In this document: positions 1 to 59,098 of the stretch, one piece after another | How the letters are laid out: every line of letters starts with the position of its first letter | Position numbering within the stretch: the first letter of the stretch is position 1 | DNA from: a virus | Lineage: Duplodnaviria; Caudoviricetes | Direction: 5' to 3' (one strand) | Virus record (IMG/VR): IMGVR_UViG_3300050011_000298 | Span: 1-59,098 of that record | Length of the DNA: 59,098 bases | The notes under the pieces: model-generated | Database searches by the model: none | What the model was told of the DNA's origin: nothing | Seen by the model: the letters and a program-made list of their open reading frames with translations, nothing else | Translations under genes and position numbers: made by a program

Positions 1-2
1 TG

Positions 3-3000
3 TCTGCGGCCTTTTTTGCGCCAGGAGCGACGGGTTCATTTTCCCCATCTTGGAGCACAGGCACTATGGGTATCACCGTCGCCCTCAAATCCGTCGGGAG
101 CGCAACGGTCCTTGTGGGTGTGAGTCCGCCAGTCGGAACTATCATGCGGGTCTATTATCATCTGCCCGCAGGTACTGGTCCAGGTTTCACTGGTCCGACC
201 GAGCCCATTTGGCCCACATCTATTGGCGGCATCGTCAACGACGGCGGAATTCAATGGACAAATTACGGGCCTGTCGAAGTCTGGTATCCGCAAACAAATT
301 ATCCAGTTCCTGTCGTGGTGTTGGATACGAACGGAAATTTGCAGCGCGCGGTTACTGCCACGAGTCCTGTACAGCCGTGGAATGCGGCAACTGGATATAC
401 TGTCGGGCAGATTGTTTCGTTCGGTGGGGGTTTTTGGATTAGCGTGTTTGCGGGAACCAATACAGGTGTTGCGCCGAGCAGTAATTATACGGTCCTTGTT
501 GGGGGGACGACAACAACCCCATATTGGGCTGTGGCGTCAAATCCCGCCGTCACAGGAGCCATCGCTCCAGTATGGAATACAAACGCCAACCCGCTGTTGG
601 GCAGCATCACGACCCAGGACGGCAGCTACACCTGGACCAACCTCGGGCAAGGTTCTCCGCTCGCGAGTTTCGGATATGCGTACGTCTACGCTTTCCGAAC
701 GGTGTACGGACATCTGACAACAGCAAGCCCGTTCAGCAACAATACTGGCGCGATTCTCGGACCACTGAACGGCAGCATTCAGTCGTTTTCCATCACCGCG
801 AATGTCGCGACGTTTTTCGGCAGCAACAACTTTATTCCTGGGAACATCTTTACGGTCGAGGGGTTGACGACAGGCACTTATTTTAACAACCAGATATTTA
901 CTGTCCTGACCGCACAACCGTCCTCCAGCTTTCCGTTGACCTCGACGCAAATCAGCGGCGGTACTACTCTAACCGTCAAAGCCATCAATCTTTTAGTCGC
1001 AGGACAGAGCGTGACATTCAGTAACTTGACGGACCCGAGCGCAACATGGCTGAACGGGTTGACGCTGATTGTGTCGGCGACAGGATTAAGCGGCACGCAG
1101 TTCGAAGTGACAGGGACATCTCCTCCTGCTGGAAACTACGGCCCGACGGCCACGACAGGCACAGTGCTCCTGAACGGAAGCTGGACTGCGACTTTCAACA
1201 ACGGTGGCGTGTTTGTACCGTTGACTTCGGATTCTGGGACTGCGGCTCCGCTTATCTCAACCATCACGGGCCAGGGCACATCTTTGCTAGATGGCCAGGG
1301 ATTTTCGTTGTGCAACTCCGTCGCAACCATCACAGGATTCTCAGTGACCGCGAACGTCCTGACGATTTTCGCCAGCAACAATTTCCAGCCTGGCATCTGG
1401 GTCACCCTCGGAGGTTTGACTACCGCGACGTTTCTGAACGGTCAGCAGTTCCAAGTCATCGCGGTAGATCAGTCGCTCGGAACCCAGAACACATGGTTTC
1501 AAATATTTTTTACGACTTCCGACTCGGTGCAGACGCTCGACGGAGGCACCGCTACATTCAACGCGGTGGAAATATATCGTCTCTCGGATGGCGGCGGCAC
1601 CTATTTGTTTGATGGCGCGGTCACGAACCCAGGCGCAGGAATTCAGTGGACCTTCGACGACTTTGTCATCGATCCTGATCTGGATATTCTTTTGATTGCT
1701 CCACTGTTCCATCAGAACGACCCGCCTCCTGGCGCACCTGGTTCATCCATTCCGCCGCTGGGCAAACCTGTAGGTACTATCAGCGTATACTGGCAGGGAC
1801 GGCTCTGGATGGTTGACGGAAACTATGTGTATTTCGATTCAGGACCAGATTGCACGAACGGTATTCCCGAGGAAGCGTGGGCTCCTGGGAATCGATTCAA
1901 GTTCTCAGGACCTGTGCTGAATCTGCAGCCAACTGCGGACGGCATCGGGATGCTTGTTTTCTTGGCCGACCGCGTGCAAGCAATTCTCGGCGGACCTGAG
2001 ACTATCAGCTTCTACGCTACAGATTTTTTGAGCAACTTCGGCGTTTCCAGTACGAACGCTGTCTTCCGCGACGGCTCGATTATTGGTTTGTTTACCACGC
2101 AGAAGCAGTACTTTGAATTGCTGGGCGCGCAGAAAGAAGATGTCGGGCTACATATTTCGGATTACTTGGCGACGAACGTCAATCCCGCCAAAGCGTATGT
2201 CACACTGCACCGTGACGGAACCGATGTGGGTTTATTCATCAGCAACGGCATAGACCGCATTTTGCGCTACGGGCCCAACGTCCCGTCATGGAGCGTTCCT
2301 GCGTTCCCATTATTCGGAGTAGGCGCGCTGAAATCGGTCGAGACATCGGTTGGAATTTATAGTTTACTGTTAGCGACGCCGACGGGCGGGGTGCGTCCGA
2401 CAAATCCGCAATTAGGGGTTGCAGCTACATACGCCCTTCTGGCGTGGAGCGGAATTACCAACACAGGCAGCACCGTGATTACGGGCGGCAACATCGGTTC
2501 GAGCCCGACCACAACCATTACAGGATTTCCTCCAGGCGTGATTATGTCCCCTGGGATTATCGACAATACCAACGCGGCTGCAGCGCATACGGCAGCGGTC
2601 GCGGCATACGCGCACTACGCTGGGTTGACATTCACCTCGCTCGGGACGGCTGTGAATTTGGCGACAAGCGGGAACGGCGCAAACAGCCATACATATCTTG
2701 CTGGAAATTATAGCTCAACATCCAGCTTCGACATCCCGAACACGTTCGGCGGGATAGTTCTTGATGCGCAAGGAAATGCGAACGCCCAGTTTGTGTTTTT
2801 CGCTGCGTCGACGACCACCCTCGAAGGCGGCTCGACCATCGCACTCATCAACGGCGCGCTTGCAAGCAACGTCATTTGGGTGGTCGGCAGTTCTTTCGTA
2901 TCCGTTGCGCCTTCGACTATGGTGGGGACAATCTTGGCGCAGATTTCTATCACACTGGGCGGCGGCACTTTTAACGGGATCGCATTGGCGGGCCTTGGCG

Positions 3001-3545
3001 GAAGTTCTGGCGCAGTGACAATCTCTACCGCCGAAATTATCTCGACAGGCAACACCCAGGCTCAATTGGACCAAGGGAATTATATCTATGTCCGCGATCT
3101 GACTTCATGGGGAGATGGCAACACCATAATCGGCGCCAACGACGGCACACCGTACGCACTTTGCGAAGTTGTCATCGGCAGCATCACGATGTCGCAACTC
3201 GGCGGAAAATTGTTCCCGTTGCAACATGTGATCGGATACTTCGACGCAGTCGGCACACTCAACCATGGCGGCCCGTCTTATCCCGACATCTGGGTGCTGC
3301 CGAACGAAGTCCAGCCCACCACCGCCGTCCCGTTTGTTTATTTGCCTGAGATTGTGCAAGAGCCCCCGACTGGGCAAAACAATCCGTCGTCCTCTATATT
3401 GGCGTTGAGGTGGAATGTATCAATGGTAAATAGTACACAGATGAGTCAGTATATTCACCACATGCAGTGCCGCGTTCGATTCGAGCCAGAAAACGCGCCG
3501 AATACAATCAAGGCGCTGGCGTTCGGTGAGGACCAATCGGTGTAA
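3..3545 (+). CDS. Large virion tail protein (5'-truncated) with a carbohydrate-binding-like motif, FCCH-like repeats and an inserted DUF3494 ice-binding-like domain
   Basis: Frame is open from the window edge (ORF track starts at 66). Thr/Gly/Ser-rich; WNAATGYTVGQIVSFGG motif; three N.F..G..VT..GLT...LNG..F.V repeats; propeller-like WQGRLW region; DUF3494 motifs at ~2406-3042. Precedes GNAT-like and ejection-like genes. Confidence 0.75.
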   Translation, partial: SAAFFAPGATGSFSPSWSTGTMGITVALKSVGSATVLVGVSPPVGTIMRVYYHLPAGTGPGFTGPTEPIWPTSIGGIVNDGGIQWTNYGPVEVWYPQTNYPVPVVVLDTNGNLQRAVTATSPVQPWNAATGYTVGQIVSFGGGFWISVFAGTNTGVAPSSNYTVLVGGTTTTPYWAVASNPAVTGAIAPVWNTNANPLLGSITTQDGSYTWTNLGQGSPLASFGYAYVYAFRTVYGHLTTASPFSNNTGAILGPLNGSIQSFSITANVATFFGSNNFIPGNIFTVEGLTTGTYFNNQIFTVLTAQPSSSFPLTSTQISGGTTLTVKAINLLVAGQSVTFSNLTDPSATWLNGLTLIVSATGLSGTQFEVTGTSPPAGNYGPTATTGTVLLNGSWTATFNNGGVFVPLTSDSGTAAPLISTITGQGTSLLDGQGFSLCNSVATITGFSVTANVLTIFASNNFQPGIWVTLGGLTTATFLNGQQFQVIAVDQSLGTQNTWFQIFFTTSDSVQTLDGGTATFNAVEIYRLSDGGGTYLFDGAVTNPGAGIQWTFDDFVIDPDLDILLIAPLFHQNDPPPGAPGSSIPPLGKPVGTISVYWQGRLWMVDGNYVYFDSGPDCTNGIPEEAWAPGNRFKFSGPVLNLQPTADGIGMLVFLADRVQAILGGPETISFYATDFLSNFGVSSTNAVFRDGSIIGLFTTQKQYFELLGAQKEDVGLHISDYLATNVNPAKAYVTLHRDGTDVGLFISNGIDRILRYGPNVPSWSVPAFPLFGVGALKSVETSVGIYSLLLATPTGGVRPTNPQLGVAATYALLAWSGITNTGSTVITGGNIGSSPTTTITGFPPGVIMSPGIIDNTNAAAAHTAAVAAYAHYAGLTFTSLGTAVNLATSGNGANSHTYLAGNYSSTSSFDIPNTFGGIVLDAQGNANAQFVFFAASTTTLEGGSTIALINGALASNVIWVVGSSFVSVAPSTMVGTILAQISITLGGGTFNGIALAGLGGSSGAVTISTAEIISTGNTQAQLDQGNYIYVRDLTSWGDGNTIIGANDGTPYALCEVVIGSITMSQLGGKLFPLQHVIGYFDAVGTLNHGGPSYPDIWVLPNEVQPTTAVPFVYLPEIVQEPPTGQNNPSSSILALRWNVSMVNSTQMSQYIHHMQCRVRFEPENAPNTIKALAFGEDQSV

Positions 3546-3549
3546 AGGT

Positions 3550-4032
3550 ATGACCAAAGAATCCGAAATCATTCGCGCAGTTGTCCACCCAGGAGCAAAT
3601 ACAATTTCTCCTGTGATTTGGCCTGCCGACAGGCAGAAATCTCAGCAGATTGAGCAAACCAAGGTAACCGCGCGCCCGCAAGCAGTGTTTGCTCTGCCGA
3701 CCACACAGCCCGCGACTGCGGTCGTTGCTCCGCGCACGACACCTCCCGCTGTGACTAATGTGCGGGTTGTGACGCGGAAAGCCATCGCGGGTCAGAAAAC
3801 GGTCACGATTCAGTTTACGCATCCGAGCAATAGTCCATACTTTCAAGGCGCCTCCGTCTATTTGAAGCGGGCGGGCGGTCAACCGACGCAAGTGGCCTCG
3901 GGGAATAAGTCTCCATTATCGTTTACTGTGCCCGTGAACGTCGCGTCTCATGCAATTCACGTTACGAGCTACGGGCCGAGTGGTGAAGGAAATGTCCTAA
4001 CTGCACCATCCGCGCCAGTTAGGTTAGTATAG
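3550..4032 (+). CDS. Virion-associated protein with a C-terminal FN3/Ig-like segment
   Basis: ATG at 3550 follows the upstream stop; PPAVTNVRV...TIQFTHP...YLKR...HVTSYGPSGEG resembles fibronectin type III. Confidence 0.5.
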   Translation: MTKESEIIRAVVHPGANTISPVIWPADRQKSQQIEQTKVTARPQAVFALPTTQPATAVVAPRTTPPAVTNVRVVTRKAIAGQKTVTIQFTHPSNSPYFQGASVYLKRAGGQPTQVASGNKSPLSFTVPVNVASHAIHVTSYGPSGEGNVLTAPSAPVRLV

Positions 4033-4594
4033 CGAGGTGAGCACGAAGACTAGAGATTTCGTCACGCTGACGGTCAATTTCATCTTCCATGGCTTGTGGG
4101 TTGCAATGAGGGTGGGTAAAACCGAGCGGTTGGCCTGTTGTGTGACTGTGATGGAGATGGGGCGTTTTACCTACACCAAACTCCCAAGTTAAAGGTTGAC
4201 CGCAGCGTTCGCAGTCGGGTTCAGCCATTATCGTTCGAATAATTGAGTGGGGCGTATCGCAAGGGATAGGTTTATGGTTGCGTTCGCGTGCTTTGCGTCC
4301 AGACGACTTCAAAATATGTGATACGCGGCACCAATAGTTTCGGCTACTCGCACAGGCGAACTGATTAGACTGTCCCAGTCGTTCTGGTAAAACGCCAGAG
4401 CAACCGCATGGAAATGTAAAAGGTTGGCCAGGGTGCTGGGAATTTCGGCGAGGATATCCGTTTCGGATTCTACGATAGTCGCGCCAGCATGATTTGCATT
4501 TGGAACATCGACCATATTTGCCGCGTCGCATAGGAGAGAAATCTGCGAGAGGCTTGGAGATACCACATTTTTTACATACTTTATTCTTTGTCAT
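4019..4594 (-). CDS. Homing endonuclease, endonuclease VII/HNH-like
   Basis: N-terminal CKKC...CSKCKSC zinc motif; C-terminal CERC...HLHHSHTTGQPLGFTHPHCN. Confidence 0.75.
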   Translation of the reverse strand: MTKNKVCKKCGISKPLADFSPMRRGKYGRCSKCKSCWRDYRRIRNGYPRRNSQHPGQPFTFPCGCSGVLPERLGQSNQFACASSRNYWCRVSHILKSSGRKARERNHKPIPCDTPHSIIRTIMAEPDCERCGQPLTWEFGVGKTPHLHHSHTTGQPLGFTHPHCNPQAMEDEIDRQRDEISSLRAHLAILT

Positions 4595-4636
4595 ATCGCA
4601 CCAAAGAGAGTATACTACAGCGCAGGGAGAACGTCA

Positions 4637-5068
4637 ATGAGCGAATGGACTTATAGGCTGGCAGAAATTTCAGATTCATCTCTTTTCGTTGAGTGGGTGA
4701 AATCCAACCCCCTGGTGGACCCCGCAGACGTGCATCGCGCTATCGGCGGGGGTAATCCTGCCTGCCTCACGCTCGTAGCCTGCTTGGATGGGAATCCTGT
4801 CATGTTTGCACCCGTATACCCAACCTGGCATTTGGCCTGTCTATCGATATCGCCAACCACTTCGGCAGACGAGCGCAAGCAAGCCCTGAAGGGGCTGTTG
4901 GAGTTTGGCTGCGGCCTCGCCGTGCAGCAGAACATCCGAGAAATAAACACACTCACGCGCAGTTCTTATCCGATGAGCCATATTGCCGCGCGCCTAGGCT
5001 TTGAGCGCGATGACAGGGAACTATTCCGCTTCACGATACCCGCAAAGCAGCCCGAGTCATCAAAATAA
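4637..5068 (+). CDS. GNAT-fold protein (internal virion protein A-like position)
   Basis: C-terminal ARLGF motif; lies between tail and ejection-like genes. Confidence 0.5.
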   Translation: MSEWTYRLAEISDSSLFVEWVKSNPLVDPADVHRAIGGGNPACLTLVACLDGNPVMFAPVYPTWHLACLSISPTTSADERKQALKGLLEFGCGLAVQQNIREINTLTRSSYPMSHIAARLGFERDDRELFRFTIPAKQPESSK

Positions 5069-5087
5069 GACTATCCTTTCCATAAGT
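5068..5087 (+). promoter_or_regulatory. Putative phage late promoter WGACT-N8-CATAAGT (copy 1 of 12)
   Basis: AGACT atcctttc CATAAGT, 15 nt before ATG 5103. Confidence 0.8.
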
Positions 5088-5102
5088 GAGAGACCCTTGC
5101 TT

Positions 5103-5816
5103 ATGCGAATTACCACCAAAGCTGTCTATGATATAGAGACAGGACAACTTATCTTTTGGACGGGCTACGATTACGATGGCCCAGTCGCATTTTTTTGTTC
5201 TGGCGGGAAAGTCCAGCAGAATGACCAGGCACTCCAAGATGCAAATCTTGCAGCGAATACGAATTTCTTGAACGACGCGAAGACATCCTTCTCGGAGCAG
5301 CAAGCGATTCAAGCGAAGCAGACCTTGGTCGCGAATAACATGATTACGAATCCGATGGGATATACGCCTGCAGCATTGGCGATTCAGAGGACAGGCGTTA
5401 ATGAAAATTTTGCACGCGCCGCAAAAAATGCAATCGGCAGCGCAGCCGCAGCAGGCGCGCGATACGGCAGCGCGGATATTGGCGGCGGGCCGACGGGCGC
5501 GATGGCGGGGCAGATCGCCACAGAAGCATCTCTGGGAAAAGCAGGCGCTCTTTCCAGTATTGACGCCAACAACGAAGCGTTGAAGCGTGAGAACATGATG
5601 GCAGGGATACAGGAACTGAACCAGGCAGGCGGCGCGGCGCAAGGCGCAGTCGGCGGCAGTACCACAGGCGCAGGGACGACAGGCGGCGATACAGTGAACG
5701 CAGGTTCAGGTGTATTGGCTGCGAAGGAATCAGGCTATCAGGAATTTGGCAGCGTACTCGGTGCCGTCGGCGGCCTCGTCACCGCAGGCGCGGGTATTCC
5801 AGGCGTACACGTATAA
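5103..5816 (+). CDS. Putative internal virion/ejection protein
   Basis: Ala/Gly/Gln-rich helical composition; position in the tail-ejection cluster. Confidence 0.55.
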   Translation: MRITTKAVYDIETGQLIFWTGYDYDGPVAFFCSGGKVQQNDQALQDANLAANTNFLNDAKTSFSEQQAIQAKQTLVANNMITNPMGYTPAALAIQRTGVNENFARAAKNAIGSAAAAGARYGSADIGGGPTGAMAGQIATEASLGKAGALSSIDANNEALKRENMMAGIQELNQAGGAAQGAVGGSTTGAGTTGGDTVNAGSGVLAAKESGYQEFGSVLGAVGGLVTAGAGIPGVHV

Positions 5817-5829
5817 AAGGATTTTTATC

Positions 5830-6522
5830 ATGCCCGACACAGTGAACATAAAAAAGGATTATTCTGCTCTCAACGAACGTCTTGCAAAATTGTTCGATGA
5901 GTCGGGCGTGCGCAGAAGTTTTACAGTTCCGTATTTGCAAGGTCAGGAAGCAAAAGATCACATCGATGCGGTAGGTGTGGCGTCCTCACAGAATGGTGGT
6001 TTGGCGGGGAACCTTTTGACATCTCATCATACTGCGGAAGGGAAAGGTTACGGGTCGGGAGATGGATCGACAATCGGCCATCCCGCAGAAAAATTGCGGC
6101 AGACGATGATTCCAAAAGATGACAAAAACGCCCAGGCCGTGATCGATGCCGCTCAGAAGTGTGTGACGGACTTCAAATTCTTGCTGGGCGATGACGACCC
6201 GACTGTGCAGACGGCTCAGGGGCATCTAAATTTGGTCAAGAAAACTTTTGGGTCGGGCATGAGTTTACAGGATTTTGGTGTCCTGATGATTCAAATGATG
6301 AACAAACCTATGCAGGCTATCGCGCAAGCCCATTCTGGGACGAAAAAGGGCGGACATGCCGCTCACCTGCGCGGCCCTGAAGAGGAACAGGCTCAGGAAG
6401 CGCCAGAAACCGCCCAAGGCGGGGCGCAAGGCGACGAACAGGCGCCGACAGACCAATCAGCGGTTCCAGCGGCTCAGGCCGCTCCGCAGGCCGCGCCAGC
6501 GCCAGAACAGGCGCAAGGATAA
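5830..6522 (+). CDS. Hypothetical protein with a low-complexity Q/A/E tail
   Basis: AAGGA RBS then ATG 5830; co-oriented in operon. Confidence 0.6.
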   Translation: MPDTVNIKKDYSALNERLAKLFDESGVRRSFTVPYLQGQEAKDHIDAVGVASSQNGGLAGNLLTSHHTAEGKGYGSGDGSTIGHPAEKLRQTMIPKDDKNAQAVIDAAQKCVTDFKFLLGDDDPTVQTAQGHLNLVKKTFGSGMSLQDFGVLMIQMMNKPMQAIAQAHSGTKKGGHAAHLRGPEEEQAQEAPETAQGGAQGDEQAPTDQSAVPAAQAAPQAAPAPEQAQG

Positions 6523-6526
6523 GCAT

Positions 6527-8260
6527 ATGGCTGAAACTCAACCACAAACACCGCCCGCATCCGTGCCAGAAGCAATGGCACCGCCCGATGTCCAGTACAG
6601 GACACCGTCAGATGCCCCAGCGGCTGCTTCGAACCCAGCGGCTGCTTCGAACCCCAACGCGATTAATCCTGCAGGACAGCCTGTAGCGCCCCCCGCACCC
6701 CCGCCACCGCACGCACGCTTGCTGTCGATGGTGCAAGGGCTGGCGGATGGACTTTCCGCCGCTGGTAAGTCTCTATCTACAGGAGGGAAAGAAGGCGGTG
6801 CCGAAGAAGTTCAACAATTGCAAGCCCAGCGGCAACAGATGAAACAGTCCGCCGTCGCTTCTGCGCAAGCGCAAACAGACGCGGAACTCCGCAATAAACT
6901 GACGACCGCACAGACCAACCAAGCGAACATCAACAATCACATACTGACCGCCACAATGCCTGATGAAATTTCCCTGTCGCACATGAAGGTGCCCGAGGCT
7001 CAGACGAAACTGGCTGGCGAACAGCAAGGTCAAGCCATCGCAGGCGCGGATTTCCAAGCGCAACATGGAGGCATGACGCCTACGCAATTTAATTCCGCAT
7101 TGGCTGGAACAACACCCGCTGCGGGTGCAACAGGCGCGAGCGCATTTTTCACGACCAACGCGCAGCAGCAACTCGGGGCTGCTCAGAAGATTTTGGGAGC
7201 ACAGGACCCATACGTTCAAAAATTGCAGAGCGCGCTCGCTGATCCGAAGGCTACACCAAAAGATTTATGGACCGCGACTTCGCAAATTCAAAATCAAGTG
7301 GCTCTGCAAGAGAAGGCGACTACTGCGCAGACTCAAAAGAACGCAGCGGACCCGCTCTACAAATTGGAAACTGACCCGAGCGAAATGACAGGAGATAAGG
7401 CGCCCGCCGCCGTCGCACTTCTCTCGTCAAAATTGACGGACCCAAATCTTTCGGCAGACCAAAAACCGCGCGTGCAAAGATTGTTCGGGATGGCTCAGAA
7501 GGCACAAGCGAACGCGCTGACGTTCGATAAAGCTAAAGAGACCGCGAAACAAACCATCACGGACGGTGACCCGAAGGCTGCGGGCTCATTGCTGCAATCT
7601 GGATTGGTTTCTCCGCAAGAACTTATTTCGTCGCGCAAGCCTGCGTTCGCGCAGCAAGCGTTCGATGAAGCGATTCGGCTCGGCGGCGGAACAAAAGGCG
7701 CGGACGGTAAGTGGACTGGTGGAACATGGTCCGCTACTAAGGCTGAGTCGCAATACGATTACGCCAAGAACCCGAAGACACAGAACACTCTCAACTTGCT
7801 CACAACGATGCAGAATCCTGGTGGCAGCATTGATATCGCGCAGAATATGTTCAAGCAAATTCCAGGCAAGATTGATGAAGGCACATTCAATAAACTCGTA
7901 ACAGGCGCACAGACAGAATTCGGTGGCGTCAGCACCGTAGATTTCAAAGCGGCTATGACTTCCTTGGCCGACGAATACGCGCAAGTTTTGCAGGGCGGCG
8001 CGGCGACAGAAACCACATTGAGCCAAGCCAAGGATTTAATCAAACAGGCTTATACCGCAAGTCAAGGGTCGGGCGCGTTCGACACCATTCGGTTGGATAT
8101 GGCTGCTCGGCAAAAAGGCATGGTCCGTGACAATCCCGCGCTGATGTCGATGTATCCATCTCCCGCAGCGGCTCCAGCAGGTGCGTCCAACGAAGTATGG
8201 GTCGGCGGCAAACTGACAGGGCATGTGGTTGGAAATAAATACGTGGCGCTCGGACAGTAA
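6527..8260 (+). CDS. Putative ejection (DNA transfer) protein
   Basis: AAGGA RBS; Ala/Gln-rich coiled-coil-like sequence; operon context. Confidence 0.6.
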   Translation: MAETQPQTPPASVPEAMAPPDVQYRTPSDAPAAASNPAAASNPNAINPAGQPVAPPAPPPPHARLLSMVQGLADGLSAAGKSLSTGGKEGGAEEVQQLQAQRQQMKQSAVASAQAQTDAELRNKLTTAQTNQANINNHILTATMPDEISLSHMKVPEAQTKLAGEQQGQAIAGADFQAQHGGMTPTQFNSALAGTTPAAGATGASAFFTTNAQQQLGAAQKILGAQDPYVQKLQSALADPKATPKDLWTATSQIQNQVALQEKATTAQTQKNAADPLYKLETDPSEMTGDKAPAAVALLSSKLTDPNLSADQKPRVQRLFGMAQKAQANALTFDKAKETAKQTITDGDPKAAGSLLQSGLVSPQELISSRKPAFAQQAFDEAIRLGGGTKGADGKWTGGTWSATKAESQYDYAKNPKTQNTLNLLTTMQNPGGSIDIAQNMFKQIPGKIDEGTFNKLVTGAQTEFGGVSTVDFKAAMTSLADEYAQVLQGGAATETTLSQAKDLIKQAYTASQGSGAFDTIRLDMAARQKGMVRDNPALMSMYPSPAAAPAGASNEVWVGGKLTGHVVGNKYVALGQ

Positions 8261-8269
8261 GGACTTACC

Positions 8270-9688
8270 ATGGCTGCGACACCAAACGATATTCAAGGAC
8301 TTCCTGAAGGAGCGGTGCTGAAGCCAATCGCTTCGCAGCCCGCTGTCGACCCATCCCAGATTCAAGGATTGCCCGCTGGCGCCGAGTTACGACCGATTGC
8401 AGGCGCACCCGAAGCGCCGCCTGACACCTCAAGCACGTTGAGTAAGGTCGGTGACTTTGCCAAGGGTATAGGCGAAGGCGCTGTCTCAAGCATGGGGGAG
8501 ACGATTCAATCCTTACCGTGGGTCGGGAAGAGAATCCTATCTCCCGAAGCGATGTCTGCAGAACGCGAATATTTTCGACCAGGCTCGGCGGCTGAGAAGC
8601 ATGGACAGACCACAGGCGACATAGCCGAACCCGTGCTGGAGTTTGTGATGGGCGACGAAGCCCTCAAAGGTTTGGCAATCGCGGACAAAATAGGTATCGC
8701 AGGCAAAATAGCTAAAATAGCTCAAGACTCGCCGTACATCGGCAAAATTCTTCAGCACGGCGTTAACGCTGCCCGTACAGGGACAGTCGGAACGACCGAA
8801 GCACTTGCTAAGGGTGCAACTCTGCCCGAGGCTTTGAAGACGGGCGCGGGTGTCGCGGTCGGTGGAGAAGCGTTGAGCGCCGCTGCAGATGCTGTTGCGG
8901 CCCCCGCAGGGTCAACCGAAGGGTTGATGACGCGGCTGACGAATCCATTTCGAAAATTAATTCAGACGCAGACGGCCAGCCCTGCAGCCGCAGGCGAAGC
9001 TGTATCTCAGCCGATAGCGCAGGCAGGGGTAAAGGCGACGGCCCCGACGGTCGGCGCAAGTTTACGGTCAGGTATTGATGTGGAGACTCCGCTCGCCGCC
9101 GCCAAGAAATTATATCAGACGGTTGACGACGCCGCGAAAACGGACTTCAAAGTTTTGTATGACAAAATGGATGCCGCTCAAGACGCGGCACGTATCGCAG
9201 CGCCTGGGTCGCCTGAAGAGGCGGTTGCTCAACGCAATATTAAAGCCACGCAGGATTCTATCGACGAACATAAAGCCATCGCTGCCCGATCAGGCGTGCC
9301 GAATGTCGACAAGACATTGGCGCAAGCGGATGCGAAATTTGCTGAGACACAAGCCAATAAAGATTTTAACAGCAAGTTTTTCGGGAGTCAGGGTGTGATT
9401 TCGGGGAACGTCGCGCACAGTGTTCCTGAAAAGATTGATGTAGATGCCGCGATTAAAACTTTGGAGAATTTCGATAAGCCGAACAAATTCGGAATTTCTC
9501 GCATGCAGCAGACATCCTTGGGTAAGGATGGAGCGTTCAAATTGAAACAAGTTCTCTACGACGCGCAGAAGGCGGGGCAGACTGCTATGGATTCCCGCGC
9601 ACTTCGGAATACCGTATTGAAATTAGTCGGCATTGGTGGCGGCGTAGCAACAACTGCCGCAGGCGCAGCCTATGAACTTACGAAATAA
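8270..9688 (+). CDS. Putative ejection/internal virion protein
   Basis: TAAGGA RBS; duplicated IQGLP.GA.L.PIA at the N-terminus; Ala/Gly-rich. Confidence 0.6.
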   Translation: MAATPNDIQGLPEGAVLKPIASQPAVDPSQIQGLPAGAELRPIAGAPEAPPDTSSTLSKVGDFAKGIGEGAVSSMGETIQSLPWVGKRILSPEAMSAEREYFRPGSAAEKHGQTTGDIAEPVLEFVMGDEALKGLAIADKIGIAGKIAKIAQDSPYIGKILQHGVNAARTGTVGTTEALAKGATLPEALKTGAGVAVGGEALSAAADAVAAPAGSTEGLMTRLTNPFRKLIQTQTASPAAAGEAVSQPIAQAGVKATAPTVGASLRSGIDVETPLAAAKKLYQTVDDAAKTDFKVLYDKMDAAQDAARIAAPGSPEEAVAQRNIKATQDSIDEHKAIAARSGVPNVDKTLAQADAKFAETQANKDFNSKFFGSQGVISGNVAHSVPEKIDVDAAIKTLENFDKPNKFGISRMQQTSLGKDGAFKLKQVLYDAQKAGQTAMDSRALRNTVLKLVGIGGGVATTAAGAAYELTK

Positions 9689-9739
9689 CGCCGCCTAACA
9701 GATAAACACAAAAAAAGAATCCCGCAATAAATAAGAAAA

Positions 9740-10138
9740 TCATTTGGTCTCCTGTTCTTTTTGTGCGGCGGCTAGCAGCGCCATTTTTTCACGAGATATA
9801 TCTGCCGCAGTCACCTGGGAGGGAATACGCCCAGATTTAGCGGATACCAGTGCTTCTTGCAGCACGTCTGGAAGACCAAGGGCGGCGAGTTGAGAAGCTA
9901 ACTTTTTTGAGTCGGGGGATATAACGAACACGTCCCATAAGTCTGCGCGAAGGGAATCATCAACATCTGGGACAGCACGTAAAACCGCTGTAGCGGTTGC
10001 AACGATGTTCAGGTCTGCGCTCTCTACAGCGGATCGTTTTTGTTGCATCGTTGCGGTTCGATCTTGGCGCTTCAAATTGCTACTTAGAACGCTTGCAAAT
10101 ATAATACATGCAACAAACACCTGCATTGATCGTTTCAT
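9740..10138 (-). CDS. Secreted/membrane hypothetical protein sharing a domain with 57468..58046
   Basis: Signal-like N-terminus; DLWDVF..SPD..L...LA.L.LPD...AL..AK segment. Confidence 0.55.
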   Translation of the reverse strand: MKRSMQVFVACIIFASVLSSNLKRQDRTATMQQKRSAVESADLNIVATATAVLRAVPDVDDSLRADLWDVFVISPDSKKLASQLAALGLPDVLQEALVSAKSGRIPSQVTAADISREKMALLAAAQKEQETK

Positions 10139-10311
10139 GACTTCCGCCGTAGAACAGAAATCAAGCCCTCGACTTCGGGACCATCGTTTGCGGTATCCGC
10201 ATCGATGAATTCGCGGTCAATGCGAAAGGCTAGGTCGCGCGCGCCGTACTGCATCAGTGCGGCGATAATCATTGTTCGTTCTACTTCGGTAATTTGAATG
10301 CTGCGTTTCAT
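10135..10311 (-). CDS. Small hypothetical protein (58 aa, MKRSIQITEVER...)
   Basis: GGAGG RBS behind a GTAC-box sigma70 promoter; stop overlaps the next ATG; below the ORF-track cutoff. Confidence 0.6.
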   Translation of the reverse strand: MKRSIQITEVERTMIIAALMQYGARDLAFRIDREFIDADTANDGPEVEGLISVLRRKS

Positions 10312-10329
10312 AGTGCCTCCATGTCCACC

Positions 10330-10374
10330 ATATTACAGGTGTTCCATATCCTCGGTCAATGGTACGAAGGTACT
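10330..10374 (-). promoter_or_regulatory. Sigma70-type promoter with upstream GTAC-N4-GTAC box
   Basis: Minus strand reads AGTACCTTCGTACC-A-TTGACC-18 nt-TAATAT. Confidence 0.7.
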
Positions 10375-10870
10375 AGAGAAGATTTGCGGAGTCTATCTTT
10401 CGCCATTCTCGAAGGATCGGAGCCAGTTCCATCATCCTAGCATATGAGATGTGGGCACCTTTGATGCGATTACAGGCACCACAACAAGGCACCACATTAT
10501 AGCAACGGTGCCCTTGGGAGTTATCCAGGGCGTCGAGACCAGACCCAAAGATGTTTAGTGTCCCTTGACAATAGTGGCAGGTTTGGTCAGCGACAAGAGC
10601 GCGATAAAACTGGAATCTCCACAGCAAATCATCAACAGGGACATTCTCTTTTTTAAGGATATGTCTTAGAACGTAGTGTTTGTTCTTTGGGGCGGAGTTG
10701 ATTGTTTTTTTGGTTTTCTGAGCCCTTGGTTTTTTGCTGTAATCTCTATTATACTCCCGAGTGTGGGGCACAACGCAGGGCGGGCAATACCTTTGGTTGG
10801 GGCCTAATCTAAGAAAACCTGTTTCGCATCGGATGCATCGAATCATCATAATAACGACCTCTTTTCGCAA
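10373..10870 (-). CDS. HNH endonuclease
   Basis: CHYC...GLDALDNSQGH..YNVVPCCGACNRIKG; own TTGACG-17-TACAAT promoter. Confidence 0.85.
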   Translation of the reverse strand: MRKEVVIMMIRCIRCETGFLRLGPNQRYCPPCVVPHTREYNRDYSKKPRAQKTKKTINSAPKNKHYVLRHILKKENVPVDDLLWRFQFYRALVADQTCHYCQGTLNIFGSGLDALDNSQGHRCYNVVPCCGACNRIKGAHISYARMMELAPILREWRKIDSANLL

Positions 10871-10924
10871 CCGACCTATATTGTATCAAAGTCTCGGTAG
10901 TTCGTCAAGAGTACCAAGAGTTTA

Positions 10925-10944
10925 AGACTTCTTTTTCCATAAGT
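10925..10944 (+). promoter_or_regulatory. Putative late promoter (copy 2)
   Basis: AGACT tctttttc CATAAGT before ATG 10959. Confidence 0.8.
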
Positions 10945-10958
10945 AGAGGCGGACTGCC

Positions 10959-11156
10959 ATGGAGAGGTCACCAATTTGCCCCAACTGTCTCTCAAAGAAC
11001 GAAGATATCCACGGGATGATCTATTCGGTTGGGCAAGTTGTCGGCGTACGCTGCAGCGATCTTTGGCATAAAGGTTGGATTTCTGACCCCGATAAGTGGG
11101 TTTTGACTGCCTACGACCAGGAATTTTTAGCAGAACAAAAAGTATCTGCAAGGTGA
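10959..11156 (+). CDS. Small Cys-containing hypothetical protein
   Basis: Follows the late motif with GAGG RBS; CPNC. Confidence 0.55.
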   Translation: MERSPICPNCLSKNEDIHGMIYSVGQVVGVRCSDLWHKGWISDPDKWVLTAYDQEFLAEQKVSAR

Positions 11157-11160
11157 TTTT

Positions 11161-11571
11161 ATGGCTGACCAAAACGGAAACGGAATAAACATCGGGTTGG
11201 AAGTTCTGGCGGAACGAATCGCCAACCTCGCGAAAAAATTGGACGAACAGGCTGCCTCCCAAAAAGAAGCCGTTGACGCCGCGCTTATTACATCTCAGAC
11301 CGCTATCACAGTCGCTTTGGCGACGCAGGAAAAAACCGTTAACGCGGCTTTCGCTGCTTCAGAAAAGGCGATTTCGAAGGCTGAAGAATCACAAAAAGAA
11401 TACAACAAAGCGATAGGCGCGCTTCAAAATGATGTGGTGAGTCTCAAGGAATCGCGCTCGCAGTCGAGCGGCAATTCGGGCGGAATTCAGGCCATGTATG
11501 GCTACATCTTTGGTTTTGTCGTGGCCGCTGCGGCTATTGCCGGGGTCGTGTTCACCGCGCTTCATAAGTAA
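11161..11571 (+). CDS. Coiled-coil protein with C-terminal TM helix (possible lysis accessory)
   Basis: Heptad-rich core; YGYIFGFVVAAAAIAGVVFTAL hydrophobic tail. Confidence 0.55.
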   Translation: MADQNGNGINIGLEVLAERIANLAKKLDEQAASQKEAVDAALITSQTAITVALATQEKTVNAAFAASEKAISKAEESQKEYNKAIGALQNDVVSLKESRSQSSGNSGGIQAMYGYIFGFVVAAAAIAGVVFTALHK

Positions 11572-11580
11572 AGGGGATTT

Positions 11581-11856
11581 ATGGCGAGCGATTTCGAACT
11601 TCAAGTCATGTCAGAATTATCGGAGATTAAAAGTCTCGCAACCTCGGCGGTCACGTCGTCGCAGGCGATGACTGAGCGGCTGTTTCATCCAGATTCTGGG
11701 GTGATTTCTACGTTGCAATCAGACATCACGGAAATTAAAGACGACCGCAAGACGGATGCGCGGTGGGAAAAAATACACAACGTCTTGCATTATTCTCTCA
11801 CTCCGATAGTGGTTGCGGTGCACGCGACGGCGAGACATCTGGGAATAGATATTTAA
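11581..11856 (+). CDS. Hypothetical protein (coiled coil plus hydrophobic C-terminus)
   Basis: AAGGGG RBS; operonic. Confidence 0.55.
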   Translation: MASDFELQVMSELSEIKSLATSAVTSSQAMTERLFHPDSGVISTLQSDITEIKDDRKTDARWEKIHNVLHYSLTPIVVAVHATARHLGIDI

Positions 11857-12283
11857 GTTGTCGGCGAAGTTTTTGAATTTCAAGCCTCAGTTTTGCAACC
11901 ACTTCTTCTTGCTGGTGTTTGGATCGATGTACCCACTGCAGGTTTTCGGGCATAAATCCAATCAATCGATCCACGATGTGAAGTTGGTAGGTTTTGTCGG
12001 GGCGGCGTCCTAAGTTCGCTATTATCCATTCCGCGCCCGCTCCATAGGACCCACCTTTGTCTGGGTTCCATCCAGCATAAAAAGGCATTCCGCGATAATA
12101 CTGATCCCCATTTCGAATCAGATGGTAGTGAGTGCGAACTGAGATATGTTCGGAATGCGCAGCAATCCATGGGCGTGATCGTTCAGGGTTTTTAGCGTGT
12201 CGAGCACGAGATTCACAACTGCCGCAAATCCCTTTCGCGCGCGCGAGTTTAGGACAACTTGGAGTTATACATACCTTTTTCAT
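11798..12283 (-). CDS. HNH-related homing endonuclease
   Basis: C.TPSC....AKGIC..C N-terminus; LG.RP...YQLHIVDR..GFMPENLQW. Confidence 0.7.
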   Translation of the reverse strand: MKKVCITPSCPKLARAKGICGSCESRARHAKNPERSRPWIAAHSEHISVRTHYHLIRNGDQYYRGMPFYAGWNPDKGGSYGAGAEWIIANLGRRPDKTYQLHIVDRLIGFMPENLQWVHRSKHQQEEVVAKLRLEIQKLRRQLKYLFPDVSPSRAPQPLSE

Positions 12284-13545
12284 GGCCGACTACCCCAAAA
12301 AGTTTGTTTTATTTTAGGCACGTCCAATTGTATCACGCTGGTGGGATCGGCGTCAATTAGGAATTGTCGCCCAGACGGGAAATCTACGCGAACCTGTACA
12401 CCTTTAGCCGTGATTTTTAGGATGGTTCCGTGGTATCCGCTCGCTGGTCCTGTTAAAATTCGAACGAACTGGCCTACACGACACTTCATAATATGTGAAG
12501 GAGTGTGCTCCGCTATCATTTTGAGGATGTCGGCATGAGGCACCTGAACGGCGTGCAAGTACATCCCTTCGTCATCGCAGATGGTAGACATTTCCCCCAT
12601 CCCACGAATCTTCTGCAGCTTGCGCACTATCGCAGGCGTGACGCTTCTTGCAAATAAATAACCAAAAGTGAGTTCGCCCTCGGCGTTCAGCGGAGCGAAA
12701 ATTTGCGCAGGCTTTTTGCCGAATATTTTCTTACCTTGTTCGCGGAGTGTCGGCATAATCTGCTGCATGCGCCCCTCAGATGAAATTTCCAACATCTCCC
12801 ACGGCGTGTCGCCGAGCGATTCGGTGCGGTTGAAGGATAGCAGCGACGAGGTCTCAGATGGCGGTGCATCGAACCGCAAAGTCTTGACACGGCGATTTCG
12901 TGCCATGCAGCGTTTACTCAACCCCGCACCTGTCAGTGACGCCTGGTGTGTCAAATTGTGAAGATAAGACCCTACTGCTGCAGCACGAAGGTCTTTGCTG
13001 GCCGACAAATGAGCGATAGCAGGTCGGAAGATTTTGCGAATGGCGGGTACAGGTGCTCCGAATGATTTGGCGACGACAGCGTAGTTTTGACTGTTGGCAT
13101 ATGCGAGAATCAGGTCCGTCAGTGATCCGTACGGCGTCGATTCTACGCACTCTTTGCGTAGAATGAAGCGGATAACCTCCGCATCTGGATTTGGCCCCAA
13201 GACGATCAAGGACCCAAGGGCTCTTTCAATTATTCGCAATGATTGCCATACGCGGGTCTGAATGAAGCCATGGACGCGCCCGATGAAACTCTGGGACTTT
13301 CCGAGCAACCAATACTCGGCGAATAACTCTTGAAACTCAGGGCGCAGCCGTTCGAGCAACGGCAGCAACTTCTCAGGATAATCCTGCGCGAATGCTTTGA
13401 AGTCGATCATGCTGCTGGATTCTGGTAAAGTTTCAGCGGACAGATTTGGGTTAATTTCTTGGCGATTGAAAGCCTCGAAACTGGCCGCGTCCGCTACATG
13501 AGTCATGTAGGAATCTGCGCCGCGCGTGTCATCACCTTTGGACAT
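12280..13545 (-). CDS. Transcription factor: sigma-region-4-like HTH domain(s) fused to NusG-like NGN+KOW
   Basis: LERLRPEFQELFAEYWLLGKSQSFIGRVHGFIQTRVWQSLRIIERAL (sigma4 pattern); FGYLFA (NGN FPGY-like); VGQFVRILTGPASGYHGTILKI...VRVDFPSGR (NusG KOW). Start could be as far upstream as 13620. Confidence 0.7.
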   Translation of the reverse strand: MSKGDDTRGADSYMTHVADAASFEAFNRQEINPNLSAETLPESSSMIDFKAFAQDYPEKLLPLLERLRPEFQELFAEYWLLGKSQSFIGRVHGFIQTRVWQSLRIIERALGSLIVLGPNPDAEVIRFILRKECVESTPYGSLTDLILAYANSQNYAVVAKSFGAPVPAIRKIFRPAIAHLSASKDLRAAAVGSYLHNLTHQASLTGAGLSKRCMARNRRVKTLRFDAPPSETSSLLSFNRTESLGDTPWEMLEISSEGRMQQIMPTLREQGKKIFGKKPAQIFAPLNAEGELTFGYLFARSVTPAIVRKLQKIRGMGEMSTICDDEGMYLHAVQVPHADILKMIAEHTPSHIMKCRVGQFVRILTGPASGYHGTILKITAKGVQVRVDFPSGRQFLIDADPTSVIQLDVPKIKQTFWGSRP

Positions 13546-13616
13546 CCGCCTGCGCCAGCAGCCCCAACTCCGTCGCCCGAGGCTGCGCGGGGACCTCCAT
13601 CCACATGAGCGACTCT

Positions 13617-13931
13617 TCATAAAGTTCGGTACCCCTTCTTGGTGTTTTTCGCCTGTCGAACATAGAATTGGACGAGAGCAAAGAAGAGTTTCCCGTGCGG
13701 GAGATTCGGTTCAGCCACATGGCACATCTCGTGGATCAGAACTTTGTGCCAGCGTTTCGTCGAGGCGTTGATGAAGATAATAGGTAGGACAAAATCCTCA
13801 TCCCACATTGTGATACCAAAGTTGTTCGGCATCGTATCGTCGTCAATGAATGAAACCATCGCCTTGGGGAGACGGTTCTGCCACAACAATTTATTGAGAC
13901 GGCGATATTCGACGGCTGGGCTTTGGCTCAT
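13617..13931 (-). CDS. SprT-like zinc metalloprotease
   Basis: Y..LN...W.N.LP N-terminus and VLIHEMCH...HG..F. Confidence 0.8.
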   Translation of the reverse strand: MSQSPAVEYRRLNKLLWQNRLPKAMVSFIDDDTMPNNFGITMWDEDFVLPIIFINASTKRWHKVLIHEMCHVAEPNLPHGKLFFALVQFYVRQAKNTKKGYRTL

Positions 13932-14560
13932 TTCCTGATACTACGCTGGCCGAGGACGGCTGTCAACTGTTTTCTGCGAAGTGCCTCTCGATGCCGTCCC
14001 TGTACTGTTTGCGTCGGGCGGGCTCAGCCTTCCCAGACTCTTGCGGGACGGTCTCGACGCGGTCTTGCCAACCCTCGACACGACCAGGAAGTTTCGGCGG
14101 GAACAGGAACGCCAGAACGCGCGCAACTACAGCAGACTGATTAATTTTATAACGCATATTAGCCTCTCATTTCGGGATGTGGCGCGCCGCGCGCGCCGTC
14201 TCCAGTACCATCGCTTGAATTCTATAACGCCAGCCCGCATCATCGGGTCCATCCTGCGTTGTCGTCTCGCCAGAGCGGTTGAAAGTCGGTTCCGCAATCG
14301 TTGACATACCCTCGCGGCGCCGCGTCTTCCTTCAGTCGTCGACGCAGGTCGATCAACACTGCGGTGAAAAATCGATCAAACCGTTGCTGTTTGGTTTCCA
14401 TATGATCCTTTCGTTTTTCCGAATAGCGGAGTGCGTTGTCCACAGACAGGACATCTCAGCGGTGCCTCGGCGGCAAGCAACTCCATCTTCGGTTGTCCGC
14501 TGCAGATGAATCCAACACAATTACGGTGGACGGCTGTCACTTCATGTGCGAATGTTACGG

Positions 14561-14788
14561 TCATGATTTCCTCCGTCGAGCTAGGATTATTCTTGCCCGC
14601 TTAATGTGGCGGCAAGGGGTGCGACGAAACAGGAACGATTCACACGAGCAAGCCCAACTGCGCCCTTGCTTTGTGACGGTATGATTGACACGGCCAGGGC
14701 GGGATACGCTCTGGACGGTGCCGTAAGCGATGACACCCTTGCGGGGTGCATCGGCGGTTTTCAGACTGAGTACTCTTGGGTTTTTCAT
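14561..14788 (-). CDS. SWIM zinc-finger protein
   Basis: WACSCESFLFRRTPCRHI. Confidence 0.75.
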   Translation of the reverse strand: MKNPRVLSLKTADAPRKGVIAYGTVQSVSRPGRVNHTVTKQGRSWACSCESFLFRRTPCRHIKRARIILARRRKS

Positions 14789-15210
14789 TATCGTCTCACA
14801 ATCGGCTGACGGATAGAACCGTCAGAGTTATTTTCAAAGCGTCCGTAGCGGAAGCGGTCGCGGACCAGAACAGCAGCGTCGAACGTCGGGTCATAGATAT
14901 CGCCCGACATTTTCTTCCTGTCGACATTGCCATAACCTTTGATGCCGAAGATCAGACCAGACTCGATCTCGACCATGAATGCGCCCGACCCGCCGATGTC
15001 CAGCCGCGCGTACTTCGCGCCGAAGTGCCCGTAAACCTGGTCGGCGGGAAAACTGAAGCCCTCGATGCCGTAATGCTTTCCGTTGACGGCAGCCTGCCAC
15101 GCGGCGAGCACCGTTTCGTAGCGGTCGTACTGGGCTTGCGTGACAAAGGCTGGGATGGTTCCCGAAAGTCCGCCTACTTTGGTGTGTTTGGTCATTTGGT
15201 TGTTCTCCAT
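14788..15210 (-). CDS. Hypothetical protein (first gene of a minus-strand early operon)
   Basis: ORF track; preceded by a TTGCGT-17-GAGAAT promoter with a partial GTAC box. Confidence 0.6.
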   Translation of the reverse strand: MENNQMTKHTKVGGLSGTIPAFVTQAQYDRYETVLAAWQAAVNGKHYGIEGFSFPADQVYGHFGAKYARLDIGGSGAFMVEIESGLIFGIKGYGNVDRKKMSGDIYDPTFDAAVLVRDRFRYGRFENNSDGSIRQPIVRR

Positions 15211-15270
15211 GCATACATTCTCTCAAATTCACCCCAGAAACGCAATGGTACTTTAGTTTAAATTTAGTGC

Positions 15271-15300
15271 TTGACAAGCAGTACGGAGGGTTGGTACTAT
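15271..15300 (+). promoter_or_regulatory. Sigma70 promoter of the tmRNA gene
   Basis: TTGACA-18 nt-TACTAT. Confidence 0.75.
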
Positions 15301-15304
15301 CGGG

Positions 15305-15750
15305 GTGTCACGAAAGTGACTGGTGGAGGACGAAATGGTTCCAGCGAGCGCGCTTGTCGAATGAAGACTATCCCGAGGACTGCAGCCAAGGGATGTGCTC
15401 GGTGTTCGAAAGACGCGCTCGCTGGGGCCGTTCCGCCCCAAAATTACGACCGTAAAACGGCTGGGGCTACTCATTTGGACGGGGCTGCAAAGCCCCCAGG
15501 TCCACCCTGCCGTCCAGCACGGATGTTCGGATGCCCAAAGGGCCGACGATCTAACCACTGGGCGGTACGGTGGGCCTGAATTAGTTTCGACAGATGAGAA
15601 TAGTGACAGTGCTTGTTCGGTTCGTCCTGACAACGACGTAAAACTAGATCAAACCTAAATGCGAAAACTAAACTCGCACAGGTTGTGATGTTCGCCAGTC
15701 GCACAAACGTGGCTTCGGCCCGACGTTTGGCAATGGCAGCATAACCACCG
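15305..15750 (+). ncRNA. ssrA: Circularly permuted (two-piece) tmRNA
   Basis: Acceptor piece ends GGAC-GGGGC-TGCAAA-GCCCC-CAGGTCC-A-CC (15477-15506), upstream of the coding piece starting GGGCCTG-AATTAGTTTCGAC (15572). The 7-bp acceptor stem has G3.U70; P2 pairs CAGATGAG/CTCATTTG; pk1-like pseudoknot; TAAAT|GCG resume site at 15661; tag AKTKLAQVVMFASRTNVASARRLAMAA-stop (15744). Outer ends are approximate. Confidence 0.88.
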
Positions 15751-15790
15751 CCCGAGGTCGCCCGAAAGGTGGCCTCGGGATTCTAATTTT
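15751..15790 (+). terminator. Hairpin/terminator after tmRNA
   Basis: CCCGAGGTCGCC-CGAA-AGGTGGCCTCGGG followed by ATTCTAATTTT. Confidence 0.6.
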
Positions 15791-15802
15791 CAGGAGGTTT
15801 TT

Positions 15803-16033
15803 ATGCCCGCCCACAGATTTGATGGGTTCACGCCGCTCAGTTCAGACCACCTCGACGGAGTGAAGTACGATACGAATCAGCGGAAGATGACGGTCAGGTT
15901 TACGAACGGTTACCAATATATTGTCCACGGGATTTCGGCAGACTCCTACAATCAGTTCTTGGATGCACCATCGCACGGAACGCACTGGCACGCGCACATC
16001 AAAGACCAGTACCACGTCGAGCGCGTAAAATAA
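15803..16033 (+). CDS. KTSC-domain protein
   Basis: SS..L..V.YD.....M.V.F.NG..Y...G.....Y..FL.A.S.G......IK..Y; AGGAGG RBS. Confidence 0.85.
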   Translation: MPAHRFDGFTPLSSDHLDGVKYDTNQRKMTVRFTNGYQYIVHGISADSYNQFLDAPSHGTHWHAHIKDQYHVERVK

Positions 16034-16284
16034 TCAGTCATTCTCGGGTCGCGCGAGTTCCCCGAACACAACACCAAACGATATCGGCTCGGCAAGATCG
16101 GCTGCCGTGAAGCCTGTCACCCAAGGATTGCGTTGGGCGGGCTTGTAGTCTTCCAGGTGCAGCGTCAGATTGAAGAACACCAACTGATCGCCAGGAATCT
16201 TGGAAAGAATCTGCGCCAGCCTGCGACGCATTTCTGCGGCGGTGGTCTCGACTCCATGCGTGCCAATGTTAAATGATACCCTTT

Positions 16285-16845
16285 TCATAGTGCCTCCGTT
16301 GGTTCGATTTTGTCCGCTTCCTTGCATTCAACGCGATTCTTTGGCGCGACCGCCAGCTTCGCCTCGTATCGCGCGATTTGTTCCTTAGATGCGCGAATGC
16401 AGGAGCGATAGTACCTGACGTGCCACGCCCAGGTTTTGTGCTGCTTCTCTTTGTACTTGAGACGCTTGGTCTCTTCAATTTCATGCTCCTCCACCAGAGC
16501 ATCCGCCCGACCGAGCGCGCTTAATCGCGTCTCGTAAAGATTCTGTTCGTCGACAGACCAGCAGCCGCTGTTATATCGCGTCTCTATGACGCCGTCGTGC
16601 ATCCGTGTTTCGACTCCAGTAATGTGGACGGGCTCTGCGGTCGCGCGGAAGGCGTACGTCTGAAGTTTCCCTGGCGAGCCCTCGTAGCCTCGCTCGCAGC
16701 AAACGCACTCGATTGAGACTTCGGAGTCATCCCCGAGGATAACGCGCAGCCTGCCGCTTCCTAGACACTCTGGACAGGTAATCCAGGTCTGTTCTTGTCC
16801 TGCCTTCGCAAGCCAGGCGGTGTCGCCGATGTTGAATTTTATCAT
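16285..16845 (-). CDS. Hypothetical protein with CPECLGSG zinc ribbon
   Basis: AGGAG RBS; DnaJ-like CxxCxGxG and CVCC. Confidence 0.6.
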   Translation of the reverse strand: MIKFNIGDTAWLAKAGQEQTWITCPECLGSGRLRVILGDDSEVSIECVCCERGYEGSPGKLQTYAFRATAEPVHITGVETRMHDGVIETRYNSGCWSVDEQNLYETRLSALGRADALVEEHEIEETKRLKYKEKQHKTWAWHVRYYRSCIRASKEQIARYEAKLAVAPKNRVECKEADKIEPTEAL

Positions 16846-16981
16846 AAGATTCTCCTATTCAAAATTAACGTGCAGTAGAACAGCCCGCGCCCATTTCCGT
16901 GTAGAGTGGCGAGATGCCCGCGTACTGTCCACCAATGTTTCCAAAGCTGGGCATCTTTTCGATTCAGTAGTCCGCAGTCTA

Positions 16982-17539
16982 TCACGCCAGCACCAAATTG
17001 TCCATCGCTTCCTGCGCGAGTGAACCATCGTTCTCGGCCAAATAAACAAACGCACTTGAAGGTGACCGATGCAGAAGAAACTTGCTGACGGCGCCGATGC
17101 GCTGGGTCGTGTCGAAAACATGCATCGCCGCGCTATGGCGGAAGATATGGCTGTGCGCGTACAGGCTGTTGACGCCCGCTGCCGCGAAGTACTTGACCAG
17201 AGTTTCGTTGTAATATTGGCGCGAGAGGCCGCCGAAAATGCGCGAGAGGCCCTTCGTCTGCGCGAGCGCGACCAGCGGGGTCATGTCGAAGGCGGGGTCC
17301 ACGTCCAGGTGCAGCGTGTAGGTGCCTTCGTTACCGCGCTTCGCAGCGCGGATCAGGATAACGTACTTGCCTTCGCGCTCGAACACGTCTTCGCCGCGCA
17401 CATTCAGCATCTGCGAGACGCGCGCGCCCGTGAAGAACTGAAGCAACATCGCCATATGATGCAGGCTGCTCTTTTCTGTCCGCGCTTCGTACGCTGCTCG
17501 GAAGACTTTCGCAAGGTCCTGTTTGGCTAGGAACTTCAT
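16982..17539 (-). CDS. Tyrosine recombinase, catalytic domain only
   Basis: TGARVSQ (R), AKR (K), HIFRHS (HxxR), LLH...VY (H,Y); 185 aa with no core-binding or arm domain. Confidence 0.85.
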   Translation of the reverse strand: MKFLAKQDLAKVFRAAYEARTEKSSLHHMAMLLQFFTGARVSQMLNVRGEDVFEREGKYVILIRAAKRGNEGTYTLHLDVDPAFDMTPLVALAQTKGLSRIFGGLSRQYYNETLVKYFAAAGVNSLYAHSHIFRHSAAMHVFDTTQRIGAVSKFLLHRSPSSAFVYLAENDGSLAQEAMDNLVLA

Positions 17540-17564
17540 TGTGGTGCCTCCTGTTTACTCATTC

Positions 17565-17608
17565 AGGATATCAAATGCACCTGGGTCGGGCAATGGTACG
17601 AAAGTACT
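17565..17608 (-). promoter_or_regulatory. Sigma70-type promoter with GTAC-N4-GTAC box
   Basis: AGTACTTTCGTACC-A-TTGCCC-17-TATCCT upstream of the recombinase. Confidence 0.7.
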
Positions 17609-17707
17609 GATTTTGATAGGACTAATGGCGGTCGTTGGGTGTGCAGGCGACCACAATAATCAAAATGCCATGCAACGCGATCAGCGTGTAGACAACGGTC
17701 ATGACGT

Positions 17708-18286
17708 TCACGATTTCCTCCCGGCGAGTGCCAGAATTTTGCTGACATACGTGCCGTCATAGGCATCTGACGCGGTGCCTGTTCCGTTGTAATGGCGGAC
17801 ACCCGCCTGCAGCCCGTACTGCTTGATGAATCCTTTGAGAATCAGGGCGCCGACGTGTAGATTCTCACCAGGGTTGAAGAGATTGACTTTCGTGAAGTCG
17901 AACTTCTCTTTCCAAACGCGAGGCATAATTTGCATCCGACCTATCGCGCCGTGATTGCTGACCGCCAGGGGATCGCACGATGACTCGACGGCCATGGTTG
18001 CCGCCAGGACGCGCGGGTCCAGTTCATCCGCGATGGCTTCGGTTGCTACGTCGCTGATGGTCTGGGGGTCGATGTTCTCGCAACCTTGCGAGCGACCGAA
18101 GACGCGCGCCACATCGAGCGCGGCGACATATTGCTTGGTCAGAATTTCGGATTGGATGTCCCGCGTGACTGGGGGCAACGGACGAACGATAGGAGGATTC
18201 TGGCGAGGGGCGTGAAACACAATCGCAGCACCCACTGTCAGAATCACTGCAACCAAAAGTACCAAGGCGACAAATTGGTTTTTCAT
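17708..18286 (-). CDS. Lytic transglycosylase (SLT) with N-terminal TM/signal anchor
   Basis: AVESS.DP.AVS..GAIGRMQIMP...NL..G...L......YNG. Confidence 0.9.
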   Translation of the reverse strand: MKNQFVALVLLVAVILTVGAAIVFHAPRQNPPIVRPLPPVTRDIQSEILTKQYVAALDVARVFGRSQGCENIDPQTISDVATEAIADELDPRVLAATMAVESSCDPLAVSNHGAIGRMQIMPRVWKEKFDFTKVNLFNPGENLHVGALILKGFIKQYGLQAGVRHYNGTGTASDAYDGTYVSKILALAGRKS

Positions 18287-18295
18287 GTTGTTCTC

Positions 18296-18724
18296 CTAGA
18301 GTAGATTGTCGTACCGAGCCAGTTCTTGGTTGGCCCATTTTCTATACAGGCGTATCGACCATTTGCGAAACTCGTCATCAGTCATATCGTTTTTGGCGAT
18401 ATTGCAGTCTGTGCAGCACGGTCGAACATTTTTCATGATGTATCCAATCGTCGGGTCGATCCGATCTAGTCCGTGACCGTTTGCGGGAAGATCGCCGCCG
18501 CAATAGTGGCACGGTTCACAGTAAAGCGTGCGATACTCGTCGAGGGTAATATCGCACTGTCTCCCTCTTGTCTTTGCTGCATTTTTTAAGCACGAGAATC
18601 GATACGTATCTGGATGCTTTGCGTGAGAGCGTTGACGAACGGTTTCGACGGCGTCTGGGTGGTTGTCACGCCACTTTTTTGCACGCCGTCGACCCGCAAT
18701 CCGTTTGTGGAGCGAGAGTTTCAT
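18296..18724 (-). CDS. HNH endonuclease
   Basis: CHYCG...GLDRIDPTIGY...NVRPCC..CN.AK. Confidence 0.88.
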   Translation of the reverse strand: MKLSLHKRIAGRRRAKKWRDNHPDAVETVRQRSHAKHPDTYRFSCLKNAAKTRGRQCDITLDEYRTLYCEPCHYCGGDLPANGHGLDRIDPTIGYIMKNVRPCCTDCNIAKNDMTDDEFRKWSIRLYRKWANQELARYDNLL

Positions 18725-19438
18725 TTAGAACACATCGTACTCATGATTTTTGTGACGTGGGAATTCTAACAGAAGTGAGGCCGTGACCCCACCACCAAAT
18801 GCAGTGGCTCGGGGGCAAGGTCCGCCATTAGGTCCACCTGTTACTCCGAATGTTGAGTCGCAGATGGGGTTTCCTTGGGTTTTTACCGCGCCAAATACAA
18901 AGTCTTCCGACGTGCGGACGCAGAACGCGCCGACACACCCGAATCGCGCAGTAAACCCGAAGTCTGCGCCTTGTAGATGACTAGATTCCAGTCCTGATGG
19001 ACTGATCCCATTATTAAATTGCCTGATGTAATCGAACGAGAATCGTGCAGGTAATCCGCCGACGACCGCGCGATAGGTGAGCCCGCCGAAAGCATAGTCC
19101 GCATCCTTCGTCACTTTCGTGACGTTGTAGGCAGAGTCTTCGACGCGACCGTTAATTCCCCACGACGGACTGAACCAAATCTGCCCGCCCACCGATGCGA
19201 TGTTTGCACGGCCAGCGCCGAGCGAGACATGCGATTCGATAGGAGAGAAGGTATCCTGCAGGTCCAGTTCATAGTGCTTGGCGAACGGCACTTCGAGCCC
19301 AGCTTGAACGCCGAAGCTGTAGTTGTCGAAGCTATCGCCGCCAGACGCGCCGAGCAGAACGCGGGTCTGTGCGTTCGAGTGCGCGGGGATCAGGAATGCA
19401 ATAAATAAAGCGAGTACAATCAGGATTCTATTTCTCAT
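18725..19438 (-). CDS. Secreted, probable outer-membrane beta-barrel protein
   Basis: GGAGG RBS; signal peptide; alternating amphipathic strands. Confidence 0.55.
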   Translation of the reverse strand: MRNRILIVLALFIAFLIPAHSNAQTRVLLGASGGDSFDNYSFGVQAGLEVPFAKHYELDLQDTFSPIESHVSLGAGRANIASVGGQIWFSPSWGINGRVEDSAYNVTKVTKDADYAFGGLTYRAVVGGLPARFSFDYIRQFNNGISPSGLESSHLQGADFGFTARFGCVGAFCVRTSEDFVFGAVKTQGNPICDSTFGVTGGPNGGPCPRATAFGGGVTASLLLEFPRHKNHEYDVF

Positions 19439-19482
19439 GTTGCCTCCAAAGGACCGCTTAGCGGCGCGGGGTGCCGACGAAA

Positions 19483-20343
19483 TTAATACTTTTCTGCTTC
19501 GATGCGCGAAATGAAAAAATGAATGCCGCCTCCGCACTCTACCCAACGGTCTTCATTCCAGACGTTGCAAGTGACGGTCTCGCCTTTGCGATAGGTAGTT
19601 TTGTTGTCGTGCGTTGAGATGCCGACTTCGGCCCCAAATACTTGAATTACTTTGACAAATTCGGCTCGGCACTTGCGTCCCGAAGCATTTGATTTGCGGG
19701 CTTTGGCTGGAATCAAAAGTTTGACAATGATATTGTTTCGGCATTTTTTCCAGCCAATGATTGGACCTTCAGGTAAGATGTTCAACTCTGCAGCAGCCCG
19801 TTCGGGGATATTCTCGGCTCCGTACAGGACGGCTCCGTTCAGGTCGGCTCCGTTCAGGTTGGCTCTGTACAGGTTGGCTCCGTTCAGGTTGGCTCCGTTC
19901 AGGTTGGCTCCGTTCAGGTCGGCTCCGTTCAGGTCGGCTCCGTTCAGGACGGCTCTGTACAGGTTGGCTCCGTTCAGGTCGGCTCCGTTCAGGTTGGCTC
20001 TGTACAGGTTGGCTCCGTTCAGGTCGGCTCCGTTCAGGTTGGCTCTGTACAGGTTGGCTCCGTACAGGTTGGCTCCGTACAGGACGGCTCCGTTCAGGTT
20101 GGCTCCGTTCAGGTTGGCTCCGTTCAGGTCGGCTCCGTTCAGGTTGGCTCTGTACAGGTTGGCTCCGTTCAGGTTGGCTCCGTTCAGGTTGGCTCCGTTC
20201 AGGTCGGCTCCGTTCAGGTTGGCTCTGTACAGGTTGGCTCCGTTCAGGTTGGCTCTGGCTTTTACCGCAGCAACAACCAAATCTTTGATGGTATCGACAC
20301 CCGCTGAATATAAGATCAGTCCATAAATTGATTTTAATTCCAT
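19483..20343 (-). CDS. Pentapeptide-repeat protein with C-terminal DUF5758-like domain
   Basis: About 29 A(N/D)L(N/Y)(G/R) repeats; IVKLLIP..A.RS.A.GRKCRA...W.EC.GGIHFF. Confidence 0.9.
   Translation of the reverse strand: MELKSIYGLILYSAGVDTIKDLVVAAVKARANLNGANLYRANLNGADLNGANLNGANLNGANLYRANLNGADLNGANLNGANLNGAVLYGANLYGANLYRANLNGADLNGANLYRANLNGADLNGANLYRAVLNGADLNGADLNGANLNGANLNGANLYRANLNGADLNGAVLYGAENIPERAAAELNILPEGPIIGWKKCRNNIIVKLLIPAKARKSNASGRKCRAEFVKVIQVFGAEVGISTHDNKTTYRKGETVTCNVWNEDRWVECGGGIHFFISRIEAEKY
19816..20256. repeat. 15-bp tandem array (GGCTCCGTTCAGGTT variants) encoding the pentapeptide repeats
   Basis: Near-perfect 15-mers seen directly. Confidence 0.95.
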
Positions 20344-20365
20344 TTGCGTTGCCTCCATGTAAATC

Positions 20366-20409
20366 ATTATAGGATAGAAGTCTGAAATTAGCAATAGTAC
20401 GAAAGTACT
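20366..20409 (-). promoter_or_regulatory. Sigma70-type promoter with GTAC-N4-GTAC box
   Basis: AGTACTTTCGTACT-A-TTGCTA-17-TATAAT. Confidence 0.75.
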
Positions 20410-20444
20410 GGGGCCAGGCAAACTGAACCTGACCCCGTACTTGA

Positions 20445-21665
20445 CTAGCGGACGTATATTTCGACGGTTCTGGCGGTGCCCGTACCGGATGTGACATCGA
20501 CTCGCTGAGCGGCGACACCGATGCGGGTCAATTGTTTCTTGACATTCTGTGCCCGCGCCAGCGTAGCCGATGAATCCTCCTGGGGGTTGCGATTGCCAAC
20601 CAACAGGATAGACGATTCGGGGTGAGTCTTCAAAAGTTGCGCGACCGCCGCCAGCATTTTTTCGCAGACGGTAGTGACGCGCAGCGGATTGGTGGATGAA
20701 ATCAGAGCGCAGGTTTGCCCTGAACTGAATGTGCAGATGCCGACGAGTTGTGCTTCTGGCGCAACAGGCACGTCAGGTTCGGGCACAACAACGGGCTCGG
20801 GCACTTCGACGACAGGTGCAGGGACGACCACAACAGGCGCCACGACGACGGGCGCGGTGACAGCGATGATGACAGGCTCAGGCAGGCAATCGGCCAGCGT
20901 AACGCCAGCCTTCTTGACATACTTGTCCGTCAGCAGCACCTTGCACTGAGCGAGACGACTGACGCCATTGAACGCTCGGGCGGTCTCTAGTATCGCGCAG
21001 TTCTCGTCGATCTTCCCGCCACCGAAACTGACACCCAAAGGCGCGGTCTGTGCGCTGCCGCCAAAACCTTTGAAGCATGTTACGGTCGGTAGAATCGGCG
21101 GGGTGATCGCGGACGCGACAGGAATTTTAGGCGCCGCGATGTTCGTCGTCGAATCGTTCGAATTATTTCCGTTGCCGACACCGTTGCCAGAAGCGGAAGA
21201 TGCGTTGTTGTTGGAGGATGTGTTCGATTGGGTTTGCTGTTGACCCTGCGATTGCTTTTGCTTCTGGTCATTGCTGGTGTTGACAGAATTCAGATTCGTG
21301 GAGTTGCCTGAGTTACTGACACCTGCCGTCGAATTTGAATTGCTGGTTGCCGTCCCACCTGTTGCGGTGGCCGAGGCTTTGTTGTTGTTGGTGTTCGCAT
21401 TATTGTTTGCGTTCGTGTTCGCGTTCGAGTTGGTATTGGTGTTGGTGGTCGGGCTGGTCGTCGATGGCGGCGGAAGAATTTCGCATTCAAACGTCAGACC
21501 GCCGTCTACTACTATCTGGCCGAGCCCATCGCCTGTACCTTGCGCTGTGACCGTTCCGTTTGGAACCTGGACACGGATCGCGTTTGGTGTGGTGCAGTTC
21601 CATGCAAATGCGGGAGAGATTGAAGCGAAGAACAGAATTACTCCGAACAGAAATTTCTTACACAT
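20445..21665 (-). CDS. Secreted protein with Asn/Thr/Ser linker and C-terminal OmpA-like domain
   Basis: Signal peptide; L..VA.LLK.HP...ILLVG...RAQNVK..L...GV...RV. Confidence 0.7.
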   Translation of the reverse strand: MCKKFLFGVILFFASISPAFAWNCTTPNAIRVQVPNGTVTAQGTGDGLGQIVVDGGLTFECEILPPPSTTSPTTNTNTNSNANTNANNNANTNNNKASATATGGTATSNSNSTAGVSNSGNSTNLNSVNTSNDQKQKQSQGQQQTQSNTSSNNNASSASGNGVGNGNNSNDSTTNIAAPKIPVASAITPPILPTVTCFKGFGGSAQTAPLGVSFGGGKIDENCAILETARAFNGVSRLAQCKVLLTDKYVKKAGVTLADCLPEPVIIAVTAPVVVAPVVVVPAPVVEVPEPVVVPEPDVPVAPEAQLVGICTFSSGQTCALISSTNPLRVTTVCEKMLAAVAQLLKTHPESSILLVGNRNPQEDSSATLARAQNVKKQLTRIGVAAQRVDVTSGTGTARTVEIYVR

Positions 21666-22007
21666 ATAGTTAGCACCGCTCTAGTGGGATTTGACTCCAG
21701 AGTCATAGTACTAAAATCTGCAGGATTGTCAAGGAAATACCACAAAAAGAAATCGCTTGACACGCAGTGCTTGATTTTGGTACTCTGCGCGTGCAGGAGA
21801 AAATCATGCCAGAACCAGCGATACATGCAGACGCATTCAAATTGTTTTGTGGATTGACAGGACGTGACCGGACAAAATATTCAAACGTCCCGCTGATGTT
21901 GGAATTCGCAGAGTGGTATCATACGGAGATGGTTCGTCTCTTCGCTATTGAGCCGCAATCAAAACCTGTTCCATCTCGGCGCCCGAACTGCTATTGAGGA
22001 GAACACT

Positions 22008-22367
22008 ATGAACGATCAATGTAATTTTTGCGGCAGTTTCGAAGATATTCTGCCCTGTTCCCATTGTCTGCGGGATAGCTGCAAGCGGTGCCAATTAAAT
22101 CACGCGCCTTTTTGCGAGCAGGTACAGAAGAGCATTCAGCGCGGCGAAGGTCCGACCGTTGCGAACGCTGGTCTGCCTGAACATCGGGCAGGGCATGTAG
22201 CCCCGCCGTTCACGCCTGCCGACCGTCCGTTTATGGTCAGTTCGCGAATCGTCGAGTCTACGCTGATCCAGATTCCTTCGGCGGCGCCCGTTGAGTGGGA
22301 AACGCAGGTCATTTCGCCGACAGACGTGGGGCTGCTGGCCGTCGAAGATTTGCTAGGCGAAGAGTAA
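22008..22367 (+). CDS. Cys-rich zinc-finger hypothetical protein
   Basis: GAGGAG RBS; CNFC, CSHC, CKRC. Confidence 0.55.
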   Translation: MNDQCNFCGSFEDILPCSHCLRDSCKRCQLNHAPFCEQVQKSIQRGEGPTVANAGLPEHRAGHVAPPFTPADRPFMVSSRIVESTLIQIPSAAPVEWETQVISPTDVGLLAVEDLLGEE

Positions 22368-22386
22368 GACTTCCTATTCCATAAGT
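22367..22386 (+). promoter_or_regulatory. Putative late promoter (copy 3)
   Basis: AGACT tcctattc CATAAGT before GTG 22399. Confidence 0.8.
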
Positions 22387-22398
22387 GAGGACACGCGC

Positions 22399-22764
22399 GT
22401 GATTCAACTACCCTTTAGTCAGCGAACCGTTTCCGCCACCTGCGTGTTTGCGTGCGTATTCGTTGCGTCGCCGATGCAAGGTGCGAGGCAGTTCACGTCA
22501 GACGTGCCGACCATCTCGGCGTTACAACTCTATTATGCGCAATTGAATCGCGAATACCATATTCTCCGACACCAGGACGTTGCGAATCAAGCTGTGGTTT
22601 TGGATGCGGTTATCGCGCAAGCAATCACGACAGTCGCCGGGCTCAGTGCGCTGGTTAACAGTATTGTGCAAACGACCAATCCGAACAAGGCGCAGTTGGC
22701 CCTCATGCAAGAAGTCGTAGCGAACGCGTTTATAAGTTTGAAGGCAGTGCAGAGCGATGAATAG
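22399..22764 (+). CDS. Hypothetical protein
   Basis: GAGG RBS after the late motif. Confidence 0.55.
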   Translation: MIQLPFSQRTVSATCVFACVFVASPMQGARQFTSDVPTISALQLYYAQLNREYHILRHQDVANQAVVLDAVIAQAITTVAGLSALVNSIVQTTNPNKAQLALMQEVVANAFISLKAVQSDE

Positions 22765-23581
22765 CACTATTGCCGAACATCTTACGGTGGCTGAGCGGTA
22801 CGCGATTTTGCGTGGCCAATACCCAATTCAACGAGGAGACCCCGATATGACGATTCAATTGACCAATGAGCAAATTGTACGATTACTGCATTTGTGTGGA
22901 GTTATCGCAAAGATTCAACAGGAACTTCCCGCTCCCCCGCCAGGCTTCGAGGTCGATCTGGAAATTGCGAAACATCTTCGGTCGAGCATCGAAGCGAAAA
23001 ATGATGTGCTGGTCGAACTCGGAGCACTACTCGGATGATTATCGTGTGGATACTCTATGCGATCACCCCTCCCGTCATCTCTGTGCCTATAGGGATGCTG
23101 GCGGAATGGATTTGTCGGAAGTTGCGACGGTAGCATCAGCAAGAATACTCACAGCCCAACTCGTTCCAGTCTGAATTTCCCAGGCGTAATTGCGGAAGAG
23201 CAGAGCGGTCACGCTTTCGCCGCGAGCCTCCGCACGGTCGGCGGACGCGAGCCAGTCCTGCACTCTCTTGTCCGTGAATGCTGCGATTCTCTCTTGTGCG
23301 CTGGTCCGTAATTTTTCCATTATTGCGCCGCCTTCCGAGGGGATCGAAACGCCGAGAGCATACCCCCCAGCACGAATCCCAGAACGATTGAGCCTCCGAA
23401 CCAAACGCCTGCCGCCAGTAAAAGTGTGCGAATCATCGTGTTGCCTCCTGAAACATAATGTAATCGATTGCCTCGCGGCGCAGGTCAAAACCGCAAATGT
23501 ATTCATCTCCTAGATAGACGTGCCAGCGCAATACGGTTGTCGCATGATTTCTTTGCCTGACGATGCGGTAGCGGTGGGGGT

Positions 23582-23752
23582 TCATGACCGCACCGCGCGG
23601 TCGAAGATTTCGCCCACCCTGGCGTTGTACGCTTGCATGTAGGGGTTGTCGTCAGAGAAGACCACGAACTTAGAATCAGTCGGGATGTTCTCCAGTTCGC
23701 AAGCCTTGTTCCAGAGGGCCTTCAGCGTCAGGTACTTTTCGTTGAGTTCCAT
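23582..23752 (-). CDS. Small hypothetical protein (MELNEKY...)
   Basis: GGAGG RBS; GTAC-box promoter upstream. Confidence 0.6.
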   Translation of the reverse strand: MELNEKYLTLKALWNKACELENIPTDSKFVVFSDDNPYMQAYNARVGEIFDRAVRS

Positions 23753-23774
23753 GTGTGTTGCCTCCATGTCAATC

Positions 23775-23818
23775 ATCTTACCAAATCACTTCGGCACGGG
23801 CAATGGTACGAAGGTACT
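23775..23818 (-). promoter_or_regulatory. Sigma70-type promoter with GTAC-N4-GTAC box
   Basis: AGTACCTTCGTACC-A-TTGCCC-17-TAAGAT. Confidence 0.75.
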
Positions 23819-23904
23819 GTTTTACTAGTACAGGCCGTCTGCGAGTTTCAGCAGCCCGTACCAAACAAGGAGCGCCAGCAATAGATAACTCAATGGCCAC
23901 CAAA

Positions 23905-24117
23905 TCACGATGCCACGCCAATCTTCGTGAATTCGTTCCCAGGGATTAGAACAGCCTCGAACCCGTCATCATATCGGACGGTCACGGCATGGATTTTGAT
24001 GCTGGCGTTGATGGTGGCCGTACCGAGAACCGTCCCACGGTGTTTGCTGGTATTGTGTTGGACGCGGTCGCCGACCTGGATTTTAATGACCTTTGATGCG
24101 AATAGTTTTTTCAACAT
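23905..24117 (-). CDS. Small SH3/KOW-like protein
   Basis: IQVGDRVQH....RGTV....VTVRYDDG. Confidence 0.5.
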   Translation of the reverse strand: MLKKLFASKVIKIQVGDRVQHNTSKHRGTVLGTATINASIKIHAVTVRYDDGFEAVLIPGNEFTKIGVAS

Positions 24118-24401
24118 TATCGCACCGCCGTGACGGCGAGAATGATATTTTTCAGCGCGAACACGTCACTGCAGAAATTGCTGGCGGCTTCTAGCGTCGC
24201 GAAGTAAACAAACCGCTCACCCCGTCGATTGAAGCCCGTGCTAACTTTGTAACTGGCGTTCTTTTTCGTTGTCATGGTGCCTCCTCTTTCGATGTATACA
24301 TTCTCTCAAATGCAAGCGGGAGAGACAATAGACCGAAAGTACCAAAGATTGGGCTTGACAGTAGTACGAGCATTTGGTACTCTGGTTCAGGTAGGCAATT
24401 T

Positions 24402-25016
24402 ATGGCGGGCTATACAAAAGCACAAAGACGGGCGCAGCAATCTGCCACAGCAGGGCATCGGTGCGGGAAACTCATGAAGAAAGGGCTCATGACTGAGCGG
24501 CGACCCTGCATGCTTTCAGTTAAGCATGGCGGATATCATTCTCCTGACTTGATGGGCATGCGGTTCCATAACTTGAAAGTTGTTGCTGTGGGGACGCCGC
24601 GCGTGCGGCGCATAGGGAGCCCTTTATTCACATGGACATGTCGCAGTCTTGCAGGACACGTTCATCCAAACATTGAAGTGCATGCGCTTCTGTTTGGGAA
24701 GTCACAAGGAAGGCACGTACCATATGGACTGGGATATCTCAATGCGGGCGGGTATCGTAAAATTCGGTATGATGGTCGCCAAATGTTGGAGCACCGTGTC
24801 GTTATGTCCAAAATCCTCGGGCGGGCGCTTCGTTCGGACGAGCATGTCCATCATGGCCCGAAGGGTCGCGCCTGTAACGACCCCGATAATCTAAGCATTC
24901 GACTTGTAGGCAAACATCCCCAGGGACATAGCGTTGAAGAACTGGCGGATTGGTTGCGTGGTTTGGGATGCATAGTGGAAATCCCAACCCATCTTTTAGA
25001 TTGGAGTGTGTCATGA
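24402..25016 (+). CDS. HNH endonuclease (HNH_3-like)
   Basis: GYR....EHRVVM...LGR.L...EHVHH......NDPDNL; TTGACA-17-TACTCT promoter at 24355-24383. Confidence 0.85.
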   Translation: MAGYTKAQRRAQQSATAGHRCGKLMKKGLMTERRPCMLSVKHGGYHSPDLMGMRFHNLKVVAVGTPRVRRIGSPLFTWTCRSLAGHVHPNIEVHALLFGKSQGRHVPYGLGYLNAGGYRKIRYDGRQMLEHRVVMSKILGRALRSDEHVHHGPKGRACNDPDNLSIRLVGKHPQGHSVEELADWLRGLGCIVEIPTHLLDWSVS

Positions 25017-25201
25017 CCACCAGAACACCAGAGAGCCGTATGCGCGGAGTTGCGTGGGATTTTGATGGATGCGCTATAGAACTAGGACAGGAGTCTGCGC
25101 ACTACTTTCGAAAAATCACGTACGAACATCTTCCGCCCGCACGCCAATGCGGTGCCGCGACAGCGAAGCGAAAACAGGTATGAAAACGACACTTGAGAAG
25201 T

Positions 25202-25221
25202 AGACTTTTTAATCCATAAGT
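25202..25221 (+). promoter_or_regulatory. Putative late promoter (copy 4)
   Basis: AGACT ttttaatc CATAAGT. Confidence 0.75.
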
Positions 25222-25248
25222 AGGTGATGTTTCACGGAGATAAGAGCC

Positions 25249-27052
25249 ATGAAGAGCCCAGCACCGTCCATCAAATTGCTGACGAATCGCATCAAGAAAT
25301 TGGAGCATACCATCGTGCTGCTTCAAGAACGCATTCGCGTCCTCGAAGCGCGCCAGCCTTATCTCATTTTGCCCGCGCTGCCGCCCGTGGTCCCCGCGCC
25401 GTTGAATCCGTTCCCTATGCCGTACATCGGCGACACGCCGCCGTACGTCATCACGACCAGCGAAGGGAATTTGTCTATCAACGGCAAGCCTGTGGAACTC
25501 ATGAAGGTACAGTCATGAGCAGCAAACTCCCAGAAAGTGTGAACTTGGACACCAACGGTGTAGTGGTAATCAATACAGGCGTCATCCGCGCCTGGATGCA
25601 CCCGTACTCGTTTCGGGATATATACGGCGAGGAAGCGTATCAAGAACTGTTGAAGCGTCCGCGAGTCCAGAGCGAATACACCGAAGAGGAGTTGAACGAA
25701 AATCATGCGTTCGGTTTTTGTCGAGACCAGCGAGATAATGATTTATGCTCAGATTGTGAAGCGATTCAGGCAAGACGGGGGCAATCATGACCGATGCGCA
25801 GATTCACGGCAGTGAACTGGATAACTGGTGCGTTGTCACGCGCCGCTTTACGGACCTGGAGGACGCGATGGTGAGCGCGCAGGAACTGCTGCATAGGACA
25901 TCCCGCGTGGTGTTGTACCCGGCGCAAACAGGTTGGATGGTGATTGCTCAGTTGTCGATGATGAATTGAGGAGAGCCAATGAGCACAAACAGAACCAAAA
26001 TCGATTGGGCATATAAGCAGGCGCAGAAACTCATTGTGTTGACGCGGACAGGACCTGCGGACAATGTGCTGACTCGACAGGTAGCGGCTGTCCTGCGCCG
26101 TGCCCACCGTCGTGGAGTAAGAGCGGCCAAGGTTTTCAATTCAAGTCGCACGGCGAGGGCGCGAGTCTTCACAAATGACTGTCCGCACGGACTGACAGAT
26201 TCATATCAGTGCGGCGAGTGCGCCATCGAGCGATACTAAATGGCTCAGGATGGAACACAGAGGGGTCGCCAAGCGATTAAACAGCCGCTATATGGGTCGC
26301 CAAGCGATTAAACAGCCGCTATATGGGTACAGAGAGGTCGAGAGGAGCGATTATGATAGGAACTTTAGGACTGATAGCACACATTGCAGGGGCTTTAGTT
26401 GTTGGTACAGTGCTGGGAATCTATCTCGGCATGCAATTGACCGTCACGACGCTGGTACGCCTAGCGAAAAAGCATCAGATGCTGACGGTGTTCAGGCATA
26501 TAGTTGAGTCAGATGCGGCCTATGATTCGCGAATTGCGAAGGCGCTCGAATGAATCCTGGGGGATTGTGATGGCTGAATCAGACAGGCAGCAGGCGATGG
26601 AGCGGTATCTGGGCGTCATGAAGACCATATTGCAGAACCCTGACGCGATGGCGAACGCGGTGGCACAAGGCGTGACCGTCGACTTCTCTTCCATGCTGAC
26701 TGAGCTATACGATGCGTTCGGTATGCCTCAACCGCTTGCGTCGGTTCACCTTGACCGCTACGAAGAGATGAACGAAGACGACAAACAGATGCTACGCGAT
26801 ATGGGCATCAAGCCATAGGAGGATGCGATGATAGAGATGTCCAAGCATAGAGTGTGTGAGCACGGACTGACGACACCCTGCGCTGCGAATGTCGGCATAC
26901 ATGTGATATTTACGCCTGCGCCGCCGCTACGTGAAGGTCAACGTCGCTTGCGCTACATCGAGCGCGCCGTTGACACATTGGGCGGTTATCCTGACCGCTG
27001 TGTGCATAGCAGAGCGTTGGATGTGGATTGCGAATCATGTGGGAGGATGTGA
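25249..27052 (+). other. Run of short overlapping hypothetical ORFs (25249..25518, 25515..25790, 25787..25969, 25979..26239, ~26353..26553, ~26570..26818, 26828..27052)
   Basis: ATGA overlaps and GGAG RBSs; no recognisable domains. Confidence 0.55.
26263..26328 (+). repeat. Perfect 31-bp tandem duplication GGGTCGCCAAGCGATTAAACAGCCGCTATAT
   Basis: Two exact copies plus GGGT, intergenic. Confidence 0.9.
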
Positions 27053-27475
27053 TGCACTGTCCAGCATGTTACGCGCAGAAGCGGTACTGTCGCAAGTGCA
27101 ATACAACTCACTGTCTGTGCTCATGGGCTCGATGCCCTAAAACAAAACGGCCAGCGCAACGTGCGGTTCGGTCTCACTAGATCAGGCTCGGGTTACATTC
27201 GTTGCCTGGCTGTCGGCTAAACCACGCAACGCTAAAGGTTGCACGTTCAGGAGCTAAGGCAGAGGGAGGATGTGATGGTAGTCATAGAGCAGTGTGATTG
27301 TGTTTGCGGTTGCCGTGCTCAAGACGCTGATGCGAGTGTGAAGGATACTGGATGTCAAGCGTGCGGTATCGGCAATCACGATATGGTGTTGTATGCTATT
27401 TTGGTTGACCGACCAACAATGCAGCGCGGGAACGATTGGCGGTATCGTGATGATATGGACATCGCTTAGGATGAT

Positions 27476-27955
27476 GTGATGGGTCAAGCGCAGGACCAAA
27501 GGATTGCTCTCAATCAACTAAGATACGCGGCTTTGCGGATTAATTCAAGGATTATGTATGAAGACTCAATATCTCTTATTTGCGGCAAAGAGTTGATTGC
27601 CAAGAATGGTGTTCATCGAGGGGTATGTACTCTTCCGCTCTACCATAGTCAGTACGGCGGGGCAGGTGGGGGTAATAGACATTGCAATGGTTCATGTTCG
27701 AAGTGTGGTCGATTTATGGTGGAGAATGGCGGGTCACAGCATTGGAAGTTATGCCTCTTCTGTCTTGCGGCTCGCCGCGCCGCATCTCAAAAGGTGCAAC
27801 GTCTACATCACTGGACTGGTGAGATATATGGATTTGTTCATCGGCGGTGTAATCTTGAATGCGAGAACGACGCATATGACCGTCTGTTCGTAGAGAATCG
27901 CAGGTTGCGAGATGAGTTGCAGGTAGCAACAGCAGGCAATTTATGCATAGCGTGA
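27476..27955 (+). CDS. Endonuclease VII-like protein, probably degenerate
   Basis: LHHWTGEIYGFVHRRCN matches the C-terminus of 4019..4594 but lacks the preceding CxxC-HxDH spacing. Confidence 0.5.
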   Translation: MMGQAQDQRIALNQLRYAALRINSRIMYEDSISLICGKELIAKNGVHRGVCTLPLYHSQYGGAGGGNRHCNGSCSKCGRFMVENGGSQHWKLCLFCLAARRAASQKVQRLHHWTGEIYGFVHRRCNLECENDAYDRLFVENRRLRDELQVATAGNLCIA

Positions 27956-28670
27956 GTCAAGCTTTTTCATGCCAAACTCACATTTATTATGTGCGATTTT
28001 GTGGCGCAAAAGACACAAACAGGTGTTGTGTGGTCATTTGACCACGTTTGCTGCGAATAAGCGCGCGAGATTGGTGAGCTCAGCATGTCTCATGCCATCG
28101 CCGACACTCTTTAGTACTGCCGCGAGCAGACACAAATCAAAAATGTCCTTTGTTATGTAGAGGAACATGCCATTCCACCTTTTTGTACTACCTCGCGCCG
28201 CCTGGATGTCCTCATCGCGAGCCGCGTTAAGTGCTGTGCTATCATACACAAGGGGGCAACACGGGCATGCGTGGCGTCCGCTCGGATGTCCTGATTGCAT
28301 CGCGGATCACACAGCACCCATCAACATCAATGGAATCAACGAGATGCGAAATGAGTTCGAGTGTGGACCTCGACGTGTATGGTACTCAACGTGCCTGCGC
28401 TCAGCACGTAGGGGTCCCTTTTCAACTCTTTTTTGGGGTCAAAAGCACCCAAGGGGTCTCTCTACGCTGCAGGGCTTGACACCACGCACGATTATCTTCC
28501 ATTACATCTGCTTACACAGGTAAAAATTTTTGGGAATTATATAGATAACTCCCACAAGTAAACAAACGACTTTAAGTGCCGTGTTTGCGTTAAATATATT
28601 TGGCTGATTTGCAGAATGTACTTGACTCCCGCAAGGTAGTTAGGTATATTGGTTGTAGGAGGCAACACCG

Positions 28671-28895
28671 ATGAAAACGAAATTGGGATTCGAAAACAAA
28701 GAAACGATCTGCACAGAGGAAGCCCGTACCGTCCGTGAACTGATCGACCACTTGGAAGCGTTCTGCAAGCGTGCAGGAACGGACACCGATCTGGTGTACG
28801 TTGAAAACGGCGAGACAGACAACGTGGTGATCCGTCTGATCGAGAACACCCTGACCGATGGCTCCAAGACTTATGATGTGCGGGTGAGCCTATGA
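28671..28895 (+). CDS. IS passenger hypothetical protein
   Basis: AGGAGG RBS inside the TIRs. Confidence 0.7.
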   Translation: MKTKLGFENKETICTEEARTVRELIDHLEAFCKRAGTDTDLVYVENGETDNVVIRLIENTLTDGSKTYDVRVSL

Positions 28896-29107
28896 AAACC
28901 TACAAGGTTACCCTATCTGCTGATGCCCTTGTTTCGGGAGAGGTTGATATTAAGGCCAATTCTCCCGAAGAGGCCCGAGCGAAGGTTCTTGCAATGAAGG
29001 AAGAGGACATCGTGTGGGAAGTTTCTACGCTACACGAATCCGTAGCCAACTGCGGCACCGTTGTCTATCTCGATGGCGAAGAAGTTGGCGAAGCGGCGGG
29101 GTACTAA
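28892..29107 (+). CDS. IS passenger hypothetical protein (MKTYKVT...V.A.S.EEA type)
   Basis: ATGA overlap; acidic 71 aa. Confidence 0.7.
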   Translation: MKTYKVTLSADALVSGEVDIKANSPEEARAKVLAMKEEDIVWEVSTLHESVANCGTVVYLDGEEVGEAAGY

Positions 29108-30025
29108 ATGAGCCGCTCAACGATCAGCGCTTTCAAACTCTTTGAGTTGTTCCCTGACGAGCCTTCCGCCCGCAAGTATCTGGAAGGTCGCCTCTGGCCG
29201 AATGGCGTTACCTGTCCTGAATGCAAGTCCAAAGAGCGGATCACGACGCGCAAGGACGGATTCTATCGCTGCAATGCCTGCAAACTGGACTTTACAGTGC
29301 GAACCAAGACTATCTTTGAACGGTCGCATGTTCCCCTGCATAAGTGGCTCTATGCCATGTATCTGCTCGTTACGGCCCGCAAGGGCATCTCTAGCCTGCA
29401 ACTGGGCAAAGAGATAGGTATCACTCAGAAGTCTGCTTGGTTCGTCCTACACAGGCTCCGTGAGGCTTGCGGAACCAAACTGGAGTTGCTTCAAGGTACC
29501 GTAGAAGTAGATGAGACATTCTTTGGTGGCGAAGAAAACAATCGGCATATGTACGACCGCATCCACAAACCGCGAGAGCGCACCGAAAAGACTATCGTAG
29601 TCGGGATGCGCCAACGCGGAGGGAACACCGTCGCCAAGATCGTGCCTAGCACTGGCGGACTGGCCCTTCGCGGTGCGATCCATGAGAATGTCGCACCCGG
29701 TTCCCGTATCTTGTCCGATGACTACGGCAGTTATACCGCCCTTCCGAAAGAGGGATTCCAGCACGATTCAGTAAAGCATGTTGCCGGGGAATACGTTCGC
29801 GGCGACGTTCACACGAACGGGATTGAATCCGTTTGGGCAGTAATGAAGCGCGGGATGCATGGCGTCTACCACCATGCCGATAAGAAGCACATGGGCCGGT
29901 ACGTGAATGAGTTTACATTCCGACTGAATCAAGGCAACGTGGCTCGGCACACAACAGAGCGGCTGGACAGTTTCGTGGACGCCATAGCAGGCAAGCGTTT
30001 GACCTTCGAGGCATTAACCCGATGA
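29108..30025 (+). CDS. IS1595-family DDE transposase
   Basis: Zn ribbon CPEC..CNAC; VEVDETF, SDD..SY, HTNGIESVW, YVNEF.FR.N. Confidence 0.95.
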   Translation: MSRSTISAFKLFELFPDEPSARKYLEGRLWPNGVTCPECKSKERITTRKDGFYRCNACKLDFTVRTKTIFERSHVPLHKWLYAMYLLVTARKGISSLQLGKEIGITQKSAWFVLHRLREACGTKLELLQGTVEVDETFFGGEENNRHMYDRIHKPRERTEKTIVVGMRQRGGNTVAKIVPSTGGLALRGAIHENVAPGSRILSDDYGSYTALPKEGFQHDSVKHVAGEYVRGDVHTNGIESVWAVMKRGMHGVYHHADKKHMGRYVNEFTFRLNQGNVARHTTERLDSFVDAIAGKRLTFEALTR

Positions 30026-30234
30026 AAATCTTAGACCAGATCACTGATGTCGTGCTCGCCTATCGCCCGAAAATAAAGACAAAGGCTGCAAAGCGTAGAG
30101 CGCGAAGGAACAAGCGTGCGTCGAAGGTTCAGGACAAGCCTAAATCAAGGGAGTGAACTATATAATTCCCAAATTTTTTCCTTGACTTCCTGCGGGTCCC
30201 ATCCTATACTGTTTTCAAGGAGATAGAAATAACC

Positions 30235-30645
30235 ATGGCTCGTCAACCTAACAGTTTACTCGGTCATCTCCGCAAATGGCGTAAGGGTGCCGCTGAGCGA
30301 GAGATGAAGGCGAAACTACGCCGCCCTCGTCGGGGTATGACTTCCGAAGAGTTTCAGGCGCGCTACGACGCTCAGCACGGTCTTTGTTTAATCGGCGGAC
30401 ATAAGATGGACCCTATCGGCGCAAAGCACACTGGCAATACTCCATGCCTTGACCACAGCCATAAGACCGGGCTTGACCGAGGTATAATTTGCGGCAATCA
30501 CAATACCGCTCTAGGGATGTTCAATGACTCACCCGAAGACTTGCAGGCAGCCATCATATATCTGAGCCACTATCCGAACACACGCAAGGGTCGGCTTGCC
30601 CACCACCGCATCGTCCAGTATACGCTTCCTGGGATGCTTCGGTAA
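30235..30645 (+). CDS. Endonuclease VII-family homing endonuclease
   Basis: Q.GLC.I...DHSHKTG..RGIIC..HN.ALGMF.D; TTGACT-17-TATACT promoter at 30182-30210. Confidence 0.88.
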   Translation: MARQPNSLLGHLRKWRKGAAEREMKAKLRRPRRGMTSEEFQARYDAQHGLCLIGGHKMDPIGAKHTGNTPCLDHSHKTGLDRGIICGNHNTALGMFNDSPEDLQAAIIYLSHYPNTRKGRLAHHRIVQYTLPGMLR

Positions 30646-30869
30646 GAATCAGCTTGACAAAAGGTAGGGTGTTTGATACATTTACCTACGAATAGTAAAA
30701 CCCCAAGGCGGTCTATATGCGGGATACAGTAGGGTTAATCAGTGTCGGCTTTATTCTTTTCGGTGCCGCGATAGATAGCACCTGGCTGATGGCGTTCGGG
30801 ATCGTCCTGATGGTCTGGGCTATCGGTCTCAAGAAGTAAAATCTCAGAACTGGAAATGGGGGACGACCT

Positions 30870-31193
30870 ATGAGCAAAAAGACGGCAGTGATTAGCGGCA
30901 GTACAGCAGCCCTAGCGTTGTTGGCACTAGCAGGGTTCAGTGACTTGGATGGAATGACGAACGGGATGCCTGACTGGCGACCGCCCGAGCCTGAAGCAGA
31001 CCCCATCTACGAGGCTGCAGTCACGGTTCGAACGGTAGCCGTCGCGGACCTTCGCAAAGCAAAGCGTACCCGCAAGCGTCTCGAAGCCTTGTGCGCGGGC
31101 GGTTGGCAGATTGAGTTTGAACCTCGGAAGCATTTCGGATTGCAGGACAGCACGCGCCCCGAACGGCGCCGCGTCAAACTTGGGCGGGCATAA
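30870..31193 (+). CDS. Hypothetical protein
   Basis: ORF track; GGGGA RBS. Confidence 0.45.
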   Translation: MSKKTAVISGSTAALALLALAGFSDLDGMTNGMPDWRPPEPEADPIYEAAVTVRTVAVADLRKAKRTRKRLEALCAGGWQIEFEPRKHFGLQDSTRPERRRVKLGRA

Positions 31194-31597
31194 TGTTACG
31201 CGCTCTTTGGGCGGTTGATTTGATGGGCGCCATCGCTGTGATGATCGAATCGTCCATCTACCCCAACAAATTTCTTTGTGTGGTTGGTTGTATTATTTCC
31301 TTGACATGTGTCCTGACATTAGGTAGACTCAGGATCGAATAGGAGCCTTATGAACCTTGAGCGCGCAGTCTACCGAGACGAAACCGCCAGATGGTATCAG
31401 GCAGGGTTCGAGTTCAAAACCCCAGGCGTCGTCGCCAGCAGCTATCCCGAAGCGTTCCAATTGTTGTACGGGCATTCGATGCCCATCCCGCCGCCAGTCC
31501 GCGCCACCCGCCGCCCCGATATCTCTTGACAGATGATAAGAAATGCTGTAGCATAGTTTTTGTATCAGGTTGTAGAGACTAAAATTCAAACTAAGGA

Positions 31598-32116
31598 ATG
31601 CACATGAAAATCAAAGGAATGTTTTTGCTGTCAATTTTTTCGCTCCTGGCTTTCGTTGGCATCGCCAGCGCGCGCCCGACCAATCTGAGCACGCCGTACT
31701 CGAACTCCGAGTTCTCGGCGAGGTTCAACGGTTCGGTGACGCTGAACCCCAAGACGCAAGACAAGAGCACGGAAGTCATCTATGAGTCGAACGACGGCCA
31801 GGTTTATCAAGGCGTTGTCGTACGGCATGTGAGTTACGACTTGGCGGTGACCCCAGCCAATGCGGACTGGTATGCGGACAACGACTCAATGCCTACAGGC
31901 GATGTTACGTCGAATCGCTCCAGCGGAACGTACCAGGGCCGCTTCTACACTTACCTCTACCACACCTATACGTTCGAAGGTGTCGAATACACGAAACGGG
32001 TTCGCAACATCGTTGTGAACGCCCGCGAAGTTATTTTCATTTGGCAGATCGGGCCGACTGACCTGAACGACCGCGATCAATGGGTCGCGTTTGAGGACAC
32101 ACTGAATATTCAGTAG
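31598..32116 (+). CDS. Secreted protein (PsbP/DcrB-like pattern)
   Basis: Signal peptide; FSARF..., W.AF.DTL C-terminus. Confidence 0.55.
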   Translation: MHMKIKGMFLLSIFSLLAFVGIASARPTNLSTPYSNSEFSARFNGSVTLNPKTQDKSTEVIYESNDGQVYQGVVVRHVSYDLAVTPANADWYADNDSMPTGDVTSNRSSGTYQGRFYTYLYHTYTFEGVEYTKRVRNIVVNAREVIFIWQIGPTDLNDRDQWVAFEDTLNIQ

Positions 32117-32197
32117 TGCGTCAGTCGAGCGCCTGGGGGTTTAGTTCCTCGGGCGCCCTATCAGACGCACACAGTGCTGAAGACTTATTACAGAAGT

Positions 32198-32217
32198 TGA
32201 CTTTCCATTTCATAAGT
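32198..32217 (+). promoter_or_regulatory. Putative late promoter (copy 5)
   Basis: TGACT ttccattt CATAAGT. Confidence 0.75.
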
Positions 32218-32776
32218 AGAGAGCCCTCGACAGGGTTTTCTGGAGCAAGCAATGAGCGTCCTGACCCTCAACATCAAAAGCATGTTGGATTATATCTGCG
32301 GCAATCGCTCCAGCATGAGCGACCTACTGCGTGCAGATGTCCTGCCTGAGAACACCACCCACACATGGACAGGCGCAGGTTGCCTTAACCCTGTAGAGTT
32401 AGCTCTGAAAGCGCGAGCGGAGAAGCCGCTGAAGAAATGAGCAACGCACTCCAGTGGCGGGGTCCGCTGTGTTTGAGCAAGCGGTTTGATTCGGACGCCG
32501 TCGTGACGAATCTTGAGGTGGAGTTTTCAGGCAGGCAAGTGTACTGGGAGAAACAAGTTCTGATTGACGCCATCGAACCGTGGCTGGAAAGTGTCGAGGA
32601 GAAATCATGCGGCAACCTACAATGTCCGTGTTCGTCGCGGGGATAGAATACAACGTCCGTGAATGCGGCGAAATCCTGAAGGCCGACATGGACGGATACT
32701 ACGGGTGGACTTCGGTTTGGGCGCCTGATGTCGATGGAATCAAACGACGCATCAAGCAAGTCAGGAGTGGCGGACA

Positions 32777-33109
32777 ATGAAAATCACAAAGTACGGTATC
32801 GTGGTGCTAACTGAAACCCAAGGGATAAAGATCGAGAACTGGCATGTCGAGCGCGAAGACTCCGACCCTTCGGATGCGAGCGATGAACAGATGCTGCTGG
32901 AGACCGTCATCCCATGGGCGCAGCGGAAACTGAACGATGCGATTCTGCAGAGCCTCAAACGCATCGCGCGCGAGAAGAAGATCGCACAGAACCCGACAAG
33001 CACCGCGCCGCTAATCTGCCCAAAGCATCATGAGCAGATGGTGTTACGGGTGAATGCAAAGTTGCTGTGGGAATGGGGATGCCGCTCGTGCGCGGCAGAA
33101 AGCAATTGA
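32777..33109 (+). CDS. Hypothetical protein with C-terminal zinc ribbon
   Basis: CPKH...WGCRSC. Confidence 0.55.
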   Translation: MKITKYGIVVLTETQGIKIENWHVEREDSDPSDASDEQMLLETVIPWAQRKLNDAILQSLKRIAREKKIAQNPTSTAPLICPKHHEQMVLRVNAKLLWEWGCRSCAAESN

Positions 33110-33391
33110 AATATTTTATTCGACTCAACCCAAAAGCGATCAACCCGCTGACGATGCGGGTGAATGCAAAGTTGCTGTGGGAAGTTGAGCAGGCCGAGCA
33201 CCTCGGCAGCAACGGACGGCTAGATAGTGAAGCGGTCCTCTGGCATTGCGCGGACGTTCGGATTGACGACATTCATGTCCGCGAGTTTTTTCAGTTACCA
33301 AAGCCAGGCGAGCCGCCATGGCAGATAGAACGGTTTGGAGTTTGTGTTCGAGCGCAGGATAACGCGATAGTGATTTTGACAGGACCATCAG

Positions 33392-33664
33392 ATGCTTCAG
33401 GAAACTAAATTACAGACCGTCGTGCAGCAGTTGATGACAGGCGACGTAGCGTCGACATTTTTCAACGTGTTTCAAGGCCGATGCACGTTTGCGGCAATCT
33501 GTTTTTCGATTGCAGGCGTCTACGGTTGGCTGCACGGAAGAGACCTGACATCGTTTGCTTTGTTTGTAACTGCGGTGCAGGGCTTGCTGGTTCTCCATTC
33601 TTGGAAAGAGGATGTCGCGGAACAGCGAGATGTACGACACGATAAAGAAGGAGCACAAAAATGA
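33392..33664 (+). CDS. Small two-TM membrane protein (holin-like)
   Basis: Two hydrophobic helices and a charged C-terminus. Confidence 0.5.
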   Translation: MLQETKLQTVVQQLMTGDVASTFFNVFQGRCTFAAICFSIAGVYGWLHGRDLTSFALFVTAVQGLLVLHSWKEDVAEQRDVRHDKEGAQK

Positions 33665-34629
33665 AACGGTTTCTGATCGCTGCACTGCTTTTTCTTTTGA
33701 CTGGTCTCTCGGTCTCCGCGAACGCTATGAAAGCCCCCCAAGGCTTCCCAGGCAAGCTGTGGACGAGTACGCTTGCGCTGTACGGAACACACAACTTGAA
33801 AACGCAGTTCCTTTGCACCGCCGAGCCGATTGAGAAGATCGCAGGTGGATATCGTTTGCTGAGCGCAGGTCACTGCGTCCAAGATACGCCCGCCGACATG
33901 AAGTTTTCCGTCGCCGAAGAAATCGGCGGGACGCTCTATCCAGTCCAGATGGTTAAAGCGTACGACGGCGACGGTCTCGATTTCTCTATCTTTGATTTGC
34001 AAACGACAAAAAGTTACACGCTGTTTGAACTAGGCGACGAACGTGATTCGCGCGTCGGAGATGGGACCGTTAATCCACACTTTGCGCTCGGTCTCACCAA
34101 GCAACTCAGCTTTGGCGTCATATCATCTATGATGATTTTGAAGTCCGAAGATTGTGACGATGATGGGTGCGTCGGAAAATTTTTGGTCCAAGAGTCCGCA
34201 GGCATGGGCGGGTCGGGGTCTGCGGTCCTGTCAAGCAAGTCCCATAAGGTGATTGGTCTACTGGTCTATGAATTCCGCCAAGGGAATGTCGGGTTTGCTG
34301 TCGAGCCTATTTCGCTATTTGCGAAGTTCATGGCAGGACCCGCGCAACCGCATCCAGGTACGAAGGCGGTATCGGCACAGATTCCAGATGACGTATTCAC
34401 GGCGCAGTTCGGGGAATCGCATTCCTTTACGCTGACGGTCCACGGCGCCAGCCCGAAGTTCATTCAGGCAGGGTATCAATTTCAAGCCAACACCGACGGG
34501 TTTGAATTGTCGGACGACTATTACTACAACGTACCTGTATACATCACCCACGATGCCGAAGGCTATTGGTTGACGAGCACCAAAGACGGGTTCTCGGTTG
34601 ACGTGACCGTTCTGGGGCCAGTGACATGA
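33661..34629 (+). CDS. Secreted trypsin-like serine protease
   Basis: Signal peptide; LSAGHC (His), DFSI (Asp), GMGGSGSAV (Ser). Confidence 0.85.
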   Translation: MKRFLIAALLFLLTGLSVSANAMKAPQGFPGKLWTSTLALYGTHNLKTQFLCTAEPIEKIAGGYRLLSAGHCVQDTPADMKFSVAEEIGGTLYPVQMVKAYDGDGLDFSIFDLQTTKSYTLFELGDERDSRVGDGTVNPHFALGLTKQLSFGVISSMMILKSEDCDDDGCVGKFLVQESAGMGGSGSAVLSSKSHKVIGLLVYEFRQGNVGFAVEPISLFAKFMAGPAQPHPGTKAVSAQIPDDVFTAQFGESHSFTLTVHGASPKFIQAGYQFQANTDGFELSDDYYYNVPVYITHDAEGYWLTSTKDGFSVDVTVLGPVT

Positions 34630-34924
34630 CTCTCTACGATAAGAATCAAACACTTCTTCCTCCTGCTGGATATCTGTTTACTCGGCTGCGTGCGGAGGGT
34701 TCGTTTCTTCGTGTTGAGTATCGGCGTATCGATTCTGAGAATGTTTCGGTCGTAACGATTTATTTGAACGATATGGGACGAGAAGTCGTCAGGTCGGTGG
34801 ACGAAGAGGATTTGGACTTGGAGATTTTTCCTGAGCCCCAGTTTCTTACCAAGAAACATTTGACTCGGTGGAGTCGCTTCAAGTTGTGGTTGTCGCTTTC
34901 AATCTACGGTATACGGGAGACGAT

Positions 34925-35230
34925 ATGTCGAAACTGATAATCAGTCAGAAGATGGAAATGACCTGCGAAGCCTGCGGGGAAAAGAAAGAATGGGAACTCG
35001 TCGGCGCCGACAACAACCCCGCAATCCTGCAGGAGATGCAGGCATGGTTTATAGTCGGACGGAAGATCGTAGACCCACGGACAGGACAACTCACCCAACT
35101 CGGGGGCGATGCGTGCAGCATACCGTGCGTAGCCGTCTTGGCTGTCAAGCTGGCCGTCCCGCCAGAAGAGCCTGCGGAGACCATCGACCTGGCGTCCCTC
35201 CGCGTGTCGAATCTCACGCAACCGAGTTAA
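34925..35230 (+). CDS. Hypothetical zinc-binding protein
   Basis: GGAG RBS; CEAC...CSIPC. Confidence 0.55.
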   Translation: MSKLIISQKMEMTCEACGEKKEWELVGADNNPAILQEMQAWFIVGRKIVDPRTGQLTQLGGDACSIPCVAVLAVKLAVPPEEPAETIDLASLRVSNLTQPS

Positions 35231-35295
35231 GAATTGACGCGCGGGCCCAGATAAGGTAGAATGAAAAAGAAACTTCTATTTGAGCGGAGACCAGT

Positions 35296-36882
35296 ATGTC
35301 AAAGATAGTAAAGCATGGAGCAGATGCACGAGATGCGATTTTGCGCGGTGTGAATTTTCTCGCGGACGCGGTTTGTTTAACGGAAGGTCCGAGAGGCAGG
35401 ACCGCAATTCTCGGGCAACGTGCGTTAGGACAAACTCCTAGAGTGTCAAGGGATGGGGTGTCTGTTTGCAACTATGTGGATTGCGCCGACCCAACAGAGC
35501 AGATGGGGTCTGACCTTGTTCGCGAAGCCAGCCAGAAAACGGATAATATTGTCGGAGACGGCTCCACCGCCACCGTCACTCTCGCTCGCGCAATGATTCA
35601 ATCTGGTTTTGACTTCATCAAGAACGGTGCAAACCCTATAGCCCTAGAGCGCGGGCTGCAGAAAGCAGCACAAGCAATCATCCGCCGCGTGCAAGAAACT
35701 GCGGTGATATGCGAGGGTGAAAAAATTTTTCAAGTGGCGACGGTTGCGGCCCACGGGGATGCGGAGATAGGCCGCCTTGTATCCGACGCGGTTCAGAAAG
35801 CTGGGCCAAACGGTATTGTAACCGCCGAACCATCTTCCACATCTGAAACTTATGTCGAGACAGTAGCTGGAATTGAGTTGTTGAAGTCGAATCTTTTGCA
35901 CGGCGTTTTTATCACGCACCCTGAAACAATGTCGGCTGAACTGGCCGACTGTCGCATCTTGTTATGGGAGGGTGTGATTGCCACGGCGAAGTCACTCGTG
36001 CCGATTTTGAAACAAGTCGCAGAGACAGGCACCCCGCTGATTATCGTTGCGGGCGGCTATGAACAGGAAGCCTTATCGGTGCTCATCAACAACAAGGCGA
36101 AACTTGCCTTGCCGCTGATTGCCGTTCGGATGGAGGCATACGGAGAGCGCAAAAAAGAAGTTATGAGAGACATCGCCGCGTTGACAGGCGGTATAGCTTA
36201 CACCGAAGACATGGGGATGAAGATTGAAAGTATCGTCGTGAATAAACTTGGCTCTGCGCGCAAGGTCATCACGAATATGTCCAAGACCCAGATTATCGAT
36301 GGTAAAGGCAATCAAGCAGAAGTGGCTGGGCGCGTGGCGCATATTCAACAATGCATCGAGGCTGCCGCCCCTGCAGAGCGTAATCCCCTGCGCCAGCGTC
36401 TTGCGGCGCTACTCGGAGGCATTACCGTAATTAAAGTGGGCGACGTAACTCTCACGGCCATGGAAGAAAAGAAAGACCGCGTTGTTGATGCAATGTCTGC
36501 GGCGAAAGCTGCGGTCGAATCTGGAATCGTTCCTGGTGGGGGCACCGCATTAATGCAGGCGTCCACCATCCTCTTGGGGTTGCGTTTTTCAGATGCCGAG
36601 ATGCGCGGGGTAGATGTAGTGCATATCGCATGTCGGGCCGTAGCGAGACAAATTGCCGAGAACGCAGGAATCAGCGGCGACCTTATTGTGGCTCAACTGA
36701 TGGCAACACCAGACCTGGGATATAATGCGGCGTCCGAAGTATTTGAAAATCTCGTTGACGCGGGGATTGTCGACCCTGCACAGGTTGTGATTGAGGCTCT
36801 ACGAAACGCTGCCTCTGTCGCAGGAAGTTTCATCACTATGGGATGCACTGTCGCAGAGGTTCAGGAGAAGCCCAATGTCTAA
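35296..36882 (+). CDS. groEL: Phage-encoded chaperonin GroEL
   Basis: GPRGR, SRDGVSV, GDGSTAT, EKKDRVVDA, GIVPGGG, GIVDP. Confidence 0.97.
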   Translation: MSKIVKHGADARDAILRGVNFLADAVCLTEGPRGRTAILGQRALGQTPRVSRDGVSVCNYVDCADPTEQMGSDLVREASQKTDNIVGDGSTATVTLARAMIQSGFDFIKNGANPIALERGLQKAAQAIIRRVQETAVICEGEKIFQVATVAAHGDAEIGRLVSDAVQKAGPNGIVTAEPSSTSETYVETVAGIELLKSNLLHGVFITHPETMSAELADCRILLWEGVIATAKSLVPILKQVAETGTPLIIVAGGYEQEALSVLINNKAKLALPLIAVRMEAYGERKKEVMRDIAALTGGIAYTEDMGMKIESIVVNKLGSARKVITNMSKTQIIDGKGNQAEVAGRVAHIQQCIEAAAPAERNPLRQRLAALLGGITVIKVGDVTLTAMEEKKDRVVDAMSAAKAAVESGIVPGGGTALMQASTILLGLRFSDAEMRGVDVVHIACRAVARQIAENAGISGDLIVAQLMATPDLGYNAASEVFENLVDAGIVDPAQVVIEALRNAASVAGSFITMGCTVAEVQEKPNV

Positions 36883-37153
36883 AAATTATATCGAGCCAGC
36901 AACAGACCACGTACTTGTCATCGACGCGCCGCACGACACGACCATCGACGGCATTTCTCTGCCCGACAATGTCAAGCAGCAAGAGATGGTTTTCGGGACC
37001 GTCGTATGTGCAGGACCTAATGCGCACAAGACTAAACCCAGAGATAACGTCGGGTACGGACCATACGCTGGAAAGAATGTTGTGATGGAAGGGCTGGAGT
37101 ATCGGCTCATCCGCGAAGGGCAGATTGAGTTCTACATCAGAAAGAGTAACTAA
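36875..37153 (+). CDS. groES: Co-chaperonin GroES
   Basis: IEP..DHVLV...GI.LPD.......GTVV.AGP....Y.G..V...G.EY.LIRE. Confidence 0.92.
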   Translation: MSKNYIEPATDHVLVIDAPHDTTIDGISLPDNVKQQEMVFGTVVCAGPNAHKTKPRDNVGYGPYAGKNVVMEGLEYRLIREGQIEFYIRKSN

Positions 37154-37659
37154 TGAGCAACAACAAACGTCTGACACTCGAAGAAGTTAAAGACACGCAG
37201 GAGTACAGCATCCTGACTGGTAAGCAGCAACTGTTCGCGGAAACATATATTGCGAGCGGCATCGGTACAGGGACGTACGATCCTATCGCCGCCACGCTGA
37301 TGGCGTACACGTGCAAGTCGAAGGAGAACGCGCGTGTCATGAGCTACTCGCTGATGGCGAACATCCGTATCGTCGCCGTCTTGAATCGGCACTTCAACCG
37401 CGAACCGCTCGAAGCATTTTTGATTCAGGTCGACCGCGCAATTCAAAACAAGAAGCTGAGCGTTGCGCAAATGAACGCCTTGAAGTTGAAGGCCGACATC
37501 CTTGGGTACGGCGCACGACTTCCTGGTACGGACAGGAATGCGACGGACGCCATTCCGCCAGATGTCCTCGCGGCATCCAAGGCCGCAAAGAAAGCTGCCC
37601 GTAAGAAACCCGTGCGCGCCCCGCGCCCTGAACCCGCCGACGTGTTCTTCGACCGATAG
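37153..37659 (+). CDS. terS: Terminase small subunit
   Basis: LTGKQQLFAETY...AT..AY.....A....LM.N..I. Confidence 0.75.
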   Translation: MSNNKRLTLEEVKDTQEYSILTGKQQLFAETYIASGIGTGTYDPIAATLMAYTCKSKENARVMSYSLMANIRIVAVLNRHFNREPLEAFLIQVDRAIQNKKLSVAQMNALKLKADILGYGARLPGTDRNATDAIPPDVLAASKAAKKAARKKPVRAPRPEPADVFFDR

Positions 37660-37665
37660 CATTTA

Positions 37666-37685
37666 AGACTTTCAATTCCATAAGT
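37666..37685 (+). promoter_or_regulatory. Putative late promoter (copy 6)
   Basis: AGACT ttcaattc CATAAGT. Confidence 0.8.
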
Positions 37686-37687
37686 AG

Positions 37688-38008
37688 GTGGACACCTTTT
37701 TGATTTCGGGCACCGAGACCCTCGGACAGCCTCGCATGGGCTCTATCCTTGACGAGACGGGTACGCCTGCGTCTGGATACGATACCAAAGGCCCCTATTC
37801 TTGTGAGTGTTGCGTCCACAAGACAGCGATGGACGAGCCCTTCTGCATTCATCCCAAGGTCGTCGGCGATGAACGCCTACAAGACCTCCTGGTGCATATC
37901 AACGGACGGCCTGCGGTGAAGATCGATATGGAGCACGGCTGTTGCAGGTTTGTTTCCCAAGCGCGCCCTGAATGCGACGAGGATGATGACCATGGCAAAG
38001 ATGAGTAA
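37688..38008 (+). CDS. Cys-rich hypothetical protein
   Basis: CECCVH...FCIHP...GCCRF; true start may be the internal ATG. Confidence 0.55.
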   Translation: MDTFLISGTETLGQPRMGSILDETGTPASGYDTKGPYSCECCVHKTAMDEPFCIHPKVVGDERLQDLLVHINGRPAVKIDMEHGCCRFVSQARPECDEDDDHGKDE

Positions 38009-38153
38009 GGACGCCGCGTTTCACGAAGTGTTCCACAACAAACCGAGTACGGTCGACACCAGCAAGTCCGCCAAGGGTCAACAGAAGCAGATGATCGCAA
38101 TCGCATTAAGCAAGGCAGGAATGTCGAAGCCAGGGAAGAACGTGAAGAAATAA
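38001..38153 (+). CDS. Small basic protein (Q.IAIALSKAG motif)
   Basis: Overlaps the upstream stop; motif common in small phage late proteins. Confidence 0.55.
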   Translation: MSKDAAFHEVFHNKPSTVDTSKSAKGQQKQMIAIALSKAGMSKPGKNVKK

Positions 38154-38154
38154 T

Positions 38155-40107
38155 ATGCCATCAAGTATCATCATCGGAACTGGGGGCGGCGGCGGAACCA
38201 GCAGCGGATCGAATGCTTCCGTTGGTCTGAACGGCGGACCTGGGCCCACTAGCTCAACCCAAATCGGAGACATCGTCGCGGGGGTTTTTACTCCATTCAG
38301 TGCGACGAATCCCATCCCGATTACGGGAACCATTCTCGCCAACAACTTGTCGGTCGGTCCAACAGGATCGCCAGTTCCCCCTGACGCCACCTTCATAGGT
38401 GTGCGTGACGCCAGCGGAAATCTTGTCGGCGCGAGCGCAGCTAATCCTGTCCGCATCGATCCAACGGGAACAACTGTTCAACCTGTCTCGGGCACCATCA
38501 CCGCGAATCAGGGAACATCGCCGTGGGTTGTCAGTCTCGCGTCCACGACAATCACAGGCAACGTCACAGTCGTTCAACCCACTGGTACGAACTTGCATGT
38601 GGTAATCGATTCAGGCTCAACCATCACCGCAACGGTCAGCGGCAACAGGTCGAACAATACTGCGGTCCCTGGCGCCACAAACATCGGCGCGCTCGTCGCG
38701 CAGGCTCTCACAACTCCCACTGCGGGATACACGACAGGCAATGAAGTTCTGCTCGTTACCGATTTGCCTGGAAATCTGAACACCGATCTTCAGGCGTACA
38801 ACAACAACGCCGTGGTTGGTGACGGCATTAATGGTTTGATTCCTGTCGGCAACTACGGCACAAGCGTCACCACCGATGCGACGTGGACCTCAGCGACTGG
38901 TCTCAATACTGCAGTCACGCTGGTCTCCAACATCGAAGGCTACAGTTCCATCGCCATCACGCTCAACCAAACAGGCACTCTGACTGCGGGCGCCGTGACG
39001 TTTGAAATCTCAAACGATAACACGAACTGGTATCCAGTCGAAGGCGTTGACCCGAACACAGGCGTCATCGTTCCGTCGACCTACACTCTAGTCATCGGGT
39101 ATTTTATTTTCTTGTTCACTGTGCCTGCACCATATTTCCGTGTCCGACTCAGCACTGCAATCGTTGGATCGGGCACGCTGATAATCGGCCACAACGTAAA
39201 GACGCTACCACAAGTTCACAACATTGCAGGTATCATTTCTGGCACTATCGGCGGCGCGTTAACAAACAACAACGCAGTTCCTGCCGCTACTCTGCTTGGC
39301 GTGCTTCCAGCTATAGCTGAGACTGCGTATAATACCGTCACTTATGTGACGGGAAATCAAGTTCTACCTGTTACGGACTTGCATGGTGCGTTGAACACCG
39401 ACGAGCAAGCGGTAGCGGGCGTTCAACTTGGGGCCACCGCTATTGTTCCGTTTGGAAATATCCCTGCTAACGTGAACGTACCTGCCGTCAATGCAGCGGT
39501 CTTCACAACTTACAACTCTACGCCGCCGACGCTTACGAATGGACAGCCCGCCGTACTACAGTCCGACCCTACTGGCTCGCTGTATGTAGATACGACGGGG
39601 CGTTCAAACACCTTTCGCGGCACCCAGAGTGCGTTCACGCCGTTAGCGGATGCATCCGTTCCGTTTTTCGTCATACAGGGGAGTGCCACTAAGACCATCA
39701 AAATCAGGAACGTCAAAATTACGTGGGCTTGTACGACAGGCAACGCGGCCCCGAACGTCATTCGCGTGCGGCGATACACTGTCATCAGCGGCGGCACACC
39801 CAACGCTATAACGGCGGTGCCTCTGGATACCAATAACGCTGCGGCGACTGCTGTGGTGTCACAGTATACTGTACTGCCGACCACCGCAACGCAATTTAAC
39901 GCTGGTTCGATTTCATCGGAGTACATGCAGTGGATTACGAACTCGGCGGGCTTGGTTGGTCCAGTCGCAGTTCAACTGGAGTTCGGAGTTGATTCCGAGC
40001 AGGCTATCACATTGCGTGGTGTGGCAGATTTTATTGGAATTGAAATTACAGCAGTCGCCGCGCTCGGCGCACTCATGACCGTTCGAATCTCATGGACGGA
40101 GGAGTAA
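38155..40107 (+). CDS. Virion fibre/decoration-like beta-rich protein
   Basis: Thr/Val/Gly-rich; duplicated TNNNAVP.AT..G.L...GN.VL.VTDL.G.LNTD.QA. Confidence 0.65.
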   Translation: MPSSIIIGTGGGGGTSSGSNASVGLNGGPGPTSSTQIGDIVAGVFTPFSATNPIPITGTILANNLSVGPTGSPVPPDATFIGVRDASGNLVGASAANPVRIDPTGTTVQPVSGTITANQGTSPWVVSLASTTITGNVTVVQPTGTNLHVVIDSGSTITATVSGNRSNNTAVPGATNIGALVAQALTTPTAGYTTGNEVLLVTDLPGNLNTDLQAYNNNAVVGDGINGLIPVGNYGTSVTTDATWTSATGLNTAVTLVSNIEGYSSIAITLNQTGTLTAGAVTFEISNDNTNWYPVEGVDPNTGVIVPSTYTLVIGYFIFLFTVPAPYFRVRLSTAIVGSGTLIIGHNVKTLPQVHNIAGIISGTIGGALTNNNAVPAATLLGVLPAIAETAYNTVTYVTGNQVLPVTDLHGALNTDEQAVAGVQLGATAIVPFGNIPANVNVPAVNAAVFTTYNSTPPTLTNGQPAVLQSDPTGSLYVDTTGRSNTFRGTQSAFTPLADASVPFFVIQGSATKTIKIRNVKITWACTTGNAAPNVIRVRRYTVISGGTPNAITAVPLDTNNAAATAVVSQYTVLPTTATQFNAGSISSEYMQWITNSAGLVGPVAVQLEFGVDSEQAITLRGVADFIGIEITAVAALGALMTVRISWTEE

Positions 40108-40108
40108 T

Positions 40109-41500
40109 ATGGCTCTTCAACAGGTAGTTCCGATATCGATGCTGATAGAAGGAGATGGCAGTTCAACTGTCTTCATCTTTGCGTTAGGCAATCTCTATCA
40201 AATCTCTTCAGGCTCAGCCGTTCCTTACGGAAATCTTGGAGCCGTGCCCACAGGTATCGTCGTCAGCGGTATTCCTCCTGTGCCTGTCACATCAGTAACA
40301 ATTGATGGGGTTGGAAATATTACCATCACTCTTGCCTCTGCGTTGGGTGCAGGGATTGTTCTGAACTTTGTTTTCAATCTCCTGTTTAATAGCGGGGACG
40401 TTTCTACGTTTCCTGCCGCAACACTAATCAGTGGCACCGTCGGCATTTCAAATTTTCCTGTCAGCCAGGCTGTGACGCTGGCGTCGACAACTATTACGGG
40501 TACGGTCGGCGTGACAGGCGCGTTCTTTCAAGCAACGCAGCCGATTAGTGGGGCAATCTCATTCACCGCGCCGCAGCATGTCATCAACGATGCCAGCGCA
40601 GCCGTCATCGGACATGTTATCAATGACGCTTCTGCGGCAGTCATCGGACATGTTATTTCCGATACGGGATCGGTGGTTGCTGTCTCCAATTTTCCTGCCA
40701 GCCAAGTCGTGACGTTGGCTTCCACCACAATCACAGGCAACGTCGCAGTCACTGGCGCGTTCTTCCAAGCTACCCAGCCAGTTAGCGGTGCGTTCTTCCA
40801 GGCTACGCAGCCAGTTAGTGGGGCATTTTTTCAGGCTGTACAGCCAGTAAGCGGTGCATTTTTTCAGGCAACTCAACCTGTTAGTGGCGCGTTCTTCCAA
40901 GCAACACAGCCAGTTTCGGTAGTAAGTGGAACTCTCACGTCCGTCACCGCCATCACCAATGCGCTGCCAGCGGGAACGAACGTCCTCGGGCACATCATCG
41001 TAGACAGCGGAACAATCACAGCCGTTACGGCAATCATCAACGCATTGCCGACAGGCGCCAATACCATCGGCAAGGTTGACATCCTCGGGAACGCGGGAGC
41101 GACACTGGACGCAGCCATCAACGGCGCCGCGTCAACGAACGCGCTATGGGCTATGCATGCCCCGTCAACAGCGGCAGCCGCAGCAATGGCAACACCAACG
41201 ACTATCGCGGCGCTGACTGTCGCGAACGTCAAAGCCTCGGCTGGAAACGTATACGGGATATCGGTGAACAATACGTCGGGCACGCCGATCTTTCTCCAGT
41301 TCTACAACACCGCAGGTACTCCTGTGCTCGGGACGAGCGTGATTTTCTCGATCCCCTGCGTCATCGGCATCACGAACATCCCGATTGCCCCGTTCGCGAT
41401 AGCAAATTTTGCAACAGGAATTGGTATCGGAGCATCGACATCCGCGCTCAGCACAGGTTCGCCATCAGTGCCTCCTGTTGTAACTATTTTCTTTAAGTAA
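40109..41500 (+). CDS. Virion fibre-like protein with tandem repeats
   Basis: SGAFFQATQPV x5-6, HVINDASAAVIG x2-3, ALP.G.N.IG.V. Confidence 0.7.
   Translation: MALQQVVPISMLIEGDGSSTVFIFALGNLYQISSGSAVPYGNLGAVPTGIVVSGIPPVPVTSVTIDGVGNITITLASALGAGIVLNFVFNLLFNSGDVSTFPAATLISGTVGISNFPVSQAVTLASTTITGTVGVTGAFFQATQPISGAISFTAPQHVINDASAAVIGHVINDASAAVIGHVISDTGSVVAVSNFPASQVVTLASTTITGNVAVTGAFFQATQPVSGAFFQATQPVSGAFFQAVQPVSGAFFQATQPVSGAFFQATQPVSVVSGTLTSVTAITNALPAGTNVLGHIIVDSGTITAVTAIINALPTGANTIGKVDILGNAGATLDAAINGAASTNALWAMHAPSTAAAAAMATPTTIAALTVANVKASAGNVYGISVNNTSGTPIFLQFYNTAGTPVLGTSVIFSIPCVIGITNIPIAPFAIANFATGIGIGASTSALSTGSPSVPPVVTIFFK
40750..40915 (+). repeat. 33-bp coding tandem repeat (xGAFFQATQPV)
   Basis: Five consecutive units with synonymous differences. 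Confidence 0.9.
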
Positions 41501-41507
41501 GAATCCA

Positions 41508-42380
41508 ATGAGCATGGTCCAAGCATTTTCGTATAACTTCTCCATCATTGAGAACCCGCTCAGTGATGGGGGAAAGTTTGCCACCATATCTGATGTTGAT
41601 TTCACTGGCGTACTCAAAGTTGTAAACGCAGCAGGCAACCTCTGTGTTCCTGTCGCGGCCACGTCGCCTTCAGGCGCAGTCTATGTAGGACCCGTTGCCG
41701 CTCCTGGTGGAGTATGGCCCGCAGACCAGTACTCAGAACTAACGATGTCAATTATCGGAGACAACTCAGACATCGTATGGTGTGCGGTGCGTCAAGGTTC
41801 TCCTACCAGTGGAACCCAGTATCTTGTCAACATAACCACCAACCCGCAGACAATAGCTATCTTTGCAATCGTTGCTGGCGTACAACATATCTTGTTGAAT
41901 GTTTCGCAAGCAAATGCGCAAGGCGACGTTTTCAGATTGATGATAGTTGGAAACGTCTTGACTCTTTTCCGAAACGGCGCGCAGGTTCAGACTGTCACCG
42001 ACACCAATAACTTTATTGCAACAGGTTCTCCAGGTTTTGCTCTCTACACTACAAATCCTGCCCTAACTACCGTGGGTACACGGTTGTGGGCTGCGGGGGC
42101 GAACCAGTCCGCTACTCCAACATTTATTGTTGCTGGAGGTGGGCCAACCACTATTACAGTTCAAATCACCTCGACATCAGGGGGAACAATTTATTACACG
42201 ACGGACGGAACAACGCCAACTGAATCATCTAGCTCTATTGCAAGTGGTGGCACAGTTGTGATTAGCAGGTCAGCTACACTCAAGGCGATTGCTTCGGCTA
42301 CGAATTTTCTCGATAGTTTGGTAGGCAGCTTCTTCTCGCCTACGGCTGCCACACTTCAATTCGCAGGATTGCTTTGGTAA
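41508..42380 (+). CDS. Virion protein with lectin-like body and C-terminal chitobiase/FN3-associated domain
   Basis: ATPTF...TIYYTTDGTTPTESS....TLKAIA. Confidence 0.75.
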   Translation: MSMVQAFSYNFSIIENPLSDGGKFATISDVDFTGVLKVVNAAGNLCVPVAATSPSGAVYVGPVAAPGGVWPADQYSELTMSIIGDNSDIVWCAVRQGSPTSGTQYLVNITTNPQTIAIFAIVAGVQHILLNVSQANAQGDVFRLMIVGNVLTLFRNGAQVQTVTDTNNFIATGSPGFALYTTNPALTTVGTRLWAAGANQSATPTFIVAGGGPTTITVQITSTSGGTIYYTTDGTTPTESSSSIASGGTVVISRSATLKAIASATNFLDSLVGSFFSPTAATLQFAGLLW

Positions 42381-42394
42381 TCTCAGGAGAAGAT

Positions 42395-42646
42395 ATGCTT
42401 ATCGAAATTATTCTCGTCGGCACCGCAGTATTGTCCGTGGTGAACTTCATTCGGGGCTTCAAAACAGGTACGCCTGGGCCCCAAGGTCCTGCAGGTCCTG
42501 CGGGCTCGCAAGGCGTGCCAGGACCCCAAGCAGCGCATCAGTTGGGCGCGGAACACGCTCTGTGTGGTGGATGCGGGAGAGTAGTCGCGCACTTCAGCCT
42601 AACCCCGAAAGGGTTACGTTGCGCAAACTGCGCCCCAGCGGAATAA
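42395..42646 (+). CDS. TM, collagen-like and zinc-ribbon mini-protein
   Basis: N-terminal TM; GTPGPQGPAGPAGSQGVPGPQ; CGGC...CANC. Confidence 0.7.
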   Translation: MLIEIILVGTAVLSVVNFIRGFKTGTPGPQGPAGPAGSQGVPGPQAAHQLGAEHALCGGCGRVVAHFSLTPKGLRCANCAPAE

Positions 42647-42665
42647 GACTATCCTTTCCATAAGT
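42646..42665 (+). promoter_or_regulatory. Putative late promoter (copy 7)
   Basis: AGACT atcctttc CATAAGT. Confidence 0.8.
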
Positions 42666-42678
42666 GAGGGGTACTCTC

Positions 42679-43221
42679 ATGCCTGACGCACTCAGCGACG
42701 CCAAAGCATCTTTGGCTCATGCAAATAAAGCATTTCCGACATCCGTTGCGTCGGCGCAGGCCCCTAAAGCTGCGGTGGCGGCAGCCGCAACTCCCGCGCC
42801 CAGTATTGGGCAGGAACTAGCGGTCAAGAAAATCATGGTGGATAAAGCGCGGTCGGCTCTTCCGAAACTGCATAAGGGCGGTCCAGTGCCCGCTGACGGC
42901 GCATATCAACTGAAGGCAGGAGAACACGTTCTGACGGCGCCTGAAGCCGCCAAGGCGCGCACACACGCCATGCTGGCGAGCGGTATGAAGTCTCTCGCGA
43001 AGCCCGCGCCAGCGCACAAGGGAAACGCATCCATCGGCGCGATTGACCCGATGCCTGCGAAACCGAAGACGACTACGGATACAAATTTGGATACGGGATT
43101 TGGAGTTGGCGGCGCAAACGGTGTCTCGACATCAGGCGCAAAACCAGGCGGAACGATTAAGCCAGAAATCAATGCGACGCCTAAAATGAAACTTCCCGTC
43201 AGCGGCATTTCGAGAACATAA
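42679..43221 (+). CDS. Hypothetical protein with HKGGPV...LKAGEHVL motif
   Basis: Motif resembles the H.GG.V...L..GE.V segment of tail/ejection proteins. Confidence 0.55.
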   Translation: MPDALSDAKASLAHANKAFPTSVASAQAPKAAVAAAATPAPSIGQELAVKKIMVDKARSALPKLHKGGPVPADGAYQLKAGEHVLTAPEAAKARTHAMLASGMKSLAKPAPAHKGNASIGAIDPMPAKPKTTTDTNLDTGFGVGGANGVSTSGAKPGGTIKPEINATPKMKLPVSGISRT

Positions 43222-43233
43222 GGGAGATTTACC

Positions 43234-43938
43234 ATGTCAATGATTCGAACGCTCGGAGCCGTCGCAGTTGGTGCCATCCCGCCGACGCCTGCTGTTCTGG
43301 CTGCCGCGTACTACACCAGCGTCAACTTGGCTACGCCAGGAGTGGTCATCGGCGTCGCATCATTTTCAATTTTGAAAGGCATCGCTACCGTTTTCCTCAA
43401 CGCAACGCTGCCAGTGATAGGGTACAATGGCGAAAATGGGTACCTCCCTGTTCAAACATTCTCGCCCGCAAACCCAACTCAGTCCGTGAACTTTCACAAA
43501 GGCAAGCCGTTTGATATTTATGGCGGAATTGCTCCAGGCCCTCGTGGTCGAGGGGAGCAAGTGACATTGTGGGGTTTCGGGACAGCTACATATTTTAACG
43601 GCAAGCGGATTACTGTGCTGGATAACAATCCGGCCACGAATTCATTTCGGTTCTACATCGCGCACGCGGATGTTGCCAATACCGCCGACACAACTGGACT
43701 GACCGCGCCATCGCCCGCTCAGCATTATCGAGTTGTCCGTCTCGAATGCAGTCAGACTCTCGGCACCGACATTATTTATGTCGGTGATTTAAACGTCTCC
43801 AGCACGCAGTATATGGCGGCTCTGTCTTTGGCTGGTCAGTTCTCCATCGAAATTGCGGGTGAGAATGTTCCGCCCGAAGGTATTTGGATAACTGGAACGG
43901 GCCCAACGGATTCTTGTCAGGTGACGCTCATCATGTGA
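43234..43938 (+). CDS. Virion structural protein (hypothetical)
   Basis: AAGGGAG RBS; VTLWGF.TATYFNG repeat like the first ORF. Confidence 0.6.
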   Translation: MSMIRTLGAVAVGAIPPTPAVLAAAYYTSVNLATPGVVIGVASFSILKGIATVFLNATLPVIGYNGENGYLPVQTFSPANPTQSVNFHKGKPFDIYGGIAPGPRGRGEQVTLWGFGTATYFNGKRITVLDNNPATNSFRFYIAHADVANTADTTGLTAPSPAQHYRVVRLECSQTLGTDIIYVGDLNVSSTQYMAALSLAGQFSIEIAGENVPPEGIWITGTGPTDSCQVTLIM

Positions 43939-43948
43939 CCTAGGAAAC

Positions 43949-43968
43949 TGACTTTCTTTTCCATAAGT
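43949..43968 (+). promoter_or_regulatory. Putative late promoter (copy 8)
   Basis: TGACT ttcttttc CATAAGT. Confidence 0.8.
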
Positions 43969-43983
43969 AGATGAGAAACTCAG

Positions 43984-44715
43984 ATGTTCATCTACGTCAT
44001 AGTTTGCAGCGAGACCCTGAAGATTTACGTCGGGCAACACAAGGGAACCAATCTGCAGAAATATTTGCAGACCAAGTTCTCAAACGCGAAGAGAAACTCA
44101 GGGACGCGGTCTCACCTTTTTGCGGCAATGAAAAAACACCCTCACGAATCGTGGAGCATTCATCCACTTATCTCAGGCGTTGAAATCAGACAAGAACTGG
44201 ATGAACTAGAAAAGCATTTCATCCGAGCGTTGAACGCACAACATCCCGATGTCGGTTATAACATCTGTGACGGCGGCGAAGGTTTCACGGGACCCCATAC
44301 AGAGAAGTGGCGACAAGAAACACTCACGCGAGTCAATGAGTATTGGGCAAATCCCGATAGTCGGATGCAGCGAAGCCAACAAACTACAGAACGCTGGCAA
44401 AGCGGCGAGCTACGAAAGGCGCACGAGATTTGGCGAGCAGAGAATCCAGAAAAGTTGGCATATTGGACGGATAAAAAACAGTCCGCCGAGTCCAACCAAA
44501 AACGCAGCGAGCAACAGAAAATATCTATGTTAGGGAACACGAACAGGCTTGGGCAAAAGCAGTCGCCTGAAGAAATAGCCAAGCGGGTCGCCAAATTGAA
44601 AGGTGTCCCGTTTTCCGACGAGCGCAAAGCCAAACTGAAAGCGTCGCACCAGACTTGCTCTTGTCCCGCGCATGTGCTGAAGCGTCAACAACAAGACTTC
44701 TTAACCCATAAGTAG
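43984..44715 (+). CDS. GIY-YIG homing endonuclease with NUMOD3-like repeats
   Basis: FIY......KIYVGQ...E..FI.......GYN...GG; KQSAES..K.S. Confidence 0.88.
   Translation: MFIYVIVCSETLKIYVGQHKGTNLQKYLQTKFSNAKRNSGTRSHLFAAMKKHPHESWSIHPLISGVEIRQELDELEKHFIRALNAQHPDVGYNICDGGEGFTGPHTEKWRQETLTRVNEYWANPDSRMQRSQQTTERWQSGELRKAHEIWRAENPEKLAYWTDKKQSAESNQKRSEQQKISMLGNTNRLGQKQSPEEIAKRVAKLKGVPFSDERKAKLKASHQTCSCPAHVLKRQQQDFLTHK
44694..44713 (+). promoter_or_regulatory. Putative late promoter (copy 9)
   Basis: AGACT tcttaacc CATAAGT overlapping the end of the GIY-YIG gene. Confidence 0.75.
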
Positions 44716-44726
44716 GGAGACATAAA

Positions 44727-45638
44727 GTGGTAATCGGCGGAACAGAGATCGTAACCTCGTGGCTTCGAGGTGGTAGCGGAGGAGGCGGCGTCTCGTCTAT
44801 CAACACGCTCACTGGTGCGATTACGCTCGCAGCGGGAACAGGCATCACGCTGACTCCGTCTGGAAATACAATCACCATCGCATCGTTTGGAACCATCGCG
44901 GGAAGTATCGCGGGTACGCAGGTGGCTTTTGGAGTTGGTGCGAATACCATAGGCGGCACCAATAATTTTACTTACAATTCCGCGACGGGGGATATAACAT
45001 TAACCGCCCCTTCAGGGTCTGAACGACTCACCTTAGTACCTTCTACTGGCACAGGTTTTCAAACTCGACTCTTAGCAAATACTGACGGGTCTTATCAAAT
45101 TCTCCCTGCCGCAGCGGGAATTCCTACTATAACTGGTAATGCTGCAGGTGTGCTCATTTCCGCATCCACCACCGCCGCCACTGAAATTGTACTGTTTGGT
45201 TCCACAAGCGGCTCAGCGGCAGTGGGAGTAGCCGCTGTTGCGGGAAGTCCGAATCGTATCAATCTTCCTATCATAACAGGAACTGTTGGTCAAGTTCTTA
45301 CAACCGATGGCGGAAGTCCACAGCAAACTAGCTGGACAACCCCTAGCGGCGGTGTGTCCTTAATCGCCAACGGCACCGCTGCTCTTGGGACAACATCCAT
45401 TGCCACGCTTTCTTCTGCGGCAGTTGTTACCGTCGCCGCCTCGGGAGTTCTGACTACGGATTCAATTATCTGGGCGTTCAATGCAGCCCCCAGCACAGGT
45501 TATAGCGGTATCGCGACATCAGGACTTTTTGTTCTAGCATATGTATCGGCAGGCAATGTGAATTTCTTAGTAATCAACCCCACCGCTGGCGGTATAGTGC
45601 CGCCCGCAGCCACTTTAAATTGGCGTGTAGTTCGATAA
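44727..45638 (+). CDS. Tail-fibre-like protein
   Basis: VSSINTLTGAITL.AG.GI; GQVLTTDG.....SW. Confidence 0.7.
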   Translation: MVIGGTEIVTSWLRGGSGGGGVSSINTLTGAITLAAGTGITLTPSGNTITIASFGTIAGSIAGTQVAFGVGANTIGGTNNFTYNSATGDITLTAPSGSERLTLVPSTGTGFQTRLLANTDGSYQILPAAAGIPTITGNAAGVLISASTTAATEIVLFGSTSGSAAVGVAAVAGSPNRINLPIITGTVGQVLTTDGGSPQQTSWTTPSGGVSLIANGTAALGTTSIATLSSAAVVTVAASGVLTTDSIIWAFNAAPSTGYSGIATSGLFVLAYVSAGNVNFLVINPTAGGIVPPAATLNWRVVR

Positions 45639-45651
45639 TTCGTAAGGAAGG

Positions 45652-47586
45652 GTGAGCAGACCCGTGGAAGCAGAATTCAAAATCGACCCAATTCTCCTTG
45701 AAAATTACCGCAAGTCTATAGACTTGTCTGTATTCCCTCGGCAGTTTGTGAAGCAGTTTGAATCGATCACAGACGAAGAGCGCACCGAATGGTTCGAGGG
45801 CAGATTTCGCTGCCTGAAGTATCACCTTTATCTTAGCGGGTTCGCGGAAGCCAGGAAAACTGGCGACCCCGACTTGCCGAAAGAATTCGTTCCAATTCTC
45901 GGAATGGATTTTCAGCCCGACCCGCATGCTCGCCTCTTCGCCTGTTTTCTGCAGAAGCGCCCCGGCGAGAATCTTGTCCTGACCGACTTGGACCAGCTTA
46001 CCAAGAAGAGAATGATTCTGTGGCCGCGCGGTCTTTTCAAAACCTCGGCGGTCAGGGTTGACATCATCCAGACGATTCTGAATTATCCTGATGTTCGCAT
46101 ATGCTTTCTGACGGGCAGCGATAAACTCGCGAAGATACAACTAGCAGCCATCAAGAAATTCTTTGAGAGACCTACTGGCCGATTCAAATGGCTCTTTCCC
46201 GAATTTTGTTTGAAGGATGTGCGGAATAAAAAAATCAAGGAATTCGACGATGAGGGTGTTCCCGACCCGCGCGCCTGGACATCTGAACTTTGCAGAATGG
46301 GTAACGCGCATGAGTTCACTGTCCCATGCCGTACGAATGATATTTTGGCTGAGCCGACGTTTGTCATCTCCACCACCCGCACCACTAAGGCAGGTTCCCA
46401 CTACGACCTGATTTATGTGGACGACCTTGTGAACGAAACCAACTACCGAAAAATCGACGCGCTGGAAAAAAGTTACGACAGCTATATCGATATCTGCCCG
46501 ATTCTGGAGCCCTTCGGATTCATGGTGATAACGGGAACCCGCTACTCCTTCGGCGACACCTACGAGCGCATTCAGGAGGACGCTCAAAAGGAAATGAAGG
46601 AGATGGGGCAGACCATCTGGAAGTTTTTCATTCGCGATTGCTGGAGTCACGGCTGTCAAAATTGCGCTCACACCGACGTGTACCACGACTTCGATGTGAA
46701 CATCGTGCAGCCGCCCTGCACTGTGCCAGGCTGCCAGTGCCCTGGGTTCAAAGACCGAGGAAATAAAGACGTACTGTTCACCGCGACTCGTACTCGCACA
46801 GGCCGTGCAATCGGCCATACGTTAAAGTTACTCGCCCAGAAACTGATTGAATCGAGCCCTGAGTTTTTCGCGAACCAGTATGAGAACAAACCCATCGCGA
46901 CGGGCGCGCAGACGTTTGATGAAACTCTGATCGGGCGGCAAACAATGCATTCGATGGAGCAGATTCCGCCATACAGTTCGGGATTCACTTTTGTGGTGGG
47001 GGACCTTGCGTATATAGGGCAAGCGGGAAAAGACTATTCCGTCCTGTTCATCTGCCGTTTGTTCAAAGGACAAATTTTCGTCTACGCCTGCGAATTTGGG
47101 AACTGGGATTCTGGACAGGTCGCAGAAAATATCGTCAACGTCCTGTTGGTCCATCGTCCGAATGTCATCTTCCTTGAGAAGATGAACGGCTGGGAACCTA
47201 TGGAGCGCATTATCGCCGCGCACGCATCCTCCCGAGGAGTCGTAAAGGTTCCAATTCAATGGGAAAAAGGCTCTCAGGCCGCAAACGCCAAGCTGATTCG
47301 TATTGGGGCCGTTAAGGGTCCTCTCTCGGCACGGCGGCTGTGGTTCTTTGCGGGCATGAAAGGGTATGACCAACTCGTCCAGCAACTGTTGAAGTGGCCC
47401 AAGTCAGGAAAACATGACGATTTTGCGGACTGCGCGGGGATGGTTGTAGAGGCTCCGACGGGATATCAGTTGGAGAACCCGCCTGTCGCGGTCTCTGTCG
47501 CCAACTGGTTACGGAAATTGAGCGTGGAGCAGATACCAGAAGACCAGTACTACGATAACGGCGGGGGAACGGGCTTGTGCATGTAA
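45652..47586 (+). CDS. terL: Terminase large subunit
   Basis: Walker A-like PRGLFKTS, Walker B G.HYDLIYVDD, GTRY coupling motif, F.NQY.N.P, VGDLA, KHDDFAD nuclease motifs. Confidence 0.95.
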   Translation: MSRPVEAEFKIDPILLENYRKSIDLSVFPRQFVKQFESITDEERTEWFEGRFRCLKYHLYLSGFAEARKTGDPDLPKEFVPILGMDFQPDPHARLFACFLQKRPGENLVLTDLDQLTKKRMILWPRGLFKTSAVRVDIIQTILNYPDVRICFLTGSDKLAKIQLAAIKKFFERPTGRFKWLFPEFCLKDVRNKKIKEFDDEGVPDPRAWTSELCRMGNAHEFTVPCRTNDILAEPTFVISTTRTTKAGSHYDLIYVDDLVNETNYRKIDALEKSYDSYIDICPILEPFGFMVITGTRYSFGDTYERIQEDAQKEMKEMGQTIWKFFIRDCWSHGCQNCAHTDVYHDFDVNIVQPPCTVPGCQCPGFKDRGNKDVLFTATRTRTGRAIGHTLKLLAQKLIESSPEFFANQYENKPIATGAQTFDETLIGRQTMHSMEQIPPYSSGFTFVVGDLAYIGQAGKDYSVLFICRLFKGQIFVYACEFGNWDSGQVAENIVNVLLVHRPNVIFLEKMNGWEPMERIIAAHASSRGVVKVPIQWEKGSQAANAKLIRIGAVKGPLSARRLWFFAGMKGYDQLVQQLLKWPKSGKHDDFADCAGMVVEAPTGYQLENPPVAVSVANWLRKLSVEQIPEDQYYDNGGGTGLCM

Positions 47587-47599
47587 CCCTTGCACTTTA

Positions 47600-47619
47600 A
47601 GACTTCTTTTCTCATAAGT
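47600..47619 (+). promoter_or_regulatory. Putative late promoter (copy 10)
   Basis: AGACT tcttttct CATAAGT before the portal ATG. Confidence 0.8.
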
Positions 47620-47630
47620 AGAGAGCATTT

Positions 47631-49871
47631 ATGCCTGAAGATACTAAAACTGCGCTTACGAAAACGTCGCATTTTCTCGACGAAGGGCAAATTCGCCTCC
47701 TTGATTTGCCTGGAGCGGTGCCGTACGGCGAAACCGCGCTTCCGATAGGGCCGACAGAGGTCGCGTTTCAGGACCAACTGCGATCCGACCTCTCGATGAT
47801 GAAGGAAGCAAACCTCAACCGCGAGGAGTCCGAATCTTTTATCTCTACCCGAGGGCTGATTGGCCGATGGAACACCGCCGAACTGATGCTTCGTGCGTGG
47901 GTGGATCCCGTCAAGTGGAAAGGCAGCGACCAGTATCGTTCTCACCTTGGCGTACCGCTTGTCGCCGAACAATTTTACAGCATTCACAGCGTCGTCAATC
48001 AGACTTTGCTCGGGGGATATCAATCATTCAAGATTGACGCGACTTCTGGCACCCCGATGGAATGCGCCGAAGCACAGCAAGCGATTGTGACCGCGCAATT
48101 AAAGACATGCGGATTCAAAGGCGTCTCCTGCAAGACTGAAATGCGGGAAATTACATACGACGGACTGTTCTATGGGTTCGGCATCGCGCATTATGGATGG
48201 AAGACGCAGAAAAAGAACATCATCAAGAAAGTGCAGAAGTCTCATCCTGAAACCGTCGTCGTCAACGGTATCGCCGTCAGCATTCCTGTTGAGGATGAGG
48301 ATGATGTCGAAGATAAAGTCGTCGGAATTCAAGAAGTCAATATGCCTGTGCTGGAGCATGTGCCAGTTCGTCGCGCGCGCTATGCGCCTGACCTGCGCCG
48401 TGGCGACCCGCGCGTTGCAGAATGGTTCGGGCGCCTGATATATCCAACTGGATATGACTTGGATGCGTTGAGGAACACGGAAGGCTGGAATATTCCGTCG
48501 CGCGCGGACCTCGTGAAGTTGATGGCGCCGCAAATGCAGAGTACGGTATCATCAAACCCGCTGGAAACGCAAAACTCAAACACTGGGAACGTCATCCTCC
48601 AACAATCTACGACCCCACAGAAGGCGATACTGGAAACTCAGACCGAGCGCCTTCAAGCCGACCCGCTCGCGCGCAAATTTGAATGCTTTGACTACTGGAC
48701 AGGCTCGCGGCACTGCATTATTCTTGGAAAAGAGTATCCAATCTTGAACGAAACGCATAATTTTGGCCGCGTTCCGTTTTTGGGGTTCTGTTTCCGCAAC
48801 GCGCCTGACTCCGCGCACGGATACGGCATCGCATATTGGCTGACGGACTTCCAACGCATCTGCCAAGGCGTCATCAACGCCTTTTTGGACGATCTGAACC
48901 TTAATTTGATGGGAACATACACGTCGCCCGCTGGCGCGAACAACTCAGCGCAGAATCAGTGGATTTTCCCAGGAAAAATCTTCAAATCCGACCCGCAAGG
49001 CGACATTAAACCGCTCACGCGCAACTCTGTCGCCGCGCAAGAGCCTTTGGCGATCATCGCGCAGATGAAAGCATGGGCATCGTCGATTACTGGCGCAGGA
49101 CCAAGCACAATGGGTGGCGGTTCGGGCCCTGCAGGCGCAATGCGCACACCCGACGGCGCAGCGGCGGTCACGGGCGGCGAAAATGTGAAATTACAGGACC
49201 TGATCGATGTTATTTCCGAACAGGTGTTCGTTCCGTTCATTGAATTCTGTATTGAGCAAAATCAGAAGCTGAAGCCGTCGCAGATTCGTATGTTGCTGTC
49301 CGATGCGCTTGGCAGCGCGTTCAAAGCGACTCCGCTGAGCATCATCAACGGCACATATCGTGTCGATATCTCCGCAGGCACCAAACTTGCGGCGCGCGAA
49401 GTCCTAAATAAATACATGGGCATCCTGCAGACATTCTTGAGTTCGCCTGGGACGGTAGAGAACCTCGCTGTCCAGGCGATGAAGCTGGACTACAACGCAA
49501 TGTTCTCCGCGCTGTACGATTCCTTCGGCGTGCCATACAAGGAAAAGGTTATCGTTCCGATGGATGATTCCGACAAACAACGCCTGGCGGCGAACACCAA
49601 GGCCGCGCAAGCGCAAGGAAAGATTGCAGGCATTCAGGCGCAGGGCGAAGTGAAGAAAGATGTGGACAACAACCAGAGCGAGAATCGTATGCTTATCGAA
49701 ACAGGTAAGCACACGCTGAACACAGCGGCGGGCGCAGCAGACCACCAGAACAATTTGGAGTTGCAAGAGAAAGCTGCCGCCGCTAAAGCGCAAGAGGCTA
49801 CGCCCCAAGCCAAAGGCTTGAGTCGCGCGGCGACGGGCGCGTTCGCAACGATGGATAGAACAGCATTCTAA
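47631..49871 (+). CDS. Portal protein
   Basis: Follows terL; DGLFYGFG, PF.......PDS.HG.GI...L.DFQ...N...D pattern of podovirus-type portals. Confidence 0.85.
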   Translation: MPEDTKTALTKTSHFLDEGQIRLLDLPGAVPYGETALPIGPTEVAFQDQLRSDLSMMKEANLNREESESFISTRGLIGRWNTAELMLRAWVDPVKWKGSDQYRSHLGVPLVAEQFYSIHSVVNQTLLGGYQSFKIDATSGTPMECAEAQQAIVTAQLKTCGFKGVSCKTEMREITYDGLFYGFGIAHYGWKTQKKNIIKKVQKSHPETVVVNGIAVSIPVEDEDDVEDKVVGIQEVNMPVLEHVPVRRARYAPDLRRGDPRVAEWFGRLIYPTGYDLDALRNTEGWNIPSRADLVKLMAPQMQSTVSSNPLETQNSNTGNVILQQSTTPQKAILETQTERLQADPLARKFECFDYWTGSRHCIILGKEYPILNETHNFGRVPFLGFCFRNAPDSAHGYGIAYWLTDFQRICQGVINAFLDDLNLNLMGTYTSPAGANNSAQNQWIFPGKIFKSDPQGDIKPLTRNSVAAQEPLAIIAQMKAWASSITGAGPSTMGGGSGPAGAMRTPDGAAAVTGGENVKLQDLIDVISEQVFVPFIEFCIEQNQKLKPSQIRMLLSDALGSAFKATPLSIINGTYRVDISAGTKLAAREVLNKYMGILQTFLSSPGTVENLAVQAMKLDYNAMFSALYDSFGVPYKEKVIVPMDDSDKQRLAANTKAAQAQGKIAGIQAQGEVKKDVDNNQSENRMLIETGKHTLNTAAGAADHQNNLELQEKAAAAKAQEATPQAKGLSRAATGAFATMDRTAF

Positions 49872-49889
49872 TTTTGAACGGAGCATAAA

Positions 49890-50285
49890 ATGAGCGCAAC
49901 ATTTGAGCCAATATCCACACCTGCAATTGAACGCGCGCAGCGTTTGATGAGCGTCAGGGCGAACCAAGGTTTTCGGGATATCATTCAAATCTCCCTTGAA
50001 ATTGTAAACTCTCTGACCGCCATTGCGACAGATTATCCAGGCTGGGATAAAGACCAGTTGATGGTGTTGAATGTGCGCGCGAAAACGGCCAAAGAGCATC
50101 ATGAACTTCTCTTCGCCAGAATCCAAGACGCGATTCGCACAGGCGTACAGGAACAAGCCGCGCATACCAATCTAACCGACAAGTCCGTTACGGAAGTTCT
50201 TGAGACTGGGGATTTCGTCCGTCAAGAAGTCCTGACGCGGTTCAGTGAGATGGATTTTGATGGGCGCCTCCCTGGGACGTACTGA
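49890..50285 (+). CDS. Hypothetical protein between portal and scaffold
   Basis: GGAG RBS; helical. Confidence 0.7.
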   Translation: MSATFEPISTPAIERAQRLMSVRANQGFRDIIQISLEIVNSLTAIATDYPGWDKDQLMVLNVRAKTAKEHHELLFARIQDAIRTGVQEQAAHTNLTDKSVTEVLETGDFVRQEVLTRFSEMDFDGRLPGTY

Positions 50286-50305
50286 TGAAATCTTATTACA
50301 GTTTT

Positions 50306-50325
50306 AGACTTTCTAATTCATAAGT
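50306..50325 (+). promoter_or_regulatory. Putative late promoter (copy 11)
   Basis: AGACT ttctaatt CATAAGT then GAGGAG. Confidence 0.8.
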
Positions 50326-50339
50326 AGAGGAGTATTCCA

Positions 50340-51449
50340 ATGAGCACGAACGACGAAATTCTCGTATTACCTGAAGTCGCCATGACCGACGAGTTGGCTG
50401 CTGCTATTCAAGCGGCAGTGAGCAGCGCCGACGTTCGGGGGCTGTTGCTGGCAGAGGCCGAGAAGCAGTTGGCCATCCGCACCGAACATGACCAAGCGCA
50501 AGCTGACGCTACGCAGGCTGCAGCGGACAAGGTTGCTGCTGATGCCGCTGCGGCTGCCGAAATCGCAAGAGCCAATCAGACGTTCACGCGAGATGAAGTC
50601 ATCGGCGGAAAAACCTTTCACTTCGAATCATCCACCGAAGGTGAACTTGACCGTCAAATTCTCAACGCCTACAAGGTGGCCTATAATGTTCAGCAGCCCG
50701 TCGCGCCCGTCGCCGTAGTCGACCCAGCCATTGCGATCCAAGCGGCTGAAGCGGCAGCGATTGCCCGAACGGAACTGGAACGGAAGTTTCGAGGTGGCGA
50801 AGTTACCGCCGCCGATTACATTGAGCAAACTGGCGCGCTGGATGAATATCTCGTGAAGCGAGGGATTAACCCTACCGCGTTGAAAGAGATCGTGGACGAA
50901 AATGCCACAACCAAAGCACTCGCAGTTTCGCACCGCTCGTGGGAGGTCGCGTCAGAAACTTTCCGCAATACAGTAGGCGCCGACTGGCCAGGCGGCGAGC
51001 GAAATCGCGAACTGCTTGGCGATAAACTCGCGGCGTTGGGTCTCATTGATGCGGAAGATAAAGTCGCGGCGATGGGGCAAGCATGGGCGGCCATGAAGAA
51101 ATCGCATTCTTATTTTCCGCACGGCGATGCGGATGCTCCGACTCCAGTGGCTGCTGCTGCTGTGGCTGACCCCGTTGTAGCGGCTGCTGCAGTGGCGCAG
51201 CCTGCGGTAGAAGCTGTTCGCGCTGCGGCGGCTGCAAAAGTTCGCTCGATGTCATCTTCACTTTTCGGCCAAAGTTCTGGCACCAGCAGCGCGCCTGTAG
51301 TGAATCCAGCGGTTGTCGCGGCCAGTAAACTGGTTCCCGACAACGCAACTCCTGCAGAGATTTTGCAGGCATGGAAAGATACTCAGGTCGCCAACGGCGT
51401 TGACCCCAACGCTGCGTTCACTAATCAGTTCCGCGCAAAAGCAATGTAA
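50340..51449 (+). CDS. Putative capsid scaffolding protein
   Basis: Acidic, Ala-rich helical protein between portal and capsid. Confidence 0.65.
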   Translation: MSTNDEILVLPEVAMTDELAAAIQAAVSSADVRGLLLAEAEKQLAIRTEHDQAQADATQAAADKVAADAAAAAEIARANQTFTRDEVIGGKTFHFESSTEGELDRQILNAYKVAYNVQQPVAPVAVVDPAIAIQAAEAAAIARTELERKFRGGEVTAADYIEQTGALDEYLVKRGINPTALKEIVDENATTKALAVSHRSWEVASETFRNTVGADWPGGERNRELLGDKLAALGLIDAEDKVAAMGQAWAAMKKSHSYFPHGDADAPTPVAAAAVADPVVAAAAVAQPAVEAVRAAAAAKVRSMSSSLFGQSSGTSSAPVVNPAVVAASKLVPDNATPAEILQAWKDTQVANGVDPNAAFTNQFRAKAM

Positions 51450-51542
51450 GAATTGGGTATTATATAGATGACTCCCCTGCGGTAAGTGCTAGAAAACACA
51501 GGGGTGTTTAACAAAGTGAAGATATTTACAGGAGGATTAAAT

Positions 51543-51785
51543 ATGGAAACTTTTGAACAATGGTGGGATCGGGCGGGAGAAAGAATGAACCCCGATGGTG
51601 CCAAAGGGCTTGCGGAATGCGCCTTTAATTCTGCCTTAAATCAATCTCGGAACTATATCGCAGACGAAGAAACGATGCCAGAGAAAATCACGTTTGCGAA
51701 TGGTCGCGTGGTTTGGATCGCTGACAATAAGACTATAGGCGTTCACCACGGTGTGTTTCTTGAGGTAGGACAACTTCCCGAATGA
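51543..51785 (+). CDS. Passenger hypothetical protein (METFEQWW...)
   Basis: AGGAGG RBS. Confidence 0.7.
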   Translation: METFEQWWDRAGERMNPDGAKGLAECAFNSALNQSRNYIADEETMPEKITFANGRVVWIADNKTIGVHHGVFLEVGQLPE

Positions 51786-51802
51786 TTTGAAAGGAGATAC
51801 AG

Positions 51803-52009
51803 ATGGTTTTAGGCGGAAAAGTCTGGAATACACTCGACCGTGACGACAGGAAGGCGCTGCTCGTGGCGACATATCCGAATCGCTCGCAGAGCATTGTCAA
51901 ACTCGAATCAAAACGCCAATGGAATGACCTACTCCAGTCAACGCAAAAAGATTTGTTGGATGTTGATTGGTCTATGGTTTTAGATCGCGATGTCCGCCCC
52001 GATGATTGA
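51803..52009 (+). CDS. Passenger hypothetical protein
   Basis: AAGGAG RBS; stop abuts the right TIR. Confidence 0.7.
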   Translation: MVLGGKVWNTLDRDDRKALLVATYPNRSQSIVKLESKRQWNDLLQSTQKDLLDVDWSMVLDRDVRPDD

Positions 52010-52169
52010 GGGAGTCAACTATATAATCCCCTAAGAATTCACTTGACGTTATCAAGGACGTGCTGTATTATCAAGTCGTGGGTCTTGATCGGACTCATGT
52101 TAGCCGGGCACCGAGAGCGGCCTCGAACCGCTCTCAGCCCAGGTCTTTCCTTTCTAGGAGGAGACGAAG

Positions 52170-52595
52170 ATGGAACGCCAATTTCGAGTACCCCGAATTC
52201 GAAAATCCACACCAGCACAACTCGCAGGACGAGCACGTTATGCTGCAAAACACCCTGAAAGAATTAAAGCGCGACGCCTCGCAGGTGCTGAAAAACTCAA
52301 GGTTTATTGTAAACAGCGCCGAAATGATATCCGCATTGAAGTTTTAACCCGCTACAGCCCTAACGGGGTTTTATGCTGTGCGTGGGATGGATGTCTCGTA
52401 GATGACATTGATATGCTGGTTTTAGACCATATCGACGATACGGGAGCGGAAGAACGACGAGCCCTAGGTGGCAGAAACGCCCGAGGCTGGAATTTTTACC
52501 TCTACCTTATTCAACGAGAATTTCCTTCAGGATATCAGACCCTTTGCTGCAACCACAACCACAAAAAAGAACTTATCCGCAGTCGCAAATCCTAG
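52170..52595 (+). CDS. HNH-type homing endonuclease
   Basis: CAWDGC......LVLDHI.D.G...FP.GYQTLCCNHN..K; TTGACG-17-TATTAT promoter at 52043-52071. Confidence 0.8.
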   Translation: MERQFRVPRIRKSTPAQLAGRARYAAKHPERIKARRLAGAEKLKVYCKQRRNDIRIEVLTRYSPNGVLCCAWDGCLVDDIDMLVLDHIDDTGAEERRALGGRNARGWNFYLYLIQREFPSGYQTLCCNHNHKKELIRSRKS

Positions 52596-52600
52596 GTTTT

Positions 52601-52620
52601 AGACTATCCTTTCCATAAGT
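52601..52620 (+). promoter_or_regulatory. Putative late promoter (copy 12), capsid gene
   Basis: AGACT atcctttc CATAAGT. Confidence 0.8.
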
Positions 52621-52688
52621 AGAAGGCACTCCTTGAGCAAGAGACTTCAAAAGTTTCGGGTCGATTACGACCCTCAAGGAGAACGACA

Positions 52689-53684
52689 ATCATACTCCCT
52701 CCAGGTGTTCAGAGTACCACCCTAGCAGGATTTCCTCAGATCGCTTACGAGCGGACTGCGATCATGGAATGGCAGTTCAACACTCCGTTTTTGGAGGAAC
52801 TCTGCGACTTCCGTCCTCTGGCTCGGCGTTCAGGCCGGACGCTTCAGTTCTACGGACAGACTCCGTTCGCTGCCGCGACTTACGATCTGACCGAAGGAAT
52901 TCCTGGTCCGTCGCTCCAACTGAACCAAGTGTTCAGCGATGCATTCGCCGACGAATACGGCGACTGGATCGGCGTCTCGAACGTCGCTCAGCAAATGTTC
53001 CTCGCGGACATTACGTTGGACGCTACCCGCAACCTGTCTTATCGCGGCGCGCTCACAGCCAACCTGATCGCGATTAACGCTTTCGAAGCAGCCTGCGTTG
53101 CGCAGCCCTCGGGCCGCATCGACCTGCTTGACAACGAGTACATGCTTTCCAACACCATCCGCAAGGCCGAGTCCCAGTTGATGGGCAACGCGGTCCCAGG
53201 ACGTGACGGCGGGCTGTACACAAGCGCAATGCATCCGTACGTTGTTTATGATTTCATGTCCGACAACTCAGCCGGGTCGGCTGTTGACACACTGAAGCGT
53301 TCGGAATCGGGCGCCACAGTTTTGAAGACAGACATGACACGTGGCTACTCGGTACTCGAATGGGCGGGCGTTCGCATCATCCGCACCCAGACGACACCGA
53401 CGTATTCCAACTACCCCTCGACCGGGAAGACTGGATACGCGACGTACATCGTGGGACGCGAAGCTGTTCTGGCTTCCGAACTGCTCGGCGTGAAAGTTCC
53501 GCGCAGCCCCAGCTTCAAGGTGAACGTCAAGACGTTCGGCGACGGCGACATCGATCTTTCGAACCCGATGCTCCAGACCCGCGCGATTGTTTCTTACGAC
53601 TGGTTCCTTGGCGTCGTTGCCCGCCCGAACACGAACAATACACCAGGGTTTCGGCGTGTAAGGTCTGAGGTTTCAGCCGTTTAA
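52689..53684 (+). CDS. Major capsid protein (N4-gp56-like), probable ATC start (first ATG at 52764)
   Basis: PL....GRTLQF, LTEG.P, EYGDW..VS, Y...MHP.V.YD, W.GVRII.T patterns; strong codon bias; AAGGAG lies 7 nt before the in-frame ATC 52689. Confidence 0.85.
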   Translation: MILPPGVQSTTLAGFPQIAYERTAIMEWQFNTPFLEELCDFRPLARRSGRTLQFYGQTPFAAATYDLTEGIPGPSLQLNQVFSDAFADEYGDWIGVSNVAQQMFLADITLDATRNLSYRGALTANLIAINAFEAACVAQPSGRIDLLDNEYMLSNTIRKAESQLMGNAVPGRDGGLYTSAMHPYVVYDFMSDNSAGSAVDTLKRSESGATVLKTDMTRGYSVLEWAGVRIIRTQTTPTYSNYPSTGKTGYATYIVGREAVLASELLGVKVPRSPSFKVNVKTFGDGDIDLSNPMLQTRAIVSYDWFLGVVARPNTNNTPGFRRVRSEVSAV

Positions 53685-53751
53685 GTGCTTTGAAGTTTTT
53701 CGCTTGACTTTCGGTCAGGGGTTGTAGCATAATAGGTCTTGGAGGGCAATC

Positions 53752-54219
53752 ATGCCTTACAAAGACCCGAACAGCCCAGCAGCCAAAGCGAGTGATAAGC
53801 GGAAACACAAAAAGTATCTGGACACGCACGGCGGATATGCGGCAGTCACAAAAGATTATCTGTCAAGACATCCAGATGCGTTACGAAATGCGTACTACAA
53901 GCACGAGCACGGCATTTCGGTAGTAGATTTTGAAGCGCAGATTGTGAAACAAAACAATCTGTGCCCCATCGGAAATCACCCCTTTGGGCCTCGTGGCAGG
54001 CGCGGCGACTCGCCCTGTCAAGACCACGACCATGAAAGCGGACAGAACAGATTGATTCTCTGCCGCAATCATAATGTCGCGCTCGGGTTGTTCAACGACT
54101 CAGTCGAAGACATGCAACAAGGAATTTTGTACTTGCAATCTTTTGAGAAACACATAGGAGAACTACCGTGCCGAACGCATCTACCATCCGACGCCAAATT
54201 GCTGGAGTTCAGCAACTGA
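53752..54219 (+). CDS. Endonuclease VII-family homing endonuclease
   Basis: Q.NLCPI...DHDHESG..R.ILC..HN.ALGLF.D; paralog of 30235..30645. Confidence 0.88.
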   Translation: MPYKDPNSPAAKASDKRKHKKYLDTHGGYAAVTKDYLSRHPDALRNAYYKHEHGISVVDFEAQIVKQNNLCPIGNHPFGPRGRRGDSPCQDHDHESGQNRLILCRNHNVALGLFNDSVEDMQQGILYLQSFEKHIGELPCRTHLPSDAKLLEFSN

Positions 54220-54782
54220 CGATTGCCTCGATTCTCGGGACCGTCGTCACCACAACTGAGACAGTCTTTCAGTTGAACAACAACGGCCTGACTCTGACTG
54301 GCGGGGGATTCATTCCGTTATCTGCTGGCGTCACTGGCTTGTATCAGGGCACTGGCCAGGTTCTGTGGATTCATGCCACGGGAACGCTGACGGCAACAAC
54401 CGCCAACGTCGCGACGCTGATTCTCAAGCTGTATGAGACTCCCGCCGCCAACCTTCCGTTCCCCGCACCGCCCGCCGAGACTTCGGCAATCGTCATCGCT
54501 GCTTCGAACCTGGTCGGCCTTTCGGTCGCAGGGACGCTCGGCGCAGGCGCGACCAATGGCTCCTTCCAGTTTGACGCCTTTGTCCAGTTGGACAGCCAGG
54601 GCAATTTGGAAGGGTACTACCAGGCAAACGTGTTCGGGACAACCACTCCGCGTACGGCGATTACGCCAATTACTGGACTCGTCGGCGAAGCGGATTTGAA
54701 CTTCCTGTTGACCGCGACGCAGGGCGTCGCCGAAATCGGAAACATCGTGACCCTAGATGAATTTTCTCTGAACTTCGTGTAA
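54168..54782 (+). CDS. Virion structural/capsid decoration-like protein
   Basis: AGGAG plus GTG; beta-rich; follows capsid. Confidence 0.65.
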   Translation: MPNASTIRRQIAGVQQLTIASILGTVVTTTETVFQLNNNGLTLTGGGFIPLSAGVTGLYQGTGQVLWIHATGTLTATTANVATLILKLYETPAANLPFPAPPAETSAIVIAASNLVGLSVAGTLGAGATNGSFQFDAFVQLDSQGNLEGYYQANVFGTTTPRTAITPITGLVGEADLNFLLTATQGVAEIGNIVTLDEFSLNFV

Positions 54783-54822
54783 AACGAGGCTCGAACAACA
54801 GATTCGGGCGCAAGCCCATAGC

Positions 54823-54858
54823 ACCCTCTGGGACTTGTAAACCCAGAGGGTTTTTTTT
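54823..54858 (+). terminator. Rho-independent terminator
   Basis: ACCCTCTGGG/CCCAGAGGGT stem followed by a T8 run. Confidence 0.88.
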
Positions 54859-54870
54859 ATAGGAGGCACC

Positions 54871-55086
54871 ATGCCCGCATTATTGCTGTTACCAAATTTC
54901 CCCGTCGCGAATGGCGGCGGACAAGAAGGCTTAGGAAAAGGAATCGATACGGCGACTGGATTTGCAGTCACGCCCGACGGAACGGTAGCGACGCCCGCCG
55001 CGATCCGCGCATTGGTTGAAGCCGCGCTGGTGAATGGTGGAAGTCAACCCATCTTGGCTCTGTGGCGCCAACCGAACCAGAAGTAA
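54871..55086 (+). CDS. Small hypothetical protein (paralog of the next gene)
   Basis: AGGAGG RBS; MPAL.L...FPV....EGLGK..DT.T. Confidence 0.75.
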   Translation: MPALLLLPNFPVANGGGQEGLGKGIDTATGFAVTPDGTVATPAAIRALVEAALVNGGSQPILALWRQPNQK

Positions 55087-55116
55087 GAATTTCGCAAGTC
55101 ATCAAGAGGAGGCAAC

Positions 55117-55341
55117 ATGCCAGCATTAATTCTACCGTTAGGATTCCCCGTTACCCAAGCACCAGGCACCGAAGGTCTCGGCAAAGATGTCGACACCACG
55201 ACGCACCAAACCGTTTCACCGAACGGTCAGAGTTTGAAACCAGCGGCTCTTCAAGCGGAGATTACGACCGTCCTCGATAACGGCGGCGCGAACGTCCTCG
55301 CATTATGGAAGCCGTCATTGAACGCTTCGCCGCAAGTCTAA
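55117..55341 (+). CDS. Small hypothetical protein (paralog of the previous gene)
   Basis: AGGAGG RBS; same motifs, NGG...LALW. Confidence 0.75.
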   Translation: MPALILPLGFPVTQAPGTEGLGKDVDTTTHQTVSPNGQSLKPAALQAEITTVLDNGGANVLALWKPSLNASPQV

Positions 55342-55353
55342 ACAGGAGGCATT

Positions 55354-55557
55354 ATGGCCGTCATTACGCCAAATTTCAATCCGAGTACTGCGCTCGCCAC
55401 ACCAGGCTATCCGATGGCCGCTGTGCCGAAGTCGAGTCCGCTGTCGACAATGCCGTCGGCGTCGAATCCGCCTGTGACTCATCTTCCCGCTGGGCAATCC
55501 GCCGAGCGTGATGCGGCGCTGGCGCAAGCTGGGGATCAGTCTAATCGAGTCGTGTAA
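55354..55557 (+). CDS. Small Pro-rich hypothetical protein
   Basis: AGGAGG RBS. Confidence 0.65.
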   Translation: MAVITPNFNPSTALATPGYPMAAVPKSSPLSTMPSASNPPVTHLPAGQSAERDAALAQAGDQSNRVV

Positions 55558-55563
55558 GATTTC

Positions 55564-55639
55564 GGGCGTGTAGCTCAATCAGGAGAGCGCCGCATTTGCA
55601 ATGCGGAGGCAGTCAGGGCAGAACTGACCATGTCCACCA
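55564..55639 (+). tRNA. tRNA-Ala(UGC), atypical T-loop GGCAGAA
   Basis: GGGCGTG/CATGTCC acceptor with G3.U70; CCGCA-TT TGC AA-TGCGG; encoded CCA. Confidence 0.9.
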
Positions 55640-55862
55640 AATTTACGAGCGAGCCCAGCGTCGCACCCACTCCACGTAATTGTGGTAAGATAGTCTGGGT
55701 CGGTAGGCAGCCCCTCGAAGGTCCCACGCGAAACGGGACGCCGTCTCGTAAAAGAAGTAGAAGCCCACGGATGGCGCGCGGCAGCAAGAATAGGGTGACA
55801 ATCGTGCGCAGGTTTCATTCCTGCGACGTAGAACTCGGGCTGCCGCGCAGACCATCATCAGT

Positions 55863-55940
55863 AGGGGAATAACGCAGTCTGGCCAGCGTGCTCGCCCTGG
55901 AAGCGAGAAGTCGCAGGTTCGAATCCTGCTTCCCCTACCA
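55863..55940 (+). tRNA. tRNA-Pro(UGG), atypical C33/A37
   Basis: AGGGGAA/TTCCCCT; CTCGC-CC TGG AA-GCGAG; GTTCGAATC; CCA. Confidence 0.85.
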
Positions 55941-55948
55941 TTTTCTAA

Positions 55949-56022
55949 GCGAGGCTGGCCTATTGGCAGGGCATCTGGCTTCCACCCAGAACAGCCGAGT
56001 TCGATTCTCGGGTCTCGCTCCA
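55949..56022 (+). tRNA. tRNA-Gly(UCC)
   Basis: GCGAGGC/GTCTCGC, U73; TCTGG-CT TCC AC-CCAGA; CCA. Confidence 0.9.
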
Positions 56023-56031
56023 ATTTTCTGC

Positions 56032-56105
56032 AGGCCGTAAGTGTTACGGTAGCACATTCGGCTCCAACCCGAGGGGAGGGTGTTCAATTCACCCATGGCC
56101 TGCCA
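56032..56105 (+). tRNA. tRNA-Trp(CCA)
   Basis: AGGCCGT/ATGGCCT, G73; TTCGG-CT CCA AC-CCGAG; CCA. Confidence 0.9.
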
Positions 56106-56114
56106 AATTTGTGC

Positions 56115-56143
56115 TTGACAGCGCGTGGCGCGCGCGGTATGAT
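56115..56143 (+). promoter_or_regulatory. Sigma70 promoter for the last tRNA and the phosphatase
   Basis: TTGACA-17-TATGAT. Confidence 0.8.
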
Positions 56144-56151
56144 GTTTTTAT

Positions 56152-56234
56152 GCAGGGTTGGCTCAGCGGCGACAGCACTAGTTTTGTAAACTAGCGGGAA
56201 ACCCACGCAGGTTCGAGTCCTGCACTCTGCTCCA
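56152..56234 (+). tRNA. tRNA-Thr(UGU) with a long variable arm
   Basis: GCAGGGT/ACTCTGC; CTAGT-TT TGT AA-ACTAG; variable CGGGAAACCCAC; GTTCGAGTC; CCA. Confidence 0.85.
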
Positions 56235-56244
56235 CATTGAGGAA

Positions 56245-56862
56245 ATGATGTTTAACTTTGACCCAGCACATCAATGCATCGGCTACCTGTGCCGTCATGG
56301 CGAGTTAATCAATATGCATGTTTGGGATGGCTGGTCGGGGATGGACCTCTCCGCAAAAGGAGAAGAGCAAGCCGAGGCCGCCGCACGTTGGCTTTCTTTC
56401 GAGCGCATCGGTCGAGTAATTGCGTCCGACCTTCCTCGCACCGTTCATACCGCACAATTTCTTATGGATACGGGGTCCGTATGCTGCCCGTTTCTAGGTA
56501 CGGAACCGAATCTTCGTCCATGGATGGTGGCGGGTTTCACGGGCAAGGAAAAAACACCCGAACGGCTTGCAGAATTCCAAAAATATCTCGACGATCCTTC
56601 CTTGATGATTCCTGATGGCGAGAGTCACAATCAATTGGAGCAAAGAATTCAAATCATTTTTTCATATCTCGCTGCCCCATACAACTGCTTGCCGACCGCT
56701 TTCTTCTTGCATAATTCGTCCATCAAAGCTATCATGGGTATTCCGAACGTGAAAGCCGCGTGCCAGCCTGGGGGAATCATAGGCGTATTTTTAGATGAAC
56801 GTGGTGAAATGAGTTTCGAAGTCCTTTTAGGAAAAATCGAAGCGGAAATAGGTATCTCATAA
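56245..56862 (+). CDS. Histidine phosphatase (phosphoglycerate mutase family)
   Basis: RHGE, LS.KG..QA, SDL.R...TA, P.GES, late His. Confidence 0.9.
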   Translation: MMFNFDPAHQCIGYLCRHGELINMHVWDGWSGMDLSAKGEEQAEAAARWLSFERIGRVIASDLPRTVHTAQFLMDTGSVCCPFLGTEPNLRPWMVAGFTGKEKTPERLAEFQKYLDDPSLMIPDGESHNQLEQRIQIIFSYLAAPYNCLPTAFFLHNSSIKAIMGIPNVKAACQPGGIIGVFLDERGEMSFEVLLGKIEAEIGIS

Positions 56863-56865
56863 TCT

Positions 56866-57468
56866 ATGAATTTTTATGCTTATCTGTGGATGCGGGAAGA
56901 TGGAACGCCTTATTATGCTGGAAAAGGCAAGGGTGACCGAGCCTTTCATGTGAGCGGACATGTCGTAAAACCTCCGAAAGATAAATCTCGGATTTTACTT
57001 TTTGACCGCAACTCAGAGCAAGAGGCGTTTGATACTGAGTGTGAATTGATTCGCAATTGGGGGCGCAAGGATTTAGGGACGGGATGCTTGCGGAATATGA
57101 CGAACGGGGGAGACGGCCCTGCAGGGCTTGTGCGAACTCCTGAAATGAACCGTAAACTCAGTGTAGCTAAAAAAGGCAAAAATCTTGGTCAGGTTCCTTG
57201 GAATAAAGGGAAAACGGGATGTTTTTCGGCGGCGGCTTTGCTTCGACTGAGTACGACGCATGCGGGGAAACCGAAGTCAGCGGCGCACAGACTCCATATA
57301 AGTCAGAGTCTGATTGGGATACCCCGCACGTGGGCTGCGGCTCTTTCACTTGCAAAACAGAAATCAACGTCCGTCGCTAAATGGGCAGGAAATCATAAAC
57401 GCTGGCATGCGGGGCGAGGAATTTCAAATCCTAGCTGTGCGCTATGTCTGCAGAAAGAAGTTTCGTAA
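56866..57468 (+). CDS. GIY-YIG-like homing endonuclease with NUMOD3 motifs
   Basis: FYAY......PYYAGKG...RA; E..LI..WGR.D.G.G.L.N.T.GG; PWNKGK. Confidence 0.85.
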   Translation: MNFYAYLWMREDGTPYYAGKGKGDRAFHVSGHVVKPPKDKSRILLFDRNSEQEAFDTECELIRNWGRKDLGTGCLRNMTNGGDGPAGLVRTPEMNRKLSVAKKGKNLGQVPWNKGKTGCFSAAALLRLSTTHAGKPKSAAHRLHISQSLIGIPRTWAAALSLAKQKSTSVAKWAGNHKRWHAGRGISNPSCALCLQKEVS

Positions 57469-58046
57469 TGAGCACAACACCCAATCCGTTTATGGACCAC
57501 GCGGCTCCTGTTCTCGCGGGCGAGCCCACGATTAACGACCAGCAAAAATCCGAGCTATGGGATGCCTTCCATTCCAAATCTCCTGACGAACTGATTCAAC
57601 ACCTCACGCCCTTGGCCGTCCCCGACGAATTCAAGAAGCGGTTGCTGGACGCCAAGCATGCATCCATGCCCGTCAAGCCGCCTGTCGACAAAGTGACCGA
57701 AGCCGTTCAGCGGGTGGCCGCGCTCGATCCCAAGGTCTTGGATGTTGCCGAGGCACACCCGAACATCTTGAAAGCCTTTACCACTGCTGCGATTACCCCT
57801 GAGAAACCCGCTGCGGCGGTCGGTGACGCGACTTCCGCCAGCGGGAAGGGTACGAAGACCCCCGAGGAGCCAAAGACGCCTGCAGCCCCTCTTGCGCCTC
57901 GCGCTGATGGGCAACCACACTTCCCGTCGATTCCTGACGGCCACCATCGAGTTTTGAGCAGCAACGGCGGGGTGTATGACATTCCGCAAGAGAACATCGA
58001 GGCCGCTCGGGCCACCGATCCAAACATGCACATCTTGAACCCGTAA
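57468..58046 (+). CDS. Hypothetical virion-associated protein
   Basis: TAATG coupling; shares a domain with 9740..10138. Confidence 0.65.
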   Translation: MSTTPNPFMDHAAPVLAGEPTINDQQKSELWDAFHSKSPDELIQHLTPLAVPDEFKKRLLDAKHASMPVKPPVDKVTEAVQRVAALDPKVLDVAEAHPNILKAFTTAAITPEKPAAAVGDATSASGKGTKTPEEPKTPAAPLAPRADGQPHFPSIPDGHHRVLSSNGGVYDIPQENIEAARATDPNMHILNP

Positions 58047-58058
58047 TTCGGAGACTTT

Positions 58059-59098
58059 GTGGCAGAAGAGACCCCAGTTACGCCAGTACCGCCGACATCG
58101 GACTCGATTCCGATTACGGACCCGACTGCGTCCGCATCCATCCCGATTGACCTGAACCCCGAATATGACCCTGCCAAAGACACGCGCGCGCCGTTCCTCA
58201 AGGTAAATCCAAACCCGAAGGGTCCGACCGTTGAAGCCGCGCCTGCGCCCACACTTGCGGAGCGTGCCAAGAAAGTTGTCACCGAAGGCATCCCGCGCTA
58301 CTCCTCGCGCACTGTCGAGAATCCGAAATACGGGCAGGAGCAATTCCTGTCACCCGAAGAAGCCCTGACTCCCGAAGAACAGCGCAAGGCGCCCGTTGCC
58401 GCTGGCGCTCTCGAAGCCGCAGGTGGTCTGACATCTCCCGCCACCATCGGGACGGTTGCCGCGACCGCAGGAGTGGGCGAAGCTGGAATCATTCCCAAGG
58501 TCCTGTCGGGATTGTTCGCTGGACAAATCGCCAAATCAGTTTATGACCAGTACCCCGCGCTGAAAGCCGCCGTCGACACCGCCCAGCACGCGAAGACAAA
58601 AGCCGAACACGATGATGCATTCGCCGAAGCGCAACAACTTCTGACGCATATGGGCGCGGACACCGTTATGGGTTTGCTGGCTGCAGCGCATGGGGCGGAC
58701 GGCGCGAAAGAACTTCTGGATAAGACCACAGGCAGCGGAGTACCAGACCAAGCCTCAACTTTCAAATCGCCTGGCGCGGCACCTGCCGCAATCGAGCCTG
58801 AAGAGACCCACCCCGAAATGAATCGGCAGACGGTCAAAGATTTGCAGAATTTGGGATACTCGAACCAGCACATCACCAACTTCAACATCGGCGAGATTCG
58901 CGACATCCTGAAAAACCAGACTCCTGCATCAGAAGCTAAAATCCCTACAACAGATAAAGCTAATGCGCCCGACCCCGACAAGTTCGCCGAAGCTGGCGGC
59001 AAACTGGTTTCACAGCCTGCGCCTGTTTTAACATCTGCGGCAACCCCTCCTAATCTATACACCAAAGACGGAGCGCAAACTTTGGCGGACCATGTTGG
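58059..59098 (+). CDS. Large Pro/Ala-rich protein, probable internal virion protein (3'-truncated)
   Basis: GGAG plus GTG 58059 (MAEETPVTPVPPTSD...); frame open to the window end; absent from the ORF track because it has no stop. Confidence 0.7.
   Translation, partial: MAEETPVTPVPPTSDSIPITDPTASASIPIDLNPEYDPAKDTRAPFLKVNPNPKGPTVEAAPAPTLAERAKKVVTEGIPRYSSRTVENPKYGQEQFLSPEEALTPEEQRKAPVAAGALEAAGGLTSPATIGTVAATAGVGEAGIIPKVLSGLFAGQIAKSVYDQYPALKAAVDTAQHAKTKAEHDDAFAEAQQLLTHMGADTVMGLLAAAHGADGAKELLDKTTGSGVPDQASTFKSPGAAPAAIEPEETHPEMNRQTVKDLQNLGYSNQHITNFNIGEIRDILKNQTPASEAKIPTTDKANAPDPDKFAEAGGKLVSQPAPVLTSAATPPNLYTKDGAQTLADHV

Follow-up and report, generated by a model that had tools for sequence, protein, structure and literature searches.

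The solved structures closest to the domain described here are single-domain ice-binding proteins of the IBP-1 type, namely AnpIBP (7BWX/7BWY), EfcIBP (6EIO), IBPv (5UYT), FfIBP (4NU2), LeIBP (3UYU), TisAFP (3VN3, 5B5H) and ColAFP (3WP9). These are free proteins, secreted or surface-located, from cold-adapted cells, and their activity has been measured. Among bacteria, SfIBP_1 of Shewanella frigidimarina (6BG8, deposited as 'Ig domain protein') is said to be an ice adhesin: a large, surface-attached cellular protein with a stalk of Ig repeats, which binds through DUF3494 at its tip. In AnpIBP the B face binds ice and about 70% of its outward residues are Ala, Gly, Ser or Thr; the excerpted text of that study describes the site as having no repeat motif (PMC7277481). 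An array of small and hydroxyl residues on the ice-binding face is presented as general to the DUF3494 family in portions of PMC7783341. PF11999 'ice-binding-like' genes have also been reported in viral DNA from polar, cold settings, where extracts of the report read them as serving host cryoprotection (Rahlff et al. 2024, PMC11515562).

The carrier of our domain is instead best compared with podovirus tail nozzles that have insertions in a beta-propeller, such as SU10 gp17 (7Z47/7Z4B), T7 gp12 (9JYZ), P22 gp10 (8U10) and the crAss001 muzzle (7QOK). According to passages of PMC9509320 the SU10 propeller has two interruptions: one is at the closing blade, and the other, filled by four Ig-like nozzle domains, separates blade 2 from blade 3. 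Blades 1-3 face away from the channel.

The DNA analysed here (the window) is a stretch of 59,098 nt, and all coordinates are nucleotides of this window. Fragment residues are counted along the 1180-aa open frame 3..3545 (+), P-labels (P0002 etc.) denote database proteins, L-labels (L003, L004) viral loci or contigs, and X-labels sequencing runs. The full-length protein P0002 (1475 aa) was 100% identical to the window fragment, which begins at P0002 residue 296; the first 295 aa are thus absent from the window, the contig start cutting the gene. A circular genome with the carrier gene running over its ends was considered and rejected, as the 3'-open ORF at 58059-59096 shared nothing with the missing N terminus of P0002. 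Within the N-terminal and middle region, a CBM_5_12 match fell below the cut-off in the Pfam hmmscan (E 0.29), and the match to the chitinase A1 chitin-binding domain (family profile A1 against PDB sequences, E 0.058) was also not significant.

Features of the carrier gene in the window; model residues refer to the AlphaFold2 model.
Feature	Position (nt)	Strand	Remarks
Tail nozzle-like structural gene	3..3545	+	5'-truncated; 1180 codons + stop in window; podovirus nozzle/hub fold matches
N-terminal and middle region	3..1691	+	fragment residues 1-563; repeat-rich
Beta-propeller, main part	1692..2390, start approximate	+	fragment residues ~564-796; model residues ~5-237; fold matches
DUF3494 cassette, 229 aa	2391..3077	+	fragment residues 797-1025; P0002 residues 1092-1320; homologue-delimited insertion
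PF11999 match inside cassette	2439-3038	+	Pfam profile
Strands returning to propeller after insert	3078..3155, approximate	+	fragment residues ~1026-1051; model residues 467-492; partly low pLDDT
C-terminal beta-rich domain	3156..3542	+	fragment residues ~1052-1180; kept in homologues as C flank of the cassette site

The original prediction placed a DUF3494 domain at 2406-3042. This span lies inside the insertion delimited by homologues, and hmmscan of the 1180-aa frame returned PF11999.13 (Ice_binding) with E 1e-29 and 104.1 bits, against a gathering cut-off of 28.7. The match covered fragment residues 813-1012 and nearly the whole profile (positions 2-207 of 208), and a six-frame search of the record found it at the same place with no stops (E 4.5e-33, 109.6 bits). 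A phmmer search of PDB sequences with the 229-aa insert matched 23 chains of DUF3494 ice-binding or antifreeze proteins, led by 6EIO (1.1e-19) and 7BWX (7e-18), and SfIBP_1 matched at E 5e-8. The fold was assessed on an AlphaFold2 model with mean pLDDT 75.9 and pTM 0.55, in which the DUF3494 domain occupies model residues 241-464 and consists of a beta-solenoid with one long alpha-helix (299-314); pLDDT was below 50 in the last solenoid coils (406-461). This model superposed on AnpIBP 7BWX with Z 18.1, an rmsd of 2.5 Å and 182 aligned residues, and 24 further DUF3494 entries matched at Z 15.6-17.9, with SfIBP_1 at 15.7. The anticipated beta-solenoid was thereby recovered, and the model predicts an irregular right-handed solenoid of the IBP-1 type with the helix packed alongside. 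The insert shares with the IBP-1 proteins the Pfam family, the predicted fold and a B face that aligns to the mapped ice-binding face of AnpIBP. Unlike them it is an internal domain of a predicted phage structural protein, and it belongs to a separate, phage-type clade; unlike SfIBP_1, its carrier is a phage tail protein.

A chimeric assembly, in which a bacterial DUF3494 gene was fused to a phage gene, would give the same picture, and the contig does begin inside the carrier gene. However, the reading frame is open throughout, both junctions are crossed without differences by contigs from other runs and studies, and the same architecture recurs in the IMG/VR locus L003 and in five further database proteins, whose identity across residues 560-1180 is 69-83%. 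A 1353-nt contig of run X2 (1798-3150) spanned both junctions with 0 differences, contigs of run X4 spanned each junction with 0 differences, and contigs of run X6, labelled permafrost, spanned both. No joint listed from contigs of other runs bypassed 2391-3077. We regard an assembly artefact as practically negligible. Elsewhere in the gene, joints at 1729-1951, 3085-3190 and 3195-3265 were seen in one contig each, at 85% likeness.

The prediction further held that the domain interrupts a tail propeller. Structural alignments of the propeller began near model residue 5 and continued past the DUF3494 domain to about residue 490; they ended at residues 482-492 in 23 rows and at 609-618 in 3 rows, and pLDDT was mostly 80-96 across the main propeller part. 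The best Foldseek matches outside DUF3494 were nozzle or tail chains of podoviruses, with E values of 4.6e-8 to 3.6e-5; cyanophage A4 (9k09_U, 4.6e-8) came first, and the others were Pa223 (9nwi_Y), SU10 (7z4b_DW and 7z47_G), Pan3, VP1, GP4, T7 (9jyz_P) and E1004. In structural comparison the propeller matched Pa223, GP4, SU10, Carin-1, the crAss001 muzzle, P22, Sf6, VP1, Pan3 and Pam1 at Z 12.4-15.0. As unrelated eukaryotic (generic) propellers scored nearly as high as the nozzles (Z 12.4-13.9), the propeller fold alone cannot single out nozzles. At the sequence level, PHROGs returned 0 families for the whole ORF, Pfam returned no tail family and the family profile found no nozzle among PDB sequences. 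Described nozzles are themselves without mutual sequence similarity in the account excerpted from PMC9509320, so that a missing sequence match to nozzle families neither excludes nor supports membership.

Genomic context was also considered. The window encodes TerL, a major head protein and a portal protein that matches Pfam SU10_portal. Tunturi_3 was the only GenBank phage matching both the nozzle region and the portal, and the sole match of the full ORF among GenBank phages (32% identity over residues 596-796); Tunturi 3 is described as a podovirus in portions of PMC11924767. Its homologue, gp19, sits between genes annotated as tail fiber and tail assembly, but is itself annotated in GenBank as 'head decoration protein', which counts against a nozzle. 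Taken with the fold matches to podovirus nozzle and hub proteins, the assignment to a propeller-bearing tail protein was upheld, and the carrier is most likely a podovirus tail nozzle (hub), judged by the model. Like the described nozzles it has a propeller core, whereas it shows no detectable sequence similarity to them and carries a DUF3494 insert absent from the solved nozzles among the matches listed. By analogy with the SU10 domain order, as outlined in parts of PMC9509320, the C-terminal beta-rich domain may correspond to the latter half of a platform domain.

To see how the insertion compares among relatives, we took a census of the cassette site in the 96 homologues having both flanks. 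The main propeller part was kept in 96/96. The site held 0-13 aa in 36 homologues, 163-171 aa in 17, 223-230 aa (DUF3494) in 6 and 262-631 aa in 37, and the module was unrelated to DUF3494 in 54/96. The DUF3494 segment is therefore a clean insertion of 229 aa relative to homologous tail proteins, as had been proposed, at a site that 36 of the 96 relatives leave at 0-13 aa. All 54 non-DUF3494 inserts formed one BLAST cluster, and Laminin_G_3 (a ConA-like lectin domain) was found in one of them; for the alternative cassette of ~165 aa, the ESM Atlas gave viral clusters only, at 0.85-0.86, below a meaningful level. The insertion point is thus a cassette hot-spot that can be empty or hold one of at least two unrelated types of cargo, a population-level cassette site of a kind that sets it apart from the described nozzles. 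Judged by its sequence pattern, it looks like an exchangeable adhesin or receptor-binding site.

This census bears on two other readings of the domain. One is that the phage encodes an ice-binding protein as an auxiliary metabolic gene, made in the infected cell and cryoprotecting the host, which is how three vOTU PF11999 genes from Arctic surface waters are interpreted in extracts of PMC11515562. Here, however, there is no separate gene: the domain lies in frame inside a 1475-aa structural protein with propeller sequence on both sides, and in relatives without a cassette only 0-2 residues separate the flanks. We consider this reading very unlikely for our locus; the polar genes were compared by description and differ in that our domain sits in a virion-type protein. 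The other sees in the solenoid a passenger that folds stably and that a permissive loop tolerates; it would have no ligand of its own and may stiffen or shield the tail. The site does tolerate 0 to 631 aa, and no cassette can be essential, since 36/96 homologues are without an insert.

Against a mere passenger stands the selection estimate. For one sequence pair, the window gene and L003, the insert had 34.5 synonymous and 5.5 non-synonymous differences, a dN/dS of 0.049, so the insert sequence is maintained by purifying selection. Synonymous divergence from L003 stepped up along the gene, with dS of 0.049 in the propeller, 0.22 in the insert and 1.49 in the C part. Upstream genes of L003 had only scattered matches to the window, and the gene order differed.

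A further 70 proteins contained a domain with 50% or more identity to the insert, and many of these proteins are ~402-430 aa long. L003, a single viral contig, carries a 411-aa copy (51% identical) besides its nozzle copy; in the model of this 411-aa relative the DUF3494 part was well resolved and the C-terminal domain had pLDDT of about 50-70. The closest cellular matches found were only 36-44% identical to the insert. Identity within the phage-type clade was at least 47%, and to the rest of the sequence set analysed at most 46%. By these sequence comparisons the insert belongs to a phage-type DUF3494 pool also present in the ~410-aa phage protein. The tree separated the domains of P0102, P0107, P0108 and P0114 from a clade formed by six closely related nozzle inserts, which suggests repeated capture and not one accident. 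Together with the maintained sequence and with stronger conservation at the mapped outward positions of the B face than elsewhere in the domain, this makes a passive decoration improbable. With tblastn, the insert had no match at E <= 1e-3 among 50,697 GenBank phage records.

As a whole, we give about an even chance to the following explanation. The carrier would be the nozzle (hub) of a short-tailed phage that has the Acidobacteriota podovirus Tunturi 3 as a distant relative. Where podovirus structures have been solved, six nozzle copies ring the DNA channel below portal and adaptor, so that about six solenoids should project from the tail rim. The point just before the propeller-closing strands would be where recombination exchanges whole folded domains in this phage clade, and the cassette would be a complete DUF3494 beta-solenoid drawn from the phage-type pool. 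A module displayed on the virion is the natural reading of such a domain, given a carrier that is a propeller-bearing tail protein and probably a nozzle. The solenoid may then serve as an extra module for adhesion: its B face, which is flat, conserved and rich in Thr and Ser, would attach the particle to a surface with ordered hydroxyl groups. With a pTM of 0.55 the model gives little certainty on how the solenoid sits against the propeller, and an exposed B face is therefore putative. A host-envelope, slime or other polysaccharide matrix has slightly less than an even chance of being the ligand and is rated somewhat likelier than ice.

The B face was mapped by hand, using one HMMER alignment and the residue list in the excerpted text of PMC7277481, with strand beta6 re-registered by eye. 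The mapped outward positions were T/S/A/G in 21/27, versus 114/211 over the domain, and the sequence points to a flat face rich in small and hydroxyl residues in the insert. Mean entropy in the phage-type set was 0.90 at B-face positions and 1.19 elsewhere (permutation p 0.03); with all 130 sequences p was 0.06, conservation being only modestly above background, and it could reflect structural needs of the solenoid. Changing S153 of AnpIBP to Tyr lowered activity to 17%, as given in part of PMC7277481. The strand with this residue aligned to a conserved Ser-Ser in the insert, where S167 is Ser in 64/71 and S168 in 67/71 phage-type sequences. The second critical residue, T156, aligned to Val in this phage and is Thr in 67/71 phage-type sequences.

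The original prediction took the module to be ice-binding. In that case, in peat that freezes seasonally or is permafrost, six nozzle solenoids would let particles adsorb to ice or would inhibit its recrystallisation locally, protecting the particle or retaining it in liquid films where hosts sit. All matched solved relatives are ice-binding or antifreeze proteins (21-34% identity, Z 15.6-18.1), the strand with S153 of AnpIBP aligns to the conserved Ser-Ser, the B face has 21/27 small or hydroxyl residues against about 70% reported for AnpIBP, and related phages carry the module in several proteins of virion type. The habitat also fits. Leaving aside the run that may be the source, at least 0.2 of the sampled words were present in 12 runs, which came from 11 studies and were all labelled peat metagenome (9) or permafrost metagenome (3), showing near-identical DNA in such samples. 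Contigs of four of these runs were compared with the window, and no RNA run was listed among those with the stretch. The 'peat' labels, however, give no temperature. Activity in the DUF3494 family is described as not predictable from sequence in excerpts of PMC7277481 and PMC7783341, T156 is replaced by Val, and the site holds other modules in 54/96 relatives and is empty in 36/96. Tunturi_3, a cold-soil isolate, had no PF11999 match, and the few copies per particle would have a doubtful effect on bulk ice. The premise that DUF3494 spreads among cold-habitat microbes proved too narrow, as proteins of this family are reported from the tropics and hot springs in portions of PMC7783341. We therefore hold ice binding by the virion to be possible but doubtful, and only tentatively propose that nozzle solenoids, with the copies in the ~410-aa protein where it is carried, confer measurable ice affinity on virions.

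Domain insertion and cassette swapping in phage tail proteins are already well known, as is DUF3494 itself. In a brief literature search on DUF3494 in phages and on ice-binding tails or virions, we found no description of a complete DUF3494 fold as one of several exchangeable cargoes at a defined podovirus nozzle site, drawn from a phage-type pool. Annotations of viral 'ice-binding AMGs' thereby gain a testable alternative, a virion surface module. Abundant soil phages also provide a natural experiment, in that one scaffold can be compared with its site empty, with a lectin-type cassette and with DUF3494. Either way, the finding is relevant to the question of which ligands DUF3494 proteins have away from the cold. 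If the virions did bind ice, this would be the first known case of virus particles whose own structural proteins make them adsorb to ice or resist freeze-thaw damage. The phages would then be a widespread peat and permafrost group in which the DUF3494 pool moves ice-binding modules between virion proteins, perhaps also hosts.

Among genomes of the phylum of the closest cellular match, PF11999 was over the cut-off in 39/301, the family being moderately common there; this prevalence comes with no habitat information and thus does not discriminate between ice and other ligands. In BFVD (E <= 0.001) the model of the 411-aa relative matched no tailed-phage protein and 3 proteins in total, all from giant viruses (Hyperionvirus sp.), which share the fold but belong to eukaryotic viruses and are not tail proteins. 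The NCLDV-type contig L004 also carried a DUF3494 protein.

PF11999 (Ice_binding, DUF3494) matched residues 813-1012 of the nozzle-like protein fragment (nt 2439-3038) with an E value of 1e-29 and 104.1 bits, against a cut-off of 28.7 bits and covering profile positions 2-207 of 208. A six-frame search of the record located the domain at the same place as the ORF search. When the 229-aa insert was compared with PDB sequences using phmmer, 23 chains were matched, every one a DUF3494 ice-binding or antifreeze protein; 6EIO (1.1e-19) and 7BWX (7e-18) ranked highest. Fragment residues 560-1180 were modelled with AlphaFold2 (74-row alignment, mean pLDDT 75.9, pTM 0.55). The model superposed on 25 DUF3494 entries with Z-scores of 15.6-18.1, including 7BWX (Z 18.1, rmsd 2.5 Å over 182 residues), and contained the long helix of the family at model residues 299-314. 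Judged by profile score and predicted fold, the insert is a member of PF11999, and the DUF3494 segment of the original prediction was thereby confirmed.

The carrier protein was compared with known structures using the same model. Foldseek ranked podovirus tail chains next after the ice-binding proteins, namely those of cyanophage A4 (9k09_U, 4.6e-8), Pa223 (9nwi_Y), SU10 (7z4b_DW and 7z47_G), Pan3, VP1, GP4, T7 (9jyz_P), E1004 and Pam1. VIA-align gave Z-scores of 12.4-15.0 to Pa223, GP4, SU10, Carin-1, the crAss001 muzzle protein, P22, Sf6, VP1, Pan3 and Pam1, with eukaryotic WD40-type propellers nearly equal in score (Z 12.4-13.9). In most rows the alignment ran from model residue ~5 to ~490, and the DUF3494 domain occupies residues 241-464. 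Because the aligned range begins before this domain and stops after it, the propeller resumes past the insert, as had been proposed. The carrier matched no sequence family of tail proteins in Pfam, PHROGs or a profile search against PDB sequences; sequence similarity between the SU10 and T7 nozzles is likewise described as undetectable in PMC9509320. Of the 50,697 phage records searched in GenBank, Tunturiibacter phage Tunturi_3 alone matched both the carrier (32% identity over carrier residues 596-796) and the portal (22%). PMC11924767 describes this phage as a 97.6-kb podovirus with an Arctic Acidobacteriota host. Its homologue gp19 (L002, 18182-21592), the only cultured homologue of the carrier, is itself labelled 'head decoration protein' and lies among genes that carry tail-fibre and tail-assembly annotations; from these neighbours and the fold of its relative, gp19 is more likely a tail nozzle than a head decoration. 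Supported by this genomic context as well as by its predicted fold, the carrier probably belongs to the podovirus nozzle structural class, although to no sequence family. Together with the homologue comparison, this supports the architecture originally predicted, a propeller-type tail protein with DUF3494 inserted.

The complete database protein, P0002 (1475 aa), is 100% identical to the window ORF, which lacks its first 295 residues. P0002 was compared with 120 proteins from the homologue search, using the 151 residues before and the 155 residues after the segment as probes, and both flanks were found in 96 proteins including P0002. The site between them was effectively empty in 36 of the 96 (0-13 aa), held a non-DUF3494 module in 17 (163-171 aa) and 37 (262-631 aa), and held DUF3494 in six (P0002-P0007; 223-230 aa). 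Ten further proteins had the N flank alone, three of them (P0102, P0107 and P0108) with PF11999 directly after the propeller. In P0008, 74% identical in both flanks, residue 1091 meets residue 1321 with two residues between. Since such close relatives without the cassette join the flanks in this way, the insertion corresponds to P0002 residues 1092-1320 (nt 2391-3077), and the predicted insertion was borne out by the alignment. All 54 non-DUF3494 inserts fell into a single BLAST cluster. Their core module resembles the P0002 N-terminus (34-39% identity in P0038, P0043 and P0047), and one of these inserts (P0025) encloses a Laminin_G_3 (ConA-like lectin) domain. As the empty, non-DUF3494 and DUF3494 states share one site, the homologue sequences identify it as a place for cassettes, which can be vacant or filled from two or more unrelated cargo families. 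It was also observed that the ~165-aa alternative module, which occurs with or without nested domains that bring it to as much as 631 aa, is similar to the first ~125 residues of proteins of this family, and that the ~134 residues after the matched propeller part of Tunturi_3 gp19 fit an empty site. The SU10 propeller is reported in PMC9509320 to be open at two places, of which the first is at the closing blade 1 and the second is occupied by four extra domains, and blades 1-3 point away from the channel. By analogy with SU10, and given that the site accommodates as many as 631 residues, the cassette should be on the tail exterior.

Apart from the possible source run, near-identical DNA was found in 12 runs belonging to 11 studies, each with a share of 0.2 or more of the sampled words; nine of the 12 were labelled peat metagenome and three permafrost metagenome. 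Four of these runs were aligned to the window. One 1353-nt contig of X2 (1798-3150) spans both junctions with 0 differences, X4 contigs span each junction with 0 differences, contigs of X6 (permafrost) span both, the short side being 31 letters at the right junction, and X3 contigs span the left junction. No joint skipping 2391-3077 was found among the joints listed for these four runs. The arrangement, with DUF3494 inside the nozzle-like gene, is real. In comparison with L003, an IMG/VR relative with 98% protein identity, the insert had 34.5 synonymous and 5.5 non-synonymous differences, a dN/dS of 0.049 for this one sequence pair, and by this measure the insert is maintained. Over window positions 1692-3542, dS in the same single pair rose stepwise, being 0.049 for the propeller, 0.22 for the insert and 1.49 for the C-terminal part, which points to the nozzle gene being a mosaic produced by recombination close to the domain borders.

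With the insert by itself as the query, 173 longer proteins were found. A domain covering 170 residues or more was present in 130 sequences, one of which is the window insert. At least 50% identity to the insert was seen in 70 of the 129 other domains, many of them from ~402-430 aa proteins with an N-terminus and a C-terminal domain in common. L003 carries on one viral contig both a DUF3494-bearing nozzle and a gene for a 411-aa member of this ~402-430 aa family (707-1942), whose DUF3494 domain is 51% identical to the nozzle insert and whose C-terminal domain has a pLDDT of about 50-70. In the window, 59% complete so that the whole genome may differ, the six-frame search found PF11999 in the nozzle copy only. 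The metagenome protein P0109 (1569 aa) combines a PF11999 domain 64% identical to the insert with a phage tail-sheath C-terminal domain, and because it ends in this domain the cassette would also be present in contractile-tailed phages. A FastTree of the 130 domains (222 columns, midpoint root) grouped the domains at least 47% identical into a single clade, separate from multidomain proteins of the cellular type. The close nozzle inserts, six in number, formed one clade adjoining two ~410-aa proteins (P0125 and P0126). Since the domains of P0102, P0107, P0108 and P0114 were placed elsewhere, the tree suggests more than one capture of DUF3494. The closest cellular matches, from one pattern-based scan, were 36-44% identical and came from two Bryobacterales MAGs, Planctomycetota, Actinomycetota and a Hyphomicrobium. 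Of 301 genomes sampled from the phylum to which the closest cellular match belongs, 39 contained PF11999; Tunturi_3 gave no PF11999 match. The insert had no match at E <= 1e-3 in the GenBank phage collection, and among the BFVD viral structures only three fold matches were found at E <= 0.001, all from a giant virus. The giant-virus-type contig L004 (NCLDV major capsid gene at 109-1890) encodes at 7173-9275 a 700-aa protein with BNR/sortilin-like repeats, a DUF3494 domain and a Hint (intein-like) domain. Literature searches on DUF3494 or ice binding in phages yielded no description of the DUF3494-in-nozzle arrangement, nor did the phage and viral-structure collections; the parts were already known, and what is new is their combination and the population picture.

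In solved AnpIBP (7BWX) mutagenesis located the ice-binding side on the B face, the substitutions S153Y and T156Y lowering activity to 17%, and seven B-face segments are given in PMC7277481. These segments were moved onto the insert by HMMER alignment, with the last strand re-registered by eye, giving 27 outward positions. T, S, A or G was present at 21 of these 27, as compared to 114 of 211 positions domain-wide. Entropy in 71 phage-type sequences was 0.90 at B-face positions and 1.19 in the rest of the domain (permutation p 0.03; p 0.06 for conservation with all 130 sequences). The position of S153 holds a conserved Ser (insert S167); that of T156 is Val in the window phage (insert V170) and Thr in 67 of the 71. 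Based on this composition, the lower entropy and the conserved Ser, the face used by proven ice binders appears intact and maintained in the insert. An intact B face does not establish ice binding: in PMC7783341, DUF3494 proteins are reported from the tropics and from hot springs and suggested to bind varied substrates, and the same hydrophilic array is reported in the consensus of 172 sequences. Ice as the ligand, as originally proposed, we regard as possible but less likely than not. The site itself resembles a position at which adhesins or receptor-binding modules are exchanged, because the alternative cargo includes a lectin type, a third of the relatives are empty and recombination occurs at its borders. 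The DUF3494 insert may serve as an accessory adhesion cassette on the nozzle, facing outward, and its ligand could well be a host or matrix polymer, for which we would put the chance at a little under even; what is left after this polymer and ice falls to no ligand or another ligand. A published reading of viral PF11999 as an 'auxiliary metabolic gene', in PMC11515562, does not fit here, because the domain forms part of a structural protein.

The window, a linear virus record of IMG/VR that CheckV rates 59% complete, is a fragment of a tailed-phage genome. Homing-endonuclease-type genes are unusually dense in it, several lying between structural genes; in L003 they occur at other positions, including immediately downstream of the nozzle gene.

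Genes and open frames of the window (nt)
Feature	Position	Strand	Evidence or remark
Nozzle-like ORF with DUF3494	3..3545	+	runs off contig start
Homing-endonuclease-type genes (endonuclease VII/HNH, GIY-YIG, NUMOD-like)	4019-4594, 10373-10870, 18296-18724, 24402-25016, 43984-44715, 53752-54219, 56866-57468		
Pentapeptide-repeat protein, C-terminal DUF5758	19483-20421		Pentapeptide E 1.3e-55
IS1595-family transposase, within phage genome	29108-30025		DDE_Tnp_IS1595 E 4.8e-42 and its zinc ribbon
GroEL-type chaperonin	35296-36882		PHROG 5725 E 2.8e-115; Cpn60_TCP1
Large terminase	45652-47586		
Portal	47631-49871		Pfam SU10_portal match
Major head protein	52764-53684		
Open frame at contig end	58059-59098		

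The contig begins within the nozzle gene and ends within a different open frame. A joining of the window ends by one gene over both was ruled out, as the end ORF is unlike the missing P0002 N-terminus. The N-terminal repeat-rich part of the nozzle protein showed a sub-threshold likeness to chitin-binding modules at 378-440 (fragment residues 126-146), with E values of 0.29 for CBM_5_12 at this position and 0.058 for the chitinase A1 chitin-binding domain (positions 305-345 of the family profile A1).

Follow-up and report, generated by a model that had tools for sequence, protein, structure and literature searches.

Analysis of the window, the whole 59,098-nt stretch of phage DNA studied here, showed a two-box motif, WGACT-N8-CATAAGT, which most likely represents a second, phage-specific class of promoter-like element beside sigma70-like early promoters. 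The phage has no recognisable RNA polymerase or canonical sigma factor. The reading we prefer, to which we give about an even chance, is that late genes are transcribed from a promoter, specific to this phage family, whose core is the motif on the late strand, and that a candidate phage factor, a fusion protein encoded on the opposite strand, redirects the host polymerase to it. The motif was found mainly ahead of morphogenesis genes and is conserved, with its strand specificity, across a family of uncultivated soil (peat) phages with genomes of 96-100 kb.

A sequence-only reading of this DNA had listed twelve copies, all on the + strand, and each was recovered as an exact match at its coordinates (Table 1), with none in 100 dinucleotide-preserving shuffles of the window. 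The bare CATAAGT box occurred 18 times in the window (3.82 ± 2.15 expected), 15 times on the + strand (12 inside the motif) and 3 times on the - strand. The spacer between the boxes, said to be invariant and pyrimidine-rich, was indeed 8 nt in 12/12 copies, and its 96 letters summed over all copies comprised 56 T, 27 C, 13 A and no G (86% pyrimidine). Identical 20-mers were found at 5068, 42646 and 52601. With a position weight matrix built from the 12 sites, these sites scored 37-49 bits and no further match above 8 bits was obtained on either strand of the window; degenerate or intermediate copies were absent, and there was none on the - strand. Placement at gene boundaries was also borne out: called ORFs covered 92% of the window (greedy calling), yet 9 of the 12 copies overlapped ORFs by at most 3 nt. 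The remaining three were 44694, within the last 7 codons of a GIY-YIG ORF, and 5068 and 32198, which were flagged only owing to over-long TTG/GTG ORF calls.

Table 1. Coordinates of the motif copies, the sigma70-like promoters beside them and the candidate reader gene in the window
Feature	Position	Strand	Context
Motif copy	5068..5087	+	First base overlaps TAA stop of ORF 4637-5068; next start codon (5103) 15 nt past motif
Sigma70-like promoter of - strand gene	10908-10880	-	Beside the 10925 motif copy
Motif copy	10925..10944	+	Divergent intergenic region; heads small + strand gene island 10959-11856 with - strand genes on both sides
Candidate motif reader, 421 aa	12280..13545	-	ORF open from 13620; homologues start near 13545
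Sigma70-like promoter TTGACA-17-TAGTAT	13938..13966	-	Upstream of operon 13931-11798 holding the fusion gene; consensus match only
Sigma70-like promoter of ORF 21948-22367	21854-21881	+	
Motif copy	22367..22386	+	After ORF 21948-22367
Motif copy	25202..25221	+	After HNH endonuclease ORF 24402-25016; precedes run of small unknown ORFs
Motif copy	32198..32217	+	34-nt leader; stem-loop begins at motif position 20
Motif copy	37666..37685	+	Head of long + strand morphogenesis region (37.7-55 kb)
Motif copy	42646..42665	+	After collagen-like/tail-fibre-like ORF 42374-42646
Motif copy	43949..43968	+	Before GIY-YIG homing-endonuclease ORF 43984-44715
Motif copy	44694..44713	+	In final codons of GIY-YIG ORF; ahead of 303-aa ORF and large terminase (45652-47586)
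Motif copy	47600..47619	+	Between large terminase and portal (47631-49871; family match)
Motif copy	50306..50325	+	Before 369-aa ORF (50340-51449) that separates portal from head protein; named 'scaffold' only from its position
Motif copy	52601..52620	+	Before major head protein (52764-53684; family match); 143-nt leader

The genes that follow the copies had been named as portal, scaffold, capsid, fibre and ejection genes. The portal and the head protein were confirmed, the fibre assignment agrees with tail-fibre/virion-protein-like matches at 41508-42646 in the cluster after 37666, the scaffold goes by position only, and no ejection gene was identified in the family scans of the window. The large terminase, also identified from family matches, lies in an operon at 44727-47586. 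The ORF clusters at 10.9, 22.4, 25.2 and 32.2 kb would count as late if, and only if, the promoter reading is right.

Scanning of six genomes with a GACT-anchored matrix refined per genome gave 78 sites, all on one strand, with none on the opposite strand. When GACT-N8-CATAAGT was searched with at most one mismatch in five genomes (CheckV 97-100% complete), forward/reverse matches were 16/0, 1/11, 8/0, 4/0 and 1/0, and the reversed pattern, which served as control, gave 0-2 matches. GACT is invariant in the family, while the second half shifts by lineage from CATAAGT to TATAGGT. At the terminase-portal junction, the motif family was present in most of 45 related loci (TerL identity about 54-99%), with GACT fixed and the second half appearing as CATAAGT, CTTATGT, CGTATGT, TATAGAC and others; at the junction of relative G001 equivalent to 22367, GACT-N8 was kept and the second half had diverged. 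Among the 80 exact IMG/VR matches listed of 107, only five contigs hold at least two, and all five belong to this phage family. The copy number is 12-20 per genome, often with a copy every 1-3 kb within one operon. An ORF of at least 50 aa begins within 200 nt downstream on the same strand at 77 of the 78 sites, and at 41 of them the ORF start lies 9-17 nt past the motif and the purine run found there is the Shine-Dalgarno sequence.

The conserved block extends to about 30 bp, beyond the 20 nt first described, and reads wwtA-AGACT-(8 nt, no G)-CATAAGT-purine run, with A/T letters upstream at -3..0 and A or G in 57 of the 60 letters at motif positions 21-25. Its misfit to sigma70 and sigma54 geometry, already pointed out from the sequence, was upheld. 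A sigma70 promoter at the motif was rejected: the boxes are 8 bp apart in 12/12 copies and not 17 ± 1 bp, the sigma70 consensus scan called 0/12, and CATAAG read as a -10 element has A at position 2 and G at position 6, where T is required. A sigma70-type start 6-8 nt downstream would also fall past the purine run. A sigma54 promoter (GG-N10-GC, -24/-12) was rejected as well, there being no such GG/GC pair in the conserved columns. Sigma70-like TTGACA-17-TAnnnT sites were located by consensus scan before early-type genes, and a conserved class with a GTAC box and -35/-10 elements occurred in 5 copies, on the - strand only, and is kept in relatives. The canonical sites before early genes indicate that the host enzyme uses canonical promoters and that the motif is a distinct class.

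The purine run is retained where no start codon follows it, at the head protein site and at sites in G001, which is the pattern an initially transcribed region would show. In folded long leaders, the first paired base was at motif position 19-23 in 20 of 29 sites, a count that has no matched control, and a strict scan found hairpins starting at positions 19-26 in only 11 of the 78 sites. These features also bear on an RNA-level signal, either a processing site or a translational operator directly before the Shine-Dalgarno sequence, which we regard as very improbable. Such a signal would be strand-specific and would sit immediately 5' of the Shine-Dalgarno, as the motif does in 41/78 sites, and stem-loops right after the motif would also shield a processed 5' end. 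A perfect stem of at least 5 bp starts at positions 4-10 in 10/78 sites; the purine run can in part pair with the pyrimidine spacer, which could therefore serve as an anti-Shine-Dalgarno in read-through RNA. Against this, an unstructured, information-rich stretch of about 30 nt whose two fixed boxes keep a constant distance is what protein-DNA sites usually look like, whereas known RNase sites are structured or carry little information. No conserved hairpin was found within the motif itself, Pfam and PHROG scans of the window ORFs gave no RNA-binding or RNase family, and the 10925 site would be transcribed only through 1.2 kb of antisense read-through.

As readers of the motif, a phage RNA polymerase, a sigma factor or an activator had been suggested; neither of the first two was found, and the only candidate is a protein with a helix-turn-helix (HTH) part fused to a NusG-like module. 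The RNA polymerase family PF00940 matched 0/5 complete relatives, a result that does not prove absence, as the control genomes were also blank, while sigma region 2 (Sigma70_r2, PF04542) matched 0/5 with controls positive in 10/14. No RNA polymerase family was obtained in Pfam/PHROG scans of 128 window ORFs in total, or among 30 Pfam-scanned and 21 PHROG-scanned ORFs in the part of G001 missing from the window, and no DxDxD was present in the unknown ORFs of at least 300 aa of G001. The family scans also gave no sigma, gp55, gp33 or clamp match, although a very divergent minimal sigma might escape them.

An undetected phage polymerase or sigma-like subunit acting at a promoter is, with these results, improbable in our estimate; it could be a very divergent single-subunit enzyme, a minimal sigma of the gp55 type hidden among the many unknown ORFs, or else the relatives' 1917-aa protein, which matched DUF7178 only and had no PDB match. 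What speaks for it is that the majority of ORFs had no Pfam/PHROG family match and that the block has a T7-type order. T7-group promoters (about 23 bp, -17 to +6; regions after 10.1101/619395) likewise occur as many near-identical one-strand copies before late genes, form a long high-information block, as the present one seems to, running up to and past the start, and have 5' stem-loops from the first transcribed bases. The order of an A/T-rich stretch, GACT, a TATA-like box by the presumed start and a purine-rich sequence after it is found in the ~30-bp block here, and the last nine motif letters resemble the yeast mitochondrial promoter ATATAAGTA (quoted in 10.1101/619395). The variant TATAGG in genome G005 is closest to the T7 type. 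In contrast to the T7 group, no T7-like polymerase gene was found in the five complete relatives (with the same blank PF00940 controls), and the spacer is pyrimidine-rich with no G. GACT lies 3 nt from the TATA-like box in the T7 promoter and 8 nt from it here, 5 bp farther.

The only recognisable transcription protein is the 421-aa fusion, whose gene lies in an opposite-strand, early-looking cluster. Residues 54-120 form a sigma-region-4/Q-like HTH, residues ~120-220 a second helical domain and residues ~245-412 a NusG/RfaH-like NGN-KOW. A plain NusG was rejected because of the ~220 extra N-terminal residues carrying the sigma-4-like HTH and the second helical domain. Both halves resemble elongation or antitermination factors (NusG/RfaH; Q) and not sigma region 2, which melts DNA; this counts against the late-promoter reading. 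The modelled NGN-KOW gave Foldseek E values of 1.2e-5 to 7.5e-4 (prob 1.0) against NusG, Spt5 and RfaH chains and VIA Z of 8.0-8.8; KOW rows of the profile search against the PDB had E 0.0013-0.07, and the Pfam KOW score was under the cut-off (13.5 vs 22.3 bits). The sigma-4 assignment of the predicted HTH is of moderate confidence. VIA gave Z 9.2-9.7 and rmsd 1.0-2.5 Å over 57-65 residues, with sigma region 4 in 12/13 top rows, and Foldseek of the N-terminal model gave no row below E 0.85, with sigma-4 rows at prob 0.87-0.97. Stand-alone homologues of the N-terminal half matched both Pfam Phage_antitermQ and Sigma70_r4_2 at the cut-off.

The fusion protein is present in 5/5 complete relatives (56-69% identity) and has at least 145 homologues; among the matches listed, the long contigs that carry one run to about 97-107 kb. 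Other phages have the halves in two separate proteins or joined in reversed order, NGN-KOW then HTH. Across 28 sequences the recognition helix of the HTH does not vary, as GACT does not in the DNA. The fusion gene with its flanks was found at only 7 loci, and it is by elimination and by co-occurrence within one lineage that the fusion protein becomes the candidate reader of the motif.

Under the preferred late-promoter reading, the early genes, mostly on the opposite strand, would be read by the host holoenzyme from ordinary -35/-10 promoters, and one early product would be the 421-aa fusion protein, with its sigma-region-4/Q-like HTHs and its NusG-like NGN-KOW module. We infer that this factor would steer the host core polymerase to the ~30-bp sites wwtA-AGACT-N8-CATAAGT-RRRRR. 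The HTH part would read the invariant, -35-like GACT box on duplex DNA, and the NGN part would sit on the beta' clamp helices, the usual seat of sigma region 2, beside the second box, which is centred on TA and follows the GACT box at a distance of about one helical turn. The NGN of NusG and sigma share one binding site on RNA polymerase, and an NGN can read non-template DNA sequence-specifically at that site (PMC7819879). Transcription would start where the motif ends on its 3' side, at about positions 18-22, and the mRNA would thus open with the purine run, mostly the Shine-Dalgarno of a gene 9-17 nt on.

Because the sole candidate reader joins a sigma-4/Q-like HTH to a NusG-like module, an antitermination or loading site, which the sequence-only reading had itself named as an alternative, is a serious rival, though on balance an unlikely one. 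Transcription would then start upstream at host-type promoters, and the fusion would join the elongating polymerase at the motif, with the HTH on the GACT duplex just behind the bubble, the -10-like YATAAGT box being read and the NGN docking; one polypeptide would combine the Q-QBE/pause-element mechanism with that of RfaH-ops. The polymerase would become resistant to both pauses and terminators, and the KOW may couple it to a ribosome at the nearby start codon. The NusG/RfaH fold of the C-terminal half and the Phage_antitermQ matches touched by the HTH and its stand-alone homologues agree with this, as do the names given to homologues ('antitermination factor NusG' at JGI for some; transcription antiterminator for Tunturi_5 gp25). 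An HTH tethered beside the upstream fork may fit the short 8-bp spacing better than sigma-4 bound to the flap. A sigma70-like + strand promoter lies upstream of 5/12 copies, at a distance of 450-650 bp in four cases and of about 2.4 kb at 37666, and terminator-like hairpins just upstream of the motif were not enriched (2/78 sites vs 42/2400 random positions). With 12-20 copies per genome, however, the motif is far from the one site per operon that Q/RfaH systems need, and most copies have no adjoining promoter element, whereas Q is loaded close to a promoter. In the 12 nt aligned upstream of the 12 copies there were no conserved promoter elements, no sigma70-like match abutted any copy, and none of at least 9/12 stood directly before most copies. 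The 10925 copy is the only + strand signal before its gene island, and nothing upstream of it on that strand passes as a plausible promoter (no sigma70-like match of at least 10/12). Few of the hairpins that follow the motif have a U-tract, and a terminator to overcome is therefore not evident.

The Q protein has a sigma-R4-like HTH, binds DNA beside a -10-like pause element, as shown for 21Q, and then joins the polymerase (PMC6606751). The present system would share with the Q loading sites of lambdoid phages (QBE plus sigma-dependent pause element) a predicted sigma-R4-like HTH that reads a DNA site by a -10-like element. Q sites are single, embedded in one late promoter and need sigma70 at the pause, with Q acting at the RNA exit channel, whereas 12-20 sites with no adjacent sigma70 promoter and a NusG-like module are found here. 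With 12 copies in 59 kb and no abutting promoter, the motif was rejected as a Q-type site of the kind that occurs once in each late operon, inside a sigma70 promoter or immediately behind it. RfaH/ops is alike in its NGN-KOW factor (predicted here) and in a signal on one strand ahead of the controlled genes; unlike the present case, RfaH has no HTH domains and ops, normally a single site in each operon, is part of the transcribed leader. To our understanding, the motif does not match the ops consensus. RfaH targets typically lack a Shine-Dalgarno sequence, whereas the motif sites here do have one.

The late-promoter reading has its closest logical parallels in phages that re-target the host polymerase. 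The portal of the window phage matches Pfam SU10_portal, and SU10 is a phiEco32-like phage. In phiEco32-like phages the early and middle genes lie opposite to the late cluster, and a phage specificity subunit serves late promoters, which are read by the host core with a phage sigma (phi32_gp36, tAATGTAtA; 7-11 gp47, GTAAtg-16-aCTA) and start 6-9 bp beyond the element (PMC8948821). The present family likewise has early/middle genes opposite the late cluster, host sigma70-type early promoters, a phage-specific motif before late genes with conserved positions and drift between relatives, and a candidate reader that is a product of the opposite-strand early/middle cluster. It differs in consensus and geometry (8-bp spacer; conservation up to the Shine-Dalgarno) and in that no sigma region 2 protein was found, the candidate reader having a NusG-like module instead.

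The T4 late promoter has TATAAATA at -10, depends on gp55, gp33 and gp45, and starts 6-7 nt beyond the element. The analogy drawn earlier with T4 gp55 holds in logic only: both are compact A/T-rich elements without a normal -35 that stand in many copies before structural genes, with phage proteins re-targeting the host polymerase (proposed here) and homing-endonuclease genes among the late genes. The sequence differs, a second invariant box (GACT) stands at fixed spacing, the start is likely at the element itself, and no gp55, gp33 or clamp match was obtained.

A more far-reaching form of the late-promoter reading, which we consider doubtful, is that the fusion protein is a NusG-derived sigma substitute, in which the NGN takes over from region 2 on the clamp helices and the tandem sigma-4-like HTHs recognise a promoter whose -35-like and -10-like boxes are compressed to a spacing of 8 bp. 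To our knowledge, no NusG-family protein is known as an initiation factor. If the fusion protein acts in this way, the host core polymerase would start late transcription without any sigma-family region 2, and the factor would remain attached, doubling as antiterminator and ribosome coupler. This would make it the first NusG-family initiation factor and add a novel means by which phages capture the host polymerase.

WGACT-N8-CATAAGT matched the window exactly at twelve positions, always on the + strand, and no match arose in 100 dinucleotide-preserving shuffles. The sequence-only reading had listed twelve start positions on one strand, an invariant pyrimidine-rich spacer of 8 nt and a placement at gene boundaries. 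Pattern matching with the shuffle control recovered the starts and the strand exactly, and the spacer contained no G among its 96 letters (56 T, 27 C, 13 A). The placement also held, since the overlap with called ORFs was no more than 3 nt for 9 of the 12 copies, though greedy ORF calls filled 92% of the window; one copy fell within the final codons of an endonuclease ORF, and two were flagged as intragenic solely through over-long ORF calls. For CATAAGT by itself chance predicted 3.8 occurrences, and the window had 18; of the 15 on the + strand, 12 were members of the motif. When the 12 sites were aligned, the element proved longer than 20 nt, with A/T at positions -3 to 0, A (10 sites) or T at position 1, then an invariant GACT, the spacer, CATAAGT invariant in all 12 sites, and purines at positions 21-25 (57 of 60 letters). 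A position weight matrix (PWM) with a 44-nt frame was made from these sites and scanned on both strands. The sites scored 37-49 bits, and nothing else in the window exceeded 8 bits on either strand, so the class is sharply bounded.

Five related phage genomes, G001 to G005, with CheckV completeness of 97-100%, were searched for GACT-N8-CATAAGT with at most one mismatch. The forward strands contained 16, 1, 8, 4, and 1 matches and the reverse strands 0, 11, 0, 0, and 0, respectively, while the reversed pattern, used as a control, matched 0-2 times per strand. A PWM anchored on GACT was then refined genome by genome, with an equal threshold on both strands; one strand of the six genomes had 15, 20, 16, 2, 13, and 12 sites, and the opposite strand had 0. 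The strand bias was thus kept when the scan was widened to full genomes of relatives, at 78 sites against 0 with G004 under-seeded. The second box drifts by lineage, being CATAAGT in both the window and G001, either CATAAGT or CATAGAT in G002, mixed in G003, and TATAGGT, TATAATT or TATTAGT in G005.

IMG/VR had 45 loci with a large terminase (TerL) 44-99% identical to that of the window, and their contigs reached 96-100 kb. At the terminase-portal junction the element was present just 3' of the terminase stop in most of these loci (about 54-99% TerL identity), with GACTTTT fixed, a purine run after the second box, and second boxes such as CTTATGT, CGTATGT, CTTAAGT, TTTAATT and others; it was absent from this junction in the six most distant loci (44-48% identity). 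Exact AGACT-N8-CATAAGTAG had 107 matches in IMG/VR, and among the 80 listed, only five contigs carried at least two; four of these belonged to the TerL family above, and the remaining one carried the gene of the fusion protein described below. For 77 of the 78 sites, a same-strand ORF of at least 50 aa began no more than 200 nt downstream. The ORF start was 9-17 nt past the motif in 41 of the 78, which places the purine run at the expected Shine-Dalgarno (SD) position, and the other leaders measured 20-143 nt. The sites of G001 preceded the head protein, portal, scaffold-position gene, terminase operon, adaptor and tail genes, the long fibre gene and a few others, and the replication block of this genome (11-23 kb) had none in the PWM scan.

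The pyrimidine spacer (positions 6-13) was partly complementary to the purine run/SD (positions 21-26). A perfect stem of at least 5 bp starting at positions 4-10 was found in 10 of the 78 family sites. SD masking of such a sort occurs in some T4 late genes, and by analogy the pairing could mask the SD in read-through transcripts. A signal acting at the RNA level is less supported and judged very improbable.

By its gene content, the window is phage DNA. The fragment measures 59,098 bp, has an open ORF at either end and lacks a terminal repeat; it is collinear with the 96,667-bp G001, starting near 44.8 kb of that genome and wrapping round to near 6.6 kb. The part of G001 absent from the window encodes a 1917-aa protein, RecA, MazG, DNA polymerase, SSB, UvrD helicase, a nuclease, a primase-helicase, lysozyme and more structural proteins. 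The UvrD-like helicase of G001 (locus L154, 927-3293) had Hint/intein-like matches, which suggests that it carries an intein. Megablast of positions 45000-54000 found no near relatives among GenBank phages, in which TerL and the head protein had partial matches only (26-30%). DNA of positions 44000-53990 was found in contigs of 21 runs, all DNA metagenomes from peat or permafrost, and no RNA run was among those listed. Weak hints only of the host came from the permuted tmRNA and from the two cultured-phage matches, both Tunturiibacter (Acidobacteriota) phages. The GroEL-like protein was 68% identical to the G001 copy and was uninformative about the host, with a best match of only 39% identity among 185,579 species genomes. 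The features are collected in the table below.

Features of the window by coordinate (sigma70-like sites are consensus predictions)
Feature	Coordinates	Strand	Basis or remark
Large ORF, 5' end open	3-3545	+	Ice-binding-like domain, E 1e-29
Endonuclease-like ORFs	4019-4594, 10373-10870, 18296-18724	-	
GTACYTTCGKWCYATTG copies	10357-10373, 17591-17607, 20392-20408, 23801-23817, 24326-24342	-	
sigma70-like sites before - strand genes	10908, 13966		
sigma70-like site before tmRNA	15271-15300		
Permuted (two-piece) tmRNA gene	15448-15744	+	Rfam RF04321, 76.5 bits (gathering score 47); ARAGORN agrees
Strong terminator 3' of tmRNA	15751-15779		
Pentapeptide-repeat protein	19483-20421	-	Pfam E 1.3e-55; C-terminal DUF5758
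sigma70-like sites on both sides of divergent junction	21.7-21.9 kb		
Endonuclease-like ORFs	24402-25016, 30235-30645, 43984-44715, 52170-52595, 53752-54219, 56866-57468		
Hairpin similar to that of the cassette	28531-28554	-	
IS1595-family transposase ORF	29108-30025	+	DDE_Tnp_IS1595, E 4.8e-42, plus its zinc ribbon
Repeated hairpin-promoter cassette	30148-30186, 52009-52047	+	Copies 79% identical
sigma70-like sites before endonuclease genes	30182, 53704		
sigma70-like site before GroEL	35234		
GroEL-like chaperonin	35296-36882	+	PHROG 5725, E 2.8e-115
Large terminase	45652-47586		Family match
Portal, SU10 type	47631-49871		Match to Pfam SU10_portal
Major head protein	52764-53684		Family match
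Five clustered tRNA genes	55564-56234	+	Rfam

Four of the five clustered tRNAs were called by ARAGORN (Pro-TGG, Gly-TCC, Trp-CCA, and Thr-TGT), and a lytic transglycosylase gene was found by family match. The ORF at 3-3545, probably a tail fibre or spike, was 70% identical to a 1464-aa G001 protein which follows a motif copy. The pentapeptide-repeat gene contained 28 tandem 15-nt units (19726-20345) and sat in the early-looking - strand cluster. An IS1595-type transposase ORF was present in this lytic-looking phage genome, and G001 had no homologue of it. At least nine ORFs resembled HNH, endonuclease VII or GIY-YIG homing endonucleases; that at 52170-52595 had no family match and was counted from its CCNHNH string alone. 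Several of these ORFs are interspersed among late genes, each served by a sigma70-like promoter or a motif copy to itself.

Sigma70-like sites, predicted by consensus as TTGACA-17-TAnnnT with at least 10 of 12 consensus matches, numbered 27 in 1-20 kb (12.5 +/- 3.3 expected) and showed no enrichment in the remaining two thirds of the window. The genes behind them looked early, as did the - strand cluster at 9.7-21.8 kb. Another conserved element, GTACYTTCGKWCYATTG, had 5 copies in the window, on the - strand only (0.09 expected), and was present in all five relatives, mostly opposite in strand to the late motif. Its TTG begins the -35 of a 17-bp-spaced sigma70-like promoter, and a conserved CATGGAGG SD comes after. 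One copy in each of G001 and G002 abuts the lysozyme SD with no space for a -10, so the GTAC box of the element may function as an independent operator. A hairpin (GGGA-N14-TCCC) followed by TTGAC as the -35 of a sigma70-like promoter formed a repeated cassette, whose copies stood upstream of an endonuclease VII gene and of the ORF that is inserted ahead of the head-protein motif; the cassette looks like a mobile terminator-promoter unit.

Because both the sigma70-like sites and the GTACYTTCGKWCYATTG promoter class exist, the host is predicted to read ordinary promoters in the phage genome. The WGACT motif is, on the evidence of its sequence, a putative second promoter class distinct from the host type, as only 8 bp separate the two boxes, the second one has no T at -7, and a start 6-8 nt past the second box would remove the SD. 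The misfit to sigma70 geometry that had been claimed before was confirmed by the box spacing, and the claimed misfit to sigma54 by the conserved columns, which have no GG or GC pair at the required spacing. The motif probably also falls outside the T7-type class, for which no cognate enzyme was found, and outside the phage-sigma-dependent, Q-site and ops classes. Block comparison with the sequence of the T7 promoter revealed a likeness which is a lead only. The last nine letters of the motif were also similar to the yeast mitochondrial promoter ATATAAGTA, as given in 10.1101/619395, again a lead only. No description of the motif was found in the open-access literature, where none of the papers listed contained CATAAGT.

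A phage RNA polymerase and a phage sigma factor had both been proposed in the sequence-only reading as candidates to recognise the motif, and neither was found. PF00940 was detected in none of the five complete relatives, a blank which from that search is no proof of absence, and direct Pfam/PHROG scans of the window ORFs and of the G001 part absent from the window matched no RNA polymerase family. Unassigned G001 ORFs of at least 300 aa contained no DxDxD triad, which occurred among G001 ORFs of this size only in the head protein, DNA polymerase and Erf-like protein. The 1917-aa protein had no match below E 0.5 among PDB sequences, with DUF7178 as the sole lead and Atlas scores of 0.78 or less. 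Sigma region 2 (PF04542) was found in none of the five relatives, with controls positive in 10 of 14. A promoter served by an undetected phage enzyme or sigma is less supported and considered improbable.

The sole recognisable transcription protein was the 421-aa product of 12280-13545 (-). Its gene is second in an operon with a sigma70-like promoter (consensus match) upstream at 13966-13938. The protein was 56-69% identical in all five complete relatives and had at least 145 homologues, and the long contigs among those listed reached about 97-107 kb; the gene was recovered with its flanks in 7 loci. Phmmer found no PDB match below E 0.5, and Atlas rows of 0.75-0.77 to sigma-4-domain phage proteins were under the counting level and are a lead only. 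An AlphaFold model was built on a 28-sequence alignment (mean pLDDT 81). Residues about 245-412 of the model matched NusG, Spt5, and RfaH (Foldseek E 1e-5 to 1e-3, prob 1.0) and NusG-type NGN-KOW (VIA Z 8.0-8.8), and the profile of the protein matched KOW domains in the PDB at E 0.0013-0.07; the C-terminal half is thus predicted to be a NusG-like NGN-KOW module. Residues 54-120 superposed on sigma region 4 (ECF and other) with VIA Z 9.2-9.7 and rmsd 1.0-2.5 A over 57-65 residues, and sigma region 4 made up 12 of the 13 top VIA rows for the full model and a separate 40-245 model alike. Foldseek on the 40-245 model gave no row at E 0.001 or below (best E 0.85), with sigma-4 rows at prob 0.87-0.97. 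A sigma-region-4-like HTH is assigned to these residues from the model with moderate confidence. Residues about 120-220 formed a second helical domain, where stand-alone homologues gave weak HTH matches.

Search of the profile against 1.8 billion representatives revealed three groups. The first comprised the full-length fusion. The second contained many proteins of about 240-300 aa matching the N-terminal half only, some of them with Pfam scores at the cut-off (Sigma70_r4_2, 25.9 vs 25.7 bits; Phage_antitermQ, 26.9 vs 26). The third contained many proteins which start with the NGN-KOW half and continue in varied C-terminal extensions, with HTH domains in one case. The single protein P0154 as query had no match in viral contigs, while an alignment query found 14 NGN-KOW genes (L182-L195) in viral contigs of 30-313 kb, and an ORF for the N-terminal half lay directly upstream of the NGN-KOW ORF in one of these 14 loci (L194). 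The cultured 309-kb Tunturiibacter jumbo phage Tunturi_5 also has an NGN-KOW gene, gp25 (L196), annotated as antiterminator. The HTH and NusG-like modules are a recurring pairing in phages, because fused, split and reverse-order versions were found. No description of a phage sigma-4/NusG fusion was found in the open-access literature.

As a putative class-specific late promoter of a phage, the element belongs to a kind of signal already known. We consider the chances about even that it is a promoter read by the host polymerase with a phage factor. This is favoured by the many sharply defined copies that precede individual late genes, by the purine run, which persists even where no start codon follows it, like an initially transcribed region, by the 10925 copy, which has no plausible + strand promoter upstream, and by the stem-loops of long-leader sites, which begin at the motif 3' edge (20 of 29, without matched control; a strict hairpin scan placed the stem start at positions 19-26 in 11 of 78 sites only). 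The strand layout argues in the same direction, being common to the window phage and phiEco32-like phages; the portal of the window matched SU10_portal, and phage SU10 is phiEco32-like. In those phages, middle/early genes are opposite in strand to the late cluster, and late promoters use a phage-encoded specificity subunit, according to PMC8948821.

That the motif is a loading site only is possible and rather unlikely. Both halves of the fusion protein resemble elongation/antitermination factors (NusG/RfaH; Q), and Q has a sigma-R4-like fold and binds DNA beside a -10-like pause element (PMC6606751). Five of the 12 copies lay 0.45-2.4 kb downstream of a sigma70-like promoter, and terminators just upstream of the motif were not enriched (2 of 78 vs 42 of 2400 random positions), both of which suit a loading site, whereas the presence of many copies in one operon, without an adjoining promoter, speaks against a Q-like site. 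The four small ORFs that separate sigma70-like promoters from motif copies were unrelated to one another.

The fusion protein may well be the reader, as promoter factor or loading-site factor, at slightly less than an even chance. With the motif as a promoter, a protein combining sigma-4 and NGN could act as a specificity subunit of the polymerase, which is conceivable because NGN and sigma share one RNA polymerase binding place and NGN is able to read non-template DNA (PMC7819879). An HTH tethered beside NGN would also account for the short 8-bp spacing. That the protein is an initiation factor derived from NusG is a bold conjecture.

Class-specific promoters allow lytic phages to time gene expression, and new promoter classes have usually revealed new ways to re-program RNA polymerase. 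The motif has sharp limits and is conserved in a widespread family of phages, uncultivated and known from peat and permafrost, and it is of practical use for annotating probable late operons in metagenomic phages of about 100 kb, whose proteins are mostly unassigned. If the motif and the fusion protein belong together, promoter/DNA-site recognition would be tied directly to the universal elongation-factor site of the polymerase, and the two would form a simple portable pair of a 30-bp site and one protein.

Follow-up and report, generated by a model that had tools for sequence, protein, structure and literature searches.

A phage protein with two sigma-region-4/Q21-type helix-turn-helix domains and a NusG-like module: a candidate late-gene factor

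Introduction

What would a phage do with a protein that carries DNA-reading domains of the sigma type on one side and a NusG-like elongation module on the other? This question is raised by a gene on the minus strand of a 59,098-nucleotide stretch of DNA from a Caudoviricetes phage (IMG/VR record IMGVR_UViG_3300050011_000298), which was analysed as a whole and is called the window below. The phage encoding the fusion is uncultivated, soil-type and lytic-type. A first-pass annotation had proposed an N-terminal sigma4-like helix-turn-helix (HTH), a possible second HTH, an NGN-like domain and KOW segments, and had suggested that the protein reads either a 12-copy late motif or a GTAC box.

To our knowledge NusG/Spt5 is the one transcription factor common to all cellular life. 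The specialised paralogs found in bacteria have two domains and are recruited by signals within the elongation complex, and the NGN domain binds the same site as sigma region 2, the clamp helices. Review literature describes NusG homologs as mostly retaining the core domain structure, with DII of Thermotoga maritima NusG as the one extra domain cited, and the recruiting signal of the paralogs as non-template DNA or RNA in the elongation complex. The first-pass annotation knew of no sigma4-NusG fusion, and we likewise found no description of one in our literature searches.

Results

The gene is a single open frame on the minus strand (12280..13620 in the ORF list of the window, stop codon at 12280-12282), which encodes 446 aa from ATG 13620 and 421 aa from ATG 13545. 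Judged from the sequence, ATG 13620 is probably the true start and should replace ATG 13545, because it forms an ATGA overlap with the stop of the upstream gene and because the 25 extra basic residues are kept in 5 of 7 relatives' loci. This probable N-terminal extension (13546..13620, minus strand) contains nine Arg/Lys, no Asp/Glu and three Trp. Its motif is in frame in the window and in loci L002, L003, L004, L005 and L006 and not in L007 or L008. Residue numbers below count from ATG 13545.

The upstream gene, the first of the operon, encodes a SprT/YgjP-like metallopeptidase (13617..13931, minus strand; Pfam YgjP-like 26.3 bits, SprT-like 25.2 bits). Ahead of it lies a sigma70-like promoter, TTGACA-17-TAGTAT (13938..13966, minus strand), which should drive both the SprT-like gene and the fusion gene. 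Promoters of this type occur three times in the window compared to 0.02 expected, and an equivalent early-type promoter lies upstream of the gene in 7/7 loci. The GTAC box is probably not a target of the fusion protein, because GTAC occurs within the spacers of canonical TTGACA-N16-18-TASTAT promoters, one of which drives the fusion gene itself.

We used three alignments, of the fused family (A1), of the N-module (A2) and of the C-module family (A3). The N-terminal half starts with a conserved segment (aa 1-57; 13375..13545, minus strand) that is common to the stand-alone N-module family (A1 and A2, profile positions 11-218) and has no family match. It is followed by HTH1 of the sigma-region-4/Q21 type (aa ~58-112; 13210..13374, minus strand), whose recognition helix hardly varies across the family; Q96, T97, R98, W100, Q101, L103 and R104 are invariant columns in A1. 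HTH2, a second sigma4-type HTH (aa ~140-185; 12991..13128, minus strand), shows a turn ahead of the recognition helix that differs among relatives.

The window protein alone yielded no sigma or NGN match in Pfam even at E ≤ 10, and this holds specifically for sigma region 2 (PF04542). Relatives match both Sigma70_r4 and Phage_antitermQ (PF06530) at HTH1. Among 30 stand-alone N-modules, PF06530 was matched by 16 (best 2.4e-6), Sigma70_r4 by 10 (best 6.4e-5) and Sigma70_r4_2 by 9 (best 7.9e-6). One stand-alone relative reaches the PF06530 cut-off (26.9 vs 26 bits), and the positions covered are ~57-110 of 118. The precomputed Pfam assignments for the 120 full-length matches listed contain PF06530 on 16 proteins and PF08281 on 3. 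The sigma4-like HTH lies where it had been proposed and reaches significance at the family level, in the Pfam matches of relatives. The second HTH was also found in its proposed place: hhalign put it, weakly (E 0.016-0.14), on the region 4.2 HTH of RpoD (572-601) and RpoE (154-180), and it and HTH1 can be aligned in one register (P 0.0099). The sole PDB match of the A2 profile was the sigma4 domain of SigF at E 0.37, a Q21 chain was not found in the PDB with this profile, and an Atlas feature search with residues 1-240 of P0001 returned sigma-R4-type clusters at 0.90, which we treat as a lead only.

A basic linker (aa ~186-245; 12811..12990, minus strand) holds the fusion junction near aa 228-233; matches to the N-module stop near profile position 218-230 and those to the C-module start at 236. 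Beyond it we located an NGN-like domain (aa ~246-345; 12511..12810, minus strand), from its sequence the presumed RNA-polymerase clamp-binding part. The KOW domain (aa ~352-410; 12316..12492, minus strand) follows with NusG-like order and spacing; it is weak in the window protein and significant with the family profile. The conserved C-terminal tail (12283..12315, minus strand) contains an invariant F416 and G418 and a nearly invariant W417 in A1. By itself the window protein does not exceed chance here, because its Pfam matches (KOW5_SPT5 with E 0.029; KOW with E 0.063, 13.6 bits vs a cut-off of 22.3) all lie below the curated cut-offs, and significance is reached only at the family level. 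A six-frame search of the window with the NusG NGN family (PF02357) gave no match.

At the family level the A3 profile matched the Spt5 KOW (1.3e-7), Aquifex NusG (4.7e-7), the Thermus NusG KOW (8.3e-4) and E. coli NusG (~1e-3) in the PDB, along with ribosomal protein uL24, which also carries a KOW. Aligned directly with hhalign to residues 67-174 of E. coli NusG, A3 spanned 99 columns at E 1.9e-5. The profile of the fused family itself reached E 0.0017 in the same register, with the NGN covered from residue 66/67, and hhalign to E. coli RfaH gave only E 0.15. KOW families were matched by 8/20 C-module members and PF02357 by 4/20, the best being relative P0159 (positions 2-93 of 93, E 0.007, 17.3 bits vs a cut-off of 22.2). 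PHROG 6386, annotated as 'transcription antiterminator', was matched by stand-alone C-modules at 2.4e-7 and 1.2e-6 and by the fused protein P0039 at 4.9e-4; for the window protein there was no match at E ≤ 1. For P0039, the three structural neighbours listed for its Atlas model are without exception NusG clusters with TM <0.5, the Atlas feature search for this protein gave no usable match, and NCBIfam returned weak matches to UpxY and NusG. The proposed succession of an NGN-like domain and KOW is supported, with a NusG-like character seen with family profiles and an NGN part below the Pfam cut-off.

Full-length matches to the window protein comprise at least 148 metagenomic proteins (E ≤ 0.001), many of them on phage contigs of ~97 kb; among the 120 matches listed, identity is 48-99% and query coverage 90-100%. 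A search of 1.84 billion representatives with the family profile produced 327 matches. Among the 150 listed, about 84, proteins of 240-270 aa, align solely to profile positions ~11-218; another 35 or so align solely to positions 236-419, at their own N-terminus. Profile E-values of ~1e-27 to 1e-14 link the stand-alone N-module relatives to the window protein. P0158 (1959 aa, repetitive) was discarded as a spurious match of this search. A pattern scan of 185,579 species genomes for the fused family yielded 116 pattern matches and no relatives. Among the INPHARED phages, Tunturi_5 is the only one matching either half. Searching viral contigs with P0151 as the only query gave no match, and the scan for the C-module was run with a closer subset alignment, A4.

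In jumbo phages, including the Tunturiibacter phage Tunturi_5 with its genes gp25 and gp346, the N- and C-module are separate genes. Both modules occur together in 9/17 jumbo records, in 6/6 of the records that are ≥90% complete and in Tunturi_5. A complex model of the split pair from one genome scored 0.89 compared to 0.12 for the best of three controls, with ≥94% contact agreement between runs and a partner pLDDT of ≥72. As a benchmark, 58/80 solved complexes and 2/110 mismatched pairs attained a score of 0.89, counts that hold only roughly because our own alignments fed the complex model. The modelling suggests that the two proteins probably interact. Because of the profile searches, the pattern of split and fused genes and the complex model, we regard it as well supported that the window protein combines two tandem sigma-region-4/Q21-type HTH domains with a NusG-like NGN-KOW module.

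We then turn to the DNA that such a protein could read. The late motif, AAGACT-N8-YATAAGT, is conserved and strand-specific and lies directly ahead of late-gene starts across the family. The plus strand of the window carries all 12 exact copies, and 15 matches occur at ≤2 mismatches, a number attained by 0/100 shuffles. The 12 copies, putative target sites, lie at 5068..5087, 10925..10944, 22367..22386, 25202..25221, 32198..32217, 37666..37685, 42646..42665, 43949..43968, 44694..44713, 47600..47619, 50306..50325 and 52601..52620. The copy at 10925..10944 heads a small islet of plus-strand genes within a minus-strand block, beside the fusion gene, and that at 47600..47619 lies directly ahead of a portal-like gene. 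Across six family genomes we counted 12, 15, 19, 3, 8 and 13 copies on one strand; in the relatives the motif was recovered by PWM iteration, and a simple k-mer count failed to recover it. An ORF starts within 40 nt of the motif in 62/70 copies, and 11/70 head a unit without an upstream gene on the same strand. The motif forms a contiguous block of ~25 bp, followed by a purine-rich start and, 11-15 nt on, by the start codon; the block probably ends at the transcript start. It adjoins the purine-rich ribosome-binding region. A reading of the motif as a hairpin (ACTT...AAGT) was dropped on inspection by eye, because variants of the motif do not preserve the pairing.

Gene and motif were expected to co-occur if the protein reads the motif. 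The gene-carrying ~97-kb relatives do have the motif as well, and in the jumbo phages with split genes it is found at control level only. This distribution bears on the reading that the protein is a general take-over factor, in which NGN-KOW takes the place of host NusG throughout phage transcription (e.g. against Rho or pausing), the sigma4-like domains grip the polymerase (flap/dock) or host sigma, and the motif is read by something else. Such a role would fit the jumbo phages, which retain both modules without the motif and of which 3/7 records also have ordinary sigma genes. It would also fit the recognition helices of HTH1 and HTH2, which are both highly conserved in A1, as expected with a conserved protein partner; sigma R4 and Q21 are reported to contact the flap/dock of the polymerase as well as DNA. 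However, gene and motif travel together in the ~97-kb group, two tandem HTHs fit a two-box motif naturally, and nothing else that might read the motif was seen in the five near-complete relatives. We consider the take-over role unlikely, while granting it more room than any of the other rivals.

A clamp-loader gene adjoins the C-module gene in 7/10 jumbo loci tested. No clamp loader was found in the ~97-kb relatives (0/5), and because of this the idea of a sliding clamp that tethers the factor was not extended to these phages and was dropped for the phage of the window. The same neighbourhood could point away from transcription altogether. HTH and KOW/SH3-like folds may serve DNA packaging, replication or the control of translation at a motif near ribosome-binding sites, which would be in line with the clamp-loader gene, with uL24 among the PDB matches and with the position of the motif next to the ribosome-binding region. 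But a single register holds in the alignment to NusG from strand 3 of the NGN across the linker and on into KOW, which is the architecture of NusG and not of uL24, and a role of this kind seems extremely improbable to us.

A separate phage sigma factor or RNA polymerase could explain late transcription without the fusion protein, and none was detected in the five near-complete relatives. No true sigma region 2 occurs in these five; a single weak match in G003 was rejected since it lies in a UvrD-type helicase. The beta-prime domain (PF00623) was found in 0/5 of them and in 0/7 jumbo records. A T7-like polymerase (PF00940) was found in 0/5, in a search that matched no control genome either. G001 has large ORFs of 1464, 789, 688, 664 and 605 aa without a family match and one of 1917 aa that matches only DUF7178; no polymerase family was detected among the large ORFs of the near-complete relatives.

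Promoters of single-subunit phage polymerases of the T7 type consist of one contiguous block that ends at the transcript start. The late motif could accordingly be the promoter of an unrecognised phage-encoded polymerase, with the fusion protein acting elsewhere, e.g. in early or middle transcription by the host polymerase. The contiguous block, the purine-rich start and the start codon 11-15 nt on would resemble T7-type promoters, large ORFs without a family are available in the relatives, and the silence of the PF00940 search in the control genomes leaves this reading some room. Against it stand the lack of a detected polymerase family in all five near-complete relatives and the fact that we know of NusG-type factors only with multisubunit polymerases. 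We judge a hidden polymerase to be quite unlikely.

Another reading takes the protein for a decoy in host shut-off that fills both sigma sites of the core polymerase, the clamp helices via NGN and the flap via the sigma4-like domain, and so keeps host sigma off and shuts down host and early genes without activating any. The clamp-helix site common to NGN and sigma region 2 and the early-type promoter of the gene would suit a decoy. Yet a pure inhibitor needs neither two domains of the DNA-binding type nor a KOW conserved to the last residues, and late-gene transcription would still need other means, for which no candidate was found. A decoy is in our view very unlikely.

Discussion

We infer a link between the fusion protein and the late motif, as well as the step of transcription that is affected. 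Our main reading, to which we assign a probability of roughly 0.45, is that of a late-gene factor which docks on the bipartite motif via its tandem HTHs and rides the host RNA polymerase via NGN. Judging from the promoter sequence, the host polymerase would make the factor early in infection. The tandem HTHs would then bind AAGACT-N8-YATAAGT ahead of the late genes. Of the two boxes, the invariant upstream one may be recognised by the likewise invariant HTH1 and the drifting downstream one by HTH2, which varies more; this correspondence between the HTH2 turn and the downstream box is based on one change among six genomes. By homology with NusG and RfaH, the NGN would dock on the clamp helices of the host polymerase, which would thereby gain late-gene specificity and processivity. 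We favour promoter-proximal loading similar to Q and RfaH, which would produce a polymerase resistant to pauses and terminators; our second choice is that the factor acts in the recognition of the promoter.

A bolder reading is that of an undescribed type of bacterial initiation factor: NGN would occupy the clamp helices in place of sigma region 2, the two sigma-R4-like domains would read a compact two-box promoter, and the host core would start late transcription without sigma and retain the factor as an elongation clamp. We think this decidedly unlikely and keep the role of a 'sigma substitute' as a bold possibility only. If true, one molecule, or a two-protein pair in the jumbo phages, would do the work of both sigma and NusG.

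How does the proposed late-gene factor compare with known systems? NusG, RfaH, LoaP and UpxY likewise show NGN, linker and KOW in identical order and register. The window protein differs from them by ~245 further N-terminal residues with two HTHs and by a divergent NGN below the Pfam cut-off. An autoinhibited alpha-helical KOW is a further mark of the RfaH-type paralogs. PHROG 6386, which the C-modules match, is a model of 179 positions without the N-terminal HTH part of the fusion protein. During T4 late transcription (gp55, gp33, gp45 clamp) small phage proteins take both sigma sites on the host core and read a short late promoter. The likeness is a phage-made reader on the host core, and the clamp-loader neighbour in jumbo phages recalls the sliding-clamp link of T4; however, we found no sequence relation, and a clamp loader is missing from the ~97-kb relatives.

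PF06530 corresponds to the Q21 family (PMC9388147). Q21 is reported to have a sigma-R4-like fold; its DNA element, next to the late promoter, has two parts and is bound by two protomers, after which Q21 rides the polymerase (bioRxiv 10.1101/651190). The fusion protein shares a sigma-R4-like HTH-type fold with this family, with two such domains on one chain compared to two Q21 protomers. It differs in that PF06530 is covered only in part and in that the part expected to act on the polymerase is NusG-like and not a Q torus. With the sigma-70 family it shares a region-4-type HTH, whereas region 2 is missing and the boxes of the late motif are 8 bp apart compared to about 17 bp in sigma-70 promoters. 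A review on jumbo phages describes minimal sigma factors with a single HTH, as well as gp33 (PMC7824862). Compared with the sigma-70 family, these minimal phage sigmas included, the fusion protein has two region-4-like domains instead of one, and these are linked to a NusG-like module, as a fusion or as a pair.

The family thus joins a NusG-like module to two reading heads of the type used for double-stranded DNA, covalently in the ~97-kb phages and probably by protein-protein contact in the jumbo phages. A cultivable test system is available in Tunturi_5 with its host from the Acidobacteriota. If our reading is right, phages would have a third route, next to Q and N, for loading a processivity factor at set positions on the DNA, there would be an evolutionary bridge between the world of sigma and Q and that of NusG, and a large uncultivated group of soil-type phages would have a simple regulatory switch.

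Start codon and conservation of the gene

The gene occupies a single open frame on the minus strand (12280-13620) of a record with an IMG/VR completeness estimate of 59%, whose genes include a terminase, a portal-like gene and a GroEL-like gene (35296-36882, plus strand; a phage chaperonin matching PHROG 5725 at 2.8e-115). The first-pass annotation had begun the protein at ATG 13545 (421 aa, P0001). We think that ATG 13620 is probably the true start, because it forms an ATGA overlap with the stop codon of the SprT-like gene upstream and because the 25 extra residues are kept in frame across most relatives. The recognisable motif of this extension is in frame in the window and at L002, L003, L004, L005 and L006, whereas L007 has a different N-terminal extension and L008 has none. 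Nine of the 25 residues are basic and none is acidic; the conserved stretch (13546-13620, minus strand) is also rich in Trp and Gly and by composition appears to resemble an arginine-rich peptide.

A search with P0001 gave at least 148 proteins at E ≤ 0.001. The 120 listed homologs show 48-99% identity at 90-100% query coverage, and five of them carry the name NusG in one source. Many homologs are encoded on ~97 kb contigs. We aligned 39 of them (alignment A1) with a mean column identity of 51%. On its own P0001 matched KOW5_SPT5 (E 0.029) and KOW (E 0.063) in Pfam, both below the curated cut-offs and with no other matches, a Thermus NusG KOW chain in the PDB (E 0.91) and, weakly, NusG_myco and UpxY in NCBIfam; PHROGs gave nothing useful.

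Two modules

The A1 profile was searched against 1.84 billion representatives and gave 327 matches. Setting aside the fused family with its fragments, we counted module classes by hand among the matches listed: ~84 proteins, 240-270 aa long, matched profile positions ~11-218 only (N-module) and ~35 proteins of 190-755 aa matched positions 236-419 only, through their own first ~190 residues (C-module). A repetitive 1959-aa match was discarded as spurious. In the window protein the two modules are fused at about aa 228-233. Family profile matches to both halves support the first-pass proposal of a sigma4-like HTH, a possible second HTH and an NGN/KOW part, and we are confident of the architecture as tandem sigma-R4/Q21-type HTH domains plus NGN-KOW.

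Among 30 stand-alone N-modules (A2) Phage_antitermQ was matched by 16 (best 2.4e-6), Sigma70_r4 by 10 (best 6.4e-5) and Sigma70_r4_2 by nine (best 7.9e-6), with other HTH families ranking below these three. The matches cluster at two sites, ~aa 58-106 and 141-188 of the stand-alone proteins, which align to each other in register (hhalign P 0.0099). Precomputed Pfam results for the 120 relatives listed by a second large search, all named 'hypothetical', comprised PF06530 for 16 and PF08281 for three. Against the PDB the sole match of the N-module profile was the SigF sigma4 domain (E 0.37). Comparison with E. coli RpoE and RpoD landed on the region 4.2 HTH, weakly (E 0.016-0.14), and an Atlas feature search gave viral Sigma70_r4 clusters at 0.90, which we treat as a lead only. 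Sigma region 2 was absent from the window protein by family search and no true one was found in the five near-complete relatives. In the available text of PMC9388147, PF06530 is the Q21 family. The sigma4 and Q21 matches agree, since the Q21 fold is akin to sigma R4, ECF sigma factors above all (available text of 10.1101/651190). By these family matches the N-module thus appears to hold two sigma-R4/Q21-type domains in tandem. For Q21 the same text describes two protomers that engage the binding element and polymerase, whereas here two Q21-type domains would lie on one chain.

A profile of 20 C-modules (A3) matched Spt5 KOW domains (1.3e-7), Aquifex NusG (4.7e-7) and E. coli NusG (~1e-3) in the PDB, where one NusG chain matched its positions 5-151 (E 0.04). 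With hhalign, A3 covered residues 67-174 of E. coli NusG over 99 columns (E 1.9e-5, probability 78%), and A1 placed residues 294-404 of P0001 on NusG 66-178 (E 0.0017), a span that we take to begin within the NGN domain and to extend across the linker as far as the KOW domain. In the same register RfaH aligned weakly (E 0.15). KOW5_SPT5 was matched by eight of the 20 members and the NusG NGN family by four (best 0.007, below cut-off). PHROG 6386 ('transcription antiterminator') was matched by two stand-alone C-modules at ~1e-6 to 1e-7 and by the fused relative P0039 at 4.9e-4; for the low-confidence Atlas model of P0039 (pTM 0.38) all three listed structural neighbours were NusG clusters, with TM <0.5. 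The assignment as NGN-KOW is well supported, its NGN half being the weaker part. A NusG replacement acting independently of any motif would also have such a module, a reading we consider rather unlikely. C-terminal extensions occur in many of the stand-alone NusG-like proteins; those of P0174, P0181, P0188, P0195, P0216 and P0270 have a repeated helical-looking unit without family, and that of P0224 gave weak intein and LAGLIDADG-like matches.

Split and fused forms

Among cultured phages the only one to match was Tunturiibacter phage Tunturi_5 (308 kb), whose host belongs to Acidobacteriota and which carries the modules as separate genes ~32 kb apart, across the record origin. Its C-module is gp25, annotated 'transcription antiterminator'. 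Its N-module is gp346 (L010 5754-6488), which matched A2 at E 7.5e-100 and is annotated 'exonuclease', probably wrongly. When viral contigs were scanned with 11 C-modules (A4), 38 loci matched, and many of these are on 200-460 kb contigs. The N-module was sought in 17 of the 38 records and found in nine, including 6/6 that are at least 90% complete; the eight without it are all 42-78% complete. Where the NusG-like gene of jumbo phages stands alone, it follows a DNA polymerase III clamp-loader gene either immediately or with one gene between. This held for seven (L001, L046, L049, L053, L062, L064 and L067) of 10 upstream ORFs tested, from nine of the 38 IMG/VR loci plus Tunturi_5. By analogy this may recall the T4 link of replication clamp to late transcription.

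We computed an unrooted C-module tree from every second A1 row (20) and the 19 rows of A6, a C-module alignment. One branch with support 100/100 separates fused from solo modules, so one fusion or fission event, in either direction, would suffice. For the pair of the complete record G008 we modelled C-module residues 1-200 (A6) with the N-module (A5). The score was 0.89 in three runs compared to 0.12 for the best of three controls; 58 of 80 solved complexes and two of 110 mismatched pairs attained this mark, a rough comparison as own alignments were used. At least 94% of contacts agreed between runs and partner pLDDT was at least 72. The contacts in the model lie between two parts of the N-module, its C-terminal tail and the HTH1 helices, and three parts of the C-module, namely residues 1-6, the KOW strands and the C-terminal tail, close to the covalent junction of the fused protein. 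The model supports, as a prediction, binding between the two proteins of this pair. We know of no solved complex of this kind, and among named families the PDB searches returned only NusG, Spt5, uL24 and SigF pieces.

The first-pass annotation knew of no described sigma4-NusG fusion, and in the literature covered (most subscription journals and supplements lay outside its scope) we likewise found no account of a protein in which a NusG-like part and sigma4/Q-type domains are combined, nor of the split pair. The available text of a NusG review mentions an extra domain for Thermotoga NusG only, 'NusG' and 'KOW' are absent from a jumbo-phage review, and the Tunturi paper has none of the transcription terms sought.

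Late motif

The window has 12 exact copies of WGACT-N8-CATAAGT, all on the plus strand, the number first reported. At up to two mismatches there are 15, compared to a shuffle mean of 4.9, and 0/100 shuffles reached 15. A purine-rich run follows each copy, with a start codon 11-15 nt on for most. PWM iteration found the motif on one strand in 5/5 near-complete relatives (12, 15, 19, 3, 8 and 13 copies in G000-G005, G000 being the window). Across the six genomes the upstream box is constantly AAGACT, and the downstream one ranges from CATAAGT to CTATAG. For 62 of the 70 copies an ORF of 50 aa or more starts no further than 40 nt away, and the upstream neighbour of 11 is on the opposite strand or absent, which favours a promoter-like role, on crude gene calls. 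The copy at 10925 heads a small plus-strand islet adjoining the fusion gene.

The HTH1 recognition helix is nearly invariant across the six genomes. In HTH2 the turn that precedes the recognition helix is variable, most of all in G005, a genome with a different downstream box. The pattern would suit an HTH1 that recognises the constant box and an HTH2 that recognises the drifting one, from one change among six genomes. In split-gene jumbo phages (five IMG/VR records and Tunturi_5) the motif occurs at control level only, so their target, if any, must be different.

Probable early promoters and neighbouring features

TTGACA-N16-18-TASTAT occurs three times in the window (0.02 expected): at 13938-13966 (minus), before the SprT-like and fusion genes; at 15271-15300 (plus), a strong sigma70-like promoter before the tmRNA gene; and at 21705-21732 (minus). 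TTGACA-N17-TAnnnT lies upstream of the gene in 7/7 loci (window and six relatives). The 'GTAC box' had been put forward as a possible target. GTAC is present within the spacer of two of the three window copies and several relatives' copies, but it is probably just that, the spacer of sigma70-type promoters, and these sites are probably early promoters. We infer that the fusion gene would be made early by host polymerase with the primary sigma.

Just after the promoter at 15271-15300 lies a permuted (two-piece) tmRNA gene (15448-15744, plus; Rfam RF04321, 76.5 bits, E 6.3e-13; ARAGORN agrees), which ends at a 12-bp terminator-like hairpin (15751-15779) and may hint at the host group. A tRNA cluster lies at 55564-56234 (plus; five genes by Rfam, four by ARAGORN: Pro, Gly, Trp, Thr). 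The early block includes a pentapeptide-repeat protein with a C-terminal DUF5758 domain (19483-20421, minus). Elsewhere are an IS1595-family transposase (29108-30025, plus; DDE_Tnp_IS1595, 4.8e-42) and a probable tail fibre or spike gene, an ORF of at least 1180 aa in which an ice-binding-like domain was recognised (3-3545, plus; 1e-29).

Apparent dependence on host polymerase and proposed role

A separate phage sigma or RNAP had been named as what might otherwise explain late transcription; none was found in the five near-complete relatives (97-100% complete), which gave no T7-type polymerase, beta-prime domain or clamp loader. Nine large ORFs of G001 gave matches to a helicase, a primase-helicase or DUF7178, a weak adaptor match or no match; L018 927-3293 of this genome is a UvrD-type helicase with Hint and intein-splicing matches, probably with an intein inside. 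Seven jumbo records lacked a beta-prime domain and three of them carry ordinary sigma genes. That a hidden phage polymerase reads the motif is unlikely with none detected in these relatives, although the T7-type search had no positive control. As no phage polymerase was detected, the phages seem to depend on the host enzyme, which fits a NusG-like factor. A decoy for host shut-off is improbable, and a role outside transcription highly so.

We tentatively read the protein as a late-gene factor, with a probability of about 0.45. Its two HTH domains would dock on the two-box late motif and its NGN domain would seat it on the host polymerase. Sigma-free initiation by this factor appears quite unlikely; we prefer a Q/RfaH-like loading, which would take place close to the start site.
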